A DNA stretch of 64,000 nucleotides from a candidate division FCPU426 bacterium (GCA_963771075.1 CAVYSE010000011.1:128001-192000); one strand, 5' to 3'. Shown: positions 1-64,000, numbered from the stretch's first letter. Numbers and translations: made by a program. Notes: a model not told the origin generated them from the sequence alone.

Positions 1-51
1 CCCGACGTTACCCGCACCCACCACCGTGATTTTCGGACGTTGTGTTGACAT
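1..51 (-). CDS. mdh: Malate dehydrogenase (LDH-like family), N-terminus only; runs off the window edge
   Basis: Hand translation MSTQRPKITVVGAGNVG (Rossmann GxGxxG); GGAGG RBS at 56-60. Confidence 0.8.
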   Translation of the reverse strand, partial: MSTQRPKITVVGAGNVG

Positions 52-219
52 GATTCCTCCCCTAAAAGGTCTGATATGAAAATGGCCCGGATAGTCTAAT
101 CAAGAGTTGGGGCAAATTCATCATTCGATTCAGATCTCCCCACTCTGACAAGGCTGTTGCTTGAGTTCAAGAAGGGGGCGTGTTAGGTTGGGGCACTTTT
201 AATTAAGGCGGTTGAAGGC

Positions 220-756
220 ATGTCGAAATCGAAAGGGTTTACTCTCTGGTTCACGGGGCTTTCAGGTTCGGGCAAGTCCACCCTATCCGAGAGGGTGGCC
301 CTCAAGCTGGAAGAAGGGGGACTGCCCCTTGAAACGCTCGACGGGGACATTGTCCGCACGCACCTTTCCAAGGGCCTGGGCTTTTCCAAAGAAGACCGGG
401 ATGAAAACGTAAAGAGGGTAGGTTTTATCTGCCAACTCTTGAACAAACACGGGATTAACGCCATTGCCTCCGTGATTTCACCCTACCGGGAATCCAGGGA
501 CCATAACCGTGCCAAGATCCAACGTTTTGTCGAGGTCTTCACCGATTGCCCCTTGGAAGTTTGCGCCCAACGGGACCTGAAGGGACTTTACGAGAAGGCC
601 ATGAAGGGCGAGATCAAGCATTTCACCGGCGTGGACGACCCCTACGAGCCCCCCCAAAACGCCGAGGTGGTCTGCCACACGGACAAGGAATCGGTTGAGG
701 AAAGTGTTGAAAAGGTGATCAAGAAATTACAGGAGCTGGGCTACCTAGCCGTTTAG
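220..756 (+). CDS. cysC: Adenylyl-sulfate (APS) kinase
   Basis: WFTGLSGSGKST P-loop, LDGD, LGFSKEDR, ISPY, KGLY, FTGVDDPYEPP. Confidence 0.95.
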   Translation: MSKSKGFTLWFTGLSGSGKSTLSERVALKLEEGGLPLETLDGDIVRTHLSKGLGFSKEDRDENVKRVGFICQLLNKHGINAIASVISPYRESRDHNRAKIQRFVEVFTDCPLEVCAQRDLKGLYEKAMKGEIKHFTGVDDPYEPPQNAEVVCHTDKESVEESVEKVIKKLQELGYLAV

Positions 757-777
757 GCGCCCTGGCAAAAACCCAAA

Positions 778-1632
778 ATGAAAACTGTCGCCGATCTCCA
801 TATGCACACCACCCATTCGGATGGGACTTTGACCCCGTCCGAATTGGCCCGTTTGGCCCGCGAACAGGCCGTGGACGCGGTGGCCCTGACGGACCATGAC
901 ACCGTTTCCGGCTTGGAAGACCTGATCCGGGAGGCGGAAAGGGAAGGCCTGGAGGTTTTGGCGGGCATCGAGCTATCGGCCAAGTTTTCCCCCGGAACCC
1001 TTCATTTGTTGGGCTACGGATTCGACTTCCAAGGGCCAATCCGGCAAAAGCTGGAAATGTTTCAAAAGGCCAGGGCGGAACGCAATCCCCTCGTACTGGA
1101 AAAGCTGAAATCCCTGGGGATGCCCCTGACCTTGGACGAGGTCAAGCAATTGTCGCAGGCCCAGGGGCAGGTCGGCCGTCCCCATATCGCCAAGGCCCTG
1201 GAAGCCAAGGGCTATGTGGAAAGTTACGAGATGGCCTTCCGAAAGTACCTCACCAAGGGAGCGCCCGCCTATGTGGCCAAGGCTTCCTGGGAGGCCCGGG
1301 AATGCATCGAGATGATCCATGAATCGGGGGGAGCGGTCGTGGTCGCCCATCCCATCCAGATGAAATTGCAGGGAATGGAATTGAGGACTAAGGTCGCGGA
1401 ACTTGCCGGGATGGGCTTAGACGGGTTGGAAGTGCTCCACCCGGACCACAAGCCCCAGGACCGCCTGGCATTCCAATCCCTGGCGGAGGAGTTCGGCCTC
1501 CTGACTACGGGAGGCAGTGATTTTCACGGCCGGCACAAGCCGGGGATCCAACTCGGCCAAGGCCGGCCCCCTTACGAGAACCTGGAAAAGCTTCGGGAAA
1601 GAATAGCGCAAAGGAAAAAAGAAATTCGTTAG
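778..1632 (+). CDS. PHP-domain phosphoesterase (YciV/TrpH-like)
   Basis: DLHMHTTHSDG, ALTDHD, GRPHIA, AHP, GGSDFHG. Confidence 0.9.
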   Translation: MKTVADLHMHTTHSDGTLTPSELARLAREQAVDAVALTDHDTVSGLEDLIREAEREGLEVLAGIELSAKFSPGTLHLLGYGFDFQGPIRQKLEMFQKARAERNPLVLEKLKSLGMPLTLDEVKQLSQAQGQVGRPHIAKALEAKGYVESYEMAFRKYLTKGAPAYVAKASWEARECIEMIHESGGAVVVAHPIQMKLQGMELRTKVAELAGMGLDGLEVLHPDHKPQDRLAFQSLAEEFGLLTTGGSDFHGRHKPGIQLGQGRPPYENLEKLRERIAQRKKEIR

Positions 1633-1665
1633 CCGCCAGCCTAGTGCTGGCCGCGGAAAGTATTT

Positions 1666-2346
1666 ATGGACGAACTCACGCCCCAACAACTGATGGAAAA
1701 CCTAAAGGCCTGGGCGCCGGGGGACGATTTCAATCAAAAGGTTTTCGCCCAATTCAAGAAGGGAAAGGTCCCCGAGGACATGGCGGGGGACCTGGCGGCT
1801 TCCCTTCACGCCTGTTCCCAGATCACTTACGACTACATCCAGTTCATCCATAAGTTGGCAACCACCCTGGAACTGGACCGGGAAAATTTTCTTCCCCAGA
1901 TCCTCCATTTGGTGGACCTGGTGAAGGTCCTGCATGGGGAGGGCCAGAAATTCCAAAGCCTTTTCCGCCGGTACGATGAAAGGGTGCGGGAGACGCTGGA
2001 AAAGGACACCTTCGACACGGTTTACTATGACGCCATCCAGGGGGCCGACCTAAGGACCCTGCTCAAGGCGGTCATTGACGAGGTGGAGACGCTGTTGCGA
2101 TCTTTCTCGCTGGTGAGCGCGGACCTTTCGGAAATTCCCTGCGTGGATATCTATGAGAACTGCGTGAGGTTTCAGCTATTCCTCCAGTATTTCCTACACC
2201 AGGGAACTTTCCAGCAGGAGGAAATGTGGTCGGTGCTTTTCGACGTTTCCAACCAGATGGATGAGATGCAAACCCACCTTTTACCTCCCACCGCCGAGGA
2301 ACTGGCGGACCTTCAGGACAAGATCAAGAAACATCGGACGAATTAG
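1666..2346 (+). CDS. Hypothetical acidic, helical protein
   Basis: 226-aa ORF co-oriented with the two upstream genes; no motif recognised. Confidence 0.7.
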   Translation: MDELTPQQLMENLKAWAPGDDFNQKVFAQFKKGKVPEDMAGDLAASLHACSQITYDYIQFIHKLATTLELDRENFLPQILHLVDLVKVLHGEGQKFQSLFRRYDERVRETLEKDTFDTVYYDAIQGADLRTLLKAVIDEVETLLRSFSLVSADLSEIPCVDIYENCVRFQLFLQYFLHQGTFQQEEMWSVLFDVSNQMDEMQTHLLPPTAEELADLQDKIKKHRTN

Positions 2347-2359
2347 ATTTTCCTGCTGA

Positions 2360-3010
2360 TTATTTATTAAGAGAAGATATTTTTAATATCTCGTCCCCGT
2401 TAACTCCACTCAACATTAATTGAATGGGCTTTCCTGCAAGTAATTTAAGTTCATCCGCTTGTGTCGGAGTAATACTGTAAAGAAAAGTTTTGTTTTCTGC
2501 GTACCCAAATGGGTGAATGGGATGGATGTTTTTATAAACAGATTGAACCTTAGGAAATAATGCAATCGGTTCTCCGCTTTTGATTCCAGTGAATTTTCCA
2601 AGGTATGAATCGATCGTGCCGGGTTTGTAGAGTTTGCCGTTTTTGGTTTCTGCGTTAATGGTCAAGGTGAAATTCAACGGATTATGACTTTGGATTGGTG
2701 ATTGAGCTTTTTCGGTGGGTGGAAATTGGGTATAGACGATAGGTTTTCCCTTGGAAATGAGAAACAAAGTTTGCAAACCCGCAACTTCTTGCAAATCCAT
2801 GATTTCATTGGAATTGATCAAATATGCGGGGAACTCGGTTTTGACCACCATTTCGGGTTTGAGATAAGTGCCGGCAGGAATATCTTGGGATGCCACAAGA
2901 ATTTCTATCGATCTATTTTCGCGAGATGGTTTTTGAAATAAAAGAAGATTTAAAAGGAATATAAGCGAAGCGCCGATTAATGCAATCAACAAAAGTCGTA
3001 TTTTGGCCAT
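2360..3010 (-). CDS. SAF-domain membrane-anchored protein (CpaB/RcpC-like)
   Basis: N-terminal TM helix, then ILVASQDIPAGTYL...ISKGKPI SAF signature; AT-rich. Confidence 0.7.
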   Translation of the reverse strand: MAKIRLLLIALIGASLIFLLNLLLFQKPSRENRSIEILVASQDIPAGTYLKPEMVVKTEFPAYLINSNEIMDLQEVAGLQTLFLISKGKPIVYTQFPPTEKAQSPIQSHNPLNFTLTINAETKNGKLYKPGTIDSYLGKFTGIKSGEPIALFPKVQSVYKNIHPIHPFGYAENKTFLYSITPTQADELKLLAGKPIQLMLSGVNGDEILKISSLNK

Positions 3011-3181
3011 AAGTTCTGCCTAAAAATGAACAATCAAGAAGTTTCGAATAAATTAAACGTTGGAGAGGTTTTGTTTAGATTTTACCCCGCAGGAGAGAAT
3101 CCGGGGCTAATTTCATCAGAAAGGGAACGTCAGGCCTTTGCCCACCCGACTTAGGTCTGGGGATAGAAGGTCTTTTTTTAT

Positions 3182-4116
3182 TTAGACTGGAATTGTAAGG
3201 CCTTCATAAGCACAGAGGGTATTGAAGAAAAGCTTTTTGGCGTTTTCCTCTTTTTTGGCGACCATCGCGTCATCGTGGTTAGGGTCGTGGTGATAGAGGA
3301 TCAGCTGTTTTACGCCCGCTTCCTGGGCCACTTTACAAGCCATTTCCGGGGTGGAATGGCCGAAGCCCTGGGTGGTCACGGCGCCGGTATATTGCTCGGC
3401 CAGGTATTGGGCGTCGTGGATAAGCAGGTCCGCGCCCTTGGAGAACTGGATCAGCCGTCGGTCCCCCTCCGCGTAACCTTCCAAGTCGGTGGCGTAAACG
3501 ATCGATTTGCCCGCGTATTGAAGCTTGTAAACCAGGGTGCCGTTCTTAGGGTGGTTATAGGCCCGGTACTGGGTCACGATGACCTTGTCCTTGAAGGAGA
3601 CCTTCATTTCTTCCTGCGGGTTGGCCAAGATGGGGTCGGGGACGCCCTGTTCCAAAAGAATCTGGTCGAAGGGCTTCAAGGTCACGATGCGCTTAACCGA
3701 GTTGGTTTCCACCAGGTCGATGGGGAAGAACATGCCATCCATCAGGCTGTCCAGGATGAATTTCATGCCCGTATCTGTTCCCACGGGGCCGTAAACCGAG
3801 GGTCCGAAAATCGATAGGGTGGCGTCACCGATGAAGAGGGGCGCGAAAAAGGGCAGACCCATGACATGGTCATGATGAGTATGGGAAACCAGGATCGTGA
3901 CATTCAGGCGTTTCATCTTGTCGCGATTGGCGAAGAAATTCCGAACCAACTGCTGGCCGGCGGGGACGATGCCCGTACCCGCATCCAGAAAGATGGTGTG
4001 ATCCAGGAATTCACTTGGACGCAGGAGGAATTGCCCCCGATTTTCAGCGTCGCTGGACCAGGCACGGGAATGCTTCCCCGGACCCCCCGGAAGGTAATGG
4101 TAAAATCGTGAGCCAT
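3182..4116 (-). CDS. MBL-fold metallo-hydrolase, frameshifted near 4010
   Basis: N-terminus FRGVRGSIPVPGP...GGNSSCV is in the 4116 frame; DAGTG, SHTHHDH, HDAQY, GHST, HHDP are in the 3182 frame. Confidence 0.85.
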
Positions 4117-4268
4117 TCAACTCCTATAAATAAGGCAGTTTTGCGAAATGAAGGGTTATTATTTCGAAAAAGGGTCCAATTGGCAACTTTCCCTGAGGTT
4201 AACAGGAAGCTTATTGGGTTTTTTAAATCCACTAAAACCAATTTTCGGCGAAATTGACCTTTAAAGGC

Positions 4269-4490
4269 TCAAGGCTCCCAACGGGCGGAGGAACCGCAAT
4301 GGGGGCACTTGGGAGCGATTTCACCGGCTTTTAAGTAGAGATTGGTAATGCGGTTACCCTGGGCGCAGGTGACGCAGAGATGGGGACCAGTGTAAAGAAC
4401 CGGCTCGCCCGGTTGTCGGGAGGAAATGTCGATATTCATTTGGTTGGCACGGTCTGGGTTCAAGGGCGTGCCGGAAGGTAATGTTTCCAT
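4269..4490 (-). CDS. Small zinc-ribbon protein
   Basis: PGE..G...CVTC and APKCPHC...W motifs. Confidence 0.7.
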   Translation of the reverse strand: METLPSGTPLNPDRANQMNIDISSRQPGEPVLYTGPHLCVTCAQGNRITNLYLKAGEIAPKCPHCGSSARWEP

Positions 4491-4500
4491 TCCAGTTCCT

Positions 4501-5847
4501 TTAGTAAAGAAATCCCGGACGGCGTTCCCCGAGAAGGTGGTCGTTCTTCTGGGTGATCGCCTGGGTTAATGGCTCCTCATATTGTAGGTAAAAAGAACCA
4601 TTCTCCGGAAACTTGCAGTAGAGAAAGCATACCTGGAAGATAATCCCGAGGACCAGGGCCATCCACAAGAGATTCCGCGCCCAATCCCTTTTCCACCAAT
4701 ATTCCCAAACGTAAAGCGAATAGAGCATCACCAGGGGAAGCATTTCACAGAAGGTGTTGATCTCAGTGCTCTTGGCCGTGAAGAGCAGGCAAAAATAGGT
4801 GAAAAGAAAGGAGAAGAGAACTAACCGCCTGATGGATATCCAGTTGTTAGAGGCCGGGCGGTTGATGAACAAGAACCCAATCAGGATTAAAATTTCCACG
4901 CATCCCGCCAAGAAAAGAAGTCCCGCGGGCACCCAAAGCTCGTGCTGGGAAAGAAATTGAAGGCGGTCGGCCGTGTGGGGCCCGAGGAAATGCAGTACCT
5001 CGTAACAGGCCATGGCGAAAAACTGGGCCAAGATGCCGAAGAATTTCCCGAAATTTTGGATGTTAAATCCCCCGTAGGAAAAACCCGAGGCGTCACGGAA
5101 CAGGTGGTAATTGGGAAGCAGGAAGGTGGGAACGACAAGGCTGGCGAGGGGCAGGGCTCCCAGGAAAAAAAAGACAGGTCCCGTTGCCTTTCGGGAAGAC
5201 TTCCATTGAAGAAAGAAGGAAACCGCTAAAAGGGGCAGGACCAGCACCCAAGTGCGGTGAAACTGAATCCAGGCAGAGAAGGCAAAGCCCATCAAGGCAT
5301 TGGCCCAGGGCGTGGGAATCCAATTCGCGCTTAAAGGCGGCATCGATTCCAGCAATCCTACGAAGAAAAAACATGAAAAGGCGATGGTGTAAGAGAGGTT
5401 GATCATGCCCGTGGAATAGTGCAGGCACCAGGGGGCCGTCAGCACCCAGGGCAGGACGAAATGCGGGGGAAGCGATGGAAGGCGTTTCACGGTGTAAAGG
5501 CCCAATAGGCAAAAACCACCCATCGAGAGCAGGTTCAGCAAAACGATGGGAGAAAAGGGGGATTGCCAGATTTTGAGGGGCAAGCCGATGAGGAACGCCT
5601 CCAGGGGTCCCGGGTCCTGGGTGATGATGACGGCGTTTTGGGGCGGTAGGACGACGTCGTTACCGAAATAGGGCCAGGCATGGGTGGCGTAGTATTTCAC
5701 CCCAATGAGGGTGGTCTGAAGCTCATCGGCAACCGGCTGGACAGGCGGGGCCCAAAGGCCGAAACCTAGTCGAAGGAAGAAAAGGGCTGAAAGAAGAACG
5801 GCCCATTTCCAAAAATGTAATGTTTTAGGGTTTTTGGTGAAGGTCAA
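4501..5847 (-). CDS. Polytopic membrane protein, possibly a GT-C-fold glycosyltransferase
   Basis: About 10 hydrophobic segments; DE pair in the first loop (VADELQ). Family assignment is inference. Confidence 0.6.
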   Translation of the reverse strand: MTFTKNPKTLHFWKWAVLLSALFFLRLGFGLWAPPVQPVADELQTTLIGVKYYATHAWPYFGNDVVLPPQNAVIITQDPGPLEAFLIGLPLKIWQSPFSPIVLLNLLSMGGFCLLGLYTVKRLPSLPPHFVLPWVLTAPWCLHYSTGMINLSYTIAFSCFFFVGLLESMPPLSANWIPTPWANALMGFAFSAWIQFHRTWVLVLPLLAVSFFLQWKSSRKATGPVFFFLGALPLASLVVPTFLLPNYHLFRDASGFSYGGFNIQNFGKFFGILAQFFAMACYEVLHFLGPHTADRLQFLSQHELWVPAGLLFLAGCVEILILIGFLFINRPASNNWISIRRLVLFSFLFTYFCLLFTAKSTEINTFCEMLPLVMLYSLYVWEYWWKRDWARNLLWMALVLGIIFQVCFLYCKFPENGSFYLQYEEPLTQAITQKNDHLLGERRPGFLY

Positions 5848-5944
5848 TTAATAACCATTCTGGTCGTTATCAGTAGGATATTCGTCGTGGACAAAATACC
5901 CATATTCTCTAACATAACGAACCACTTTCTTTTCGGTATCTGTC

Positions 5945-6009
5945 TGTCCGCGATGGGTCCCCGCCATGTAGCATGCGCTTGCGCTTAGCTACATGATCCT
6001 TCGTGGACA
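5945..6009. repeat. REP-like imperfect palindrome (TGTCCGCGA...TCGTGGACA) with inner CATGTAGC/GCTACATG stem
   Basis: Read directly; related copies at 5885-5893, 6730-6758 and 8314-8339. Confidence 0.65.
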
Positions 6010-6048
6010 AGCATTTTTTCGATTATTCAAAAGGGTGTTCTAATGGGA

Positions 6049-6450
6049 TCAATTCAAGAAATCATGGATGCCCAAGGCCCATTTACCGCCTGCTTTTCTC
6101 AACGCCTTGTCTTCGGTTATCAATGGGACATCCAGCATTCGAGCCAAAGCAAGGTATTGGGCGTCATAAAAGCTAATTCTTTTTTCCGCCGCAAGTTGAA
6201 GCGCCAATTCCGAATCGGCTGGTGTTTCGAATGGGGAAAAATTTGTTTTTGCCCCATGTAAATATTGGGCCGCTTTCGTTGCCGTTAAATGCTTCTGTAA
6301 AACCATCAAGGTCAATGCGTTCCCAAATTCATATTCCCAAAGCGGCGATGTCCTCCAATCAGGGTCTTTTGCTTGCAAACGCAACGCAGCCTCAGAAATA
6401 TCCCCGTCAATGACAAGGTAAACCAGGATATTGGCGTCCACCACGATCAT
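6049..6450 (-). CDS. vapC: PIN-domain toxin (VapC family)
   Basis: MIVVDANILV, EFGNAL, SFYDAQYLALA, LITEDKAL; ATGA overlap with the antitoxin. Confidence 0.9.
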   Translation of the reverse strand: MIVVDANILVYLVIDGDISEAALRLQAKDPDWRTSPLWEYEFGNALTLMVLQKHLTATKAAQYLHGAKTNFSPFETPADSELALQLAAEKRISFYDAQYLALARMLDVPLITEDKALRKAGGKWALGIHDFLN

Positions 6451-6665
6451 AGACGGCCCCAACGTTTTGCCTTATGAAGCCATTCATTCGTCACCCGAAA
6501 TTTCAATTTAACCGGAGGGGGAAGCTGGCGAATGCCCGGCCTCTCCAAGGCCTGTTCCAAAATGGAAACCGCTTGCTTGTTCATGGACCGGTGGTTGAGT
6601 TCGGCCTGCTCTTTCAGTTTTTTTCGGAGACTCTCGGGGATATTTTTAATCAACAGGCTGGACAT
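6447..6665 (-). CDS. Arc/RHH-family antitoxin (FitA-like)
   Basis: LLIKNIPESLRKKLKEQAELNHRSMNKQAVSIL; GGGAGG RBS. Confidence 0.85.
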   Translation of the reverse strand: MSSLLIKNIPESLRKKLKEQAELNHRSMNKQAVSILEQALERPGIRQLPPPVKLKFRVTNEWLHKAKRWGRL

Positions 6666-6684
6666 ATAGGCCTCCCTTTCAAAG

Positions 6685-6722
6685 GATATCAATAAGATAC
6701 CGTTATGATACCGCTTTGTCAA
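6685..6722 (-). promoter_or_regulatory. Sigma70 promoter of the TA operon with three GATA(T/C)C repeats as a likely operator
   Basis: TTGACA (6717-6722), 17 bp, TATCTT (6694-6699); repeats at 6685, 6696 and 6707. Confidence 0.7.
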
Positions 6723-6729
6723 TTTTAGC

Positions 6730-6758
6730 TGCCCGCGACGGGGACTCTTTCGCGGACA
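6730..6758. repeat. REP-like palindrome TGCCCGCGACGGGGACTCTTTCGCGGACA
   Basis: Same family as the 5945 and 8314 copies. Confidence 0.6.
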
Positions 6759-6813
6759 GGTTGCCGGGCTTTATTTTTTCCCCGCGGCGGGAAAGACCTT
6801 CAGTTTAGTGCCG

Positions 6814-8147
6814 CTACCGCACCAAGAGGAGCCTAGCTCTTTTGACGCCCGCGGGTTCGGTCAAGATGAAGTAATAAAGACCACTGGCCACGTTATCCCC
6901 CTTCCAATTGGTTCCCTTCCACGAATAAGAGTTTTCGAAGGGCGCGTTGATTTGTCGGTCCTCCAGGGTTTGGATGTATTCCCCCACTGAGTTGTAGATT
7001 TTGAGCCCCCAAAACCCAGGAAATCGGTAGGTGGAAACGATGATCGAAATCGGCCCCTGGGAAGGCCGGAACAGGTTTTTCGAGATGAAAAGGTTCTTAT
7101 TGACCTGGGTCGCGGTCGGGGTGGCCGTATTCACCGCAGTGGAGGTGATCGTGCCGGTAACGGTTGGGGAGGGGGTCTGGGAAAGGGTGGGGGTCAAGGT
7201 GGTGGTGGAGGTTGACGTCACGGTGGAGGATTGGGTTGGGGAATTGGTAAGCGTGTAAGTGGGAGTGGGGGTGGTTGTTTCAGTGTTGGTGCAGGTGACG
7301 GTCGGTGTAGGGGTGGGTGGAACACAGGCGGTAAAAATCCCAGGCGCGCCGGGGCTGCCCGCCGATTCTGTTCCGCTTACCGCGGCCCCGCCATTGCCCC
7401 CGGCGACCGAGTAGGTCCCAGATCCGTAACAGGGGAGAGAGAAGGGCAAAGCCAAATAATGCCACCACCTCCGCCCCCACCCACATATGTACCGTCTCCC
7501 CCGATGGCGTTAAGGTTGCCGTTGAACAGAATGTTTTGGGCGGTGACAGCGATGGTGCCCCCGGCCCCGCCGCCAACTCCAACGAAGCCTACACCACCCA
7601 AAGAGGAAGATCCGCTCATGTCAATGGTGCCGTTGATACTAACGGTGCCGGAAAGGGCGCTCAAAAGGAACGCGGCGCCGCCAGTGAGAGGGAAGGGGGG
7701 TGGAAGTCCCCCGACGTTGACGCTGCCACCGGCGCTTCCCATTAAAACGGGGTCCGTAGGGTTGTCGTTGGCCGGGCCTCCCGAACCCCCGGATACCACG
7801 CCGTCGTTTCCACCCGCGCCGCCCGCGCCCCCATGACCACCACCCCCGCCTCCACCCGTGGAAAAACCACCAGCTCCAGGGCCAAAGAATAAGGTGAATA
7901 AGGATCCATATCCCAGTCCTATACCATAGACCGTCCCTTCTATATCCGCGTTGCCTGTCACGTCCAGGGTCACAGCCCCACCGATGACCAGGGTGGCACC
8001 CGCTGAGATAACAACCGAACAATAGGTCACGGCCGTATTGGAGAGGGTAACCGCCGAACCTGTTGCCGCGGTCAGACCACAAGCTTGGGCCCACAAGGAC
8101 GAAGGAGGGGGAAAAAGGACCAGGAGGATGTGAAATTTGTTTTTCAT
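6814..8147 (-). CDS. Secreted Gly-rich protein with Thr/Pro linker and FlgD-Ig/T9SS-like C-terminal domain; frameshifted near 7440
   Basis: Signal-like MKNKFHILLVLF...WAQ; GGGGG repeats continue across the frame change; C-terminus LKIYNSVGE...WKGTN...ASGLY. Confidence 0.7.
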
Positions 8148-8313
8148 ACCCGGTTTTTCTGCTGAGGGCATCGTAATACTCGGGATTTCAATTGTTGTGC
8201 CCGGCAAGGCCCCTATCGGAAACCATGGGTCAAATTATACCGCCTCTTATCCTTTCGTTTTTCCGGACCCATCCTGAAAATTTGCGAAAAGTGGGATCAG
8301 GCACCATTATCCA

Positions 8314-8339
8314 TTTACGAAGGGTCCCCGTCGTGGACA
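8314..8339. repeat. Degenerate REP-like copy (TTTACGAAGGGTCCCCGTCGTGGACA)
   Basis: Reverse complement aligns with the 6730 copy. Confidence 0.5.
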
Positions 8340-8371
8340 GGTAAAATGAAGGCCAAAACAATTCCAATAAT

Positions 8372-9145
8372 TTAAAGGTACCCAACCAGCAAGGTGACGG
8401 GATAAGTAAAGTAAATCAACCCATCCGCCAAGCGGGATTGGACCCCCAGTTGCTGGGTATGAAGGTCTTCCTCAAATATTTTGCGGATCTTATCCGCGCT
8501 TCCAGGGTCCGGGAAGGAAGTGGACAACTGGTTCTCCAAACCCCTCTCCAAACCGCAAAAATCAAGGCTGATGTTTTTTAGCCCCGCGTCACGGGCCAAC
8601 AACTTCAATTCAGGCATGGAGAGGGCCCGGACATGGGAAGGGTCCCTTAATTTCTCAAAAGCGTTGAATGCGTCCGCCTTGTCCTCGGCGGGAGTGATGT
8701 CGATCAAGCAAATCCATCCACTTTTCCTGGCCACCCGTTTCATTTCATCCAGCATTCGGGCCGGATAGGGATTGTGGTGCAGGGCGAAACGGCTCATGAC
8801 CCCATGAAATTGACGGTTTTCAAAGGGAAGACGGGTTACATCCCCCAAGACCCATTCGGCGTTGGTCACGCCCTTCTCAGCCTGAAAAGCCCGGGCCTTA
8901 TCCAGCATGGCGGGAACCAGGTCGATACCGGTGACTTTTTTTACCTGGGATGCCAGCCCAAGGGCCAAAAGGCCGGGGCCGCATGCCACGTCCAAGAGGG
9001 ATTCCTTGCCGTTAAGCGACACTCTTTGGAGTAGCAGGTCGATCGAGGCTTGGTTGAAAGGCTCTGAGGCCATTCGTTTCGCGAAGGAATCGGCTTGTTT
9101 GGTGAATTGATCCAGGATCAATTCGTTTTGGTTGTCTTGGATCAT
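8372..9145 (-). CDS. Class I SAM-dependent methyltransferase
   Basis: LLDVACGPG, GIDL, GDVTRLPF, SRFALHH. Confidence 0.9.
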   Translation of the reverse strand: MIQDNQNELILDQFTKQADSFAKRMASEPFNQASIDLLLQRVSLNGKESLLDVACGPGLLALGLASQVKKVTGIDLVPAMLDKARAFQAEKGVTNAEWVLGDVTRLPFENRQFHGVMSRFALHHNPYPARMLDEMKRVARKSGWICLIDITPAEDKADAFNAFEKLRDPSHVRALSMPELKLLARDAGLKNISLDFCGLERGLENQLSTSFPDPGSADKIRKIFEEDLHTQQLGVQSRLADGLIYFTYPVTLLVGYL

Positions 9146-9164
9146 AATTCCCGCCTGTCTAAAT

Positions 9165-9191
9165 AAAAAAGCCCCGTCGGTGGACGGGGCT
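9165..9191 (-). terminator. Intrinsic terminator after aconitase
   Basis: GCCCCGTC/GACGGGGC stem with an A-run on + (U-run on -). Confidence 0.75.
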
Positions 9192-9207
9192 GGATGAAAA
9201 ATAAGAT

Positions 9208-11214
9208 TTATTTTTTCTTGGTCTTAACGGCTTTCGGGGCCTTTGTTTCCTTCGAGGCCTTTGCCTCTTGCTCCGCGGCGCTTTTCTGCTTGGTGTGGTT
9301 GAGCAACCCTCCCGCGTTGATAATTTCCTTTTGGCGCTCCGACAGGCTGTGAATGACCTGGATGGACTTGCCGGTGGTGATGTTCTTCAAGGGGAAGGGG
9401 TGCTCACCCTTCATGACCTGCTTCAGGTCGGGGATAGCCAGTTGTTGACCCTGCTCCAGGCCGTCGTAATCTGCTGGCATCACGAAGGTCAGGGGCAGGA
9501 TGCCGAAATTGATCAGGTTGGCCCGGTGAATGCGGGCGAAGCTCTTGGAGATTACGGCCTTAACCCCCAGGTACATGGGCGCCAAGGCGGCATGCTCGCG
9601 CGAGGAACCCTGTCCGTAATTATCCCCCCCGATCACGAAGCCGCCATTGGCTTCCTTGGCGCGCTTGGAAAAGGTGGGGTCCACCCCCTCGAACACAAAC
9701 TCGGAGATCTTGGGGATATTGGAACGGAAGGGTAGCACCTTCGATCCCGCCGGCATGATGTGGTCGGTCGTGATGTTATCCCCGACCTTCAGCAGGAGTA
9801 CACCCTCCAGGCTTTCGCCCAAGGCTTCCTTGACGGGCAGGGGCTTGATATTGGGACCCCGGACCACCTCGACCTTCTTGGGTTCCTTGGCAGGAGGGAG
9901 GATACCCTCATCGTCCCAGGAGAACTTATCGGGAATCTCGATCTTGGGGGCTTTGCCCAGGGTATTGGGATCGGTGATCTTGCCGGTCAGGGCGCAAGCC
10001 ACGCAGGTTTCCGGGGAGGCCAGGTAAACCTTGGCGTCTTTGGTGCCCGAACGGCCCTCGAAATTGCGGTTGAAACTGCGGATCGAAACCGCGCCGGAGG
10101 CAGGGGCTTGGCCCATGCCGATGCAGGGCCCGCAGGCGGATTCCACAATTCGGGCGCCGGAGGCGATGATATCGGCCAAGGCCCCGTTCTTGGCGATCAT
10201 CTCGAAAACCTGCTTGGAGCCGGGGGTCACCGTCATGGAGACATTGGGGTGGATATGCTTGCCCTTTAGTATTTTGGCCACGGCCATCAGGTCCCGGTAG
10301 GAACTGTTGGTACAGCTCCCCACGCAAACCTGGGCGACTTCCACGTTCTTGAGCTTGGAAACCTCGATTACGTTATCCGGGCTGTGGGGCTGGGCGATCA
10401 GGGGTTCCAGTTTATTCAGGTCGATGATCATTTCCTCGTCGTAGGTGGCGCCGGCGTCGGCCGCCAGGGGGGTCCAATCCTTACCCCGGCCCTGGGCCTT
10501 CATATATACGCGGGTGTTCTCGTCGGAGGGGAAAATCGAGGTGGTGGCGCCCAATTCCGCCCCCATATTGGTGATGGTTCCCCTTTCGGTGGCCGAAAGG
10601 CTTTTCACGCCGGGACCGGTATATTCCAATATCTTGCCCACTCCGCCCTTGACGGTCAGGCGGCGTAAAACCTCCAAAATGATGTCCTTGGCGGTGGTCC
10701 AGGGCTTTAATTTACCCTTTAACTCCACCCGAAGGACCTTGGGCATGGTCATATAGAAGGGTCCTCCGCCCATGGCGACCGCCACATCCAGGCCCCCCGC
10801 GCCAATGGCCAGCATGCCCAACCCGCCGCAAGTGGGGGTATGGGAATCGGAGCCCAAAAGGGTATCTCCGGGCACGGCAAACCTTTCCAGGTGCACCTGG
10901 TGGCAAATGCCGTTGCCGGGGCGGGAGAAATAAATGCCGTGCTTGGAAGCAACGGATTGCAGGTAACGGTGGTCGTCCGCGTTCTCAAAACCGGTTTGGA
11001 GCATGTTATGGTCGACGTAAGAGACGGAAAGTTTGGTTTGGACCTTGGGGATGCCCATGGCCTCGAATTGGAGGTAAGCCATGGTCCCGGTAGCGTCCTG
11101 GGTGAGGGTTTGGTCGATCCGGATGCCGATTTCCTCACCCGCGGCGGGTTTTCCCGTGACTAAATGCTGGTGGATGATCTTTTGGACAAGATTTAAACGT
11201 TCCTTGGACGACAT
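9208..11214 (-). CDS. Aconitate hydratase (short, mitochondrial-like type)
   Basis: DQTLTQDATG, GICHQVH, GSDSHT, GSCTN, CGPCIG, NRNFEGR, ITTDHI, GSSREH; GGAGG RBS before ATG 11214. Confidence 0.95.
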   Translation of the reverse strand: MSSKERLNLVQKIIHQHLVTGKPAAGEEIGIRIDQTLTQDATGTMAYLQFEAMGIPKVQTKLSVSYVDHNMLQTGFENADDHRYLQSVASKHGIYFSRPGNGICHQVHLERFAVPGDTLLGSDSHTPTCGGLGMLAIGAGGLDVAVAMGGGPFYMTMPKVLRVELKGKLKPWTTAKDIILEVLRRLTVKGGVGKILEYTGPGVKSLSATERGTITNMGAELGATTSIFPSDENTRVYMKAQGRGKDWTPLAADAGATYDEEMIIDLNKLEPLIAQPHSPDNVIEVSKLKNVEVAQVCVGSCTNSSYRDLMAVAKILKGKHIHPNVSMTVTPGSKQVFEMIAKNGALADIIASGARIVESACGPCIGMGQAPASGAVSIRSFNRNFEGRSGTKDAKVYLASPETCVACALTGKITDPNTLGKAPKIEIPDKFSWDDEGILPPAKEPKKVEVVRGPNIKPLPVKEALGESLEGVLLLKVGDNITTDHIMPAGSKVLPFRSNIPKISEFVFEGVDPTFSKRAKEANGGFVIGGDNYGQGSSREHAALAPMYLGVKAVISKSFARIHRANLINFGILPLTFVMPADYDGLEQGQQLAIPDLKQVMKGEHPFPLKNITTGKSIQVIHSLSERQKEIINAGGLLNHTKQKSAAEQEAKASKETKAPKAVKTKKK

Positions 11215-11475
11215 GCGGTTCCTCCATGGATTAAAAATGGATTGGTTGGAATCTCCCCTGAGGACTACGTAAAATGAATAAAGGACAAGAGGTAGGGGCT
11301 CATTATGAAACGGCCCGAACCCCCAATTCAACTCTTTATCGCACCCTGAAAGCTCCGAATTCAATGAATTTGCGGTGTTTAGGGCCAGCCAGCCCGGGGT
11401 TTCCGATTTACTTCCAACTGTCAGCTTTATTTTTACGGAATCAAACCCTAAGTTAGTTCTTGAGGAAAAGAACCG

Positions 11476-11688
11476 ATGAACCAAACCGTCCTTTGGATCG
11501 AGGGAATGACCTGCGGGCATTGCGTGAGTACCGTCCAAAGGGTCTTGTCCTCCCAACCGAACGTTCAACAAGTCCAGGTCAGTCTTTCCGATAAAAAAGC
11601 AATACTTCACCATTCCGAACCTTTTGATTCAACCCAAGCGATCCAAGCAGTTCAGTTGGAAGGCTTCAAGGCGGGCCTTATCCCGTGA
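11476..11688 (+). CDS. copZ: Copper chaperone (HMA domain)
   Basis: IEGMTCGHC; overlaps the ATPase start. Confidence 0.9.
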   Translation: MNQTVLWIEGMTCGHCVSTVQRVLSSQPNVQQVQVSLSDKKAILHHSEPFDSTQAIQAVQLEGFKAGLIP

Positions 11689-13931
11689 ATCCCCGCCCTT
11701 CCCCCACCCTTGAGCAGGAGATCCCCAATCCATTTGAAAAGGGTGTCCTATTAAAGGGGGGAGAAACGCCCCCCCTTCTTATTTTTTCAGTGGAAGGCAT
11801 GACCTGCGCATCCTGCGCGACGAGGGTGGAGGGAAAATTAAAGGCCGTTTCCGGCGTGACGGAAGCCACGGTCAATTTCGCCAGCCAAAAAGCATATGTC
11901 CGGATGAAAGGCGGCACGGAGGGGACCGGACCCCTGATCCAGGCGGTGGAGAAGGCCGGTTATGGATTAAAACCCTTCCGGGCCGAGAAAAAATCCCACG
12001 ACCACTACCGCGTCGAGCGGATGCGCCTGGGTTGGCGGGTTTTCTCGGGCGGGCTCCTGGTTTCCCTTTTCCTCTTGGAACATTTGTTCATGTGGTTTCT
12101 CCCCATCGCCCTGACCGCGAGGGAACAGCTGCTTTTGGCACTGCCCCTTTGGCTGGTCGTGGGCGGGCCTTTCCACCAAAAGGCCCTCTTGGACCTGCGC
12201 CATGGGGAGGCCACCATGGATACCTTGGTATCCCTGGGGTCCACTGTGGCCTTCCTCGCTTCTCTTCCGGCGGTGTTCACCTCCAAGGGGCCCGTCTATT
12301 TCGAGGCCGCGGGCTTCATCGTCTTTTTCGTGGCCCTGGGCCGCTACCTGGAAATCCTTTCCCGGGAAAAGGTGAATCGGGCCCTGGAGTTCCTGCTTGA
12401 CCTTCAGCCCCCGATCGCGCACGTGGTGCGCGCCACCCACCAGGAAGACCTGCCGGTCGAGCGGGTCATGCCGGGGGATACGGTTTGCGTGAGGCCCGGC
12501 GAGACCATTCCGGTGGACGCCGAGATCGAGGAAGGAAGGGGCCAGGTGGATGAGGCCCTCCTGACGGGGGAGTCCGAACCCGTGATCAAAATGCGGGGGG
12601 ACCGTGTATTCGCGGGCACGCTGAATGGGACCCAGACACTGATCCTCAGGGCCCGGTTCGTGGGCGAAACGACCGCCCTGGCGAGGATCGTTCGACTGGT
12701 GGAAGAGGCCCAGGAATCCAAGGCGCCGGCCCAGAAGCTTGCGGACAAGGTGGCGGGGGTATTCGTTCCTTCCGTTGTCGTTTTGGCCCTCTTGACCCTT
12801 TTGGGTTGGATGCTCGTGCCGGCCGGAAGCTTCACCCTGGGCTTGTACCATGCCATCGCGGTGCTGGTGATCGCCTGTCCCTGCGCCTTAGGCCTGGCGA
12901 CCCCCGTCGCCCTGATGGTGGGAATTGGGGTCGCGGCGAAAAGAGGGATCTTAATCCGGCGCGCGGAGGTTTTGGAAAAATCCCGGGAAATCAATGCCAT
13001 CGTATTCGACAAGACTGGAACCTTGACCGAAGGTAAACCCCGCCTGGTGGACCTGGTTCCCCTGGAGGGTTGGAGCGAGGAAAAGTTATTGCGCTATGCG
13101 GGCGCCCTGGAAAAGTACACCAACCATCCACTTGCCTTTTCCATTCTGAAGGAAGTCATGGTCCTGGACCTGCTCCTTCCCAATGCTGAAAATGTCCAGG
13201 AAATACCGGGTGCCGGCATCCATGGGTTGGTGGAAGGCCACGAGGTCGCCATTGGGACGAAAGCCTTTGTGGAGTCTTTGGAGGGGGTGGTGGCTTCCCC
13301 CCAGGCGAGGGCCAACTCCGAAGCCTACCGGCAGGGAGGGCAAACCGTGTCCCTGCTCGCGGTGGACCGGAAGATCGCGGGCCTTTTTATCATGGAAGAT
13401 CCCCTGAGGGCGAATTCCGCCGAGGTCGTGTGGAAGTTGAAGGCCCTTGGTCTGGACATCCACCTCTTGACCGGGGATGGGGAAGTAGCCGCCCGCCGCC
13501 TGGGGGAACGGCTTGGGATCGTCCACGTGCAGGCCCATATGGGGCCCGGTGGAAAAATGGACTTCGTGAGGGAACTCCAGTCGCTGGGACTGAAAGTCGC
13601 CATGGTCGGGGATGGTTTCAACGACGCGGCGGCCTTGACCGCCTCCGATCTGGGGATCGCCATGGGAACGGGCACGGATGTGGCGAAAGAGTCCGGTGAC
13701 ATGGTTCTGGTGAAAAGCGACCTGCGGAAGGTGGTGGAAGCGATCCAAATTTCCAGGGCCACCTTCCGGGTGATCCGACAAAACCTAATCTGGGCCTTTG
13801 GCTATAACCTGCTGGCCCTTCCCTTGGCGGTATTCGGTTCCGTCCCCCCCTCCTGGGCGGCGCTGGCCATGTCCTTCTCCTCCCTTTCGGTGGTGCTGAA
13901 CGCCATGAGGCTTTACCGGAAGAAGTTCTAA
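11685..13931 (+). CDS. copA: Cu(I)-exporting P1B-type ATPase
   Basis: GMTCASC, TGES, CPCALGLATP, DKTGT, HP, GDGFND, YN, MSFSS. Confidence 0.95.
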   Translation: MNPRPSPTLEQEIPNPFEKGVLLKGGETPPLLIFSVEGMTCASCATRVEGKLKAVSGVTEATVNFASQKAYVRMKGGTEGTGPLIQAVEKAGYGLKPFRAEKKSHDHYRVERMRLGWRVFSGGLLVSLFLLEHLFMWFLPIALTAREQLLLALPLWLVVGGPFHQKALLDLRHGEATMDTLVSLGSTVAFLASLPAVFTSKGPVYFEAAGFIVFFVALGRYLEILSREKVNRALEFLLDLQPPIAHVVRATHQEDLPVERVMPGDTVCVRPGETIPVDAEIEEGRGQVDEALLTGESEPVIKMRGDRVFAGTLNGTQTLILRARFVGETTALARIVRLVEEAQESKAPAQKLADKVAGVFVPSVVVLALLTLLGWMLVPAGSFTLGLYHAIAVLVIACPCALGLATPVALMVGIGVAAKRGILIRRAEVLEKSREINAIVFDKTGTLTEGKPRLVDLVPLEGWSEEKLLRYAGALEKYTNHPLAFSILKEVMVLDLLLPNAENVQEIPGAGIHGLVEGHEVAIGTKAFVESLEGVVASPQARANSEAYRQGGQTVSLLAVDRKIAGLFIMEDPLRANSAEVVWKLKALGLDIHLLTGDGEVAARRLGERLGIVHVQAHMGPGGKMDFVRELQSLGLKVAMVGDGFNDAAALTASDLGIAMGTGTDVAKESGDMVLVKSDLRKVVEAIQISRATFRVIRQNLIWAFGYNLLALPLAVFGSVPPSWAALAMSFSSLSVVLNAMRLYRKKF

Positions 13932-13936
13932 TCAAT

Positions 13937-13975
13937 AAGCTTTTAGCCGTTAGCGGGTTGCTCTTGGCTAAAAGC
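13937..13975. terminator. Inverted repeat AGCTTTTAGCC/GGCTAAAAGCT after copA
   Basis: 11-bp perfect arms; no clear U-tail. Confidence 0.45.
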
Positions 13976-14097
13976 TAAAATCCAAAAGTCGAAAACTGGA
14001 CACGAACCGAGATGATTCCACCCCTTTTTCGCATTCTTGACGACCCCAGGCATCTTGCCTATCCTACAGCGCAATTCATGTCCGGAAGGAGTTGTCC

Positions 14098-15225
14098 ATG
14101 CGCCGTCTATCCCTTCTTTTGTTGCTGCCTCTTCTTTTGACCCTTTCCTGCGGTCCCAAGTTGAACCCCAACGAGATCCGCATCGGCGAATTCGCCTCCC
14201 TGACCGGATCCCAGGCCACCTTCGGCCAATCCAACCATGAGGGACTGTTGCTGGCTGTTTCCGAGATCAACGCCGCCGGCGGGATCAACGGCAAGAAGCT
14301 GGTGGTGACCACCGTGGATGACCAGGGAAAACCCGAGGAAGCGGCGGTGGCAGTCACCAAACTCGTGAACCAGGATTCTTCCCAGGTCATTGTCGGTGAA
14401 GTGGCCAGCTCCCTTTCCCTGGCGGCGGCGCCCATCTGCCAGAACAATAAGATCCCCATGATCTCCCCCTCCTCCACCAATCCCAAGGTGACCCAGGTCG
14501 GTGACTATATTTTCCGGGTTTGCTTCATCGACCCCTTCCAGGGCCAGGTAATGGCCGATTTCGCCTTCGACAAGCTCAAGGCCAAAACGGCCGCGGTATT
14601 CCGCGACCAAAAGAGCGATTACAGCATGGGATTGGCGGATTTCTTTATCGCCCGCTTCAAGGCCAAGGGCGGAACCATCGTGACGGACCAGAGCTACGTG
14701 CAGGGTGACATCGATTTTAAATCCCAGCTCACCGGAATCCGTTCCGCCCAACCGGACGTGATCTTCGTCCCCGGCTATTACACCGAGGTGGGCCTGATCG
14801 CCCGGCAGGCCCGGGAATTGGGACTCAAACAACCGCTTTTGGGGGGCGACGGGTGGGACTCCCCCAAGCTTTTCGAGATCGGCGGGGCCGCGCTGGACGG
14901 CTGCTACCACTCGGACCATTTCACGGCCCAATCGAACGACCCCATGGTGCAGGCCTACGTCAACAAATACAAAACCGCTTATGGTCACGTGCCGGACGCC
15001 CTGGCCACCCTGGCCTATGACGCGGCGGGGGTTTTGGCCCAGGCTTTGAAGAATACCAAGAGCCTGAAGGGCGAAGACATCCGCGACGCCATTGTTTCCG
15101 TGAAAAACTACCAAGGCGTGACCGGGTCCATCAGCCTCGGCGCCGACCGCAACGCGGTCAAACCCGCCGTGGTTTTGGAGATCGCGGGCGGCAAGGAAGT
15201 TTACGTGGCGACGGTGAATCCCTAA
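14098..15225 (+). CDS. Branched-chain amino acid ABC substrate-binding lipoprotein (LivJ/LivK family)
   Basis: Lipobox LTLSC; INAAGGINGKK; SPSSTNP; FRVCFID; GGDGWDS; YDA. Confidence 0.9.
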   Translation: MRRLSLLLLLPLLLTLSCGPKLNPNEIRIGEFASLTGSQATFGQSNHEGLLLAVSEINAAGGINGKKLVVTTVDDQGKPEEAAVAVTKLVNQDSSQVIVGEVASSLSLAAAPICQNNKIPMISPSSTNPKVTQVGDYIFRVCFIDPFQGQVMADFAFDKLKAKTAAVFRDQKSDYSMGLADFFIARFKAKGGTIVTDQSYVQGDIDFKSQLTGIRSAQPDVIFVPGYYTEVGLIARQARELGLKQPLLGGDGWDSPKLFEIGGAALDGCYHSDHFTAQSNDPMVQAYVNKYKTAYGHVPDALATLAYDAAGVLAQALKNTKSLKGEDIRDAIVSVKNYQGVTGSISLGADRNAVKPAVVLEIAGGKEVYVATVNP

Positions 15226-15446
15226 ACCTGTCATGGATCATCTTCGGGAATAAAGAACTGACAAAAACCGGGCCATTTTTATTTTTGGGCCGAATCGGAG
15301 GACCGGGCGCGGGAATATCGGAAAGAGATTGTGCAGTTTAGAATAATTTACATAGTATTCAACTCAACCGATTGCTTGTTTCCCCATTCCAAGGTTAACT
15401 TAATCTTCCCCCTCCACTTTTCAACTTTTGGGGAAGGAGTTTTCTC

Positions 15447-16721
15447 ATGGGATCAACCCTCGCCAGCAAGGCCGAACCCGCGAATTTCGATTTAAAGGAA
15501 ATCTTGGCGGGTGAAAGGGTGGAAGCCCACTTCCAGCCCTTGGTTTCCCTGAAGCGCCAGTGCGTGGTGGGCCTGGAGGGCCTTTCCCGGGGGATCTTGC
15601 CCGGGAGCCGGGCCCTGATCCCCCCCTACGAGCTTTTCCGCCAGGCCGCCCTCCAGAATTTGGAAATCGAGCTCGACCTGCTTTGCCGCAAAAAAATCCT
15701 GGATTCCTTCCGGAACTTGCACGCCCAGCACCCCGATTACATACTTTCCCTTAACCTGGACGAGTCCGTCCTGGAAATGGGGTTGATCGGATCGGGCCAG
15801 CTGAGGCAGGAAGTTTCCGAAATGGGGTTGAAGCCCTCCAACGTCGCCATCGAGATCGTGGAATACCGGGTGGAGGATCTCAAGGAGCTCCAGCATTTCG
15901 TCGAAAAACTCAGGGATTTTGGCTTCCTGATCGCCCTGGACGACGTGGGAGCGGGGCATTCCAACCTCAACCGCATCCCCCTCATCAAGCCCGATATCCT
16001 GAAGATCGACCGTTACCTGGTGGAAAACCTCCAGGACGATTTTTATAAAAAGGAGATCATCAAATCCATGGTTCGCATGGGACGCCGCCTTGGGACGGTC
16101 ATCATCGCCGAGGGGGTGGAAACCGCCGAGGAAGCCCAAGTGCTCATGGAAATGGACGTGGATATGATCCAGGGCTTTTATTTTTCCAGGCCCCAAAGGC
16201 CCGCCGACCTGAACGAGTCAGGGACCCTGGATAAAGTGAAGGAGGTCGTGCGGGACCATAAAACGCGGTCCCTGGAGCATATGGGGGTCAAACGGCGCAA
16301 CATGAGCCGGTTCCACTCGATCCTCCTGGAAATCCAGGTGGAGCTTTCCGGCCTGGGGGAGGATCGGTTCGGCCCCAAGCTCCAGGAAATGGCGCACCGT
16401 TTTCCCCAGGTGGAGTGTTTTTATGTCCTGGATCACGCGGGCTTCCAGCTCACCGAAAGCGTCCTCAACATGATTCCGGGGGAAAAACGCAATCCCCGGT
16501 TATTCCATCCCTCCCCCCGGGGAACGGATCATACCGCCCGGGATTACTGCTATTACCTGACGGAGGCGGGAACGAACAAGACCAGCTTCCTCACGGAGCC
16601 CTACCTTTCCATGACCTCGGGCAACAGCTGCGTCACCCTTTCCTCCCTTTTCAAGACGGGGGAGGGGACGCCCTTCATCCTTTGCTTGGATATCGATACC
16701 CAGGCGCTTCGGCAGTCCTGA
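15447..16721 (+). CDS. EAL-domain c-di-GMP phosphodiesterase with C-terminal CACHE-like domain (YkuI-like)
   Basis: FQPLV, EGLSR, ALDDVGAGHS, LKIDR, AEGVET, QGFYFSRP; C-terminal TEPYLS. Confidence 0.9.
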   Translation: MGSTLASKAEPANFDLKEILAGERVEAHFQPLVSLKRQCVVGLEGLSRGILPGSRALIPPYELFRQAALQNLEIELDLLCRKKILDSFRNLHAQHPDYILSLNLDESVLEMGLIGSGQLRQEVSEMGLKPSNVAIEIVEYRVEDLKELQHFVEKLRDFGFLIALDDVGAGHSNLNRIPLIKPDILKIDRYLVENLQDDFYKKEIIKSMVRMGRRLGTVIIAEGVETAEEAQVLMEMDVDMIQGFYFSRPQRPADLNESGTLDKVKEVVRDHKTRSLEHMGVKRRNMSRFHSILLEIQVELSGLGEDRFGPKLQEMAHRFPQVECFYVLDHAGFQLTESVLNMIPGEKRNPRLFHPSPRGTDHTARDYCYYLTEAGTNKTSFLTEPYLSMTSGNSCVTLSSLFKTGEGTPFILCLDIDTQALRQS

Positions 16722-16732
16722 AAATTCGGTGG

Positions 16733-17899
16733 TCAGGTTTCCGGTACCAGCTCAATCAGGGTGATCTCCGGGGAAAGGCCGAAACGCACGGGCATTCCCC
16801 AATAGCCCGTGCCCGTGGAAACGTAAAGCTGGCTTGGGCCCTGCCGGAACAAACCCATGTCGTATTTCAAAAAAAGCTTGGCCAAGGACCATTTCAGGAA
16901 CTTGAAACCCAACTGGCCCCCGTGGGTGTGGCCGCTTAAGGTCAATTCCACCCTCCGCCGGACCGATTCCTTGAATAGTTGGGGATTGTGGGCCAGAAGC
17001 ACCGTGGGGATGCCGGGGGGTTTATTCCCCAGGGCCTTTTCGAAATCGGGGGCGAACTCACCGATCATTCCCATCCTTCGGCCGCCCGGGTCGCCAATCC
17101 CCGCCAACCAGAAACTTTCCCCTCCCCGTTTTATTTCCACACCCTCATTTACCAGCATCCGAATCTTGCTGTCCTTCAAGGCCCTCAGGGTCTTCGCAGG
17201 GTTGGCGTAAATGTCATGGTTTCCCAGGATGCCGTATTGGGGCAGGGTTTCGGGAAAAGCGGAGAATCCTTCCAGGAATTTGGGGATATAAAAGGGATCG
17301 TCGTCGGAAATATCCCCGCAAACGGTGAAGAGATCGGGGTTCTCCCGAAGGATGGCTCGGGAGAACCGCCTCAAGCGGGATAAACGGGTAAGGAGTCCGA
17401 CATGGGTGTCGGAGACCATGGCGATTTTATAACCCTTAAACACGCTCCCCAAGCCTGGGATAACGACCCGAACCCTTTCAACGCGGACCATGAAAAGGGT
17501 TTGGAAGAAACCGAAAACGGTGATGAACCCGAGGGTTCCCAAAAAAAGGTTGAAGGGGACCTGGGCAAAGGCCCAGAAGGGATGTCCCCCCCAATGGAAA
17601 ATGAGAAGCCACAGAATGGCCAGGACCAGCAAGAAGAGGGTAGAAAGCAAACTGAGGAAGGTCCAAAAAATGAAAAAAGGAGCAAGTAAAGTCTTCGCCC
17701 ATCGGAATAAAGGGGAGGAATGGCCCCGCAAGATCAGGGGTAAGAGAAGCCAAAGCAGGTTGCCCAGGATGGCGCCCAGCAAGACGATCAGCCAATGCTT
17801 GGGATAAAGGGTATAACCCGCCAAAATGGCGACCGCATTGAGAAGGAAAAAGACGCTGAGTACCAGGTTCCAGATGAGAACGGTGCGGCGTTTGGCCAA
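16733..17899 (-). CDS. Membrane-anchored metallophosphoesterase (YkuE-like)
   Basis: N-terminal TM helices; SDTH, GD, GNHD, AHNP, SGHTHGGQ; GGAGG precedes TTG at 17899. Confidence 0.9.
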   Translation of the reverse strand: MAKRRTVLIWNLVLSVFFLLNAVAILAGYTLYPKHWLIVLLGAILGNLLWLLLPLILRGHSSPLFRWAKTLLAPFFIFWTFLSLLSTLFLLVLAILWLLIFHWGGHPFWAFAQVPFNLFLGTLGFITVFGFFQTLFMVRVERVRVVIPGLGSVFKGYKIAMVSDTHVGLLTRLSRLRRFSRAILRENPDLFTVCGDISDDDPFYIPKFLEGFSAFPETLPQYGILGNHDIYANPAKTLRALKDSKIRMLVNEGVEIKRGGESFWLAGIGDPGGRRMGMIGEFAPDFEKALGNKPPGIPTVLLAHNPQLFKESVRRRVELTLSGHTHGGQLGFKFLKWSLAKLFLKYDMGLFRQGPSQLYVSTGTGYWGMPVRFGLSPEITLIELVPET

Positions 17900-18091
17900 A
17901 AGGACCCTCCGGGAGGTTGAAGAGGCATCATATTCGGGTGGGGGTCGGCCCAAGTCAAGACGGAGAAAACCAACATCCACCACGAAGCCACCCGCCATAA
18001 ATGCTTAATGGAAGGTGGCATGTGTTGGATGTGTCTTTTCGGCGCCGGGACCATTAAAATTCAAAGCATCCTTGGATAATTTAAGGAAGGT

Positions 18092-18994
18092 ATGGAAAGT
18101 TTTTTCCAGCTTTTATTGAACGGATTGGCCCTGGGTTCGATTTATTCCCTCATCGCCCTGGGTTACACGCTCGTTTATGGAATCCTGCGGCTCATCAATT
18201 TCGCCCACGGGGATATCGTGATGGTGGGAGCCTATGCCGGGTTGTTTACCGCCACAGCCTTGAACGCCGGGGACCATCCCAGTTTGGTTAAATTTCTTCT
18301 CATCCTTCTCGCGTCCATGATCGTTTCGGGTTTGCTGGGCTATTGGATCGAGCGCCTGGCCTACCGGCCCTTAAGGAACGTGCCAAGATTGAACCTGCTC
18401 ATCACCGCCGTGGGGGTCTCCCTCCTTTTGGAAAATCTGGGGCAGGTGATCTTTGGCGCCACGCCGAGGGTTTTCCCCGACATTATGCCGGAAACTTCCA
18501 TCTTTCAATTCGGCCCCATCTCCATCACCAACCACCAAATGACCGTCTTCGGCACGGCCTTAGTTTTAATGATCGTGCTGGAATGGATCGTCCTGAAAAC
18601 CAAACTGGGACGGGCCATGAGGGCCGTTTCCCATTCCCACGAGGTAGCCTCATTGGTCGGCATCCCGACGGATAAAATAATATCCTTCACCTTCATCATC
18701 GGTTCGGTCCTGGCGGCGGCGGCCGGCATCCTGGTAGGAGTTTCCTATCCACGGGTGGACCCCCTGATGGGGGTCATGATCGGCATCAAGGCCTTCGTGG
18801 CGGCGGTATTGGGGGGCATCGGCAGCATCCGAGGTGCGGTCGTGGGAGGGTTCGTGATGGGCGTGGCCGAATCGATGGTAGCGGGTTACGGGGGTTCCAC
18901 TTACCGGGATGCCCTGGCATTCGCCATTTTGATTCTCATCCTGGTGTTCAAGCCCGCCGGATTGTTCGGCAAGTACCAGCCGGAGAAAGTGTGA
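18092..18994 (+). CDS. livH: Branched-chain amino acid ABC permease
   Basis: INFAHGD, TKLGRAMRA, KAFVAAVLGGIG, KPAGLFG. Confidence 0.93.
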   Translation: MESFFQLLLNGLALGSIYSLIALGYTLVYGILRLINFAHGDIVMVGAYAGLFTATALNAGDHPSLVKFLLILLASMIVSGLLGYWIERLAYRPLRNVPRLNLLITAVGVSLLLENLGQVIFGATPRVFPDIMPETSIFQFGPISITNHQMTVFGTALVLMIVLEWIVLKTKLGRAMRAVSHSHEVASLVGIPTDKIISFTFIIGSVLAAAAGILVGVSYPRVDPLMGVMIGIKAFVAAVLGGIGSIRGAVVGGFVMGVAESMVAGYGGSTYRDALAFAILILILVFKPAGLFGKYQPEKV

Positions 18995-19006
18995 GAGGAA
19001 TCGAAC

Positions 19007-19312
19007 ATGCCCTTTGAAAGATGCGTCGGGCTGGAAATCGGGAACGAGGAACTCTACAAACAATACCGTGAGGCCATAGCCCCTATCCTCGCCCGCTACG
19101 GCGGGGCGTTCCGTTATGACTTTAAGGTGTGCGAGGTTTTGAAATCCGAAACCCCCGCACCCATTAATCGGGTGTTTTTTCTCACCTTCAAGGACCGGGA
19201 AACCCACGACGGTTTCTTCGCGGACCCGGAGTACAAGCAAATCCGGGAAAAGTTTTTCAAACCATCCGTTCTTAATTCAACTTTACTAGGCGGTTATGAA
19301 CGAAATGCTTGA
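19007..19312 (+). CDS. DUF1330-like small protein
   Basis: YKQYR..IAPILARYGG, FFADPEYKQIR. Confidence 0.75.
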   Translation: MPFERCVGLEIGNEELYKQYREAIAPILARYGGAFRYDFKVCEVLKSETPAPINRVFFLTFKDRETHDGFFADPEYKQIREKFFKPSVLNSTLLGGYERNA

Positions 19313-19324
19313 TATACCCAATAT

Positions 19325-19424
19325 CCTCTCTCCTTCTCCCCTTGAGGGAGAAGGTTTGGATGAGGGGGATATTTCTCTCGCAAGGCACCCCTCACCCTAT
19401 CCCTCTCCCTCAAGGGGCGAGGGA
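19325..19424. repeat. Paired GC-rich REP-like element (CCCTCACCCT.TCCCTCTCCC...GGG..AGGG type)
   Basis: Two inverted sub-palindromic units around a short spacer, between the DUF1330 gene and livM. Confidence 0.75.
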
Positions 19425-19447
19425 AGCTGGAAAGAATCAGGCAATAA

Positions 19448-20404
19448 ATGAAATCAAACCTAATGGGGATATTGATCCTTCTATCGGCCGCCGTGGTGGC
19501 GCAGGGTCTGGCCTATTTACTTCCCCCCTATTTCGCCGAACTTTTCATCTTCGCTCTCATTAACGCCATATTGGCGGTTTCCCTGAACCTGGTGAACGGC
19601 CTTTCAGGCCAATTTTCCTTAGGGCACGCAGGCTTCATGGCGGTAGGGGCATACACAGCCGCTTCGGTTAATGTTTTCCTATTAGGCTCGATGCACGGAA
19701 CATTTGTGGGGGATCAATTTTCATTGATTCTCTCATTGTTGGCCGCGGCTGTGGCGAGCGCCATGGCGGGCTATTTGGTAGGGTTGCCTTCCTTAAGACT
19801 GAGGGGAGATTACCTGGCCATCGCTACCTTGGGATTCGGGGAAATTATCCGCGTGGTGATCCTGAATATTCAGGCCGTCGGTGGGGCCAGGGGTTTTATC
19901 GGCATTCCCGGAACGACCACCGCATTCTTGACGGCTTTGATTCTGGCCGCCTGCGTGGTGGCCACCCATCGTTTCGTGCTTTCGACCCACGGACGGGCTT
20001 TGTTAGCCATTCGGGAAAATGAGATCGCGGCAGAGGCAATGGGGGTCAATACCACACGCTTTAAAGTCCAGGCTTTTGTGGTTTCCTCGGCGGTGGCGGG
20101 TGTGGCAGGGGGGCTATTCGCCCATTACCTTTCCTTTATCAATCCCAGTTCCTTTGATTTCATGAAATCGGTGGAGATCGTGATCATGGTGGTCTTGGGG
20201 GGAATGGGCTCGGTTTCGGGCTCCATCCTGGCGGCCTTCATCATCACCTTTTTGCCCGAAGCTTTGCGGCCCCTTCAGCAAGTGACAGGAGTGGATTTGA
20301 GGATGGTGATCTATTCGCTCAGCTTGATTTTGATGATGCTTTTACGGCCCAAAGGCATGTTTGGCCGCAAGGAGCTGTGGCAGATGTTTCAAAGAAAGAC
20401 TTAA
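19448..20404 (+). CDS. livM: Branched-chain amino acid ABC permease
   Basis: GQFSLGHAGF, LRLRGDYLAIATLGFGEI, GRALLAIRENE, VVLGGMGS. Confidence 0.93.
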   Translation: MKSNLMGILILLSAAVVAQGLAYLLPPYFAELFIFALINAILAVSLNLVNGLSGQFSLGHAGFMAVGAYTAASVNVFLLGSMHGTFVGDQFSLILSLLAAAVASAMAGYLVGLPSLRLRGDYLAIATLGFGEIIRVVILNIQAVGGARGFIGIPGTTTAFLTALILAACVVATHRFVLSTHGRALLAIRENEIAAEAMGVNTTRFKVQAFVVSSAVAGVAGGLFAHYLSFINPSSFDFMKSVEIVIMVVLGGMGSVSGSILAAFIITFLPEALRPLQQVTGVDLRMVIYSLSLILMMLLRPKGMFGRKELWQMFQRKT

Positions 20405-20437
20405 TCAAAGGCTTTTATTCCTAGTTTAAAAATTAAG

Positions 20438-20599
20438 TTGTATCAATCCCTCCGCAAGAAATACCCTTCCATCCAGCCGGGCTATCACATGAACAAGCGG
20501 CATTGGAATACGGTGGTATTGGATGGGTCCCTGCCCCCTAGCTTGATCCGTAAGATGGTGGAGTTGTCCTATGTGCTTGTATCACCTGAAAAATATTGA
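20438..20599 (+). pseudogene. C-terminal remnant of an MmcQ/YjbR-family gene
   Basis: Hand translation LRKKYPSIQPGYHMNKRHWNTVVLDGSLPPSLIRKMVELSYVLV; N-terminal half absent. Confidence 0.8.
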
Positions 20600-20603
20600 A
20601 AAT

Positions 20604-20870
20604 TTATTCGTAATGAGTCCACATACGGATGACTTTTACGGTTTTGATGTCCTTTAAGACCTGATAAACCAACCGGTGATGGATATTGATCCTTCGGGAA
20701 TAGGCTCCTTCAAGGTCGCCAACCAATTTCTCGAAAGGAGGAGGATTCCGGTAGGGATCTTCGGCCAGGATACCCAACAGGTATTCGACTTTATCCCTTA
20801 AACCCGACGATGAAATCTTTTTGGCATCCTTCAATGACTGCTTCGTATATAGAAGCCGCCAGTTCACCAT
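20604..20870 (-). CDS. yoeB: Txe/YoeB-family toxin
   Basis: PFEKLVGDLEGAYSRRINIHHRLVY...MWTHYE. Confidence 0.93.
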   Translation of the reverse strand: MVNWRLLYTKQSLKDAKKISSSGLRDKVEYLLGILAEDPYRNPPPFEKLVGDLEGAYSRRINIHHRLVYQVLKDIKTVKVIRMWTHYE

Positions 20871-21106
20871 TTAATCTTTGGGGAGAGTTTTGAAATAGGT
20901 GTTGCTAATCCTTTGCGGATGGATTCGCGCATGCCGGGAATGGAAATCAGGTAGAGGGTTTCCTGAATGGCCCGCCAATCCTCCTCGGAAACGAGCACGC
21001 CATTCGCCCTTTTGCCGGTGATTTGAATGGGCACATGGTTTTTCGCCGTCTCGTCCAAAAGCTTGTATAAATTGGCCCGTACCCGGCTGGCAGTCATAGT
21101 GGTCAT
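20864..21106 (-). CDS. yefM: Phd/YefM-family antitoxin
   Basis: RANLYKLLDE, VLVSEEDWRAIQETLYL; GGAGG RBS. Confidence 0.93.
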   Translation of the reverse strand: MTTMTASRVRANLYKLLDETAKNHVPIQITGKRANGVLVSEEDWRAIQETLYLISIPGMRESIRKGLATPISKLSPKIKW

Positions 21107-21122
21107 AGGAACCTCCTTTGAT

Positions 21123-21151
21123 AACGTACCATATTGCGTACGTTTTGTCAT
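21123..21151 (-). promoter_or_regulatory. yefM-yoeB promoter with AACGTAC/GTACGTT operator palindrome
   Basis: ATGACA, 17 bp, TACGTT; the palindrome overlaps the -10 and spacer. Confidence 0.7.
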
Positions 21152-21167
21152 GTTCCCAAGAATAGGT

Positions 21168-23480
21168 TTATTTGAGATTGATCTTTTTTAAAATTTTCCT
21201 CAGTTGTTCATCCCCGAATTTACCCACCGAGAAACCCCCAATCCGGCTGAGGGGCATCTCATTAATAAAGGCCATCAAGGCTTTGGTGGCCTTCTCAATA
21301 TCGGCTTTTTCACGGGCGGAAAGCTTCTTGCTTCTAGAATCCCTCCCAATCGCACCGGCCAAACCGGTCGCCTTCAACAAAAGTTCATAATAGGTTTTAC
21401 CCTTGGAATGCCGGGCCACATCTTTCATCATGGATTCGGTGGTTAAAGTCTGAACAAATGTTTTATTCCCCGTGATCTTTATTGATTTCTTTAGGGGCAG
21501 GTCACGGGAGGAAGACCCCACCAGAATGTCATAAATGCCAGGGTTTACCCTTCGCCGGTGCAGGGTCGAGTCCCAATAACCCAATGAGCTTTCAGGGATG
21601 TTGAAGGCCACCTTTTTGGATTGGGCAGGGTTCAAAAGGACTTTCGAAAAGGCCTTGAGTTCCTTGTTGGGTCTCGCGACCTCGGGATTTTGTTCCCGGG
21701 TGTAAAGCTGGACCACTTCCTTACCCGGCCTTTTTCCGGTGTTCTTGATAGTGGCTTCCACATGAATCATCCGGGCCTTGTATGAAACCCTGAGGCGGGA
21801 ATAGGTGAAGGTGGTGTAACAAAGCCCGAATCCGAAGGGGAAGAGGGGCTCGATCTTGCGAATGTCATAGTGACGGTATCCCACAAAGATTCCCTCGCCG
21901 TAATTGGCTTGGCATCCTAAACCCGGGAACTCAGGATAGGCCGGAGTGTCCTCCAGTCTTTGGGGAAAGGTTTCAGCCAGTTTGCCGCAGGGATTTGCCC
22001 TTCCAAGGAGGATGTCGGCGATGGCCCCGCCACCCGCCTGGCCTCCCAACCAAGCTTCCAAAACGGCCTTTGACTTCGAGATCCAGGGCATGGAAACCGC
22101 CGAACCATTCATCAAAACCACGACTAGATTGGGTTGGGACTTGGCGATTTCCTCGATCAGCTTTTGATGTCCGGGGGGGAGATCGAGAGTTTTCCGGTCA
22201 AAACCTTCTGATTCGTAGCTGTCCGGTAAGCCCACAAAGAGCAGGGCGATATCGCTTTGTTCCGCCATGCGGCGGGCTTGGGAAAGGAGGACAGGCGTAA
22301 TCTCTCCCTCTGGTTTGTATCCCGGTGCGAAAGAGAACTCGATCTTGTCTCCGGCCATTTTGACCAACTCCTCATATGCGCAGTCCAATTTCGTGGCGTT
22401 CACTTGTGAACTGCCAGCACCCTGGAAGCGGGGTTCCTGGGCGAAGGCTCCGATGACGGCTATTTTTAAATTTTTGTTTGGATTAAGGGGAAGCAGTCCG
22501 CCCTCATTCTTGAGCAAGACCATGCTTTCGGCGGCGGCGATCCTGGCCAATTGATGGTGAGAGTTTTTGTTATAGGAAGCGTTCATTTTGCGACCTTCGG
22601 AGGCTTTGAGGACCACGGCCAGCAATTGCGTGGCGGCTTCATTCAATTTTTCGGTTTGGAGGCCGCCCTTTTGAACCGCCCTGATGATCTTGTCCCGGTT
22701 GTAGGGCCCGCTGCCCGGCATTTCCAAGTTCAGCCCGGCCTGGATACCCTTGATTCGGTCTTTCACCGCTCCCCAATCGGAAACCACAAAGCCCTGGAAG
22801 CCCCATTCTTTTCTCAAGACCTGGTTCATCAACCATGCGTCTTCCGAAACCTGGACTTCGTTGAGCCTGTTATAGGAGCACATGACGGCATAGGGCTGAG
22901 CTTCCCTGATGGGAATCTCGAAGGCCCGCAGGTAAATCTCACGCAGGGTCCGCTCGTCGATATTGGAGCTGGAGGTCATGCGTTCGTATTCCTGATTGTT
23001 GGCGGCATAATGTTTAAGGGTGGCTCCCACCCCTTCGCTTTGGACTCCCCGAACGTGGGCGGCGGCCATCTTGCCGGCCAAGAGCGGGTCCTCGGAAAAA
23101 TACTCGAAGTTGCGCCCGCCCAAAGGCGACCTTTTCAGGTTGTTGCCGGGTCCGAGCAAAAGCTGGACATCATTGGCCTGGCACTCCCTCCCTAAGGCCG
23201 CGCCCACTTGTCCCAGTAGGTCCGGGTCCCAGGAGGAAGCCAGGCAGGAGGCGGTGGGGAAGCAGGTGGCGGGCACGCTGGAGGTGATATCCGCGCCTGT
23301 TGCCTTGCGAAGGCCGTGGGGCCCGTCTGTCATAAAGATGGAGGGAATACCCAACCGATCGAAGGCGCAGGTCTTCCACCAGCCATCGCCGGTGAGGAAG
23401 GTGGCTTTTTCCTTGAGAGTCATCCGTCTTACCCGTTTTTTCGCTTTCGACACGTATGGATTATTTTTGGGAAGGTGCAA
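21168..23480 (-). CDS. GH3 beta-glucosidase with Fn3-like domain
   Basis: TDGPHG, GGRNFEYFSEDP, KHYAAN, VVSDW, SEGFDR, PFGFGL, EVVQLY; no signal peptide. Confidence 0.95.
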   Translation of the reverse strand: MHLPKNNPYVSKAKKRVRRMTLKEKATFLTGDGWWKTCAFDRLGIPSIFMTDGPHGLRKATGADITSSVPATCFPTASCLASSWDPDLLGQVGAALGRECQANDVQLLLGPGNNLKRSPLGGRNFEYFSEDPLLAGKMAAAHVRGVQSEGVGATLKHYAANNQEYERMTSSSNIDERTLREIYLRAFEIPIREAQPYAVMCSYNRLNEVQVSEDAWLMNQVLRKEWGFQGFVVSDWGAVKDRIKGIQAGLNLEMPGSGPYNRDKIIRAVQKGGLQTEKLNEAATQLLAVVLKASEGRKMNASYNKNSHHQLARIAAAESMVLLKNEGGLLPLNPNKNLKIAVIGAFAQEPRFQGAGSSQVNATKLDCAYEELVKMAGDKIEFSFAPGYKPEGEITPVLLSQARRMAEQSDIALLFVGLPDSYESEGFDRKTLDLPPGHQKLIEEIAKSQPNLVVVLMNGSAVSMPWISKSKAVLEAWLGGQAGGGAIADILLGRANPCGKLAETFPQRLEDTPAYPEFPGLGCQANYGEGIFVGYRHYDIRKIEPLFPFGFGLCYTTFTYSRLRVSYKARMIHVEATIKNTGKRPGKEVVQLYTREQNPEVARPNKELKAFSKVLLNPAQSKKVAFNIPESSLGYWDSTLHRRRVNPGIYDILVGSSSRDLPLKKSIKITGNKTFVQTLTTESMMKDVARHSKGKTYYELLLKATGLAGAIGRDSRSKKLSAREKADIEKATKALMAFINEMPLSRIGGFSVGKFGDEQLRKILKKINLK

Positions 23481-23593
23481 TTTTTATTCCTTGAGTAAGT
23501 TGAGTTGGGAAATTAAGCCGATATTTTACACGGAAGAGAGGAAGGGGCCAGCCACAACCCAGGATACGGATGCCTTTATTAGGTGGTACGGGG

Positions 23594-25264
23594 TTAATGG
23601 ATCAATATAACTTTTTTGATCTCACGGTCATTGGGAACGGTTAAGTAAATAATGTAAATGCCGCTGGCGCAAGGGTTATTGGCGTAGTTCGTACCGTCCC
23701 AAGGGGGGCCGGGATAGGTGATGGGCTTAGAGGCGATTTGATCGGGAACCAGGGCTTTCACGAACTCTCCGGCGGAGTTGTAAATCTTTAAGGAATAGGG
23801 CCCTGGGAAGAGGCTGTATCCCACGAGGATGGAAAGGGGGCCTTGGGAGGGTTTAAAGACATTTTGGCTCACGTAAAAGCGGTCGGTATAGGGAATGGTC
23901 GCGGTGGGGGACAATGTGATCGTGGGTGTTAGGGTAATAGTCGGGGTCAAGGTGATGGTGGGCGTTAGGGTGATGGTGGGAGTTGAAGTATGGGTCGGGG
24001 TTAAGGTTTGGGTGGGGGTGTAGGTGGGAGTGGAGGTTTGAGTGGGGGTAAAGGTGTAGGTGGGAGTGGGTGTGACCGTAAGGGTAAGGGTGACCGTGGG
24101 CGAAAGGGTGATGGTAGGAGTCGGAGTGACGGTGAAGGTGTAGGTGAGGGTGGGTGTAAAGGTGGGCGTGGGCGTGATCGTCTGGGTGTTGGTTGGAACG
24201 CAATTGCCCGAAACGGGCAGGGCCACGGTGACAGGTGCGGAATTTGAACTGCCCCAACTTACCCCGGCGGCATTGAAGATGGAGCAGGGTGAGCCTTGAA
24301 CCGTATTTAAATCGGCCAGGTAGTCCATCACAGTGACGCAAGCGCCATTGCCGCCGAAACCGAGCGGAAATTCGAAATCCATCGAGGATCCAATTTGCTG
24401 GGTGGAATACATTTGGGAGGGCGGGCTGTAGCTGAGCCATGGCCCTTGGTACCCGCCAGTGGAAGCCAAGTTCTGGTCCCAAACCGTGACGGGGCCGTTG
24501 ACGGGCGCTCCGCTGTTGCACACCACGAGGGTATAGGGCTCATTAGGGGTGTCGTTGGATTGGGGATAGGAAGAAAACCCCGGGATCAACTGGACGGAAA
24601 AGGTGGGAGGCGTGTAGGGGACCGGATTTAAATTAAAGGTCCCCAGGTAATAAAGATTTTGAAGGGCATTGGTGGCGGTTCCCGATGAGTTGAGGGAAGA
24701 GTCGGGCTGGATTTGGCCCGTCTCAGGGTTGTACATGGGTTGCAACCATGGGTCGTCCCCTGCGGCCACGGTGACTGGCAGGGTCGTGAAATATTCGGCG
24801 CTGACCGCGGCGGAATAATTGGGTGAATACCAGGGGTTGCCCGACCCATCCAGGGTGGGTGGGGCCGAGGCGGAAACGTCGTTGTACATCATGTAGCCCG
24901 GGTCGGTATTGGAAAAATAAGCGTGGGAACCGCTGGCGCAGGCGACGTCAATGACCCAGGCGGCCTGTAGTGAAATCAGGGACGTGTTAAGGTTCTCAAC
25001 GGCGACCGTATTGGAACCCGTGTTGAAATAACCTGCAGGGATGGGGAAAGTGGGAGGGACCCCGGGAGCGGTGACGAAGGTGACGGGCCCGATCGGGCCG
25101 TTCCCATTGACCCAAACATCCATGATGTCATCGGCGGAGCCGTAGAGGGTGGCGGCGGAGGGGGAACAGGTTTGTGCCCAAGCGCTTACCGAGAAGCCCA
25201 AAAGGGACCAAGCGATGAGCAGGATCGGTAAGGCTTTCTTAAGGGAGTTTGAAATCTTGTTCAA
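23594..25264 (-). CDS. Secreted protein with long Thr/Pro repeat and FlgD-Ig/T9SS-like C-terminal domain
   Basis: Signal peptide ...SAWA|Q; about 100 aa of TPT[IY]T[LF] repeats; C-terminus LKIYNSAGE...WDGTN...ASGIY. Confidence 0.85.
   Translation of the reverse strand: MNKISNSLKKALPILLIAWSLLGFSVSAWAQTCSPSAATLYGSADDIMDVWVNGNGPIGPVTFVTAPGVPPTFPIPAGYFNTGSNTVAVENLNTSLISLQAAWVIDVACASGSHAYFSNTDPGYMMYNDVSASAPPTLDGSGNPWYSPNYSAAVSAEYFTTLPVTVAAGDDPWLQPMYNPETGQIQPDSSLNSSGTATNALQNLYYLGTFNLNPVPYTPPTFSVQLIPGFSSYPQSNDTPNEPYTLVVCNSGAPVNGPVTVWDQNLASTGGYQGPWLSYSPPSQMYSTQQIGSSMDFEFPLGFGGNGACVTVMDYLADLNTVQGSPCSIFNAAGVSWGSSNSAPVTVALPVSGNCVPTNTQTITPTPTFTPTLTYTFTVTPTPTITLSPTVTLTLTVTPTPTYTFTPTQTSTPTYTPTQTLTPTHTSTPTITLTPTITLTPTITLTPTITLSPTATIPYTDRFYVSQNVFKPSQGPLSILVGYSLFPGPYSLKIYNSAGEFVKALVPDQIASKPITYPGPPWDGTNYANNPCASGIYIIYLTVPNDREIKKVILIH
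23900..24195 (-). repeat. Coding 18-bp-period tandem repeat (TPTITL-like units)
   Basis: Visible in both DNA and translation. Confidence 0.8.
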
Positions 25265-25432
25265 TCGGGTCTTCCCTTCGACATTGAATGATTCGATCGG
25301 CCGGGCGCTTTGTAAAAATACACCCTTATCCCGAAAGAGTTAAGGGAGATAGGGTATTTTTTAGGGAGGGAAATGAAAGCCCTTTTCTGGGAATGGACCC
25401 GGAGTTTGGCTTGGATTGAGCGGGACTCGGGG

Positions 25433-25895
25433 TTATTCCCTAGGCTTGGCCCAGCCAAGGTGGTTGGCCATGTGAAGGGCGGTCAAGGTGGTCCATTGCT
25501 CCTTGTTCATCTTTCCGAAGAAGGGATGTTCGGCCCAGGGTCCCTTGTGTTTTTCAAACGCGTCGAGGGTTTTTCGTAGGGCCGCCAAGGCCGTCATTTC
25601 GTCCCCTTCGATTTTTTCGGCCTTTAAGCTTTTATCCGACGAACCTACTCTCGGGGGAATAAAACCTTGGCGAAATACTTTTTTTAAACCGATGGGACCG
25701 ATCAAGCGGCGCATCCACCAGGCCCCCAAGGAAGGGAAGGAAGTCATGCATGGATTGGGAACCCTTGTTGAGGTGGGTGAGGATTTGGTAATAGGACCAG
25801 TTTCCGATCGTGACGACTGGCACTTTTTCCAGCCGGTCCAGTTCGGCCCGCGCCTCGTTCAATGTCTTGAACCTCAATTCGCGCCTCACGCCCAT
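25433..25895 (-). CDS. DUF1569/DinB-like protein, frameshifted near 25750
   Basis: Two partial ORFs together match the neighbour: RRELRF...GNWSY.QIL.HL and HPFFG...HMANHLGW. Confidence 0.8.
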
Positions 25896-25906
25896 GTTGG
25901 GTCTCC

Positions 25907-26374
25907 TTATTTAATTACGGTCGGTTCGGACTGGTTCGTCGGCCTGACCCAACCGAGGTGGTTGGCCATGTGAAAGGAATGGAACAGACACCATTTCTTC
26001 TTGTCAAAGGTGCCTAAGCGGGGGTGGTCACTGAAGGGGCCTTGGTGGTTCTCAAAGTCATCAAGAGCTTTGAGCAATTGGGTCAGGGCGGCCTTTTCAT
26101 CCCCCTCCACCCGTTCGATTTTGGGCCCTTGGATCCCCGCCTGGATATAGCCTTTCAATACCGTATCCCAATAACCGATGGGCCCATAAACATGTCTTTT
26201 CCACCATGGCATTTCCCGTCTGATTCCCTTCATGGATCCCTCGGTCGCCCTCGCCAGGTGATTCAGGATTTGAAAATATGACCAGTTGCCGAAAGTTTCC
26301 ACCGGGCCCTTCTCCAGGCGGGATAGTTCGGCCCGGGCGTCATCTATATTTTTAAACCTCAATTCACGCCTCAT
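25907..26374 (-). CDS. DUF1569/DinB-like protein
   Basis: GNWSYFQILNHL, HPRLG, HSFHMANHLGW. Confidence 0.85.
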   Translation of the reverse strand: MRRELRFKNIDDARAELSRLEKGPVETFGNWSYFQILNHLARATEGSMKGIRREMPWWKRHVYGPIGYWDTVLKGYIQAGIQGPKIERVEGDEKAALTQLLKALDDFENHQGPFSDHPRLGTFDKKKWCLFHSFHMANHLGWVRPTNQSEPTVIK

Positions 26375-27383
26375 GGGGACCTTCCTTATTTTGTTTGCCG
26401 CCGCTCCAAGGTTCCGGAGTGGGTATCGAAGCCGTCTTTTTGAGCTTGGCCGCGTAAAATCCTTCCACGTCAGGGGTGGGAAGGATGCGGACGGAATTTA
26501 CCACCTGGGGGAAGAATTTCAAATCCCCCCAACCCGGCAATCCTTGGGTATGTAAAGGCAGGGGGTTGGGGATCTTTTCCACTTTCAGCGATTCTCCATA
26601 AGTATCCAAGGCCCATTGAAGGACTCCCTCGTTTTCCTCGGGCGAGAAGGTACAGGTGGAATAGACCAGGGTCCCGCCGACCTTCAGGGAAAGTACCGCC
26701 GATTTAAATAGCCGCCTTTGGAGTTTGGCCATCTTTCGGTTTGTGTCTTCCTTCCAATAGCCGTAGGTGGAGGGAATGTCAACGCGGAACCGTCCCTCCG
26801 AACTGCAGGGCGCGTCCAACAGAACCCGGTCGTAAGCCTCAAAATGATTTTTCCAAACCAAGCCGCCATCTCCAGGGGGCAGCAGGTCCACGTTCAAGGC
26901 GCCCTGTCGATCCAGGTTGGCCCTTAATTTCTCGAGGCGAATGGGGTTTTCGTCGTTGGCGGTTACGACTCCCTCGTTTTTCATCAGGCATGAGAGCTGG
27001 GTGGTTTTGCTTCCAGGGGCGGCGGCTAAATCGAGGACCTTCTCACCAGGCTGGGGATCGAGTATCAAGGAAGGGATCATGCTTGAAAGGCCCTGGATGT
27101 AGATCATTCCCTTTTTATAAAGAACGGTTTTTTCCAGGTCTTTTTGGGCCCCTTTACGAAGGATAAAGGCGTCCGGATACCACATGACGTTTTCCACCTT
27201 GAAGCCCTCCGGCTCCAACTGTTCCTTCAGTTCGCGGGAAAAACCTTTGAGGCTATTCACCCGGAAGGTGCAGGGTTTCTCCTGTGAAAAGGTCTTGAGA
27301 ACCTTATCCCAACTGGGGATGGGGACGATTTTCCGCAGTTTCTCAATGAAGAGATCAGGCAATTTGCGGGGAGAGTTGCCCAT
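26364..27383 (-). CDS. RsmB/RsmF (NOL1/NOP2) RNA m5C methyltransferase
   Basis: LDLAAAPGSKT, LLDAPCSSEG, YSTCTFSPEENE. Confidence 0.93.
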   Translation of the reverse strand: MGNSPRKLPDLFIEKLRKIVPIPSWDKVLKTFSQEKPCTFRVNSLKGFSRELKEQLEPEGFKVENVMWYPDAFILRKGAQKDLEKTVLYKKGMIYIQGLSSMIPSLILDPQPGEKVLDLAAAPGSKTTQLSCLMKNEGVVTANDENPIRLEKLRANLDRQGALNVDLLPPGDGGLVWKNHFEAYDRVLLDAPCSSEGRFRVDIPSTYGYWKEDTNRKMAKLQRRLFKSAVLSLKVGGTLVYSTCTFSPEENEGVLQWALDTYGESLKVEKIPNPLPLHTQGLPGWGDLKFFPQVVNSVRILPTPDVEGFYAAKLKKTASIPTPEPWSGGKQNKEGPHEA

Positions 27384-27424
27384 TGTTTTCTTAAATTCCG
27401 ATCAGGGATTTGAAACGCAGGCGT

Positions 27425-28129
27425 TTACCAGGGAAGGTTCAAAGCGTCCGAAAGAAAACGCATCAGAGGAGAGGCGGCCACGCAGCTTTCGACGAAATTC
27501 TCAAGAAAATGCGGCGACCCGGCCTGTTTCTCATCGAATTGGGTGAAGAAGGTGAAATCCTTGTATTTCAAATAACTGATCAATTCATGGTTGGGATCAT
27601 AGCCCTTGGGTGGGCGTTTAAGCTGCTCGCCTTCAAAATGGCAAAGCTTCTTGAATTTCTTGTCGGCCATCACCGCCTTCCATTTCGAGGGATGGTGGGC
27701 GATGGAATCGCGGATTTGGCTGAGCACCGGGGCTTCGGGGCGCCAGATGCCGCCGCCGCTGAAGACCTCTCCTGGCTGGAGTTGAATGTAGTATCCGGGA
27801 GTATGGACGTCCTTGTTCCTTGTGGTTGGGAAATGAGCGGCCGCGTGAGTTTTGTAGGGCGTCTTGTCTTTCGAGAACCGCGTGTCCCGGTAGATCCGGA
27901 ACATGGAACCGCCGGTGGGGCTGTTATCCGCGATGATTCCCGGGCTGATCTTGCGCAGGCTGGGGCCGACATCGCCTATGAAGTCCAACAGGGGATTACG
28001 AACCAGGGTTTCCCAGCGTTCTTTGTTGGCCTGAAACCAGTGTCTTTCGTTGTGGGCCTTGAGATCCCTCAAGAACTTGAAAAAGGAAGGAGGGAAGTAG
28101 ACGCGGGGCGCGGGGTTAATGGGTGCCAT
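27425..28129 (-). CDS. DUF2461 family protein
   Basis: NERHWFQANK, FRIYRDTRFSKDKTPYKT, LKRPPKGY. Confidence 0.92.
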   Translation of the reverse strand: MAPINPAPRVYFPPSFFKFLRDLKAHNERHWFQANKERWETLVRNPLLDFIGDVGPSLRKISPGIIADNSPTGGSMFRIYRDTRFSKDKTPYKTHAAAHFPTTRNKDVHTPGYYIQLQPGEVFSGGGIWRPEAPVLSQIRDSIAHHPSKWKAVMADKKFKKLCHFEGEQLKRPPKGYDPNHELISYLKYKDFTFFTQFDEKQAGSPHFLENFVESCVAASPLMRFLSDALNLPW

Positions 28130-28150
28130 AGTTTCTTGAGAAATGTTCGG

Positions 28151-28366
28151 TCAGGGTGATTGCATCATTTTTTTGGGGCGGACCCAGAGGGCGATTTCGT
28201 CCACGGCCCAGATCTCATCCGGCATGTCGTTCTTGATAAAGACCCGGACATATTTTTTGGGATGGGACAAGGAAGAGCCTATTTCCTTAACGTTAAGTAC
28301 GGTTCCAACTTTGCGGGTCAAAAGGTTGAATACCTCGTCATTGGCTTCGAAATCGGTTACGGCCAT
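28151..28366 (-). CDS. Small hypothetical protein
   Basis: 71 aa; AGGAG RBS; fills the gap between co-oriented genes. Confidence 0.6.
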   Translation of the reverse strand: MAVTDFEANDEVFNLLTRKVGTVLNVKEIGSSLSHPKKYVRVFIKNDMPDEIWAVDEIALWVRPKKMMQSP

Positions 28367-28427
28367 GGCATCTCCTGTTCACTCACCCGCGATTATTGTA
28401 CAGGGCGAAGGACGGATGGATGAAAAT

Positions 28428-28463
28428 AAAAAAGGCCGGGGGTTGAGGACCCCGACCTTTCTT
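28428..28463. terminator. Intrinsic terminator after the YceI gene
   Basis: Imperfect GC stem flanked by A and T runs. Confidence 0.6.
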
Positions 28464-28477
28464 TACGATCGTTCCGG

Positions 28478-29119
28478 TTAATTTTTAGGAGCATCCTTGG
28501 GCTTGGGGGCGTTTTTCATCATTTCCGCCGCCTTGGTCTTGTCCAACCCCGTGATGTCCAGTTGGATGGTCACGTCATTACCGACCATGAGGTTACCCCC
28601 GGCCGTGACCTTGTCCTTGCCCCAAACCAGGCCGAAATCCCGGCGGTCGATCTTGGTGGTCGCGGAGAAAGCCACAATGGGCGTCCCCATCATCTCATCC
28701 GAACCCAGGTAGTCCACGTCCAGGGTGACCGATTTGGTCACGCCGTGGAGGGTCAAATCGCCCACCACTGAATATTTTTGATCTCCGGCGGCGGATACTT
28801 TTTTTCCCACGAAAGTGATCGTTGGATTTTTGGCCACATCGAAAAAGTCGGGGGATTTCAAATGGCCGTCCCTTTTGTCAATTCCCGTATTGATGCTGTC
28901 AACCTGGATGGTCACGTTGACCTTGGATTTCTCGGGGTTCTTCACGTCAAAAGAGAAACCGCCGTCGTAATCCTTAAATTCCCCAGGAACTTTCCCCAGG
29001 ATATGGGAAACGGAGAAACCGACGTGGGAATGGGCCTTATCAAAGATATACTCGGTGGCTCTTAAGGGGGTTAAAGCCAGCAAACTTAGCGTCAGAACGG
29101 CTAAAAACAGCTTTTTCAT
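28478..29119 (-). CDS. yceI: YceI-family periplasmic lipid/quinone-binding protein
   Basis: Signal peptide; DKAHSHVGF, RDGHLKSPDFFD, GDLTLHGVTK, IDRRDFG. Confidence 0.93.
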   Translation of the reverse strand: MKKLFLAVLTLSLLALTPLRATEYIFDKAHSHVGFSVSHILGKVPGEFKDYDGGFSFDVKNPEKSKVNVTIQVDSINTGIDKRDGHLKSPDFFDVAKNPTITFVGKKVSAAGDQKYSVVGDLTLHGVTKSVTLDVDYLGSDEMMGTPIVAFSATTKIDRRDFGLVWGKDKVTAGGNLMVGNDVTIQLDITGLDKTKAAEMMKNAPKPKDAPKN

Positions 29120-29276
29120 TTTTAATCTCCTTGGTTGATTTGAACTTGAAGTGGTTTTAATATAAGAAAAGCATTACTAAAAGAAAGTAGGTTCCTGACG
29201 GAAACTAAAGGGTTTTTGATTTGTCAGGGCCGATATTTTCATTGTTTTTAATGATAATTTCAAGGGAGGGGGCCCC

Positions 29277-29722
29277 ATGATTCGACATAGAGCCAATAAA
29301 TCCGGGCCCGCACCCCAAAGTTGCCCCTTGGAGGCCAGTTTGAAGCTTTTGGCCGGGGCCTGGACCCCTAAAATTCTATGGTATTTAAGGTCCGAACCCC
29401 GCCGTTTCGGGGATTTAAAACGAGATTTGGGGAGTATTTCAGCCAAGGTTTTGACGACTCGGCTCCGTGAATTGGAAAAAAGGGGGGTTTTGACCCGGAC
29501 GGTCATGCCTACCTCCCCCCCACCGTGGAATATGCCCTCACCGCATTGGGGCACAAGATGGGCCCAGTATTGGATTCAATCGCGGATGTCGGTAAAGAGA
29601 TCTCCAAAGAAAAACCTGTAACCGAAAACGACAAGACTCAAGCGCAAAGGAAAGAAACTTTTATTAAGGTTAGCGATATTGGTTGGGATGTGGCCAAAAC
29701 CAGGGAAATGCCGATCGTTTAA
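29277..29722 (+). CDS. HxlR-family winged-helix regulator, frameshifted in a C7 run (29515-29521)
   Basis: CPLEASL...W, RFGDL, ISAKVLTTRLRELE; adding one C restores SPPTVEYALT; divergent from yceI. Confidence 0.85.
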
Positions 29723-29775
29723 ATAGTGTTTCAAGCCGTATAAGCCGGCATCCTTTAAAGGGTGCCGACTTTTTT

Positions 29776-30987
29776 TTATGGGTCATGCTGAAAAACGACC
29801 GGTTTGGAGGGTTTGTCGATGACTTGAATGGCCCAAGGCGTAGTAATAACCTGAAAGTGATACGAAGATAATTCTTCGATTTGGTAATGGACGATCAAGC
29901 GGTCGGTTCTGTCCTCCAACTTTAAAAGCCGAATGCGATATGCGCCATTCGGGGTTTGACCGTCTCCTAAAAGCACTACCGCTTGTTTTGAAAAATCTAC
30001 TGGGGGCAGATCTTTTCCAGGCTGAAGTTTCATCCAATAATTCTTAAATGTTTCTTCGTCCGATAAAAGGATGGATTCGCCGCTCCCGCCGTCACTACCG
30101 CTCCAACTTTGGGAAGGGAAGCCACCTGAAGTCGTTAAGGGAGCAAATTCGGATGGGGCGGGAGGGACGCCGGATTGAATCGCGCCGACAATGTTGTTCG
30201 CTGGAACGGAAGCGGCCATGACCGTTGAAGCAACGCCCTTCTTCATCGCGAGTCTTGATCGGTTTTGATCATTCATTTCGAAAAGAGTTTCATCCGAAAG
30301 TGATTGCGCCGATTCGCGGGAGGGAGATGCCTCTAATCTTGAACCTGCCAGCGAGGAAAGGTCTTGGGTTTTGGAAGTTGCCCCCGTGGATCCGTTTCCC
30401 CCAAAGGGCTTTGCGGCGGGAACATTGGCCTGGGCCAACATTTTATTTGCCCCTAGGTTCATTCCGACCGATTGCTGTTGGATGGGTGTGTTCTGAATCG
30501 AGATATCTTTAGCTGGATTGGATTCGACTTTATACCTATTCGCGGATTTCGTTCCAAGACGGGGTTCCGAAGGGGAGGACTCTATTTTTTTAAAGGCAGC
30601 CTGGTCCGTAGGTTTGTCATAAATAGATGATGAAAAAGAAGTCTTTTCATTTGGCCTCATCACGTCCGGGTATTGAATTAGGAAAAAGAGGGTCAGGCAG
30701 GCCGCGATTGCCAACCCAATAGCAGGGAATCGCCATTGAGATTTCTTCGCCGTTAAACCGAGGGAATTCTCATGAAGCCGTGTCATGATCCTTTCATGCA
30801 AATCCCTGGGAGGTTGGGGTTCGGGCGGGGAAGACATAGATTTGTGTAATTGATCATAAGCTTCTAGCTCGCCCTGGGCTTCGGCGCAAGTTTTCAGGTG
30901 GGTTTCGACTTGTTTTTGTTGCGCGGGGGTTAAACCTTTTTCCCGGTAGAGCGCCAAAAGCGGATGAATTTTCCCGCAGTTCTTCAT
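29776..30987 (-). CDS. Membrane anti-sigma factor with degenerate zf-HC2 N-terminus and PrcB-like C-terminal domain
   Basis: MKNC...HLKTCAEA, one TM helix, PPVDFSKQAVV..GQTPNGAY; ATGA-coupled to the sigma gene. Confidence 0.75.
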   Translation of the reverse strand: MKNCGKIHPLLALYREKGLTPAQQKQVETHLKTCAEAQGELEAYDQLHKSMSSPPEPQPPRDLHERIMTRLHENSLGLTAKKSQWRFPAIGLAIAACLTLFFLIQYPDVMRPNEKTSFSSSIYDKPTDQAAFKKIESSPSEPRLGTKSANRYKVESNPAKDISIQNTPIQQQSVGMNLGANKMLAQANVPAAKPFGGNGSTGATSKTQDLSSLAGSRLEASPSRESAQSLSDETLFEMNDQNRSRLAMKKGVASTVMAASVPANNIVGAIQSGVPPAPSEFAPLTTSGGFPSQSWSGSDGGSGESILLSDEETFKNYWMKLQPGKDLPPVDFSKQAVVLLGDGQTPNGAYRIRLLKLEDRTDRLIVHYQIEELSSYHFQVITTPWAIQVIDKPSKPVVFQHDP

Positions 30988-31613
30988 AACCAATCCTTCA
31001 GTAGATTCTTCAGTATGGAGCGGCCCCTGGAAATGCGGGATTTCACCGTGCCAATTCCGATTTTCATGACCTGGGCGATTTGTTCATATTCCAAACCTTC
31101 GAAATCCCTTAGAACGACCGCTTCCTTGTATTCCAAAGGGAGGGTTTGAACTGCTCTTTGAATCGCCCCTTTCAATTCATCGCTTTCAACATTTCGTAAT
31201 GCCGTGGGTGATTTCATATCTTCCGCATTTTCTATGGGGTCTCGGCCTTGTTCACCTTTTTCCATGGGCGTGAAGACCTGGAATTTGGAACGGGCGGTTC
31301 GGGAACGCAAAAGATTACGGGATGTATTGGCGGTGATGGCGTAAATCCATGTTTTCAAAGAGCTTTCCCCTCGAAATCGGGGTAGGGCATTGTGTATTTT
31401 TAAAAAAACTTCCTGGGCGACATCGCTTGCGTCCGCCTCATGGTTTAGAAAGCGATAAGCGACCCGATAAACCATGTTTTCGAAATTTTTCACGAGTTTT
31501 TCAAACCCGTCATCTCCCGACAGGGCGGCTTGAATGAGAGCCAGATCCTCATCGTGGGAAATTCCGTTTGAGGAGCCGGTTGAGGAAAAGAACCATGCAT
31601 GAAGATATCTCAA
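30984..31613 (-). CDS. ECF RNA polymerase sigma factor (start uncertain)
   Basis: DASDVAQEVFL, FRGESSLKTWIY, YEQIA, GTVKSRISRGR. Confidence 0.92.
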   Translation of the reverse strand: MRYLHAWFFSSTGSSNGISHDEDLALIQAALSGDDGFEKLVKNFENMVYRVAYRFLNHEADASDVAQEVFLKIHNALPRFRGESSLKTWIYAITANTSRNLLRSRTARSKFQVFTPMEKGEQGRDPIENAEDMKSPTALRNVESDELKGAIQRAVQTLPLEYKEAVVLRDFEGLEYEQIAQVMKIGIGTVKSRISRGRSILKNLLKDWL

Positions 31614-31620
31614 TAGAAGG

Positions 31621-31648
31621 TTTGACATGGGAAAGGGTGAAAAGTTCC
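31621..31648 (-). promoter_or_regulatory. SigmaE-type autoregulatory promoter GGAACTT-N16-TCAAA
   Basis: Match to the RpoE consensus directly upstream of the ECF sigma gene. Confidence 0.8.
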
Positions 31649-31857
31649 CCAAAAAAGTGGAAAACTGGACTTGGGAAAACATAATTTAGTTTAACATATG
31701 AAATAATAAAGCTTGGATGGTTAGAGGAGTGACACTTTGAATAGGTTAGGAACAATGAAGGGGCCTTCAAAGGAGTCCACCTTTTAGTTCTTTTTTCATT
31801 TCCAAAGGGATTTCTAAGACCTTCGAAATAAAAATCTTGAAAAAAAGGAAATTAAAC

Positions 31858-31899
31858 CTGAGATAAGTCATAGGACGTCTATATCGCTAAAGCTACATT
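31858..31899 (+). promoter_or_regulatory. Crp/Fnr-type box CTGAG-ATAA-GTCAT plus -10 TACATT
   Basis: Box 31858-31871; -10 starts at 31894, 29.5 bp from the box centre. Confidence 0.65.
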
Positions 31900-31935
31900 C
31901 AAAGTCATATAATGAAGGTCGTAAGGAGAGAATCC

Positions 31936-32115
31936 ATGCCAAGGAAAAAAGCCACAGAAGAGACCGTGAAGAAGCCGCGTTCATCCCAAAAGAAGGTGAC
32001 CAAGGAAGAAATTGAAACCTTGGCCTATTATAAGTGGTTGGAAAGGGGATGCCCTCAAGATGATCCGAATATTGATTGGCTCGCCGCAGAAAAAGAATTG
32101 AATTCCAAATCTTGA
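31936..32115 (+). CDS. DUF2934 domain protein
   Basis: IETLAYYKWLERG....DWLAAEKEL; AAGGAG RBS. Confidence 0.85.
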   Translation: MPRKKATEETVKKPRSSQKKVTKEEIETLAYYKWLERGCPQDDPNIDWLAAEKELNSKS

Positions 32116-32194
32116 TGGCAAAAAAGAATTGAGTTTGATTTTCAACGCTTGCGACAAAATCATTGTATGTTTTTAAGGCAATAAATTTTTTTAA

Positions 32195-32236
32195 CTGATT
32201 TAAATCATATTCCGAAGCAACTTAGAGTCGTATATT
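32195..32236 (+). promoter_or_regulatory. Crp/Fnr-type box CTGAT-TTAA-ATCAT plus -10 TATATT
   Basis: Box 32195-32208; -10 at 32231 (29.5 bp). Confidence 0.65.
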
Positions 32237-32242
32237 CACACT

Positions 32243-32357
32243 CGGTAGGTGGTTCTTGAAATGGCACCAATGAGGTGCCAACGGGGTCAAACCCGGCGTG
32301 GTAAGAAAAGAACCTCCTCCAAGACCCTGGGTGGCTCCCCTACCTGGGGTTTTTTAT
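32243..32357 (+). ncRNA. Candidate structured sRNA (three-stem junction plus intrinsic terminator)
   Basis: P1 32244-57/32308-20, P2 32262-68/32274-80, P3 32282-85/32292-95, terminator 32324-50 plus U-run; own promoter upstream. Confidence 0.6.
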
Positions 32358-32402
32358 TTTCCGGGACTTTTTACGTTGGCTAGGTGCGAAATTAAAATGG
32401 AA

Positions 32403-33503
32403 TCAGGCGGGCTGGTAAGCGCAAAAGGGGTCCGCTCCCATGATGTCGCCCGTTAATGCATAGGCTCTTGCTCTCGACCCGCCGCAATGGTACCGGTATT
32501 CACACCGGCCGCATTTCCCTTTCAAAGAATCCGAATCTCTCAAGGTTTTAAACATCTCGTTTTCTTGGTAGATCTTGGAGAGGGGTTCAGTTTTGACGTT
32601 CCCTCCGGGTATCGGAAGAAATCCGCTTGGGCAAATCTCGCCAATATGGGAGATAAACACGAAGCCGCGGCCATCATTTACGCCCAAGGCAGCCCGGATC
32701 AGCCCAGGGCTTGTTCCGGCTTTCATTGCCTTTTCGAGTTCCTCCGGTTTCACCCCGGACCGTTGCAAAATGATGCGGCGGAAATGATGGGCTTCCGTTG
32801 TTTTAATATCAAACCAACCTTCCTTCAAAATGTCATAAAGCTGGTTCAAAACAACCTCGGATTCGCCCGCCGTGAGGGCCTGTTTTTTATCAGCTCGGCC
32901 TGTGGGGACGAGAAAGAAGACGGACCAACGCTCAATGGCATAATCGCGGATGACCTTGGCGATTTCCCAAATCTGGTCCTGATTATGCCGGGAGACGGTG
33001 GTGTTTACCTGAAGCTTGATTCCCAAGTCCTTAAGCCAGCCCATGGTTTCAACGCATCGGGCGAAAGTTCCCGGTATTCCGCGGAAGGTGTCGTGGGTGT
33101 TAGCGTCCGACCCGTCAATTGAGATGGAAACCCGGTTCAGGCCGGCTTTCTGCAACTCTTTCAATTTTTCAAGCGTAAGCAAGGGGGTGACCGAAGGTGC
33201 CAGCGCGAAGGTTAACTCCCGTTTCGAGCATTCCTGTATAAGCAAGGGAAGGTCATCCCTTTTTAGTGGGTCCCCGCCCGTGATCACAAAAAGGGGGATT
33301 TTCCATTCGGCGATTTGTCGGATGAGATCGAGGGCTTGGGGGGTGTCCAATTCCCCGGGGTAGGGTTTGGATTCGGCGCTGGCGCGGCAATGGACGCAGG
33401 CAAGGTCGCAGGCCCGGGTGGCCTCCCAAATGGCGATGAATGGTTTTTCCGAGTAACGATGGTTGGGTTTAGGACTAATGCCAACGTTAGGATGGTTATT
33501 CAT
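32403..33503 (-). CDS. Radical SAM/SPASM protein (NirJ/AhbD-like, TIGR04053-type)
   Basis: WEATRACDLACVHCRA, TGGDPL, FLVPTGR, GKCGRCEYRYHCGGSRARAY...DPFC. Confidence 0.9.
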   Translation of the reverse strand: MNNHPNVGISPKPNHRYSEKPFIAIWEATRACDLACVHCRASAESKPYPGELDTPQALDLIRQIAEWKIPLFVITGGDPLKRDDLPLLIQECSKRELTFALAPSVTPLLTLEKLKELQKAGLNRVSISIDGSDANTHDTFRGIPGTFARCVETMGWLKDLGIKLQVNTTVSRHNQDQIWEIAKVIRDYAIERWSVFFLVPTGRADKKQALTAGESEVVLNQLYDILKEGWFDIKTTEAHHFRRIILQRSGVKPEELEKAMKAGTSPGLIRAALGVNDGRGFVFISHIGEICPSGFLPIPGGNVKTEPLSKIYQENEMFKTLRDSDSLKGKCGRCEYRYHCGGSRARAYALTGDIMGADPFCAYQPA

Positions 33504-33597
33504 TTTCTCCCCTTAAAATTGTTCAAGACCAGTTTGGTTGAATTCATCAGGCGAAAAACAAGGAAGACACCTACCAGAATTACTCGACCTTTACGCT

Positions 33598-33639
33598 ATT
33601 GTATAGCCGTAATTGAATAGGGGTTATGACAAGGGCCAT
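33598..33639 (-). promoter_or_regulatory. Crp/Fnr-type box (ATGAC-AAGG-GCCAT on +) plus -10 TACAAT for the radical SAM gene
   Basis: Box 33626-33639; -10 at 33603-33598 (29.5 bp). Confidence 0.7.
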
Positions 33640-33778
33640 CTTTCCTGGCACCTGCACGATAATTCCGTTTATTTTATAACTTCCACACTGGAACTCAATC
33701 GATGTTTGAGGTTATATCTATTCCTGGGTCTCCTTTACTCAAATGAAGTTGTGTTTCAGGTATTGCCGAAATGCGATT

Positions 33779-33820
33779 ATGACACCTCTCATAACCGGGG
33801 TTTGATTTCTTGAATAATAT
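33779..33820 (+). promoter_or_regulatory. Crp/Fnr-type box ATGAC-ACCT-CTCAT plus -10 TAATAT
   Basis: Box 33779-33792 with TT/AA flanks; -10 at 33815 (29.5 bp). Confidence 0.75.
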
Positions 33821-33877
33821 CAGTCGTGGGCAGGCGGTAGGCCACAAATGGATGGAATTTAAAATCTAAGGGGAAAA

Positions 33878-34288
33878 ATGAGTTTGATCGATTGGAAGGA
33901 CAATTACAGTGTTGAGATCGTTGAAATAGACCATCAACATCAGGGTTTTTTCCGACTGATCAACGGTCTTTATGACGCCCTGATCGAGGAAAAAGAAAAG
34001 GATTCTTTAGGGGCGATCATCCTTGAGTTGGAAGCCTACGCGAAAAATCACTTCAAAACCGAAGAAGACTACTTTATCGAATGGGATTTTCCCGGTGCGG
34101 AAAAACACCGGTTGGAGCATGAGACCTTTACTCGAAACTTGGCCCGGTTTAAAGCCGGGTTCGAGTCGGGTGTCCAAATCGGCATTTCGGTTCAGTTATT
34201 GAGTTTTCTCAGTGCCTGGTTGAAAAACCATATTTTGGTCAGCGACCATCAATACGCCGATTTTATAAAGCAAAAAGCCGTGAAATAA
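33878..34288 (+). CDS. Bacteriohemerythrin
   Basis: W...YSV...IDHQH, HFKTEE, HRLEH, WLKNHILVSD. Confidence 0.95.
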   Translation: MSLIDWKDNYSVEIVEIDHQHQGFFRLINGLYDALIEEKEKDSLGAIILELEAYAKNHFKTEEDYFIEWDFPGAEKHRLEHETFTRNLARFKAGFESGVQIGISVQLLSFLSAWLKNHILVSDHQYADFIKQKAVK

Positions 34289-34361
34289 ACCGGACCATTT
34301 ATTTCACTGAATTTCCATTGATTCCAGCGCGTAAATCCTCGCCATCGGCTTTAATGTTTTT

Positions 34362-35036
34362 ATGAACAGTCCCTCTGAATCACCCCTTTTGAATGTCCTT
34401 TTCGAGAATGAGGATCTCATTGCCGTCGATAAACCCGTCGGGCAAACGGTAATCCCGGCGCGGAATCAAAAGGATATCCTTCCTCCCCTTGTGGAAATGG
34501 TCTCAAAAAAAATAGGAAAAAAAGCCAATGTGGTTCACCGGTTGGACCAAGACACCAGCGGAATCGTGGTATTCGGGAAGAACGCCCAAACCCATCGGGA
34601 ACTCTGCCTTCTCTGGGAAAAAAGAGAAGTCGTTAAGTTATATAAGGCCCTAGTTTGGGGAAAGGTTTCTTCCGGGGAAGGAATAATCGATCATCCTTTG
34701 CGACCTTTTGGTTCGGGCCGTATGGGGGTCGATCCAAACGGAAAGAAAAGTCAAACCCGATATCGGTTACTTCAAAGGGGGACAGGGTCTTCCTTATTGG
34801 AGGTGGAGCCCTGGACCGGGCGACGACATCAAATAAGGGTCCATTTTTATCACTTAGGGTTCCCTGTGATGGGGGATCCGCTTTACGGTCAGGAAAGGCC
34901 GGTGGGAGGTGTGTCCCGGCTTATGCTTCATGCCTATCAGTTGGTCATCCCCCTTCGGGGCCAGACATTGACGATCAATTGCGAGCCAGGAAAAGATTTT
35001 GTCAAAATCTTAAATGAAAACACAGAAATGAAATAA
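34362..35036 (+). CDS. RluA-family pseudouridine synthase
   Basis: VDKPVG, VHRLDQDTSG, TGRRHQIRVH, GDPLYG, LHAY. Confidence 0.93.
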   Translation: MNSPSESPLLNVLFENEDLIAVDKPVGQTVIPARNQKDILPPLVEMVSKKIGKKANVVHRLDQDTSGIVVFGKNAQTHRELCLLWEKREVVKLYKALVWGKVSSGEGIIDHPLRPFGSGRMGVDPNGKKSQTRYRLLQRGTGSSLLEVEPWTGRRHQIRVHFYHLGFPVMGDPLYGQERPVGGVSRLMLHAYQLVIPLRGQTLTINCEPGKDFVKILNENTEMK

Positions 35037-35128
35037 GCCTCCCCTTTTTATAATCAACCCCTTTGTAATCGAAAACCCTTGGTCAAACATACAAGAAGAT
35101 CTGCGGATGAACTATAAAAAGGGCCGTT

Positions 35129-35170
35129 ATGACTTAAGTCATGAATCTTTGTGAGGCGACCCCCTACCCT
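35129..35170 (+). promoter_or_regulatory. Crp/Fnr-type box ATGAC-TTAA-GTCAT plus -10 TACCCT
   Basis: Perfect palindrome 35129-35142; -10-like TAnnnT at 35165 (29.5 bp). Confidence 0.8.
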
Positions 35171-35229
35171 AAAGTGTGTAAGGATCAGAACCGGACGGTT
35201 TGGGAACAGTCCCATCCCTAGGAGAATGA

Positions 35230-35967
35230 ATGAAAATCAGTCCCGATTGGACGGTTCGGGAAGTCGCTTCGCAAATCCAAGCTTCCATTCCGCTTTTTGA
35301 ATCGCTTCATATTGACTATTGTTGCAATGGCCAACAAACATTGAAAGAGGCCTGTGTTACTTTGGAAATCCCCGTGGAAAAAGTCTTGGATTCGCTAGAG
35401 CGCATGGTGAACAAAACCCCCTCCAATCCAGATGCGCCCAACCCATGGGCTAAAAAAAGTATTCCGGAGCTTATTGACCATATCCTGGAAATCCATCACC
35501 CATTCACGCGAGTCCAGCTCAATCGATTGATGAAATTGTCCGAAAAGGTTTCGCGCCTACATGCGGTCCGCCATCCCGAATTGATCCAATTGAACGGTTT
35601 GTTGGTCAAAATGGCCGAGGAGTTGGAAAGCCACATGGTGAAGGAAGAAGAAGTGGTTTTCCCCTGCCTCCGGAAACTTTGGGATTCGAGGCGAAAGAGA
35701 AAAAAATTGGAAAATCCTTTTTTCCAAGGGGGGCAGGAAGATCCGGTCCATGTACTCGTCTGGGAACATGGAATGACAGGGGAGGAATGGCAAGAAATCC
35801 ACCGTTTAACCAAAGATTACACCACGCCCGCGGATGCTTGCGTGTCCTATCGGTCCCTGTACCAGGGGTTGAAAGAGCTGGAGGATGATTTGCACCGGCA
35901 CATTCACCTGGAAAATAACATCCTATTTTACCGTCTCCAGCAATTGGGACTTTTGGGCTCCCTTTGA
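35230..35967 (+). CDS. ric: Iron-sulfur cluster repair di-iron protein (Ric/YtfE/ScdA)
   Basis: IDYCCNG, HILEIHH, HMVKEE..FP, EH, TPADAC, HIHLENNILF. Confidence 0.93.
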   Translation: MKISPDWTVREVASQIQASIPLFESLHIDYCCNGQQTLKEACVTLEIPVEKVLDSLERMVNKTPSNPDAPNPWAKKSIPELIDHILEIHHPFTRVQLNRLMKLSEKVSRLHAVRHPELIQLNGLLVKMAEELESHMVKEEEVVFPCLRKLWDSRRKRKKLENPFFQGGQEDPVHVLVWEHGMTGEEWQEIHRLTKDYTTPADACVSYRSLYQGLKELEDDLHRHIHLENNILFYRLQQLGLLGSL

Positions 35968-36007
35968 TTCATCCGAAGCGACAACTCAAGAAAGGCTGCT
36001 TTTTCAA

Positions 36008-36787
36008 ATGATGACCATGAATCAAATGGACCTAAGGGGGATTGCCCACGGCTGGGAGCAAAAAATCCTTTCCGCTTTTGATGGTTTGAACGAGGGACAA
36101 GCGTTGGAAATCCTCGTGGATTGGGACCCAACCCCACTACATTTCCTGTTATTGAAGGAAAGAACCAGGCTTTTCCGATGGGAAAACCGGGAAAAAAAAC
36201 CGGATCATTGGAAGATCCGCCTCCTGCGAGTGGCGCATGGATTGGGGGAAGCCCCGGCCTCGGAACCGCCGGTTTTGACTCCCCGGCCTAACATCAGCCC
36301 GCGACCCGCCTGGATTGACGATTTGAACCCTTCCTGTGGACTTTTTTTGGACATTCGACCCCTTACTGAGAAAGGGCTGGACCCCTTTCAAATGATTGTC
36401 CAATCGGCGAAAGAGTTAAAACCCGGCCAACACCTGCACTTGGTCCAAAATGAGCAGCCGGAGTCTTTTATTTGTGCCCTGGGTCGGTTAGGGTATGAGG
36501 GGTTTGCCGAAATGAAAGGCGGGGTTTGGAACGCCTATTTCCGAAAGGGTAAGATTCCGCCCACCGGCCAACCGGTAATGGAACTGGATGTGAGACGGTT
36601 GACGCCGCCCCTTCCACTATTGAAGGTGCTGGAATCCCTTCCCTTGATCTCATCGGAAGGCGTTTTGAAGGTATTCTTCCCAAATCGCCCGGATAGTTTG
36701 ATCGAGAAACTCCAGGCGCATGGTTTTGAGGTGAAGTGGGAAGCTTCCGAGGGTGGGGCGTTTGTACTTTGGATATGGAAAAAATAA
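36008..36787 (+). CDS. DUF2249/TusA-like repeat protein
   Basis: Three modules starting MDLRG, LDIRP and LDVRRL..P.P. Confidence 0.75.
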   Translation: MMTMNQMDLRGIAHGWEQKILSAFDGLNEGQALEILVDWDPTPLHFLLLKERTRLFRWENREKKPDHWKIRLLRVAHGLGEAPASEPPVLTPRPNISPRPAWIDDLNPSCGLFLDIRPLTEKGLDPFQMIVQSAKELKPGQHLHLVQNEQPESFICALGRLGYEGFAEMKGGVWNAYFRKGKIPPTGQPVMELDVRRLTPPLPLLKVLESLPLISSEGVLKVFFPNRPDSLIEKLQAHGFEVKWEASEGGAFVLWIWKK

Positions 36788-36886
36788 TCCAAAACCAGCG
36801 AAAGCTGAGTACCGATGTATGCCGGCGTGAATCGACGGGCCATGAACGGTCCTTGGATTCATGAACAATGTTGATTGGGAGCGACG

Positions 36887-38326
36887 ATGACAGAACCGAT
36901 GATTATTCAGGGAGGAATGGGCGCCGGGGTTTCCAATTGGGTCTTGGCCCGCGCGGTTTCCCAGACAGGCCAGATGGGGGTGGTTTCCGGAACCGCTTTG
37001 GATTCGATTATGGTCCGCCGGTTGCAAACCGGCGATATGGATGGAGCCATGCGACGGGCCCTGGTCGCCTTTCCCGACCCTGCCGTGGCCAAGCGCATTT
37101 TGGACCGTTATTTCATTCCCGGCGGCAAAAAAGATCATGAGCCTTTTCGATTGATCCCCATGTTCACCCTTACTCCGCCGAAAGAACTGGTGGAACTCAA
37201 TGTGGCCGCCAATTTCGCGGAAGTTTGGCTCGCGAAGGAAGGGCACTCGGGCAAGGTCGGCATCAATTTCCTTGAAAAGATTCAAATGCCCCTCCTTTCC
37301 TGCATCTATGGGGCCCTGTTGGCGAACGTGGATTATGTCCTCGTGGGCGCGGGCATTCCCCGGGCCATTCCGGCGATCCTCGATAAGTTGTCCCAGCATG
37401 AGGATGCCTCCATGAAGATCTATGTCCAGGGTGCCTCCGCTGAGGAGGAAAGCATCATGACCTTTCGCCCCCGGGATATCCTGTCGGAGATAGGCGAGGC
37501 GCTCAAGCGGCCCCGGTTTCTGGCCATCATCGCCTCGGAGGTCTTGGCCCTAACGCTTGCCAAGAAGTCCACGGGCAAGGTGGACGGCTTCGTAGTGGAA
37601 GGCCCCACGGCCGGGGGGCATAACGCCCCGCCTCGCGGGCCCCTCCAGCTCAATGACAGGGGAGAACCGCTTTATGGGGTCAAGGATGAGGTGGACCTGC
37701 AGAAGATCAAGGCCATCGGCCTTCCCTTTTGGGTGGCGGGTTCCATGGCCGACCCGGCTAAGCTCAACGCGGCTTTGGAAGCCGGTGCGGCGGGCCTGCA
37801 GGTGGGGTCCGTGTTCGCTTATTGCGAGGAATCAGGCCTCGCCGACTGGATCAAAAAAAAGGTGATCGAGGGTTTGCGGGCGGGATGGGTGCATGTTTTT
37901 ACCGACCCCAAGGCCTCCCCAACGGGTTTTCCCTTCAAGGTGGTGAATGTCCCTGGGACCAATTCCGAATTAGGGGATTATCAAAAGCGAAAACGTATCT
38001 GCGACCTGGGATACTTGCGGAGCCTTTATAAGCGGAAAGACGGAACTCCGGGTTACCGTTGCGCCAGCGAACCCCACGAAGCCTATCTGCAAAAGCAGGG
38101 TGAAATGGCCAACACGGAGGGTCGCAAATGCCTTTGCAACGGTTTAATGTCCAATATCGACTTGTCCCAATCCCAGAAGGATGGGAGCGTAGAACGGGCG
38201 CTCGTTACTTCCGGTGACGATGTGGGCAGGATCCTGAATTTCCTCAAGGGCGGCAAGGAATCCTATTCGGCCATCGAGGTGGTCGAGTATCTCCTGGGTT
38301 CCCGGATTCCCGCGGCGGCGGTTTAA
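36887..38326 (+). CDS. Nitronate monooxygenase-family flavoprotein
   Basis: IIQGGMGAGVS, EGPTAGGHN, QVGS, ASPTGFPFK, KCLCNGL. Confidence 0.88.
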   Translation: MTEPMIIQGGMGAGVSNWVLARAVSQTGQMGVVSGTALDSIMVRRLQTGDMDGAMRRALVAFPDPAVAKRILDRYFIPGGKKDHEPFRLIPMFTLTPPKELVELNVAANFAEVWLAKEGHSGKVGINFLEKIQMPLLSCIYGALLANVDYVLVGAGIPRAIPAILDKLSQHEDASMKIYVQGASAEEESIMTFRPRDILSEIGEALKRPRFLAIIASEVLALTLAKKSTGKVDGFVVEGPTAGGHNAPPRGPLQLNDRGEPLYGVKDEVDLQKIKAIGLPFWVAGSMADPAKLNAALEAGAAGLQVGSVFAYCEESGLADWIKKKVIEGLRAGWVHVFTDPKASPTGFPFKVVNVPGTNSELGDYQKRKRICDLGYLRSLYKRKDGTPGYRCASEPHEAYLQKQGEMANTEGRKCLCNGLMSNIDLSQSQKDGSVERALVTSGDDVGRILNFLKGGKESYSAIEVVEYLLGSRIPAAAV

Positions 38327-38364
38327 TCGGCCTTCTCCATGAGGGACTCAAAAGTGACTTAATT

Positions 38365-38406
38365 ATGACAGGGGTCATGTGGCGCCCCGGTACCGGGGAC
38401 CATAAT
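38365..38406 (+). promoter_or_regulatory. Crp/Fnr-type box ATGAC-AGGG-GTCAT plus -10 CATAAT
   Basis: Box 38365-38378; -10 at 38401 (29.5 bp). Confidence 0.8.
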
Positions 38407-38509
38407 CAAATCCAACTTCGCCGATTGGTTTTTGTAAGTTGAAGTTTTGCCCCGCGTCGAAACAATTTGGGGGGAACCTTTTAAGTCGCGTGTTGGGGAT
38501 CAAACGAAC

Positions 38510-39211
38510 ATGAAACTCAAATTAAAATCCAAGTTTCCCTTTCGGGACCGAGACCAAGCCGCCCGGATGCTTTGCGAGAAACTTTTCCATTATCGAGGGC
38601 TGAACCCGCTGGTCCTCGGCCTTTCTCCCGCGTCCGTGCCCATGGCCTGTCTCTTGGCCCGTTACCTGAAGGGTGAGGCGGATATTTTATTGGTCGAGAA
38701 GATTTATTCTCCCGAAAACCCCCATTTGGCGTTGGGAGTACTGGCGGAAGGCGGCGCTTTTACGCTCGCGCCCGGGGGAGGCCAAATGTGGGTTCCGCCC
38801 CATTTTCTGGAAGAAGAAATGCGCAAACTGTCCCACGGCCTTCAGGAACGCCGGAAATTATATACCCCCCAAAGGGCGCTCCTCTCCTGCGCGAACCGCG
38901 TCGTGATCCTGATCGACGATCTCGCCAAAACGGGGGTAAGCCTTTGGGCCGCCTATCGGGAGGTGGATGGCCGGCATCCCGCCCAGGTGGTGGTAACGGT
39001 CCCGGTGGCGACTCCCGCGGCCTTGGAACTGTTGCGACGGGAAACGGAAGAAGCCTTTGCCCTCTGGTCCGGCGATCAATGGTCTACCCCGTCGGAGATT
39101 TACGAAATCAACGTGAAGATCAGCGAAGAGGATGCCGCGGAATTCCTGCATCCCGTCGATCCGGACCTGTTGGTTTCCCGTGGACGAGCCCACTCGATTC
39201 CCGCCAACTAA
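38510..39211 (+). CDS. Phosphoribosyltransferase-like protein with divergent motifs
   Basis: FRDRDQAA, P.NP.LALG, VILIDDLAKTG, VVTVPVA. Confidence 0.8.
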   Translation: MKLKLKSKFPFRDRDQAARMLCEKLFHYRGLNPLVLGLSPASVPMACLLARYLKGEADILLVEKIYSPENPHLALGVLAEGGAFTLAPGGGQMWVPPHFLEEEMRKLSHGLQERRKLYTPQRALLSCANRVVILIDDLAKTGVSLWAAYREVDGRHPAQVVVTVPVATPAALELLRRETEEAFALWSGDQWSTPSEIYEINVKISEEDAAEFLHPVDPDLLVSRGRAHSIPAN

Positions 39212-39261
39212 ACTCCTTGTGCCTATTTGGAAGCGCGCCCCTATAATGAGCCTTTCTTAAA

Positions 39262-40026
39262 TTGATAGGAGTGGTATCCCTTTTGTCCCCCTTCGTTTGG
39301 ATGCTCCTGAGCGTGATCGTGGTAAGCCTCCTATCCCTGATCGGGATATCCCTTTTCGCGCTCAGCCATAAAACTTTCCATGCCCTTGTCTTCGTCCTGG
39401 TGGCCTTGGCCGTGGGGGCCCTCTTTGGGGACGCCTTTATCCATCTTTTGCCCGAGGCCATGAGGGAATCCTCCCAAGCCCTGGACGCCTCCCTGACGGT
39501 CATCGGCGGCATCCTCCTCTTTTTCATTCTCGAGAATTTCCTCCACTGGCGCCATCAGCACTCGGACGAGCATGAGGAAATCCAACCTTACGGTTATTTA
39601 AACCTGACGGCGGACATGGCCCACAATTTTATCGATGGCCTCTTGATCGGGGGTTCCTACTTGGCGGGCATGAAGCTGGGAATGGCCTCAGCCCTGGCGG
39701 TGCTATTGCACGAGCTACCACACGAATTCAGCAATTTCGGAATCCTGGTGAAATCGGGGTTCTCCAAACAAAAGGCGATCTTTTTGAATTTCCTCACCGC
39801 CCTTACGGCCATCCTGGGCGGGCTGGCGGCCTGGTGGCTTGGGGGATCGGTGGCGGGATTTCTACGGGTCCTTTTGCCCCTGACCGCGGGGAGTTTTATC
39901 TATATCGCAGGAAGTGACCTGGTGCCCCAACTCCACAAGGACGTTAAAAGCGCCCGGGCCCTGGTCCAGTTCGTCGCCATCCTGACGGGCGTGGGGCTGA
40001 TGCTCCTTATCAAGTTGTTGGAATAA
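39262..40026 (+). CDS. ZIP-family metal transporter
   Basis: HLLPEA, His-rich loop, HNFIDG, HELPHE, FIYIAGSDLVP. Confidence 0.93.
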   Translation: MIGVVSLLSPFVWMLLSVIVVSLLSLIGISLFALSHKTFHALVFVLVALAVGALFGDAFIHLLPEAMRESSQALDASLTVIGGILLFFILENFLHWRHQHSDEHEEIQPYGYLNLTADMAHNFIDGLLIGGSYLAGMKLGMASALAVLLHELPHEFSNFGILVKSGFSKQKAIFLNFLTALTAILGGLAAWWLGGSVAGFLRVLLPLTAGSFIYIAGSDLVPQLHKDVKSARALVQFVAILTGVGLMLLIKLLE

Positions 40027-40050
40027 ACCTGCCATTCCTCTTAATTTTCC

Positions 40051-40257
40051 ATTCCATTTGGAAGGATCACTTGTGACGAAGTTACAAGTGGATTCAATCA
40101 ACTCAGGAGTAAATATTGACTAAATATGTGACCCTGCTTATGGCGTTTGGCGGGGGGCTCTCGGATAATTAATGGAATCAATTCCCGTTCTAAATTCACA
40201 TGAACGGGTCTTGGTTGTAGTTGGTTAACCAAAAACAGGTTCACTATTCTGTGAGCC
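40051..40257 (+). ncRNA. Candidate structured RNA in a convergent intergenic region
   Basis: At least five hairpins; G-U wobbles favour the + strand; no family recognised. Confidence 0.35.
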
Positions 40258-40321
40258 GTTTCAATTTAATTTTCTTATCATGATTGTTTTACAAGGAAGC
40301 TATAGGGAATCTAATATCTCA

Positions 40322-42433
40322 TTAGTGTTTTTTAAGAATCTCGACAGCACAGACTTTAGCGTTTTGGACCTTCGTCTTAAATACGATACGGATATTTCCC
40401 AGGCCTTCGGGACGAATATGATCAAAGGTCTTCTCAATCCCGTGGTTCATAGTCCCTGCTTCCTTGAGGATGTCGAAATCCTTTAATACAATGTTACCGT
40501 TGATCTGGACGTCGAAGATCCTTTCACCCGGCTTTTTCACATAGGCCTCGGCGAATAAAAGGCGCACCTGGTATTCACCCGGCTGAACGGGCAAGACATA
40601 GCTGAAATCCGATCCCCAGCGTTCGGTCTGGTAAAGCTGGGAGTCTTTGTCGGCCGTCACCTGCGGTTCTGCCTCGACAGTTGTTCCGTCGAAAAAGCCT
40701 TGGTCCTTCGCCCAGTGATTTCCTGACGAATCCGTGAAATCCGTTCCTCCCGCCCGGATTCGCCATACCTCCTGGGCCGGCATGGGCGTGGGGGTGGGTC
40801 GGGGCGACAAGACGAGGGGAGCCGGAGCTTCGCCCGGTTTCATCTCGAACCATTCGTAATCCGCCCAATTTTGCGATTCTTTTCCGTTCGCGGTTGCATA
40901 AAGGCCGATAACCGTTCCCGTGAAACCGCCCGCCCTTTCCTTCGTCAGGTCCGCTGAGTCTGAGGCCGCCAAGGTTTCCCAGGTCTTTCCGTCGCTGGAC
41001 CAAGCGAACTGATACTGGCTTTCCTGCCCGGAGATTTCCAGGTACACCTTGCCCCCTGCGAAGGGTTTGCGAATGACTATCGCGCTGTAGGCCTTGACCC
41101 TGTTTCTCACGATGATTTCTGACTCCCCATCCTGGCGACTCACGGCGATCTCGTAATGGTTGTCGTCGTTCGAGCGCACTATCAGGCCCGCTTCCTCCCC
41201 ATCCTGGCTTGGCATGAATTCCATCGAACAACGGGCGGTGACCTTGAAATCGGGCTGTCTTTGGCCCGTAAAGGCGGGTTCATTCATTTTGTCGTCGAGG
41301 GAGGCTATCCCGGCGTGGAGGCTCAAGCAACCCTTGCGGCGGGTAAGGGAAATGTCCCGGGGGTCGATGTTTCGAACGTGTATCCATTCGGGCCCGAGTT
41401 TGTCCTTGACGAACAAGGTCCTTGCCGGAAGTACGGGGAATGGGTGGGGTTTCAGGTTCGGGGCGGGCATCTCCAGCTTCACATGGTGATCGCCGTTCAC
41501 CACCGGCCAGCCATCCTTCCAAATGACGGGGGCCAAGAAGGTTTCCCTTCCCAGGACGGAAATACCGGTTTGCGGTCTTACACCCAGGAAAACCGCCCAC
41601 CAAGATCCGTCGGACGCTTCCACTAAGTCGGCGTGGCCCGTGCATTGGATGGGGCTAGAGGGCTCGTCCCTTTCGGTCAGAATGGGGTTGTAGGGGCAGG
41701 GTTCAAAGGGGCCCCATGGGGATGAAGACCTTCCGATCATTTCCATATGTTGGTTCCCGGTGCCGCCTTCGGCCAGCATGAGGTAGTACTTGCCTTTGAT
41801 CTTGTAGAGGTGGGGGCCTTCGTTCCAGGATTCGGACAGGTCGTTGTAAATTTCCTTTTTGGGCAAGGCCAGCTTGCCGGTTTGGGGATCGAACTCGGAC
41901 TGCTTGATCCCCGCCTTCTCGCCACCGCCTTGCTGGGTGAAATAGGCCTTCCCATCGTCGTCGAAAAACATGGAACCGTCGATATCGTGGTCGTCCATCC
42001 AGAGGGGTTCCGACCAGGGACCGGCTGGGTCCTTGGCCGTAACGATGAAATTGCCGTCCCCGCTCACATTGGTGCAGGCCAGGTAGAAAGTCCCTTTCCA
42101 GAAACGGATGGTGGGGGCGTAAAGACCACCGTAATCCGTGGCGCCCTTCAGGGGCAATTGGCTGGGGCGGTTAAGGGCATTGCCGATGAGATCCCAATGG
42201 ACCAAGTCCCGGCTGTGGTAGATAGGAAGGCCGGGAAAATACTCGAAGGTGGAATTCACAAGGTAGAAGTCTTTGCCGTTCCGGCAGATGCTGGGGTCGG
42301 GATGAAAGCCCGTCAAAACGGGATTGCGATAGTAATCCATTGGTTTCTCCGCGTTGGAAGGTGAGATCCCCGCCCCGAATGTTAGGGCGGCCACGACTAG
42401 AATAAGGCCATAACGAAGAGCGGGTTGGGTCAT
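40322..42433 (-). CDS. Secreted GH43 beta-xylosidase/arabinofuranosidase with C-terminal malectin domain
   Basis: NPVLTGFHPDPSI, STFEYFPG, YAPTIR, EGPHLYK, GHADLV, GRETFL; PTPTP linker; LYQTER, RLLFAE, RIFDV. Confidence 0.93.
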   Translation of the reverse strand: MTQPALRYGLILVVAALTFGAGISPSNAEKPMDYYRNPVLTGFHPDPSICRNGKDFYLVNSTFEYFPGLPIYHSRDLVHWDLIGNALNRPSQLPLKGATDYGGLYAPTIRFWKGTFYLACTNVSGDGNFIVTAKDPAGPWSEPLWMDDHDIDGSMFFDDDGKAYFTQQGGGEKAGIKQSEFDPQTGKLALPKKEIYNDLSESWNEGPHLYKIKGKYYLMLAEGGTGNQHMEMIGRSSSPWGPFEPCPYNPILTERDEPSSPIQCTGHADLVEASDGSWWAVFLGVRPQTGISVLGRETFLAPVIWKDGWPVVNGDHHVKLEMPAPNLKPHPFPVLPARTLFVKDKLGPEWIHVRNIDPRDISLTRRKGCLSLHAGIASLDDKMNEPAFTGQRQPDFKVTARCSMEFMPSQDGEEAGLIVRSNDDNHYEIAVSRQDGESEIIVRNRVKAYSAIVIRKPFAGGKVYLEISGQESQYQFAWSSDGKTWETLAASDSADLTKERAGGFTGTVIGLYATANGKESQNWADYEWFEMKPGEAPAPLVLSPRPTPTPMPAQEVWRIRAGGTDFTDSSGNHWAKDQGFFDGTTVEAEPQVTADKDSQLYQTERWGSDFSYVLPVQPGEYQVRLLFAEAYVKKPGERIFDVQINGNIVLKDFDILKEAGTMNHGIEKTFDHIRPEGLGNIRIVFKTKVQNAKVCAVEILKKH

Positions 42434-42699
42434 TTATTGCTCCTTTTGGTTCATCATAACAAATAAGGAGAAGACTCGAATCCGCTTTAGCATGACTGAA
42501 TTTTTCATGTCACCTAACAAACCGGTGCAAGGATGATTCCTGCGGATAATACGAAATGAAAAGGTAAAACGGGAAACCGAAAAGACATTGGAAAACTAGA
42601 GCAAAAAAATCACCTGCCGTTAATAATGTCCGGGATAAATTTGGGGAAGTTTTTCAAGCGGGGAGAAAATCCGATATTTTTTCGCACGGGAGATTTTGG

Positions 42700-43248
42700 G
42701 TGAGAAAAACATTTTTGGTTTTGGGCTTATCGGCGCTTTTATTGACACCCCTGCTTTTTGTTAATTCAAGGATTTGCTTAGAAAAGAAGGGGATCAACAC
42801 GAGTTTTGCTGACTCCGGCCTCTCATGTGGGTTCACTCCGGTACCCGTGAAACCTTCGCCCGGGTCGCTTCCTTCCTATACGAATCCGGCCAACCAAGCC
42901 TTGCTGACCTCCGCGACGCCCCAAGCACAATCCGCTTTCAAACCCGGGCCCTTCATGGGAGAAACCCGAGCCTTGCGGACCATCGGAGACTGGCGCCTTT
43001 ACTATTTCAATGAAATCCCACCGGTCGATTTTGATAACTACATGGTCCTGCAGGCCTACCTGCCGGTGGCTTGCCCGCCCTCCTTGTCCGTCACGGCCAT
43101 TTGCGAGGGTCAGGACACCATTCAAGTTTCGTTGGTCGCAACCCTGCAAAGGGGAAACGATTGTCAGGATATTCGATACGATTGGGTTTCGGAGGCGGTG
43201 ACGCTTTCCGACAAACCGGTCACCTGGCAGATCGTGGCGACCCGGTAG
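42700..43248 (+). CDS. Exported hypothetical protein with PrcB-like PPVDF segment
   Basis: N-terminal hydrophobic stretch; IPPVDFDNYMVL resembles the anti-sigma C-terminus at 29776. Confidence 0.55.
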   Translation: MRKTFLVLGLSALLLTPLLFVNSRICLEKKGINTSFADSGLSCGFTPVPVKPSPGSLPSYTNPANQALLTSATPQAQSAFKPGPFMGETRALRTIGDWRLYYFNEIPPVDFDNYMVLQAYLPVACPPSLSVTAICEGQDTIQVSLVATLQRGNDCQDIRYDWVSEAVTLSDKPVTWQIVATR

Positions 43249-43272
43249 GTTCTACGATCGGTGGTTTTGAAA

Positions 43273-44316
43273 TCAGGGTTGCCGCTGGTTCTCCGACGAT
43301 TCCTTCCATAATTGCGCCAAGGCGCTGAAAAGACTCTTTCGGGTCGCTAACGGGTATATATTCCCCTCTGGCAATTCCTTCATGAGCTTTCTGTGGGCGG
43401 TACCAAGGTTGTGATAGGGCATGCCGGGGAAAAGATGATGGGTGGCGTGGAAGCGCAGGCCCACCGGGGCCCACAGGGGCGTAGTGAAAAAATTTCCAGG
43501 GATGTCAATGGAATCCAAAAACTGCTCCGAGAATTTCATTTCGCGATCCGGCTGGTTGCGGTAGCAATGGGCCACCAGGGTGCGCAGACCGTTGGTAAAT
43601 AGGATAAAGACCGCCGCCAGGTACCAAAGCAACAAAACTTTCCAGGGCCAAATTCCCGCGATCATGAGCGCCAACCCTGTCGCGGCGTAAGCGAAGGTCA
43701 TGAATTCCTGGGCCCACCAGATATATTTTTCTCGGCCCACGGGTGGAGGACGCTTATAACCCAGGTCCACCGCCAGGGAAGAAGCCAGCTCCCAAAGGGG
43801 TTTTCGAAGGGGCTGAATGACATAGGAAAGGGGGGTGAAGATGGAAAAGCGGATTAAGAAGAGCGCCGGGGCCAGGGTCATGGTGAACAAAAAGAGCGGG
43901 ATTCGGTAGGGTTTGGAGATGGCGAAGGGGAAGTATTCCTTGTCGTTGCGAGTGCCGTAATAGCTTTGCTTGTGGTGGTCGATATGGACTCCCATATAAA
44001 GTTCGGAAGGCACCATTAGGGGAAAACCGCATAAAAGGTTCCAAACGGTATGAAAAGCCTGGAAGGTCCCTTTCTTAAGGTGGGTTAGCTCGTGAACGAA
44101 AATGACCGCTCGGTAGAGGGAAATTCCCGCCAGTAATAGGGCCCCGATTTGTAGTGGAGAAAAGTTGGGTTGACGCACGGCGAAAATAAAAGATACCCAC
44201 CCCAAGAGGTCGTTGAATAGAAAGTCGGTCCAATAGATCACCGGGTTGGCGTCGAATAGGTCCTTACAAATTTTCTTGGCCTCGGCCATCGGAAACTCAG
44301 CGTTATAGGGTTTCAT
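43273..44316 (-). CDS. Membrane fatty-acid desaturase family protein
   Basis: His boxes HELTH, HIDHH and HATHH; PYHNL. Confidence 0.9.
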   Translation of the reverse strand: MKPYNAEFPMAEAKKICKDLFDANPVIYWTDFLFNDLLGWVSFIFAVRQPNFSPLQIGALLLAGISLYRAVIFVHELTHLKKGTFQAFHTVWNLLCGFPLMVPSELYMGVHIDHHKQSYYGTRNDKEYFPFAISKPYRIPLFLFTMTLAPALFLIRFSIFTPLSYVIQPLRKPLWELASSLAVDLGYKRPPPVGREKYIWWAQEFMTFAYAATGLALMIAGIWPWKVLLLWYLAAVFILFTNGLRTLVAHCYRNQPDREMKFSEQFLDSIDIPGNFFTTPLWAPVGLRFHATHHLFPGMPYHNLGTAHRKLMKELPEGNIYPLATRKSLFSALAQLWKESSENQRQP

Positions 44317-44559
44317 GAAACACCTCTTTTTGGGGTGACGAATTTTTACATTCCCGGGATTAAAAATCCAATGCGACTGCTCGAATTTTTGAATAGTTTC
44401 CAAAAGTATCTGGAAGAGCGATTGTCGAGGAAATTATATTTTTTACGCATTGAATTCCCAAGTATGGGTCTATAATCTACAGCCAACTTTACCAGACCGG
44501 CGGAAAAGTCTTTATTTAGGACTTATTTCGCAAGTTATTTAGGGGAGGGCTTCCGCCGT

Positions 44560-45348
44560 ATGGGCTTGTTTCCAAGATTGTTTTTGATTTCTCTCTTCTG
44601 TGCCAATCGGGTATTTGCCGATACTGCTCCCTGGTTTCCCAAAAACATATCAGCGGATGGGGACCGGATCGACAACCTGGTCATATTCTCCTTTTGGGTG
44701 ACCGGAACCTTCTTTGCCATTGTCGTTCTAGCCTTGATCCTCTTTCCTCTTTTCTACCGGTCCCGTCCCGGGCACAAGGCTTTTTATACCCACGGTACGG
44801 GATTGTTCGAACGGATTGTCACCTTCGCCCTGGCTGCGACCGTTTTCGGCGTGATCGACCTGAACGTGATCCACCGTTCCAACGAGGATTACGACGTTCT
44901 TTACGGTAAGCAATACGACCGGGCACAGGCCTTGCGCGTGGAGGTTCAGGGCCGCCAGTTCGAGTGGCGCATCCGTTATTCCATCGACAACAAAACCTTC
45001 GGGACAGTCCAGGACATCACCACCTTAAACCAACTCCATATCCCGGTAAACCGGCCGGTGTTCGTACAGGTCACGTCCGGAGATGTCATCCATAGCTTTT
45101 ACCTTCCGAACCTCCGTATCCGACAAGACGCCATGCCGGGCCTAGTGACCCAGGTGGCCTTTGAGGCCAAGGAAAAAGGCCAGTTCACCCTCGCCTGTTC
45201 CGAGCTTTGCGGCCTGGGCCATTACCGGATGAAGGGTTACTTGACAGTGGAGGATGAGGCGGATTTTGATAAGTTTTTAGCCGATGCCGCCAAGGACCGG
45301 GACCCCGATCCCGCCAACAATTGGGGTTGGGCATGGGAGGAGAGATAA
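44560..45348 (+). CDS. coxB: Cytochrome c oxidase subunit II (CuA)
   Basis: QFEW, DVIHSF, DAMPG, CSELCGLGHYRM. Confidence 0.95.
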   Translation: MGLFPRLFLISLFCANRVFADTAPWFPKNISADGDRIDNLVIFSFWVTGTFFAIVVLALILFPLFYRSRPGHKAFYTHGTGLFERIVTFALAATVFGVIDLNVIHRSNEDYDVLYGKQYDRAQALRVEVQGRQFEWRIRYSIDNKTFGTVQDITTLNQLHIPVNRPVFVQVTSGDVIHSFYLPNLRIRQDAMPGLVTQVAFEAKEKGQFTLACSELCGLGHYRMKGYLTVEDEADFDKFLADAAKDRDPDPANNWGWAWEER

Positions 45349-45349
45349 C

Positions 45350-47071
45350 ATGAGCGATCACGCGCATTCCGAACCGACTTCCTTTTGGACGAAGTATATT
45401 TTCTCGCTGGACCACAAGGTCATTGGCCGGCAGTTCCTTTTTTACGGGTTGTTCTTCCTCCTGACCGGCGGCATTATGGCCTACCTGATCCGTTGGCAAG
45501 TCGCCAACCCCTGGACCCCCGCGCCGGTCTTCGGACCGCTGCTGTTCCCCAACTCGGGCGGGGCGGCTACTCCCGAGATCTACACCACCCTGATCACCCT
45601 GCACGGGACCATCATGATCTTCTTCGCCATCACTCCGATCGCCATCGGGGCACTGGGCAATTTTCTGATCCCGCTCCAGATCGGGGCGAGGGATATGGCC
45701 TTCCCCATCCTCAACATGCTTTCCTTTTGGCTGATGCCCATCGCCGGCGTACTTTTGATGATGTCCTACTTCGGTGAACAGACGGCCTCCGCCGGCTGGA
45801 CGGGCTATCCCCCTTTGAGTTCCGCCACCTATACGCCCGGCGCCGGTGAAACCCTCTGGGCCCTGGCGGTGGTGATCCTGGGAACTTCCTCCATCATGGG
45901 GGGGATCAATTACGTCACCACTTGCATTAATTTAAGGGCGAAGGGGATGACGATCTGGAAACTTCCCCTTTCGGTCTGGGGGCTCTTCCTCACCGCCGTC
46001 CTTAACCTGGCCTTCGTACCGGTCATCGCGGTGGGTTTGATCATGTTGATCTTCGACCGTACCTGCGGCACCCACTTTTTCACCGGGGTGGCCATCAATC
46101 CGGCCCAAGCCGGCCAGCCTCTTTTATACCAGCATATTTTCTGGGCCTTCGGGCATCCCGAAGTTTACATCCTGATCCTTCCCATCTGGGGCGTGGTGTC
46201 GGACGTTTTGGCGGTGTTCGCGCGAAAGCCGGCTTTCGGTTACAAGCTAACGGCCCTCTCCATGTTCGTCATCACCTGCCTAAGCACGGTGGTCTGGGGC
46301 CATCACATGTTCATATCCGGCATGAGCCCGGCCATGGGCAAAGCCTTCCAGTCCCTAACCATGCTGATTTCGATCCCCTCTTCCATTTTCTTCTTCAATT
46401 GGCTCGCGACCCTCTGGCGGGGAAACCTGCAATTCAAAACACCCATGCTTTTCGCGATGGGGGTCATTTTCGTATTCGCAATCGGCGGGTTAACAGGGAT
46501 CCTTTTGGCTTCCCGCACCATGGATATTTATTTCCACGGGACCTATTTCGTGGTGGCCCACTTCCACTACACGATGGCCATGTCGGTATTCCTGGGTTCC
46601 TTCTGCGCCATCTATTTCTGGTTCCCGAAAATGTTCGGGAGGATGATGAACGAGATTTTGGGGAAATTGCATTTCTGGATCACTTTTGTTTCGGTCAATG
46701 TGGTGTTCCTGGTTATGTTCCGGGTCGGGATGGCGGGCCTGATGCGACGGGTGGCGGACCCCTATGCCTACGAAGTGTTCAAACCCCTGCAGCCCTTGAA
46801 CCAGATCATCACCTACGGGGTCATGGTGATGGGTACGGCCCAATTGATCTTTATTTTCAATTTCTTTTTCAGCATGTTCTTCGGCAAGAAGGCCGAGGAT
46901 AACCCCTGGCATGCCGCCACATTGGAATGGACGGTCCCGTCGCCGCCCCCCCACGCGAATTTCGGGGAGGAACTGCCTGTCGTGATCAATGGACCCCATG
47001 AGTACGGCAACCCAGCCGTGAAAGGAAAGGATTTCCTGCTGCAAACAGAACCCGTGCCCGACGCGGGCTAA
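45350..47071 (+). CDS. coxA: Cytochrome c oxidase subunit I, A1-type
   Basis: DHKVIG, HGTIMIFF, GWTGYPPL, FGHPEVY, VWGHHM, VAHFHY, RR. Confidence 0.96.
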   Translation: MSDHAHSEPTSFWTKYIFSLDHKVIGRQFLFYGLFFLLTGGIMAYLIRWQVANPWTPAPVFGPLLFPNSGGAATPEIYTTLITLHGTIMIFFAITPIAIGALGNFLIPLQIGARDMAFPILNMLSFWLMPIAGVLLMMSYFGEQTASAGWTGYPPLSSATYTPGAGETLWALAVVILGTSSIMGGINYVTTCINLRAKGMTIWKLPLSVWGLFLTAVLNLAFVPVIAVGLIMLIFDRTCGTHFFTGVAINPAQAGQPLLYQHIFWAFGHPEVYILILPIWGVVSDVLAVFARKPAFGYKLTALSMFVITCLSTVVWGHHMFISGMSPAMGKAFQSLTMLISIPSSIFFFNWLATLWRGNLQFKTPMLFAMGVIFVFAIGGLTGILLASRTMDIYFHGTYFVVAHFHYTMAMSVFLGSFCAIYFWFPKMFGRMMNEILGKLHFWITFVSVNVVFLVMFRVGMAGLMRRVADPYAYEVFKPLQPLNQIITYGVMVMGTAQLIFIFNFFFSMFFGKKAEDNPWHAATLEWTVPSPPPHANFGEELPVVINGPHEYGNPAVKGKDFLLQTEPVPDAG

Positions 47072-47085
47072 AGACAAAGGCTTTT

Positions 47086-47171
47086 TCCACGAAGTTCACA
47101 ACGGGCACAAAGTAAAAAAATTATTTTGATAAAGCCAAGCATTTACTTTGTGGTCTTTGTGTACTTCGTGG
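47086..47171. repeat. Long imperfect inverted repeat (CCACGAAG..CACAA/CACAAAGTAAA type) between coxA and coxC
   Basis: CCACGAAGT.CACAA.G..CACAAAGTAAA pairs with TTTACTTTGTG..CTTTGTG.ACTTCGTGG. Confidence 0.75.
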
Positions 47172-47197
47172 TGAGAAATGTTTTTTAAGGAGAAACA

Positions 47198-47782
47198 ATG
47201 AGTTCTGAAGCAATAAACGAAGAATCCTACACCGGATTTCCCACCGCCCGCATGGGCATGCTGATCTTTTTGATCTCTGAAAGCATGATGTTCGTAACGC
47301 TCATCTCGGGGTATCTGGTGCTTCGCGCCAGTCAAACCGCTTGGCCTCCTGCCAACCAACCCCATTTGAACGTGCTCTTGACCGGCATCAACACTTTTTT
47401 CCTGATCTCCTCCAGCGTAACCTTCCATTTTGCCGAGGTTTATTTTCGCAAAAGCCAAAAAGGAAAGTTCCTGGCCTGGCTTGGAGCGACCATCCTTCTG
47501 GGAACGACCTTCCTGACCATCCAGGCCTTCGAGTACAGCCGGCTCATGTTCGGGACTTTGAGCCTTTCTTCCTCTACCTACGGTTCGGTTTTCTTCTCCC
47601 TGACGGGGTTTCACGGGCTTCACGTGTTCGTCGGAATATGCCTCCTCAGCCTTATTTTTTGGCGTTTGTCAGCGAACAAGCTTTCCAAAACGGACCACCA
47701 CTTGGTGGATAACATCGGGCTTTACTGGCACTTCGTGGACGGGGTATGGATCGTTCTCTTTTCCGTGCTTTACCTTTGGTGA
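47198..47782 (+). CDS. coxC: Cytochrome c oxidase subunit III (short form)
   Basis: FLISESMMF, NTFFLISSS, TGFHGLHV, LYWHFVD. Confidence 0.95.
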   Translation: MSSEAINEESYTGFPTARMGMLIFLISESMMFVTLISGYLVLRASQTAWPPANQPHLNVLLTGINTFFLISSSVTFHFAEVYFRKSQKGKFLAWLGATILLGTTFLTIQAFEYSRLMFGTLSLSSSTYGSVFFSLTGFHGLHVFVGICLLSLIFWRLSANKLSKTDHHLVDNIGLYWHFVDGVWIVLFSVLYLW

Positions 47783-47816
47783 GAAGCTTTTCCATGGATA
47801 GGGTTATAATTTAAAG

Positions 47817-48110
47817 ATGATCACCAATCGAAAACATCCGAACCTTTTTTTTGATCATCCTCGAAAACTCAAGGGTTTAATCCTTATTCCATTTTGGGTC
47901 TGTTTAGTCCTGGCTTCGCCGTCGGCCCTTCAAGCTTGTCCTTTTTGCGCGGAAGCGGTCCGAAGGATTAACAACGGCCAACTGTTGGACAGCTATGTGG
48001 TGGCGTACGTGATATTGGCTTTTATGCCGCTGGTCCTCATCGGCCTCTTTGCTTTGACCCTTTTCCGGTTCCACCGCCGGAAAATCGCAGGACAAACCCC
48101 TCGCCATTAA
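47817..48110 (+). CDS. Small membrane protein with CxxC (ACPFC), probable oxidase accessory
   Basis: Signal-like segment, CPFC, one TM helix; follows coxC. Confidence 0.65.
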   Translation: MITNRKHPNLFFDHPRKLKGLILIPFWVCLVLASPSALQACPFCAEAVRRINNGQLLDSYVVAYVILAFMPLVLIGLFALTLFRFHRRKIAGQTPRH

Positions 48111-48634
48111 TCTTGTGGCGGGTGGAGGGTTCCGTCCTCGACCTCATGGAAATCTTCGAGTGTAAAGGTCAACAACCGGGTAAGTTGTTCCTTTTCTTTT
48201 TCACCCAACACCCTTTCCACCTCGGGGTAGAAGATTCGGTCTTCCCGGATTGAATGGTGTTCCAAATATTTCTTGAAATGGGCCTCATCGTCAAAGAGAG
48301 AAATGATTTCCTTCCAATTGGAGTCGCTTCGGCTCAGGCGGGACGCCCGAAGGTTTATCCGGTTAAGCCACTCCGTGATCTTTAAATGTTCCCCCGAGAA
48401 AATTTCCGCGTCTCCACCCCGGATTTGGGCGGCCCTTTGGCGGTAAAGGGGTAGCAAGATCTCATCCTCCTCTTTCATATGTTGCAAGAGTGCTTTTTCA
48501 AAAGACATCAGCATGCTCCGGGAACGGGTAAAATCTCCCTTCAACATGGCGACTTGGTGCTCGAAAAAGAGCTGGTCCAATTCATGATGAAGCTTGTTCA
48601 TGTCCTGGATGGATTTGGCGGGGTGGATTGGCAT
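48107..48634 (-). CDS. Hemerythrin/HHE-domain protein
   Basis: LHHELD, HMKEEDEILLP, EH, HSIREDRIFYP. Confidence 0.88.
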   Translation of the reverse strand: MPIHPAKSIQDMNKLHHELDQLFFEHQVAMLKGDFTRSRSMLMSFEKALLQHMKEEDEILLPLYRQRAAQIRGGDAEIFSGEHLKITEWLNRINLRASRLSRSDSNWKEIISLFDDEAHFKKYLEHHSIREDRIFYPEVERVLGEKEKEQLTRLLTFTLEDFHEVEDGTLHPPQD

Positions 48635-48638
48635 GTAT

Positions 48639-48902
48639 TTAGTCCTTGCGGGTCCGATGACGGGCCTTAATCCCAGTGGCTTTTTGTTTTTTTCTCGGGC
48701 TGGCAGCGGGAACAGCCTTGCCATGTTTTATAGGCCGACTGGAAATTTCTAAGGGCTTGGATTTCTCCAGTAAAACAGACTCGGAGTAAGCGAAGACGAC
48801 TTTCCCGCGCAGGATGCATCCCTTCATACCGGGATGGCATGTGGTTTTCACTCTTTGGCATTGGTAATCCCCCGTTTGATGGGGACAGGACCAACCGGAC
48901 AT
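48639..48902 (-). CDS. Small Cys-rich protein (W-x-C-P-H...C...C-x-PGMKGC)
   Basis: AAAGGA RBS; four Cys in the first 29 aa; ends 4 bp before the hemerythrin ATG. Confidence 0.7.
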   Translation of the reverse strand: MSGWSCPHQTGDYQCQRVKTTCHPGMKGCILRGKVVFAYSESVLLEKSKPLEISSRPIKHGKAVPAASPRKKQKATGIKARHRTRKD

Positions 48903-48930
48903 GAGGAATCCTTTCACTTTATTCAGGAGA

Positions 48931-48972
48931 ATTGTAGATTTAACTGCGAAAGGGAAGTATGAGCCAGCTCAA
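48931..48972 (-). promoter_or_regulatory. Crp/Fnr-type box (ATGAG-CCAG-CTCAA on +) plus -10 TACAAT
   Basis: Box 48959-48972 overlaps the VIT1 stop; -10 at 48936-48931 (29.5 bp). Confidence 0.65.
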
Positions 48973-49679
48973 CCCTTGACGAGGTGGGCCAAAGTAAAGG
49001 CTGCAAGGGCGGCCAAAAGACCCGTCAGGGTCACCGTGAAGGCACCCCGTAATGGCGGTTGGCTTGTCAAACGGGCTTTCCAATAACCGAAAAGTAGCAG
49101 ACAAACCACGGTAAGGAGGAAGGAATAGGCGAGCCCCTGGAGGGGGGTCGAGGTAAAAAGATAGGCTGAGAGAGGAACCAATCCGCCCACCGCATAGGAA
49201 AGTCCGATCCTCAAGGCGCTGGCATAGGCCTGTTTTGGGTCGGGTTTTTCCAGCCCCAATTCGAAGCGCATCATGAAGTCTACCCAAAGGTCCGGATTCT
49301 TGGAAAGGTCCAAGGCCACCTGATCCTGGGTTTCGCGGGTGATGCCGTAGTGACCCAGCAACTGCCTAATTTCCTCTTTTTCTTCCTGAGGAATTTCCCG
49401 GATTTCCATCTCCTCCCGCTTTAATTCCCCCTCGTAATGCTCGATTTCGGTTTTACCCGCTAAAAACCCTCCCAGTCCCATGGAAATGGTTCCGGCGATG
49501 ATTTCCACGACGCCCGCTAAAAGGATAAGGGAATTATAAGTGGCAAAACCAGATAAGCCCGCGGCCAGGGCGAATGGTACGGTCAAGCCGTCTGACAATC
49601 CAACGACCAGGTCTCGGAGAGCCTGGCTGGAACCGGAGTGTGTTTCATGATGGCCGTGATGGGGAATGGGTGTGGGCAT
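48969..49679 (-). CDS. VIT1/CCC1 iron/manganese transporter
   Basis: RDLVVGLSDGLTVPFALAAG, AGTISMGLGG, DFMMRFELGLE. Confidence 0.93.
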   Translation of the reverse strand: MPTPIPHHGHHETHSGSSQALRDLVVGLSDGLTVPFALAAGLSGFATYNSLILLAGVVEIIAGTISMGLGGFLAGKTEIEHYEGELKREEMEIREIPQEEKEEIRQLLGHYGITRETQDQVALDLSKNPDLWVDFMMRFELGLEKPDPKQAYASALRIGLSYAVGGLVPLSAYLFTSTPLQGLAYSFLLTVVCLLLFGYWKARLTSQPPLRGAFTVTLTGLLAALAAFTLAHLVKG

Positions 49680-49796
49680 ATGGTTTATTTCGCTGGGTGG
49701 GAGTCTAATGGGTCGTGCAAAGAGGAGCAAGTCAGGGGATTATTTTTTAGGCTTTTTCCGCCCTTGGCGCTAAACTTTCATGGAAATAGGCGTAAA

Positions 49797-49830
49797 TTAT
49801 GACAAGTGTCATAACGCGAGAATTGTCATA
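49797..49830. promoter_or_regulatory. Perfect box TTATGAC-AAGT-GTCATAA plus adjacent half-site
   Basis: 7-bp arms at 49797-49814; second GTCATA at 49825-49830; lies between divergent VIT1 and kinase genes. Confidence 0.8.
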
Positions 49831-49900
49831 AGCGTTATACAACTTCAAAGCATTCGACAGATATTAAAACACAATCTAAAAACGGGGAGAACGATTCTTA

Positions 49901-51247
49901 ATGAATAATGATTTTTCCGCCCAACGCTTACAGTGGTTCATTCATCTTCGATGGGCGGCGGTTTTCGGGGGAGGGCTGATCGTGGGAGTCGGGACTCGTG
50001 TGGGTCCCCTCCATTTTTCCCTTCTGACTCTGCTGGGCTCTCTCGCTTTTCTGGGTTTGTTGAACGCCGGATATCAATTTCTTTGGAGCCAATGGTGCAA
50101 AGATAACGCCAACCCGGAAAATCTGGAAAACCGAATCCGCAAGTTATTTCACATTCAAATGGTATTGGATTTCGCCGTTTTGACCTTCATGCTGGCGGTC
50201 AGTGGTGGGATTCAAAATCCTTTTTTTTTATTTTACCTTTTCCATTTGGCCATCAGCACGATCCTTTTTACCGTTTGGGAAAGCTTGGGATACGCGGTCG
50301 TAGCGGCCTTACTGCCCTGGCTCATCTTTTTGATGCAATCTCAATTACCCCAAATGAATTTGGAAGGAAATTCGGGTTTCGGGCTTTCCAGCGGAGGGGA
50401 ACTTTGGCCGGTTCTGACCGGGTATACGGTCACCGTCGCTGGCTTGTGGTTTTTCCTCACCCGGCTTGCTTCCGATCTTAGATCGAAGCAGAGATCTTTG
50501 GAAGAAATGGGCCAAAAGCTGTCCACGGCCAATGAAAATCTCAAAGAAGTGGACGTTTACAAGAATCAATTCCTTCGGCAAGTGGTTTTTCAATTGAAAG
50601 GCCCGGCAATCGATATGGATTTTGATCTTTCCGCGATCGAGCAATCCATGCCGAAGGCGACCGAAAAAACTGAAACGGCGATTAAAACGGCAAAAAAAAG
50701 AGTTTGGTCTTTGCTGGAACTCATTGATGATTTGGTTTGGTTATCGAAAACAAACGTGGAAGAAATGCCGTTCAAGAAAGAAAAAGTGGATGTTTATGAA
50801 GTGCTTTTGAAAAGGGTGCAACATCATGAGGCGGAAGCCCGACAAAAGGGTTTGGAACTCCAACTACATGGAGACCCTCAAATTCACCTAGAAGCGGATC
50901 GGGAGGCTCTGGACCGTGTGGTAGAAAATCTTTTATCCAATTCTCTGAAATATAGCGAGGAAGGGAAAAGCCCTATTTTGGTTGAGTTCAAACGGAATGG
51001 AGAATGGATGGTCCTGACCGTGGAGGATAAGGGGATCGGGATCCCGGCCAAACAGCAAAAACGCCTGTTCGAGCAATTTTTCCGGGCTACCAACGCTAAA
51101 AGCCGGGAAAAATTTGGCACTGGACTGGGATTGTCCATCGTTCGGGAAATCATTCAATGGCATGGCGGGAAGGTGTCGGTGGAAAGCGAACCCAAGAAGG
51201 GAACCCGCATTGAGACCTGGTGGCCCCTATTGCCGGATAAAAATTAA
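49901..51247 (+). CDS. RegB-like membrane sensor kinase lacking the H-box histidine
   Basis: LRW, GGIQNPF, 5-6 TM helices; H-box reads VVFQLKGP; N, G1, F and G2 boxes intact. Confidence 0.85.
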   Translation: MNNDFSAQRLQWFIHLRWAAVFGGGLIVGVGTRVGPLHFSLLTLLGSLAFLGLLNAGYQFLWSQWCKDNANPENLENRIRKLFHIQMVLDFAVLTFMLAVSGGIQNPFFLFYLFHLAISTILFTVWESLGYAVVAALLPWLIFLMQSQLPQMNLEGNSGFGLSSGGELWPVLTGYTVTVAGLWFFLTRLASDLRSKQRSLEEMGQKLSTANENLKEVDVYKNQFLRQVVFQLKGPAIDMDFDLSAIEQSMPKATEKTETAIKTAKKRVWSLLELIDDLVWLSKTNVEEMPFKKEKVDVYEVLLKRVQHHEAEARQKGLELQLHGDPQIHLEADREALDRVVENLLSNSLKYSEEGKSPILVEFKRNGEWMVLTVEDKGIGIPAKQQKRLFEQFFRATNAKSREKFGTGLGLSIVREIIQWHGGKVSVESEPKKGTRIETWWPLLPDKN

Positions 51248-51268
51248 TCCGATCAGGTCGACGGCCCG

Positions 51269-51751
51269 CTAATGTTCGATGGCCTTAACTTCGATAGGTT
51301 GGGAAAGATGGGCGGTTAAATATCGGGTGGAAATCAAGCCCAATTTTGTCCCGTTCGCACCGAAGGCGAAAAGCTGGCAACGTCCCCCCTTCGCCGGGCT
51401 GAATTCCACGGTGGCATTGGCCTTGGCAGTCGGAGTCTCACGGGTCGCGAACTGTCCCAACTTCATGTTTTCCAAAATCAACCGGAACCCTTGAAGGTCC
51501 TTGAGTGGATATATTTCCAGATCTTGTTGGGCAAGAAATTGCCGAGCTTCAAGGCAAAAGTTCCTCGAGAAGAGCCAAAGACTGTCCCATTCAGTGACTT
51601 TTCCTTCTTCTTCCAGGGATTGAGAAATGAAGATGTCTTCGATGTCTTCGTGCAAAAGACGCGAGGCCACCGAAAGGATTCCGGTCAATCGTTCCATTCC
51701 TTGAAAGTCTAAACCCATGAATTGCGCATACTCCATAAATGTTTCACGCAT
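51269..51751 (-). CDS. Hypothetical protein
   Basis: 160-aa ORF with AAGGA RBS; DSLWLFS...EARQF. Confidence 0.7.
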   Translation of the reverse strand: MRETFMEYAQFMGLDFQGMERLTGILSVASRLLHEDIEDIFISQSLEEEGKVTEWDSLWLFSRNFCLEARQFLAQQDLEIYPLKDLQGFRLILENMKLGQFATRETPTAKANATVEFSPAKGGRCQLFAFGANGTKLGLISTRYLTAHLSQPIEVKAIEH

Positions 51752-51813
51752 ATAACTTTCCTTCCGTGTAAGAACATGGTGAAATCATATAAATCGCCGG
51801 AGAAAGGGGAAGG

Positions 51814-51829
51814 TATGACCCTTGTCATA
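51814..51829. promoter_or_regulatory. Box TATGAC-CCTT-GTCATA between the divergent hypothetical gene and acs
   Basis: Perfect 6-bp arms; TATATG/TATGAT lies about 30-32 bp away on the - strand. Confidence 0.78.
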
Positions 51830-52152
51830 ACCACTCAAGGGATCTTCTCCACCCCCGAGTGGAGGGTTTCCTGGTAATTTTTTATCTTGCTATTTAAAGG
51901 AGAAATACCTTTTCCACTGGTTTTGTTGAAAAAGCGTTATTCGAAAATTTGAAGAGAATTGATCCGGAATAGAACCGTTGAACAATGAGGGGTTTAAAAG
52001 AGTCGATAAGGTTGCAGGCCATTTGTCGTGGCAATCATTTTCCTTTGGCGCATCGTTTGTCGAAGAAAATTTGGATGACCAACGTCATAGACAAAGGATT
52101 GGGTAGGCGACAAACTACCACGAATTTATTTTTTTATTTCCAGGGAGGAAAT

Positions 52153-54135
52153 ATGGCACCCGAAAAGCAATCCATCACTTCTTTGCAGAAGGATTCCGCA
52201 GTGACATTCCCGCCTCCGGCCTCGGTGGCCTCCAAGGCATTTATCGGATCCTTCCAAAAGTACCAGGAAATGTATGACCGCTCCGTGAAGGATTCCCACA
52301 AGTTTTGGCTTGAACAAGCCACGAATGAACTGGTTTGGTTCAAGAAACCCACGAAAACACTGGAGTGGACTTGGGACACCTCCAAAAGGAAAATTCAGCA
52401 TTCCTGGTTTTCGGATGGCGAGTTGAATTTATCGGTGAACTGTTTGGACCGTCACCTAGCCAAGAACGGAAATAAGATCGCTATCCTTTGGCAGGGCGAA
52501 AAGGATGAGGAAGTCCGTAAAATCACCTATTCTCAATTGCATGAGATGGTTTGTCGGTTCGCCAACGTGCTGCTTGCTAAGGGGGTCAAGAAAGGGGATC
52601 GGATCTGTGTTTATATGCCGATGATCCCCGAGGCGGCGGTGGCCTTGCTCGCTTGCGCCCGAATCGGTGCCATCCACTCCTTCGTTTTCGGCGGTTTTAG
52701 CGCGGAGGCGTTGAAAACCCGCATTCAGGATTCCCAAAATGTGTTGGCCATCACCACGGACGTGAGCTACCGATCTGGAAAAGCAATCGGATTGAAGAAT
52801 ATTCTTGATGAGGCCCTCAAGGAATGCCCTACCATCAAGAACGTCATTGTCTACAAGAGGGGTGACGGAAAGGTCAACATGCAGGCCGGCCGGGACAGCT
52901 GGTGGGATGAGGAGACCCAAAAGGCCAGTCCCAAGCATGAGGCCCAGCCGATGAACGCGGAAGACCCGCTTTTTATCCTGTATACCTCTGGATCCACTGG
53001 AAAACCGAAAGGGGTCCTTCACACGACCGGCGGTTATATCTTACACGCCGCCCTGAGCCACCGCCTCATTTTCGACTGCCATCCCGAGGACACCTATTGG
53101 TGCACTGCCGACATCGGTTGGGTCACGGGCCACAGTTACATCGTCTATGGCCCCCTGGCCAACGGCGTCACATCGATCATGTTTGAGGGAGTACCCACCT
53201 ACCCAGATTCTGGTAGGTTCTGGCAAGTGATCGCCAAACATAAAGTCACCATCTTTTATACCGCGCCCACCGCGATCCGTTCCCTGATGCGAGAAGGGGA
53301 AGAATGGCCGAAAAAGCACGACTTGAGCTCCTTGCGCATCCTGGGCTCGGTCGGTGAACCAATCAATCCCGAGGCATGGTTGTGGTATCACAGGAACATT
53401 GGCCAAAGCCGCTGTCCTATCGTCGATACCTGGTGGCAGACGGAAACGGGTGGTATTTTGATCACCCCACTTCCGGGTGCCCATACTTTAAAACCTGGGA
53501 GCGCCTCTCTTCCCTTTTTCGGGGTGGAGCCCATCGTAGTGGATAATGACGGGAAAGAATGCGCCAGAAACGAAGGCGGAAAACTGTGCATTAAGAAGCC
53601 CTGGCCGGGCATGGCCCGCACCATGTGGGGGGATCACGAACGTTTCATCGACACCTATTTCACCGCTTTCCCCAACCTTTATTACACAGGGGACGGTTGC
53701 CGCGTCGATCAGGACGGAGATTACTGGCTCATGGGCCGGGTGGATGATGTGGTGAACATCTCTGGACACCGTATCGGGACGGCGGAAGTGGAAAGCGCGC
53801 TTGTTTCCCATCCCAAGGTTTCGGAAGCGGCGGTGGTGGGCTATCCCCACGACATCAAAGGATCGGCCCTTTACGCTTACGTGACCGTGAAGGAGGGCGT
53901 GACGCCGTCAGATGAGCTGAAGAAAGAACTGGTTCAGCATGTGCGCAAGGAAATCGGTCCCATTGCCCAACCGGACAAGATCCAGTTCGCGGAGGCGATG
54001 CCCAAGACCCGCAGCGGCAAAATCATGCGCCGGATCTTGAGGAAAATAGCAGAGAATGAAACGGGTAATCTGGGCGATATTTCCACCCTGGCCGACCCGT
54101 CCGTCGTGGAAAGGCTGATCCAAGGAAAGCAATAA
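52153..54135 (+). CDS. acs: Acetyl-CoA synthetase (AMP-forming)
   Basis: [57 protein letters not shown]. Confidence 0.97.
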
Positions 54136-54162
54136 ACACTATTTAGGAAGTTGTCAGAAAAT

Positions 54163-54202
54163 AAAAAAAGCAGGCTGGTTTAAAAACCAGCCTGCTTTTT
54201 TT
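54163..54202. terminator. Bidirectional intrinsic terminator
   Basis: A7-GCAGGCTGGTTT/AAACCAGCCTGC-T7 between convergent genes. Confidence 0.9.
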
Positions 54203-54211
54203 GACTAAACC

Positions 54212-55246
54212 CTACTTGAACTTGGCCATGTCCAGATGGGACTGCACAAACTGGGTGATCATCGCGACCTTGCCCGGGTCCTGGTGGGTCAAGAGGGGTT
54301 CCAAACCGTCCAGTTGCTTGGCGGTATGGAAAGTATCGGTGGAAACCAATAAAAGCGGTATATTGCGCTGGTTGGCCAAGGAAAGCACATCCGGCGAGGG
54401 AAGGATATTGTTCGTTAGGATCACTCCGGAGGTGCCTCCCTCCAGGGCGGCCAGGATCATATCGCTCCGGTCCCCGCTGGTAACGACCAATTTTTTATCC
54501 TTATTGAAGAGGGTAAGCCTCCTGGCGCTGTCCACGGACATGGCTCCAATAATGATGTGGCCCACCTCATTGCCCAATCCTCCTTCTCCGGCGAGGGTTT
54601 TCGAGAAAAGCACCTCGGACAGGTAGGCCATAGTGAAATGGTTCAGTTCGGGTTTCAAAGGCAAGATCCCCAGGATGGGAATACCCAACTGGTTGATCTG
54701 GGGCAAATAGGTCGTTTTGAAATCCTCCAGGTCGTGCACCTTGTTGAGGATGACGCCCTTAAAACGAACGTCCTGGATCGGCAGGCATTTTTTGATGCAG
54801 ACCAGGTCGTCCGCGATGGAACCCTCCGAACCGCTCACCACGAGGATCAACTCCCCGCCGAGGGCTTTGGCGACGGAGACGGCGTCCAGGTGCACGGACA
54901 TTCCGTAATTCAAGTGCATGCCGCCTTCCACGAAAAGTAGTTCCTTCCCGGCCCCGGCGTGGGTGGCCACCTCGCGCAGTTTTTCAGTGGTGGTCGCCGC
55001 GTCGTATTTGTATTTCAACTTGGCGTGCTCGAAGCCGATGGAGATGTCTTCCGGGTTTTCATGAAGGTTCCAGAGGTGGGTCAGCAGGGCGGAATCGTAG
55101 TCCCAAAGGCGTTTTTTGTGATAGATCAACCGGTCGCCGAAGGGTTTCATGTAACCGGACTGTTGTCCTAGCGCGGCGGCAAGGCCGATGATCACTCCCG
55201 TTTTGCCGGAACTTTTGCTGCTTGATCCAATGACGAGTGTTTTCAT
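54212..55246 (-). CDS. BioD-like/DRTGG-domain protein (stand-alone Pta N-terminal module)
   Basis: SGKT, YMKPFG, VEGG, GVILNKV, IGAM, TSGDRSD. Confidence 0.88.
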   Translation of the reverse strand: MKTLVIGSSSKSSGKTGVIIGLAAALGQQSGYMKPFGDRLIYHKKRLWDYDSALLTHLWNLHENPEDISIGFEHAKLKYKYDAATTTEKLREVATHAGAGKELLFVEGGMHLNYGMSVHLDAVSVAKALGGELILVVSGSEGSIADDLVCIKKCLPIQDVRFKGVILNKVHDLEDFKTTYLPQINQLGIPILGILPLKPELNHFTMAYLSEVLFSKTLAGEGGLGNEVGHIIIGAMSVDSARRLTLFNKDKKLVVTSGDRSDMILAALEGGTSGVILTNNILPSPDVLSLANQRNIPLLLVSTDTFHTAKQLDGLEPLLTHQDPGKVAMITQFVQSHLDMAKFK

Positions 55247-57372
55247 TTCTTTTGGGCCCTTTCCGAGAGCAAAACTCTCACATCCAAAGCTTTAACACCT
55301 TTTCCCTGTTCGTAAACAACCAGGGGATTGATCTCAATGTCGGAAATTTTCTCGCATTTCCGAACCAACGAACCGAGTTTGATGATGGCGTCCACGACGC
55401 CATCCATGTCTTTTTTGTCCTCTCCCCGAACCCCAAGGAGCAGGGGATAGATCTTGGTTTCTTTGATCATGGCCAGGACATCCGATTTGGAGAAGGGAAC
55501 GGACCGGAAGGAAACGTCTTTCATTACCTCGACGTAAACCCCGCCCATGCCGCACATCACGATGGGGCCGAAAGAACGGTCCCGCCGGGCACCCACGATG
55601 GTTTCCGTACCTTTTTTCACCATCTCGTTGACTTCAACGCCTTCGATCACCGCGTTGGGATTGTGTTTTCGGCAGTTAAAGAGGATGGCTTCGTAGGCAT
55701 CCATCACCTCTTGCTGGTTTTCCAGGTCCAAGGCGACGCCGCCGACGTCGCTTTTATGAAGGATATCCCGGGAAACCACCTTCATGACCACCGGGTATCC
55801 GATTTTTTCAGCCGATTTAACCGCTTCTTCCAGGGTGCGGGCAATCGAGTTTTTGGGCATGGGAACCCCGCAAAGTTCCATGATCTTCTGTCCCTCGTGG
55901 GCCAATAAAAAAGACCGGCCGTCCGCGGCCGCCTTGTCCAATACGGCATTGACCGCGTCCACCGGGATGTCGTGCTCCACGGGAAAGCCAGGGGGAGACA
56001 GGTTATGCCGGTACTGGGTCATTAAGGCCCCCAAGCAGGAAACGGCCGAATAGGTATCCTCAAAAACGGGCGCATTATCCTGCCGCAGTGAGAGAATGGC
56101 CCGCTCGGTGGGTTCGCCCCCGAAAAGAGAGAACACGATCGGCTTCCCGCCATCGCGGTAACGGACCGTATTCTCGCGGATCATGGTGGCCAGGTTGTCC
56201 ACGTCAAAAACCGCCGTCTCACAATAGAGGGCAATGACAGCGTGGATGTTTTCCAGCCTCAAGGCCGCGGCCAAGGCGCCGTCGTAGTCGGAGGACCGGG
56301 CCTGACCCGTCAGGTCGATGGGATTCTTGATGGACCCAAATTCCGGAACTTCCTTGGCGAAGGCTTTTTTCATCAGTTCCACGTCGTCGTAAAGCGGGAC
56401 CTGGTATTTTTCGCAGGCGTCGGTGGCCATGACCCCGATACCGCCTCCGTTTGTGATGATGACCGTATTCTCGCCCCGGGGCGCGGAACTGGACGTGAAA
56501 CTTTTGCACCAGTTAAAGGCATCCTGGAAATTCTCAGCCCTCAAGACCCCGCATTGCTTGACAATGTTATCGAGGATCTCGTCCGAACCGGCCAGGGCGC
56601 CGGTGTGCGAGGCGGCCGCCATGGCGCCCCTTTTGGAACGTCCGGATTTGATCATGATGACGGGCTTCTTCCGGGTCACCCGGTTAATGGTGGAGATCAT
56701 CCGCTCCCCGTCCTTGATGCCCTCGGTATAAAGCATGATGACCTTGGTCTGGGGATCGTCCACCAAATATTCCAAAAGATCGGCCTCGGTGATATCCGCC
56801 TTGTTGCCCACGGAAGACATGGTAGAAAGCCCGATGTGGGCCACCGCCGTCTTGCCGATCATGCCGATACCCAGCGCGCCGCTCTGGGTGATGATGGCCA
56901 CGTGGCCTTTCTGGATCTGGGGTCCAAAGGTGGCGTTCAGGTCGGCGTTGGCCGAGTAGATACCGAAGATGTTGGGCCCCATGACCCGCATGCCATGATC
57001 CAGGGCGAAGGACACCAGGGCTTTTTCTTCGGCCACGTTGCCCGTCTCGGAAAAACCGGAGGTGATGACGGGCAGGAACTTGACGCCGTTGGCCGCGCAT
57101 TCCTTGACCGAATCCATGACGAACTTGGCCGGGACCGAGATGCAGGCCAGTCGATGGGCTCCTCTATCTCCGCGAAGGCTTTTCGCCATGGTCAGTCCCA
57201 AGCACCTCCCCGCCCTTGGGGTTGATGGGATACACCTTGCCCTTGATAGCCGCCGGAAAAATATTCTCCACGATCTTGTAACCCACCTTGTCGGGGCTGG
57301 CGGAAGCGCCCACCACGGCCACCGAGCGGGGCTCGAATAGGTATTTGATGTCAGGTCGATTAGGTTGTTCAA
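55243..57372 (-). CDS. ADP-forming acetate-CoA ligase (alpha-beta fusion); several indels in the first ~250 bp
   Basis: LFEPRSVAVVGAS (alternate frame), GPNIFG, TQSGA, GNKAD, ASHTGALAG, NPIDL, GYPVVMK, HKSDVGGV, EINPL; GGAGG before TTG 57372. Confidence 0.9.
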   Translation of the reverse strand: MNNLIDLTSNTYSSPARWPWWALPPAPTRWVTRSWRIFFRRLSRARCIPSTPRAGRCLGLTMAKSLRGDRGAHRLACISVPAKFVMDSVKECAANGVKFLPVITSGFSETGNVAEEKALVSFALDHGMRVMGPNIFGIYSANADLNATFGPQIQKGHVAIITQSGALGIGMIGKTAVAHIGLSTMSSVGNKADITEADLLEYLVDDPQTKVIMLYTEGIKDGERMISTINRVTRKKPVIMIKSGRSKRGAMAAASHTGALAGSDEILDNIVKQCGVLRAENFQDAFNWCKSFTSSSAPRGENTVIITNGGGIGVMATDACEKYQVPLYDDVELMKKAFAKEVPEFGSIKNPIDLTGQARSSDYDGALAAALRLENIHAVIALYCETAVFDVDNLATMIRENTVRYRDGGKPIVFSLFGGEPTERAILSLRQDNAPVFEDTYSAVSCLGALMTQYRHNLSPPGFPVEHDIPVDAVNAVLDKAAADGRSFLLAHEGQKIMELCGVPMPKNSIARTLEEAVKSAEKIGYPVVMKVVSRDILHKSDVGGVALDLENQQEVMDAYEAILFNCRKHNPNAVIEGVEVNEMVKKGTETIVGARRDRSFGPIVMCGMGGVYVEVMKDVSFRSVPFSKSDVLAMIKETKIYPLLLGVRGEDKKDMDGVVDAIIKLGSLVRKCEKISDIEINPLVVYEQGKGVKALDVRVLLSERAQKK

Positions 57373-59246
57373 CGGTTCCTCCGCGGAAGGTCATTTTCAG
57401 CTCAACCACATTCGTGTTCGTGCGCTTCTGCAAGTCAAATCCTTGATTCTCGAAAAGATGCAGCATGGCGGTGTTTTCCTGAAGGACCTCGGCGGTGAAC
57501 CCGAAGAGCCCCTGCTTCTTCGCCAACATGGTCAGGTAGGAAAGAAGCTCCGTTCCGACCCCCTTGTTATGATAATCGTCCTTCACGACGAAGGCGACTT
57601 CGGCGGAATGCTGGTTTTCCTGGATGCCGTATTGCCCCACCCCGATGATCTCCTCCCGCCCCTGGTCCTCCGCGAAAGCCAGGATGACCATTTCCTTGCT
57701 ATAGTCGATCACGACGAATTCCTGAAGCCTTTCGTGGGGCATGTCCTTACGCACCGACATGAATCGTCGGGACATGCTCTGGTCGGACAGGGAATAGAAA
57801 AAATCCTTAAGGCCGGGTTCGTCATTGATCTTGACGGGGCGCATCAAAAGCCGCAGGCCGGATTCGGTCGTCCGGCGGGTCTCCAGGGACTCCGGGTACT
57901 CTCCGCGTTTTCCAGGGAATAAAGGCCTGGTCCTTGTAAATCAAATGGTTCTTCTTCGCTTCCTCCAGCAACCAGGGCCGGAACTTTGGGTGGGCGATAG
58001 AAATGATGTCCATTGCCCTTTCTCGCAGGTTCTTTCCGTGAAGATAGGCGATCCCATATTCGGTCACCAGGTAATGAATGTCGCCTCGGGTAAGGGAAAT
58101 ACCGGCCCCTTCATGGAGGAAAGGCACAATCCTGGAAACCTGTTCGTTATCCGCAGTGGATTGCAGGGTCAGGATGGTTTTCCCTCCTGGCGCGAGCACG
58201 GCGCCCCGCATGAAATCCGCCTGGCCCCCGATTCCACTGAAAAACAAGTGGTCCAGGGATTCGGCGGTAGATTGGCCGGTCAAATCGACCGACAGGGCGC
58301 TGTTAATGGCGGTCATATTGTGATTGCTCGCGATGATCAGTGGATTGTTGGTGTAATCAATGGGCCGGAATTCGACGGAAGGATTGTCATGGATGAATTC
58401 GTAGGTTTCCTGGGTTCCCATGCAAAAGCTGGCGATGGTCTTGCCGGGGTTAAGGTTTTTCCTGGAGTTGTCGATCACGCCTTCCTTCATCAGTGCCACG
58501 ATTCCGTCCGAGAGCAGCTCGGTATGCACTCCCAAGTGCTTTTTATGCCTTAAATTAGCCAAGATGGCGTTGGGGATACTGCCGTAACCCACCTGCAGGG
58601 TATCTCCGTCCTGAACGAAACGGGCGATATATTTCCCGATACGGTTGGCGATCTCGTCGGAAACTTTCGGTTCGTACTCCAGCAGCGGCTCGTCGTGGTG
58701 GACAATGAAATCCACGTCATCGGCGTGAAGGAAGGTGTCGCCATGCACACGAGGCATATGGCTGTTCGCCTGGGCGATCACGATACGGGCGTTGGCTACC
58801 GCCGCCTTAGTGATATCGACGCTGACCCCCAGGCTCATGTAGCCATGCTGGTCCGGCATGCTGGTTTGGATCAGAGCCACATCCACTGGTACCAACTTCC
58901 GGTTGAATAGATCGGGCACTTGGGAAAGAAACAGGGGCGAATAGTCGGCCAGACCCTGGTTGACCGCCTCCCGGGTGTTATCGCCTATGAAAAAAGAATT
59001 GTGGCGGAAGTTTTGCTTGAATTTCTTGTCGGTGTAGGGTGCGAGGCCTAAGGTCCAGACGTGGATGACTTCGGTGTCAAAAAAGGCCTTGGGATGGTCT
59101 TCGATATATTTGATCAGGGCCCCGACCAGGTACTGGGGTTCGCCACAGCCGGTGCCGATATAGATCCGGTCGCCGGGATGGATATGACTGAAAACCTCGT
59201 ATTCAGTGGCAAATTTGGAAGGATAATTTTTTCTTAACGATTCCAT
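57351..59246 (-). CDS. Acetyl-CoA hydrolase/transferase fused to a C-terminal GNAT domain; frameshift near 57916
   Basis: GEPQYL, LGVSVD, LQVGYG, HTELLSDG, GIGGQADF, VTEYG, IAHPKFR; then SRRF, AEVAFVVKDDYHNKGVGTELL, ENTAML. Confidence 0.88.
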
Positions 59247-59368
59247 TTGGTTTTCATTCCATTCGCAAAACCGGGCGCTTACCGGGCTTTGGAGAACCAT
59301 CCGCCGGCCAAGAATCACCGAAGAGAAAGTAGGGCCGGAGACCGCTTAACCCTTTCAAGGACGCGTTG

Positions 59369-59410
59369 ATTATAAGTTAATGACCCTTTCATGCTATGAC
59401 TCAAGTCATA
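59369..59410 (-). promoter_or_regulatory. Box TATGAC-TCAA-GTCATA plus -10 TATAAT for the CoA-transferase-GNAT operon
   Basis: Box 59396-59409; -10 at 59374-59369 (28.5 bp). Confidence 0.8.
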
Positions 59411-59597
59411 TCATGAAGGGGCGGGGTTAATTTTTTCCCAAAGGACGAAATTATTAACAACACTCATTTCATTATTGGATAATTGTCCGGACAAAAACAA
59501 TTGAACTTGGTGAAATTACCTTAACTTGACTTAGCCAAAGGACAAAATTAACATGCATTATTATTTTCATTTTTTTTAGTTTTTTAAAAGGCCAAGA

Positions 59598-60551
59598 GTG
59601 AACGGATCCAAGCCTTCCCTCGGAATTGTGTATGACGAGCTTTGCCTGAAGCATCTGCAGGATGCTGACCATCCCGAATCCCCTCGCCGGCTTCTCGCTA
59701 TTCAAAACGCTTTGGATCAAGCGGGACTTTTGAAACGAGCCCTGGCGATTCCATGCCGTAGAGCGACCGATGAAGAATTGAACTTGGTCCACCGGGCTGA
59801 ATACATTGAAAAAGTCAAATCGATTTGCAGGAACGCCCCGGCCCAATTGGGTCCGGATGTTTTTATTTCCACCCCCGAAAGCCTGGATGCGGCGCTTCTC
59901 TCGGCGGGCGGCGGGTTTGAGGCGGTCGACGCGATCATGAACCAAAAGGTGACCCGGGTGTTCTGCAATACCCGTCCTCCAGGCCACCATGCCTTGCCCA
60001 ACCAGGCCATGGGATTTTGTGTTTTCAATAATATCGCGCTCTGCGCCCGGTATGCCCAAACAAGGCATAAACTCAATAAAATCCTCATTGTCGATTGGGA
60101 TGTGCATCACGGGAACGGAACGCAGGATATTTTTTACGAGGATCCGGACGTATTTTATTTCAGCAGCCACCGGTTCCCCTTTTATCCCGGGACAGGGGCC
60201 CGTATCGAGACGGGAGAGTGGCCAGGGAAGGGCTCGACCCTGAATGTTCCATTTCCGCCGGAGTCGGGGGACGAGGAATATCTGGGGAGTTATAAAAGAC
60301 TGCTATTGCCTGCGGCCCTTGAATTTAAACCGGACCTGATCCTGATCAGCTGCGGTTTTGACGCCCATGGCCGTGATCCTTTGGGGGGGATGAACCTCAC
60401 CGAAAAAGCATACGCCCACTTGACCGATCTGGTGGTTGGAATCGCTAACCAAACTTGCGGAGGAAAGATCGTTTCCTTCCTCGAGGGCGGTTACGATCTG
60501 GAAGCCCTTGGGTTGTGCGCGGTGGAGCATGTTCGCCAGTTGATGGCGTGA
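59598..60551 (+). CDS. Zn-dependent HDAC-family deacetylase
   Basis: HPESPRRL, RPPGHHA, GFCVFNN, DWDVHHGNGTQ, GFDAH, EGGY. Confidence 0.95.
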   Translation: MNGSKPSLGIVYDELCLKHLQDADHPESPRRLLAIQNALDQAGLLKRALAIPCRRATDEELNLVHRAEYIEKVKSICRNAPAQLGPDVFISTPESLDAALLSAGGGFEAVDAIMNQKVTRVFCNTRPPGHHALPNQAMGFCVFNNIALCARYAQTRHKLNKILIVDWDVHHGNGTQDIFYEDPDVFYFSSHRFPFYPGTGARIETGEWPGKGSTLNVPFPPESGDEEYLGSYKRLLLPAALEFKPDLILISCGFDAHGRDPLGGMNLTEKAYAHLTDLVVGIANQTCGGKIVSFLEGGYDLEALGLCAVEHVRQLMA

Positions 60552-60695
60552 TTCAATTTTTGGTTTTCACTTTGCAGAAATAGAAGCGCCTTTCTCTTTT
60601 CCATGACTGTCTCCTAAATTTCCATTTTAAATGTTTTTGTCCTCCTGTTTATTTACGCTGTGACTTTGAATGATTTATTGTCACAAATGTTTAAC

Positions 60696-60737
60696 ATGAC
60701 AACTGTCATAATAACTTCACCCCGCTGGTCCTAAAAT
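60696..60737 (+). promoter_or_regulatory. Box ATGAC-AACT-GTCAT plus -10 TAAAAT for the porin gene
   Basis: Box 60696-60709; -10 at 60732 (29.5 bp). Confidence 0.8.
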
Positions 60738-60832
60738 CGCTTCTCGTTGATTCTTTTCCCACGACAATCAATTGACCTCCCGGATTTTGTCGGTTCGCGA
60801 GAGCGAAAAAAACTTTCAAGGAGAAAGAAAAT

Positions 60833-62065
60833 ATGAAAAGGTTTTTGTTTTTTTCGATTTTGACTTCCCTGTTTCTGGCGGGATGGGGTACTAAGGTTTT
60901 CGCCCAAGCTACCGAAGTTAAGAATCAGGGAACCCCGGCGGTGACTCCTGAGGCGACGATGGCCGTACCCGCCTCTCCGGTTATAACGGTGGGTGGCTTG
61001 GTGGATGCGTACTATACCTACAACTTCACCAACTCCAGCAAAAACATGAACGGCCACGGAAACGTTGGATACAGCTATGACAACCTTAACGCCGTAGGTT
61101 TGAACAACGTCGACGATGTTTTCTCCCTGGGCGTGGCGGAATTGATCGTGAAGATGAAGCAGGGCGACGTCAGCGGGATCGTGGCGATATGGACACAGAT
61201 GGAAGCGGGCAACTCCGTTATGAACATCTTGGTGGCCAACGCGACCTACTCCCCCGGGCAATTCGCCTTCATGGCCGGCCGTTTCGGTGATTTTATGGGG
61301 AACGAGGCGTTCGATACCAACATGAACTGGAACTACAGCCATTCGCTCATGTACAACGATACCCTGCCCTTGTGGCTTCAGGGTGTTAGCGCCGCCTATA
61401 TGCCTTCCGATTCCTTCAAGGTCACGGCTTACGCGACGGAAGGATGGATCAACGACCCGGGTAATATGAACGATTATGGGAAAACCTACGGGTTGGCGAT
61501 TAACATCAAACCCGATGAGGTTTGGGGCGTGAAGTTGAACGGAATTGCCGGGCCGAACGAAGGGTATTACTCGAGCGTCACGAATCCGGGGGACTCCCTT
61601 TACGTGGGCGAACTCATCCTCAAGTGCACGGCGACCCAAGACTTTTCATGGGCCCTGGATGCCGAGTATGGCGGGTTGGACCCTGTGGCCGAGGATCATT
61701 TGGCCAGCTTGAGCAGTGAGACCTTCTGGGGCGCGGCCCTTTACGGCAGATACAACATCGCGGCGGACTGGAACATTGGACTTCGTCTGGAAGAATTGGA
61801 ATCGAGCAATAGCTGGCTTTATAACGGCATGATTCCTTCGGTCACACCTTATGTGGAAACCCGAGAAGCCACTTTGACGCTATCCAACCAAGTCACGAAA
61901 AACCTGTTGCTCCGCCTGGAAGGCCGTTACGACATGGCCTTGACCGGCGGAACGATGGATGCGGCCGAGACCACCTCTCCCACGGGCGGGGTTTACGTTG
62001 GGCCTTACGCGGGCGGGTCCGGCGATCAATTGACGACCACCGCCAGCGCGGTGTTGAGCTTCTAA
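60833..62065 (+). CDS. Outer-membrane beta-barrel porin (DUF1597/BBP2-like)
   Basis: Signal peptide; GLVDAYYTYN, AGRF..FMGNE, NWNYSHS, LRLEGRYD; C-terminal Phe. Confidence 0.8.
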   Translation: MKRFLFFSILTSLFLAGWGTKVFAQATEVKNQGTPAVTPEATMAVPASPVITVGGLVDAYYTYNFTNSSKNMNGHGNVGYSYDNLNAVGLNNVDDVFSLGVAELIVKMKQGDVSGIVAIWTQMEAGNSVMNILVANATYSPGQFAFMAGRFGDFMGNEAFDTNMNWNYSHSLMYNDTLPLWLQGVSAAYMPSDSFKVTAYATEGWINDPGNMNDYGKTYGLAINIKPDEVWGVKLNGIAGPNEGYYSSVTNPGDSLYVGELILKCTATQDFSWALDAEYGGLDPVAEDHLASLSSETFWGAALYGRYNIAADWNIGLRLEELESSNSWLYNGMIPSVTPYVETREATLTLSNQVTKNLLLRLEGRYDMALTGGTMDAAETTSPTGGVYVGPYAGGSGDQLTTTASAVLSF

Positions 62066-62090
62066 TCGAGCCTTAAGGGAACATTTTTCC

Positions 62091-62148
62091 AAAGGCTGAA
62101 ACCTCTATTTGACGCCGTGTTTTAATTTCTCTGAGGTTTCAGCCTTTT
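62091..62148 (+). terminator. Long hairpin with U-tail between the porin gene and satP
   Basis: AAAGGCTGAAACCTC/GAGGTTTCAGCCTTT 15-bp stem followed by T-runs. Confidence 0.7.
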
Positions 62149-62209
62149 ATTTTTTGACGGTTGATCGGATGGGCTTGTGCGTATTCATCTAATAAAGGAG
62201 GCAGGAACA

Positions 62210-62809
62210 ATGACGACTCAAAGTGAACCCATGAAGCTTGCGGACACTACTGCTAATCCGGCACCCTTGGGCTTGTTGGGCTTCGGGATGACGACCGTGT
62301 TGTTAAACTTCCACAACGCGGGGTTTTATGCTCTGGATTCGATGGTCTTGGCTATGGGCATTTTTTACGGCGGCTTAGCCCAGGTGATCGCAGGGGTCCA
62401 AGAATGGAAAAAGAACAACACCTTCGGCGCCACGGCCTTTACTTCCTACGGGATGTTCTGGCTGACCTTGGTGGCTCTGCTGACCCTGCCCAAGCTGACG
62501 TTCCTGGGTTGGGCTGGCCCGGATGCCAACTCCTTCTCGGTTTACCTGGCTCTCTGGGGTATCTTTACATTGGTTATGTTCGTGGGAACTTTAAAACTCA
62601 ACCGCGCTCTACAGGTTGTTTTCGGATCGCTCGTTATTCTTTTCTTCATGCTTTCCGCCGGCAAGGCAATGGGAAGCGAGGATATCATCCACATCGCCGG
62701 GTATGAGGGTATATTCTGCGGGGCATCGGCGATCTATACCGGGCTGGCCCAGGTCCTCAACGAGGTTTACGGAAAAGTGGTTTGGCCGCTGGGACCCGTG
62801 AAGAAATAG
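62210..62809 (+). CDS. satP: Acetate uptake transporter (SatP/YaaH, GPR1/FUN34 family)
   Basis: ANPAPLGLLGFGMTT, FYGGLAQ, NTFGATAFTSYG; AAGGAGG RBS. Confidence 0.95.
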   Translation: MTTQSEPMKLADTTANPAPLGLLGFGMTTVLLNFHNAGFYALDSMVLAMGIFYGGLAQVIAGVQEWKKNNTFGATAFTSYGMFWLTLVALLTLPKLTFLGWAGPDANSFSVYLALWGIFTLVMFVGTLKLNRALQVVFGSLVILFFMLSAGKAMGSEDIIHIAGYEGIFCGASAIYTGLAQVLNEVYGKVVWPLGPVKK

Positions 62810-62869
62810 TCGGACAAAGTTAAACGGCTATTAGGACTCATTTTAAATTATTTTAGTTTTATGTTTATG

Positions 62870-62897
62870 AAACCCGCCCCAATGGGCGGGTTTTTTG
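62870..62897 (+). terminator. Intrinsic terminator after satP
   Basis: AAACCCGCCC/GGGCGGGTTT plus T-run. Confidence 0.85.
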
Positions 62898-62971
62898 TTA
62901 ATTACCATGAAAAGATTATAGAAATAAGCCAAATTTCTTCTTTTTACTCTTTGGAAATCCTCTTTATTTTC

Positions 62972-62985
62972 ATGACTGAAATCAT
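62972..62985. promoter_or_regulatory. Box ATGAC-TGAA-ATCAT upstream of the Crp/Fnr gene (possible autoregulation)
   Basis: One mismatch to consensus; about 120 bp before the ATG; no -10 at the usual spacing. Confidence 0.6.
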
Positions 62986-63104
62986 AGAAATAACGGGCTC
63001 GATTTTTGTCGTAATCCATTATGTTTCTTCGGCCCTATACCTTGCCCTTTAGTTGGCATGTCGTTACAATTTATAAAAGGAGTTGAAAAGGGGAGGAATG
63101 CGCA

Positions 63105-63803
63105 ATGCTTCATTCACAAACATCGCCCGGCAAACAACCTAACATGGTTGGCCGCTCCTTTATTTCCTCCCTGGAAGTTTTCAAAAAGATCCCATCTTCC
63201 CACCTGCTTGAACTCGAAAAGAAAATGGTTGAGCGCAAGTATGCCAAGGGTGAATCCCTTTTCCTCGAAGGCGACCCGGCAGAATACGTCTGGTTTGTCA
63301 AGGAAGGCCATGTCAAGGCCGTTATCCATACCGCCAATGGGCGGGATTTGACCCTCTGTATGGTGGGGGCGAATAGTCTTTTCGGGACCTGCTGCTGTTT
63401 CGGAGGGGGAGAATATCCCTGTCACAGCGTGGCGGAAACTGAAACCACAGTCGTGGCCCTTCCCATGCAGGAGTTCATCAATCTTTTGGATAAATACCCG
63501 GAAGTTGGTAAGTCCATCGTTTTCCACCTTTCCAAACGCTTACGCCAGGCCAAAGATATGCAGACCTTTGACCAGGAAAGCGTGGAAAAACGGATTCTTC
63601 ACCTTCTCGTGAACCTTGTGGCTGAATTCGGCAACACCATCCCCTTGACCCGGCGTGAGATCGCGGAAATGACTGGAACAACGGTGGAAACTTGTATCCG
63701 AACCTTTTCCAATCTTGAAAAGGAAGGGTTGGTTTCCAGCGCTAGGGGAAAGATTACAGTAAAAAGCGTACAAGATTTGATCGATCGGCAGGAGGAACTT
63801 TAA
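63105..63803 (+). CDS. Crp/Fnr-family transcriptional regulator
   Basis: KGESLFLEGD, FG, VEKRI..LL, LTRREIAEMTGTTVETCIRTFS; GGAGG RBS. Confidence 0.95.
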   Translation: MLHSQTSPGKQPNMVGRSFISSLEVFKKIPSSHLLELEKKMVERKYAKGESLFLEGDPAEYVWFVKEGHVKAVIHTANGRDLTLCMVGANSLFGTCCCFGGGEYPCHSVAETETTVVALPMQEFINLLDKYPEVGKSIVFHLSKRLRQAKDMQTFDQESVEKRILHLLVNLVAEFGNTIPLTRREIAEMTGTTVETCIRTFSNLEKEGLVSSARGKITVKSVQDLIDRQEEL

Positions 63804-63830
63804 AAATATTGTATTGAAGCAATATTCCTT

Positions 63831-63863
63831 AAAAAAAACCGCCCCTGAAGGAGCGGTTTTTTT
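63831..63863. terminator. Bidirectional intrinsic terminator
   Basis: A8-CCGC.CC/GG.GCGG-T run. Confidence 0.8.
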
Positions 63864-63892
63864 GTTTTTGAACGATTTTGAGCTTAGAACAA

Positions 63893-64000
63893 CTACCGAT
63901 TGGAAGTTGCTTTCATCGAATCGGTTTTGCGTGAAAGAATTAGCAAATGGATTTCGTGGTCTCGGGTTCCCTCCAGAATGACCTGAACCGATTCCATTGA
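63893..64000 (-). CDS. C-terminal end of a gene entering from the window edge (possibly USP-like)
   Basis: Open frame SMESVQVILEGTRDHEIHLLILSRK...stop, converging on the terminator; frame not certain. Confidence 0.35.
   Translation of the reverse strand, partial: SMESVQVILEGTRDHEIHLLILSRKTDSMKATSNR

Follow-up and report, generated by a model that had tools for sequence, protein, structure and literature searches.

Positions 31858 to 63803 of a 64,000-nucleotide stretch from a candidate division FCPU426 genome (the window) carry repeated copies of the palindrome ATGAC-N4-GTCAT. Do these boxes form one regulon, which protein reads them, and to which signal does that protein respond? Our answer, to which we give a probability of roughly 70%, is that the boxes are conserved promoter elements, that the Crp/Fnr-family product of the gene at 63105 likely binds them as a dimer and would activate from the class II position, and that this protein would sense O2 or NO through four cysteines and direct a low-oxygen programme.

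Boxes and promoter geometry

The features of the region are as follows.

31858-31871: box CTGAGATAAGTCAT, two mismatches; -10 TACATT at 31894-31899 (+)
31936-32115 (+): small ORF, 59 aa, DUF2934 (Pfam PF11154, E 1.1e-10); coding sequence conserved in four relatives
32195-32208: box CTGATTTAAATCAT, TGAT/ATCA variant, three mismatches; -10 TATATT at 32231-32236 (+)
32243-32356 (+): predicted sRNA, ~115 nt, with inferred ends; intrinsic terminator at 32321-32353
32403-33503 (-): radical SAM/SPASM enzyme, AhbD-like (TIGR04053)
33626-33639: box ATGACAAGGGCCAT, one mismatch, towards the radical SAM gene; -10 TACAAT at 33598-33603 (-)
33779-33792: box ATGACACCTCTCAT, one mismatch; -10 TAATAT at 33815-33820 (+)
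33878-34288 (+): hemerythrin (Pfam PF01814)
35129-35142: perfect box; -10 TACCCT at 35165-35170 (+)
35230-38326 (+): RIC/YtfE di-iron repair protein, DUF2249/TusA protein and NMO-like oxidoreductase, likely one operon
38365-38378: perfect box; -10 CATAAT at 38401-38406 (+)
38447-40026 (+): phosphoribosyltransferase-domain (PRTase) protein and ZIP metal transporter
48107-48902 (-): Cys-rich small ORF (48639-48902) overlapping a hemerythrin-like gene (48107-48724)
48959-48972: degenerate box ATGAGCCAGCTCAA, three mismatches; -10 TACAAT at 48931-48936 (-)
49799-49812: perfect box between VIT1 (48969-49730, -) and the histidine kinase gene; TATACA at +30.5 on the + side
49901-51247 (+): sensor histidine kinase
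51269-51751 (-): 160-aa gene without known function, served by box 51815
51815-51828: perfect box for the 160-aa gene; TTATAT at +29.5 and TATGAT at +32.5
52075-52088: perfect box; -10 CAAACT at 52111-52116 (+), offset +29.5
52154-54135 (+): AMP-forming acetyl-CoA synthetase (acs), start re-set to ATG 52154
55243-57847 (-): GNAT and ADP-forming-ACS-like protein acetyltransferase, two overlapping frames
57822-59318 (-): acetyl-CoA hydrolase/transferase, behind box 59396
59396-59409: perfect box; -10 TATAAT at 59369-59374 (-), offset 28.5
60696-60709: perfect box; -10 TAAAAT at 60732-60737 (+)
60833-62809 (+): BBP2 porin and SatP/YaaH-type acetate channel
62972-62985: box ATGACTGAAATCAT, one mismatch, before the regulator gene; CGTAAT at +31.5
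63105-63803 (+): Crp/Fnr-family regulator, helix G-T-T-V-E-T-C-I-R, invariant Cys85, Cys96, Cys97 and Cys106

The window contains seven perfect ATGAC-N4-GTCAT copies against 0.05 expected, all of them between 31.8 and 63 kb, and none of 100 shuffles reached seven. Six of these (35129, 38365, 49799, 51815, 59396 and 60696) were among the 12 boxes listed in an earlier, sequence-only reading and all six were confirmed, but that reading had overlooked the seventh, at 52075. This copy lies within the longest acs ORF, yet ahead of ATG 52154 (ribosome site GGGAGG), the probable real start of the gene, and is likely the 13th box of the window. The remaining listed boxes have one mismatch (33626, 33779 and 62972), two (31858) or three (32195 and 48959). 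The boxes are confined to DNA preceding genes. A weight matrix gave 12 hits at a score of at least 5 in the whole 64 kb, all from 31858 to 62972; it found none in the first 31 kb, where the sequence-only reading had noticed no intergenic copy. Genome-wide, 10 of 26 perfect copies fall in the 18% called intergenic, 11 with the corrected acs start; of the 16 coding copies, eight belong to one repeated IS-like ORF. Palindromes of the FNR, FixK and CRP types have 3, 1 and 1 intergenic copies in the genome and show no enrichment.

Copies with two mismatches are not denser in intergenic DNA (255 in 0.81 Mb) than in coding DNA (1476 in 3.58 Mb), so that the weak sites 31858, 32195 and 48959 cannot rest on sequence alone. 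All three are kept in place in relatives. Box 31858 is found, together with its -10 hexamer, in four of five aligned relatives, where it reads CTGAG-N4-GTCATA with TA(C/T/A)ATT at +29.5. Box 32195 and its -10 hexamer are kept in five of five, each retaining the core TGATTTA..TCAT plus TATATT (in G011 the place reads CTGACTTCCGTCATA), and the place of box 48959 is TATGAG-N4-GTCATA in three species of the same genus (G001, G002 and G003). The 12 listed boxes, all claimed to stand upstream of genes, are thus real, nine of them by their sequence and the three degenerate ones because relatives keep them in position.

The nine -10 positions named earlier, eight at 29.5 bp from the box centre and one at 28.5, were each checked and are correct. 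In the present genome, 8 of 33 oriented site-sides have a TAnnnT that begins at +29.5, and no other offset occurs more than twice. Sixty-one sites of relatives gave 37 strand-instances of a -10-like hexamer at +29.5, with no more than six at any other offset, and all nine boxes of Nitrospirota-type loci have a -10 hexamer at this position; the distance of 29.5 bp is constant across genera. Provided that the hexamer spans -12 to -7, it places the box at -41.5. Strict 29.5-bp phasing to the -10 is a hallmark of class II activation in the Crp/Fnr family (CRP, FNR), and a regulator dimer on the box would activate transcription from this position. Four full -35/-10 matches occur in 31700-38500, none of which coincides with a box promoter, and the box promoters have no recognisable -35 element. 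Because none of the box promoters was recognised as a complete sigma-70 promoter, we infer that the box stands in for the -35 element and that RNA polymerase would need the bound regulator. A protein bound over the -35 region could also hinder RNA polymerase, in which case the boxes would be repressor operators that block the promoter and not activator sites; the lack of a recognisable -35 element, together with the 29.5-bp phasing, makes this very unlikely.

Linking the boxes to the 63105 protein

For the comparison between genomes we used 98 other genomes of the phylum, the 16-mer TATGAC-N4-GTCATA and the recognition helix pattern GTTVET[C/S]IR. At least one 16-mer box is present in 25 of the 28 helix-encoding genomes (106 boxes, mean 3.8 per genome) versus 11 of the 70 genomes without the helix (12 boxes, mean 0.17 per genome), and the reversed control pattern gave 7. 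No perfect 16-mer was found in G025 or in the helix-encoding family genomes G010 and G013, and the genomes of family f3 have one or two boxes although they are without the helix pattern. Around 80 regulator loci (791 kb) there are 26 perfect boxes versus one control. The box reported upstream of the regulator's own gene was confirmed at 62972, with one mismatch, and a box likewise precedes the regulator gene in all eight loci of orthologues of at least 71% identity. The assignment of the boxes to the 63105 protein thus appears well supported, and the comparative, computational evidence argues for the proposed Crp/Fnr regulon of class II geometry, autoregulated by a 63105-type protein.

Two other readers of the boxes have to be considered. 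The genome encodes a paralogue on contig 21 (58668-59369) whose recognition helix is identical except for Ser in place of Cys and which has the same four cysteines; at least two such genes are present in many relatives, so this protein could be the main reader, or both proteins could share the boxes. We consider this improbable, since a box precedes the regulator gene in only 2 of 16 paralogue-type loci, against the eight of eight given above, and the contig 21 gene has no box scoring at least 10 within 10 kb. The second, offered as an alternative by the sequence-only reading, is a NarL/DosR-type response regulator binding the GAC-N4-GTC core. DosR is the NarL-type response regulator of the mycobacterial dormancy regulon, which resembles the present system in its hypoxia-type gene set and in a single palindromic box with this same core, and the island includes a partnerless histidine kinase. 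The genome has just two GerE-domain genes, however (C17:67221 and C3:372248), neither on the contig of the window nor beside a box scoring at least 10, whereas the boxes track the Crp-type helix over the 98 genomes and precede the Crp gene itself. A regulator of this type is extremely unlikely.

The 63105 protein and its putative signal

The 63105 protein, preferred here as the reader of the boxes, matches PF00027 (E 1.1e-19), PF13545 (E 1.7e-14) and PF00325, which places it in the Crp/Fnr superfamily. Its predicted structure (mean pLDDT 77.8) has a beta-roll, a long helix at 132-157 and an HTH at 183-206. It is a member of neither FNR, CRP nor HcpR. For CRP proper it scored 61 bits with NF008732 (cut-off 266), and T95, Y104 and P105, which align with Glu, Arg and Ser of Thermus Crp 4ev0, occupy the places of the cAMP-contacting residues (Glu72, Arg82 and Ser83 in CRP). 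FNR proper was rejected on 44.6 bits with NF008365 (NCBIfam; cut-off 228), no N-terminal cysteine cluster and a different box, and HcpR on the lack of an hcp gene in the genome and on the outer base of the box, A and not T.

E. coli FNR holds a [4Fe-4S] centre by Cys20, 23, 29 and 122, and its class II promoters have the box TTGAT-N4-ATCAA centred at -41.5; the present genome has three intergenic copies of that palindrome. Besides the fold, the likeness to FNR extends to a recognition helix keeping Val, Glu and Arg (V-E-T-x-x-R), to a palindromic box with a TGA-N6-TCA core in a predicted -41.5 geometry, to the broad metabolic programme of the candidate regulon and to the box at the regulator's own gene. 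Unlike FNR, the 63105 protein is without an N-terminal Cys-x2-Cys-x5-Cys and has four invariant cysteines in the beta-roll pocket, its type of helix has C/S-I in place of I-S, and its box has A (not T) outermost and C innermost. The box had been described as distinct from those of CRP and FNR; it does differ from both, but it is less new than that suggested. TATGAC-N4-GTCATA is a variant of the known TTGAC-N4-GTCAA type, of which the genome has one intergenic copy, with one base changed per half-site. In Rodionov et al. (2005; PMC1274295), the predicted box of HcpR1 of delta-proteobacteria and cyanobacteria is wyTTGACnnnnGTCAArw, with outer T in place of A, and that of HcpR2 is GTAAC-N4-GTTAC. 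HcpR1 is further alike in the TGAC-N4-GTCA core, in being a Crp/Fnr regulator often beside its own targets and in targets that include hemerythrin-like and redox genes, but HcpR, DNR and NnrR are described in that paper as having no cysteine motif, in contrast to the four invariant cysteines of the 63105 clade.

The cysteines of the 63105 protein are at 85, 96, 97, 98 and 106, with none in residues 1-84. An alignment of 27 family members shows no variation at C85, C96, C97 and C106, and all four occur in 17 of the 18 loci whose homologues are 56-89% identical; the loop 96-102 has a pLDDT below 50 in the model. Placed by alignment in the former cAMP pocket, these four residues may sense the signal, the most likely cofactor being an Fe-S or metal centre, labile to O2 or NO, that would leave the protein active when oxygen is scarce. 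The signal is thus probably O2 or NO, perceived via such a centre. CooA, which belongs to the same superfamily and senses CO by haem, offers a parallel for the proposed re-use of the beta-roll effector pocket for a non-nucleotide cofactor, and has adjacent Cys and His in the same part of the fold (C106-H107 in the 63105 protein); H107, however, is not conserved in the 63105 family, there is no sign of haem, and box and targets are different. The box itself says nothing about the signal, because distant homologues with the same helix and box do not have the four cysteines. The occurrence of helix and box with cysteine-less homologues in Nitrospirota-labelled genomes implies that a single DNA module has been combined with different sensors.

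The signal could instead be nitric oxide or nitrosative stress, not oxygen, with the regulator switching on NO defence as HcpR, DNR or NssR do. RIC/YtfE, hemerythrins and DUF2249 all belong to the usual NO-stress genes, a quinol NO reductase on contig 1 is preceded by a weak box, boxes stand before a DUF1858 gene in Nitrospirota-type loci, and the HcpR1 box of PMC1274295 is one base away. The core target of HcpR is hcp, which usually adjoins the regulator, but the genome, at 96.7% completeness, gave no match to Prismane (PF03063, hcp). Moreover, the targets mostly serve general energy and carbon metabolism (acs, hydrogenase, alcohol dehydrogenases, cytochrome bd, enolase, acyl-CoA dehydrogenase), and the second RIC gene adjoins a different Crp paralogue, on contig 26. 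We therefore regard NO as the sole signal as unlikely, noting that the two readings overlap since one Fe-S centre could answer both gases.

Other members of the superfamily sense O2/NO through a cluster that is N-terminal in FNR and C-terminal in Bacillus Fnr. We tentatively put forward a bolder proposal, which may well prove wrong: that conversion of the cAMP pocket into a four-cysteine Fe-S/metal site constitutes a third, independent route, and that the private box TATGAC-N4-GTCATA runs a whole hypoxia programme, including acetylation control of acetyl-CoA synthetase and a new sRNA, in an uncultured phylum without canonical FNR. As a candidate new type of sensor, the four-cysteine pocket makes the regulator the more interesting part of the finding.

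The candidate regulon and its sRNA

In the window, the programme switched on by the 63105 protein would comprise hemerythrins, the RIC di-iron repair protein, the oxygen-independent radical SAM enzyme, the conserved sRNA and the DUF2934 protein; it would also include metal transporters, the histidine kinase and genes for acetate uptake, activation and acetylation control. The label 'low oxygen' derives from this gene content. The same palindrome at a fixed promoter distance precedes 13 gene groups in the window and recurs in related uncultured bacteria: boxes at the radical SAM gene, RIC, hemerythrins, sRNA and acetate genes are found in several genera. A box lies within 400 bp upstream of 12 of 20 radical SAM homologues and upstream of 7 of 17 best RIC homologues in relatives. 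Boxes also precede hemerythrin genes (G024 and G003), PRTase genes (G007 and G015), a histidine kinase gene (G001-G003) and a Pat-like gene (G005). Genera differ in which genes belong to the regulon: the desaturase gene has a box in 6 of 19 relatives and none here. Candidate targets elsewhere in the genome include [NiFe]-hydrogenase and diaphorase genes, nickel uptake, acyl-CoA dehydrogenase and enolase, and those in relatives include alcohol dehydrogenases, cytochrome bd and c-type cytochromes; cytochrome bd of the present genome and the aa3 oxidase operon in the window are without a box. What emerges is a testable regulatory map for an uncultured lineage, built on a single box and a single family of regulators, with some 13 promoters inside an island of 31 kb and further targets elsewhere in the genome. 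The map ties proteins of oxygen or redox stress to cofactor chemistry that needs no oxygen, to hydrogenase and the supply of nickel, to the use of acetate under reversible acetylation and to a new sRNA.

The predicted sRNA behind box 32195 matched no Rfam family. Its identity is 83-92% in four full-length matches and 88% to G014, compared with 69-77% for the neighbouring gene, and an alignment of nine copies showed compensatory changes in 6 of 30 predicted pairs. The sRNA also contains a CCUCC stretch.

Distribution of the box in the window and in the genome

The perfect palindrome ATGAC-N4-GTCAT was found seven times in the 64-kb window, where 0.05 copies are expected, and none of 100 shuffled sequences reached this number; the seven are confined to the interval from 35 to 61 kb. 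The sequence-only reading had listed 12 boxes upstream of genes, and each of these was recovered: six are perfect, those starting at 33626, 33779 and 62972 have one mismatch, that at 31858 has two, and those at 32195 and 48959 have three. A weight matrix built on ten perfect sites between genes of this genome gave only 12 matches with a score of at least 5 in the window, all in the region 31858-62972 and none in the first 31 kb, in agreement with the sequence-only reading, which had noticed no copy in the intergenic DNA there. The list of 12 was incomplete however. The match at 52075, the sole one placed in coding DNA by our crude gene calls, lies before ATG 52154, the probable true start of acs, and we therefore count it as a thirteenth site. 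The longest acs ORF begins 169 bases too early: ATG 52154 is preceded by the good ribosome site GGGAGG, and the 51985-52153 region ahead of it contains the perfect box and a -10 hexamer. A second half-site, TGTCATA (within 49816-49837), is present 17 bp past the perfect box at 49799, ahead of the histidine kinase gene.

The genome (4.39 Mb, 28 contigs), of which the window is positions 128001-192000 of contig 11, contains 26 perfect copies, 10 intergenic and 16 coding according to our own crude gene caller (3449 genes, 81.6% coding). Eight of the coding copies are within identical copies of one IS-like ORF (~340 aa at full length), which are distributed over contigs 3, 11, 18, 19, 21, 26 and 28 (e.g. 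C3:100817 and C11:540367) and each contain the perfect palindrome in their coding sequence; they raise the genome-wide counts without being promoter elements. The expectation that the box is commoner between genes held, mildly, for copies with one mismatch (36 in 0.81 Mb intergenic versus 103 in 3.58 Mb coding DNA) but not for those with two (255 versus 1476 in the same compartments). FNR-, FixK/HcpR1- and CRP-type palindromes (3, 1 and 1 copies, respectively) were not enriched between genes of this genome. By our count, 9 of the 21 intergenic matches in the genome scoring at least 12.5 are located inside the 31-kb part of the window that carries the boxes.

The box shares the core TGA-N6-TCA that is common to the Crp/Fnr family. 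Base comparison bears out that it is distinct from both the CRP box (TGTGA) and the FNR box (TTGAT), from the latter at the outer and inner bases. The predicted HcpR1 box, given in PMC1274295 as wyTTGACnnnnGTCAArw, differs from it at the outer base alone. A literature search found no paper combining ATGAC, GTCAT and Fnr, and among the box spellings searched the only matches were TGACNNNNGTCA, from Rodionov 2005 (where the box has TTGAC), and a paper on Pseudomonas katA that is unrelated.

Promoter geometry and conservation of the weak sites

All nine -10 positions named in the sequence-only reading were correct, and the fixed spacing that it proposed between box and -10 dominated both in the own genome and in the loci of relatives. 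In the own genome, 8 of the 33 oriented site-sides have a TAnnnT hexamer beginning exactly 29.5 bp from the centre of the box (+29.5), and no other offset occurs more than twice. For the relatives we used 20 loci from 16 genomes, chosen for holding boxes or regulator genes. At the 61 sites scoring at least 15 in these loci, TAnnnT was present at +29.5 in 37 strand-instances (at most 6 for any other offset); the spacing is exact on one or both sides of 31 sites and holds to within one base at 39. A consensus promoter scan of the region 31700-38500 yielded four full -35/-10 matches, none of them at a box promoter. The box promoters are predicted to have the class II layout known for promoters that depend on Crp/Fnr proteins, in which the box, centred at -41.5, takes the place of a -35 element. 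In some relatives (loci L005, L006 and L007) the box centre is located ~41.5 bp before the methionine that matches residue 14 of the regulator encoded at 63105-63803; the regulator mRNA would be leaderless in these cases.

Since copies with two mismatches are not enriched between genes, the three weakest sites (31858, 32195 and 48959) need other evidence. The region 31700-32420 was aligned with that of five relatives belonging to three genera. Box 31858 reads CTGAG-N4-GTCATA in four of the five, with TA(C/T/A)ATT at +29.5, and is followed by a conserved DUF2934 ORF. Box 32195 reads TGATTTA..TCAT in all five, with TATATT at +29.5. At the place of 48959 three species of the same genus have TATGAG-N4-GTCATA. 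The copy in the window is thus a real site in decayed form, and TACAAT is retained at the expected spacing from it.

The protein that probably reads the box

The genome contains four Crp-type genes above threshold. The product of one of them, the 63105 protein, has Crp/Fnr domains and a predicted Crp-like fold (mean pLDDT 77.8). It scored below every curated subfamily cut-off (NtcA, 64 bits versus 245; CRP, 61 versus 266; FNR, 44.6 versus 228), and its best solved relatives are Thermus Crp and NtcA (E 1e-19 to 1e-14). It is 62% identical to a paralogue encoded on contig 21, and the two share the helix G-T-T-V-E-T-(C/S)-I-R.

A degenerate DNA pattern for this helix was found in 28 of 98 other genomes of the phylum, and a control pattern in none; the helix is present in 26 of 30 genomes of the family, and in 1 of 1 and 1 of 2 of two other families (f2 and f14). 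TATGAC-N4-GTCATA occurs in 25 of the 28 helix genomes (106 copies, mean 3.8 per genome) and in 11 of the 70 helix-less genomes (12 copies, mean 0.17). A reversed control pattern gave 7 copies. Since the genomes are related, the comparison does not amount to a formal test. We also took 80 regulator loci (791 kb) from public genome records, and these contain 26 perfect boxes, against one copy of a control. In all eight loci with orthologues of at least 71% identity a box immediately precedes the regulator gene, in seven of them with TAnnnT at +29.5; among paralogue-type loci (46-67% identity) only 2 of 16 have a box there. Distant homologues in records labelled Nitrospirota (32-33% identity) share the helix, being picked by that helix peptide. 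Six of their loci contain nine perfect boxes just past the regulator gene, and each of the nine has, on one side, TATACT or TAAAGT at +29.5. Helix and box therefore extend beyond the lineage studied here.

The co-occurrence of helix and box, the boxes at all orthologous genes and the fixed spacing support, by sequence comparison, the view that a Crp/Fnr regulator would read the boxes, as had been proposed. The alternative raised in the sequence-only reading, a NarL/DosR-type regulator, found nothing in its favour: there are only two GerE-domain genes (contigs 17 and 3), and neither is beside a box scoring at least 10.

The Crp/Fnr regulator lacks an N-terminal cysteine motif. It has instead four invariant cysteines (C85, C96, C97 and C106), which are shared by all 27 family members aligned and by 17 of the 18 loci whose homologues are 56-89% identical; the 55 distant homologues examined all lack them. 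In the alignment to 4ev0, T95, Y104-P105, C106 and C85 correspond to Glu72, Arg82-Ser83, the next residue and Ser62 of CRP, respectively, which places the cysteines along the former nucleotide pocket. Loop 96-102 was modelled with pLDDT below 50. We infer a metal or Fe-S centre in the former pocket; the signal and cofactor of the regulator are likewise putative. Members of the clade are few: among 1.84 billion cluster representatives only 29 matched at E 1e-30 or better, all four cysteines are carried by 5 of the 31 that were aligned, and the ESM Atlas gave generic Crp/Fnr clusters only. The literature listings consulted contained no description of the four-cysteine pattern and nothing relevant on a Crp/Fnr hypoxia regulon in Nitrospira. 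RedB was rejected as a match: in the accessible part of PMC9603854 the word "cysteine" is absent and the motif is not palindromic.

A different Crp paralogue (contig 26, 49816-51320; L094), with helix S-V-R-E-V-V-S-R, is divergent from a second RIC gene and adjoins a rubrerythrin-like gene. It may belong to a separate NO- or oxidative-stress circuit.

Genes preceded by the box

Genes of the window with a box upstream
DUF2934 protein and sRNA (boxes 31858 and 32195)
AhbD-like radical SAM enzyme
Two hemerythrin-type genes
RIC/YtfE, DUF2249 protein and NMO-like enzyme
Phosphoribosyltransferase and ZIP transporter
VIT1 and histidine kinase
160-aa gene without assigned function
acs
Acetyl-CoA hydrolase/transferase and Pat-like acetyltransferase
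Porin and SatP
The regulator gene itself, 63105-63803 (+)

Outside the window, box-preceded genes of this genome are those for an acyl-CoA dehydrogenase (together with an ETF-QO-like gene), for diaphorase and [NiFe]-hydrogenase (divergent), nikR-nicO, a thioredoxin-like gene and enolase; a weaker box precedes a quinol NO reductase gene. No box was found upstream of cytochrome bd in this genome. In relatives, boxes precede genes for Zn-alcohol and short-chain dehydrogenases, c-type cytochromes, cytochrome bd subunit I, thioredoxin, YceI, PRTase, hemerythrin, the kinase, Pat and the regulator. A box accompanies the radical SAM gene in 12 of 20 relatives and RIC in 7 of 17. A fatty-acid desaturase has a box in 6 of 19 homologues and is therefore a variable member, unfit as a negative control; we used the genome base rate instead (82 matches scoring at least 10 in 4.39 Mb, ~1% per 500 bp). 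Judged by these genes, oxygen limitation is a likelier theme than NO alone, and the genome has no hcp gene; both gases are possible signals.

The predicted sRNA (~115 nt, 32243-32356, plus strand; terminator 32321-32353) has its own box promoter (32195). Its identity is 83-92% in four full-length matches and 88% to relative G014, and that of the neighbouring gene is 69-77%. BLAST detected it in 8 of 24 other family genomes (five genera), and an alignment of nine sequences shows compensatory changes in 6 of 30 predicted pairs. Rfam has no family for it, with only chance-level matches on its stretch and none at gathering score in the whole window. CCUCC, located on the 3′ side of the stem that closes the structure, could pair with ribosome-binding sites.

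The perfect box at nikR is located 39.5 bp before the gene (C11:214183; L083:4184), which is followed by nicO and a TonB receptor gene. GTATGA also resembles the NikR operator half-site, and this copy may therefore be a site of NikR, of the Crp/Fnr regulator or of both. A role in nickel supply would be in keeping with the hydrogenase targets.

The Cys-rich ORF 48639-48902 (minus strand; 87 aa from the ATG at 48902), downstream of the 48959 promoter, matches no family and shares 86 bases with the beginning of the hemerythrin-like gene. They may form a coupled pair, or a single gene interrupted by a frame error. The Pat-like gene (55243-57847, minus strand) encodes GNAT, CoA-binding, Succ_CoA_lig and ATP-grasp domains, the GNAT domain being N-terminal here and C-terminal in the G005 homologue (L114:8056-10827). 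It is broken into two ORFs with an overlap of 209 bases, and the junction cuts through the CoA_binding_2 domain; the split is a frameshift or an assembly error.
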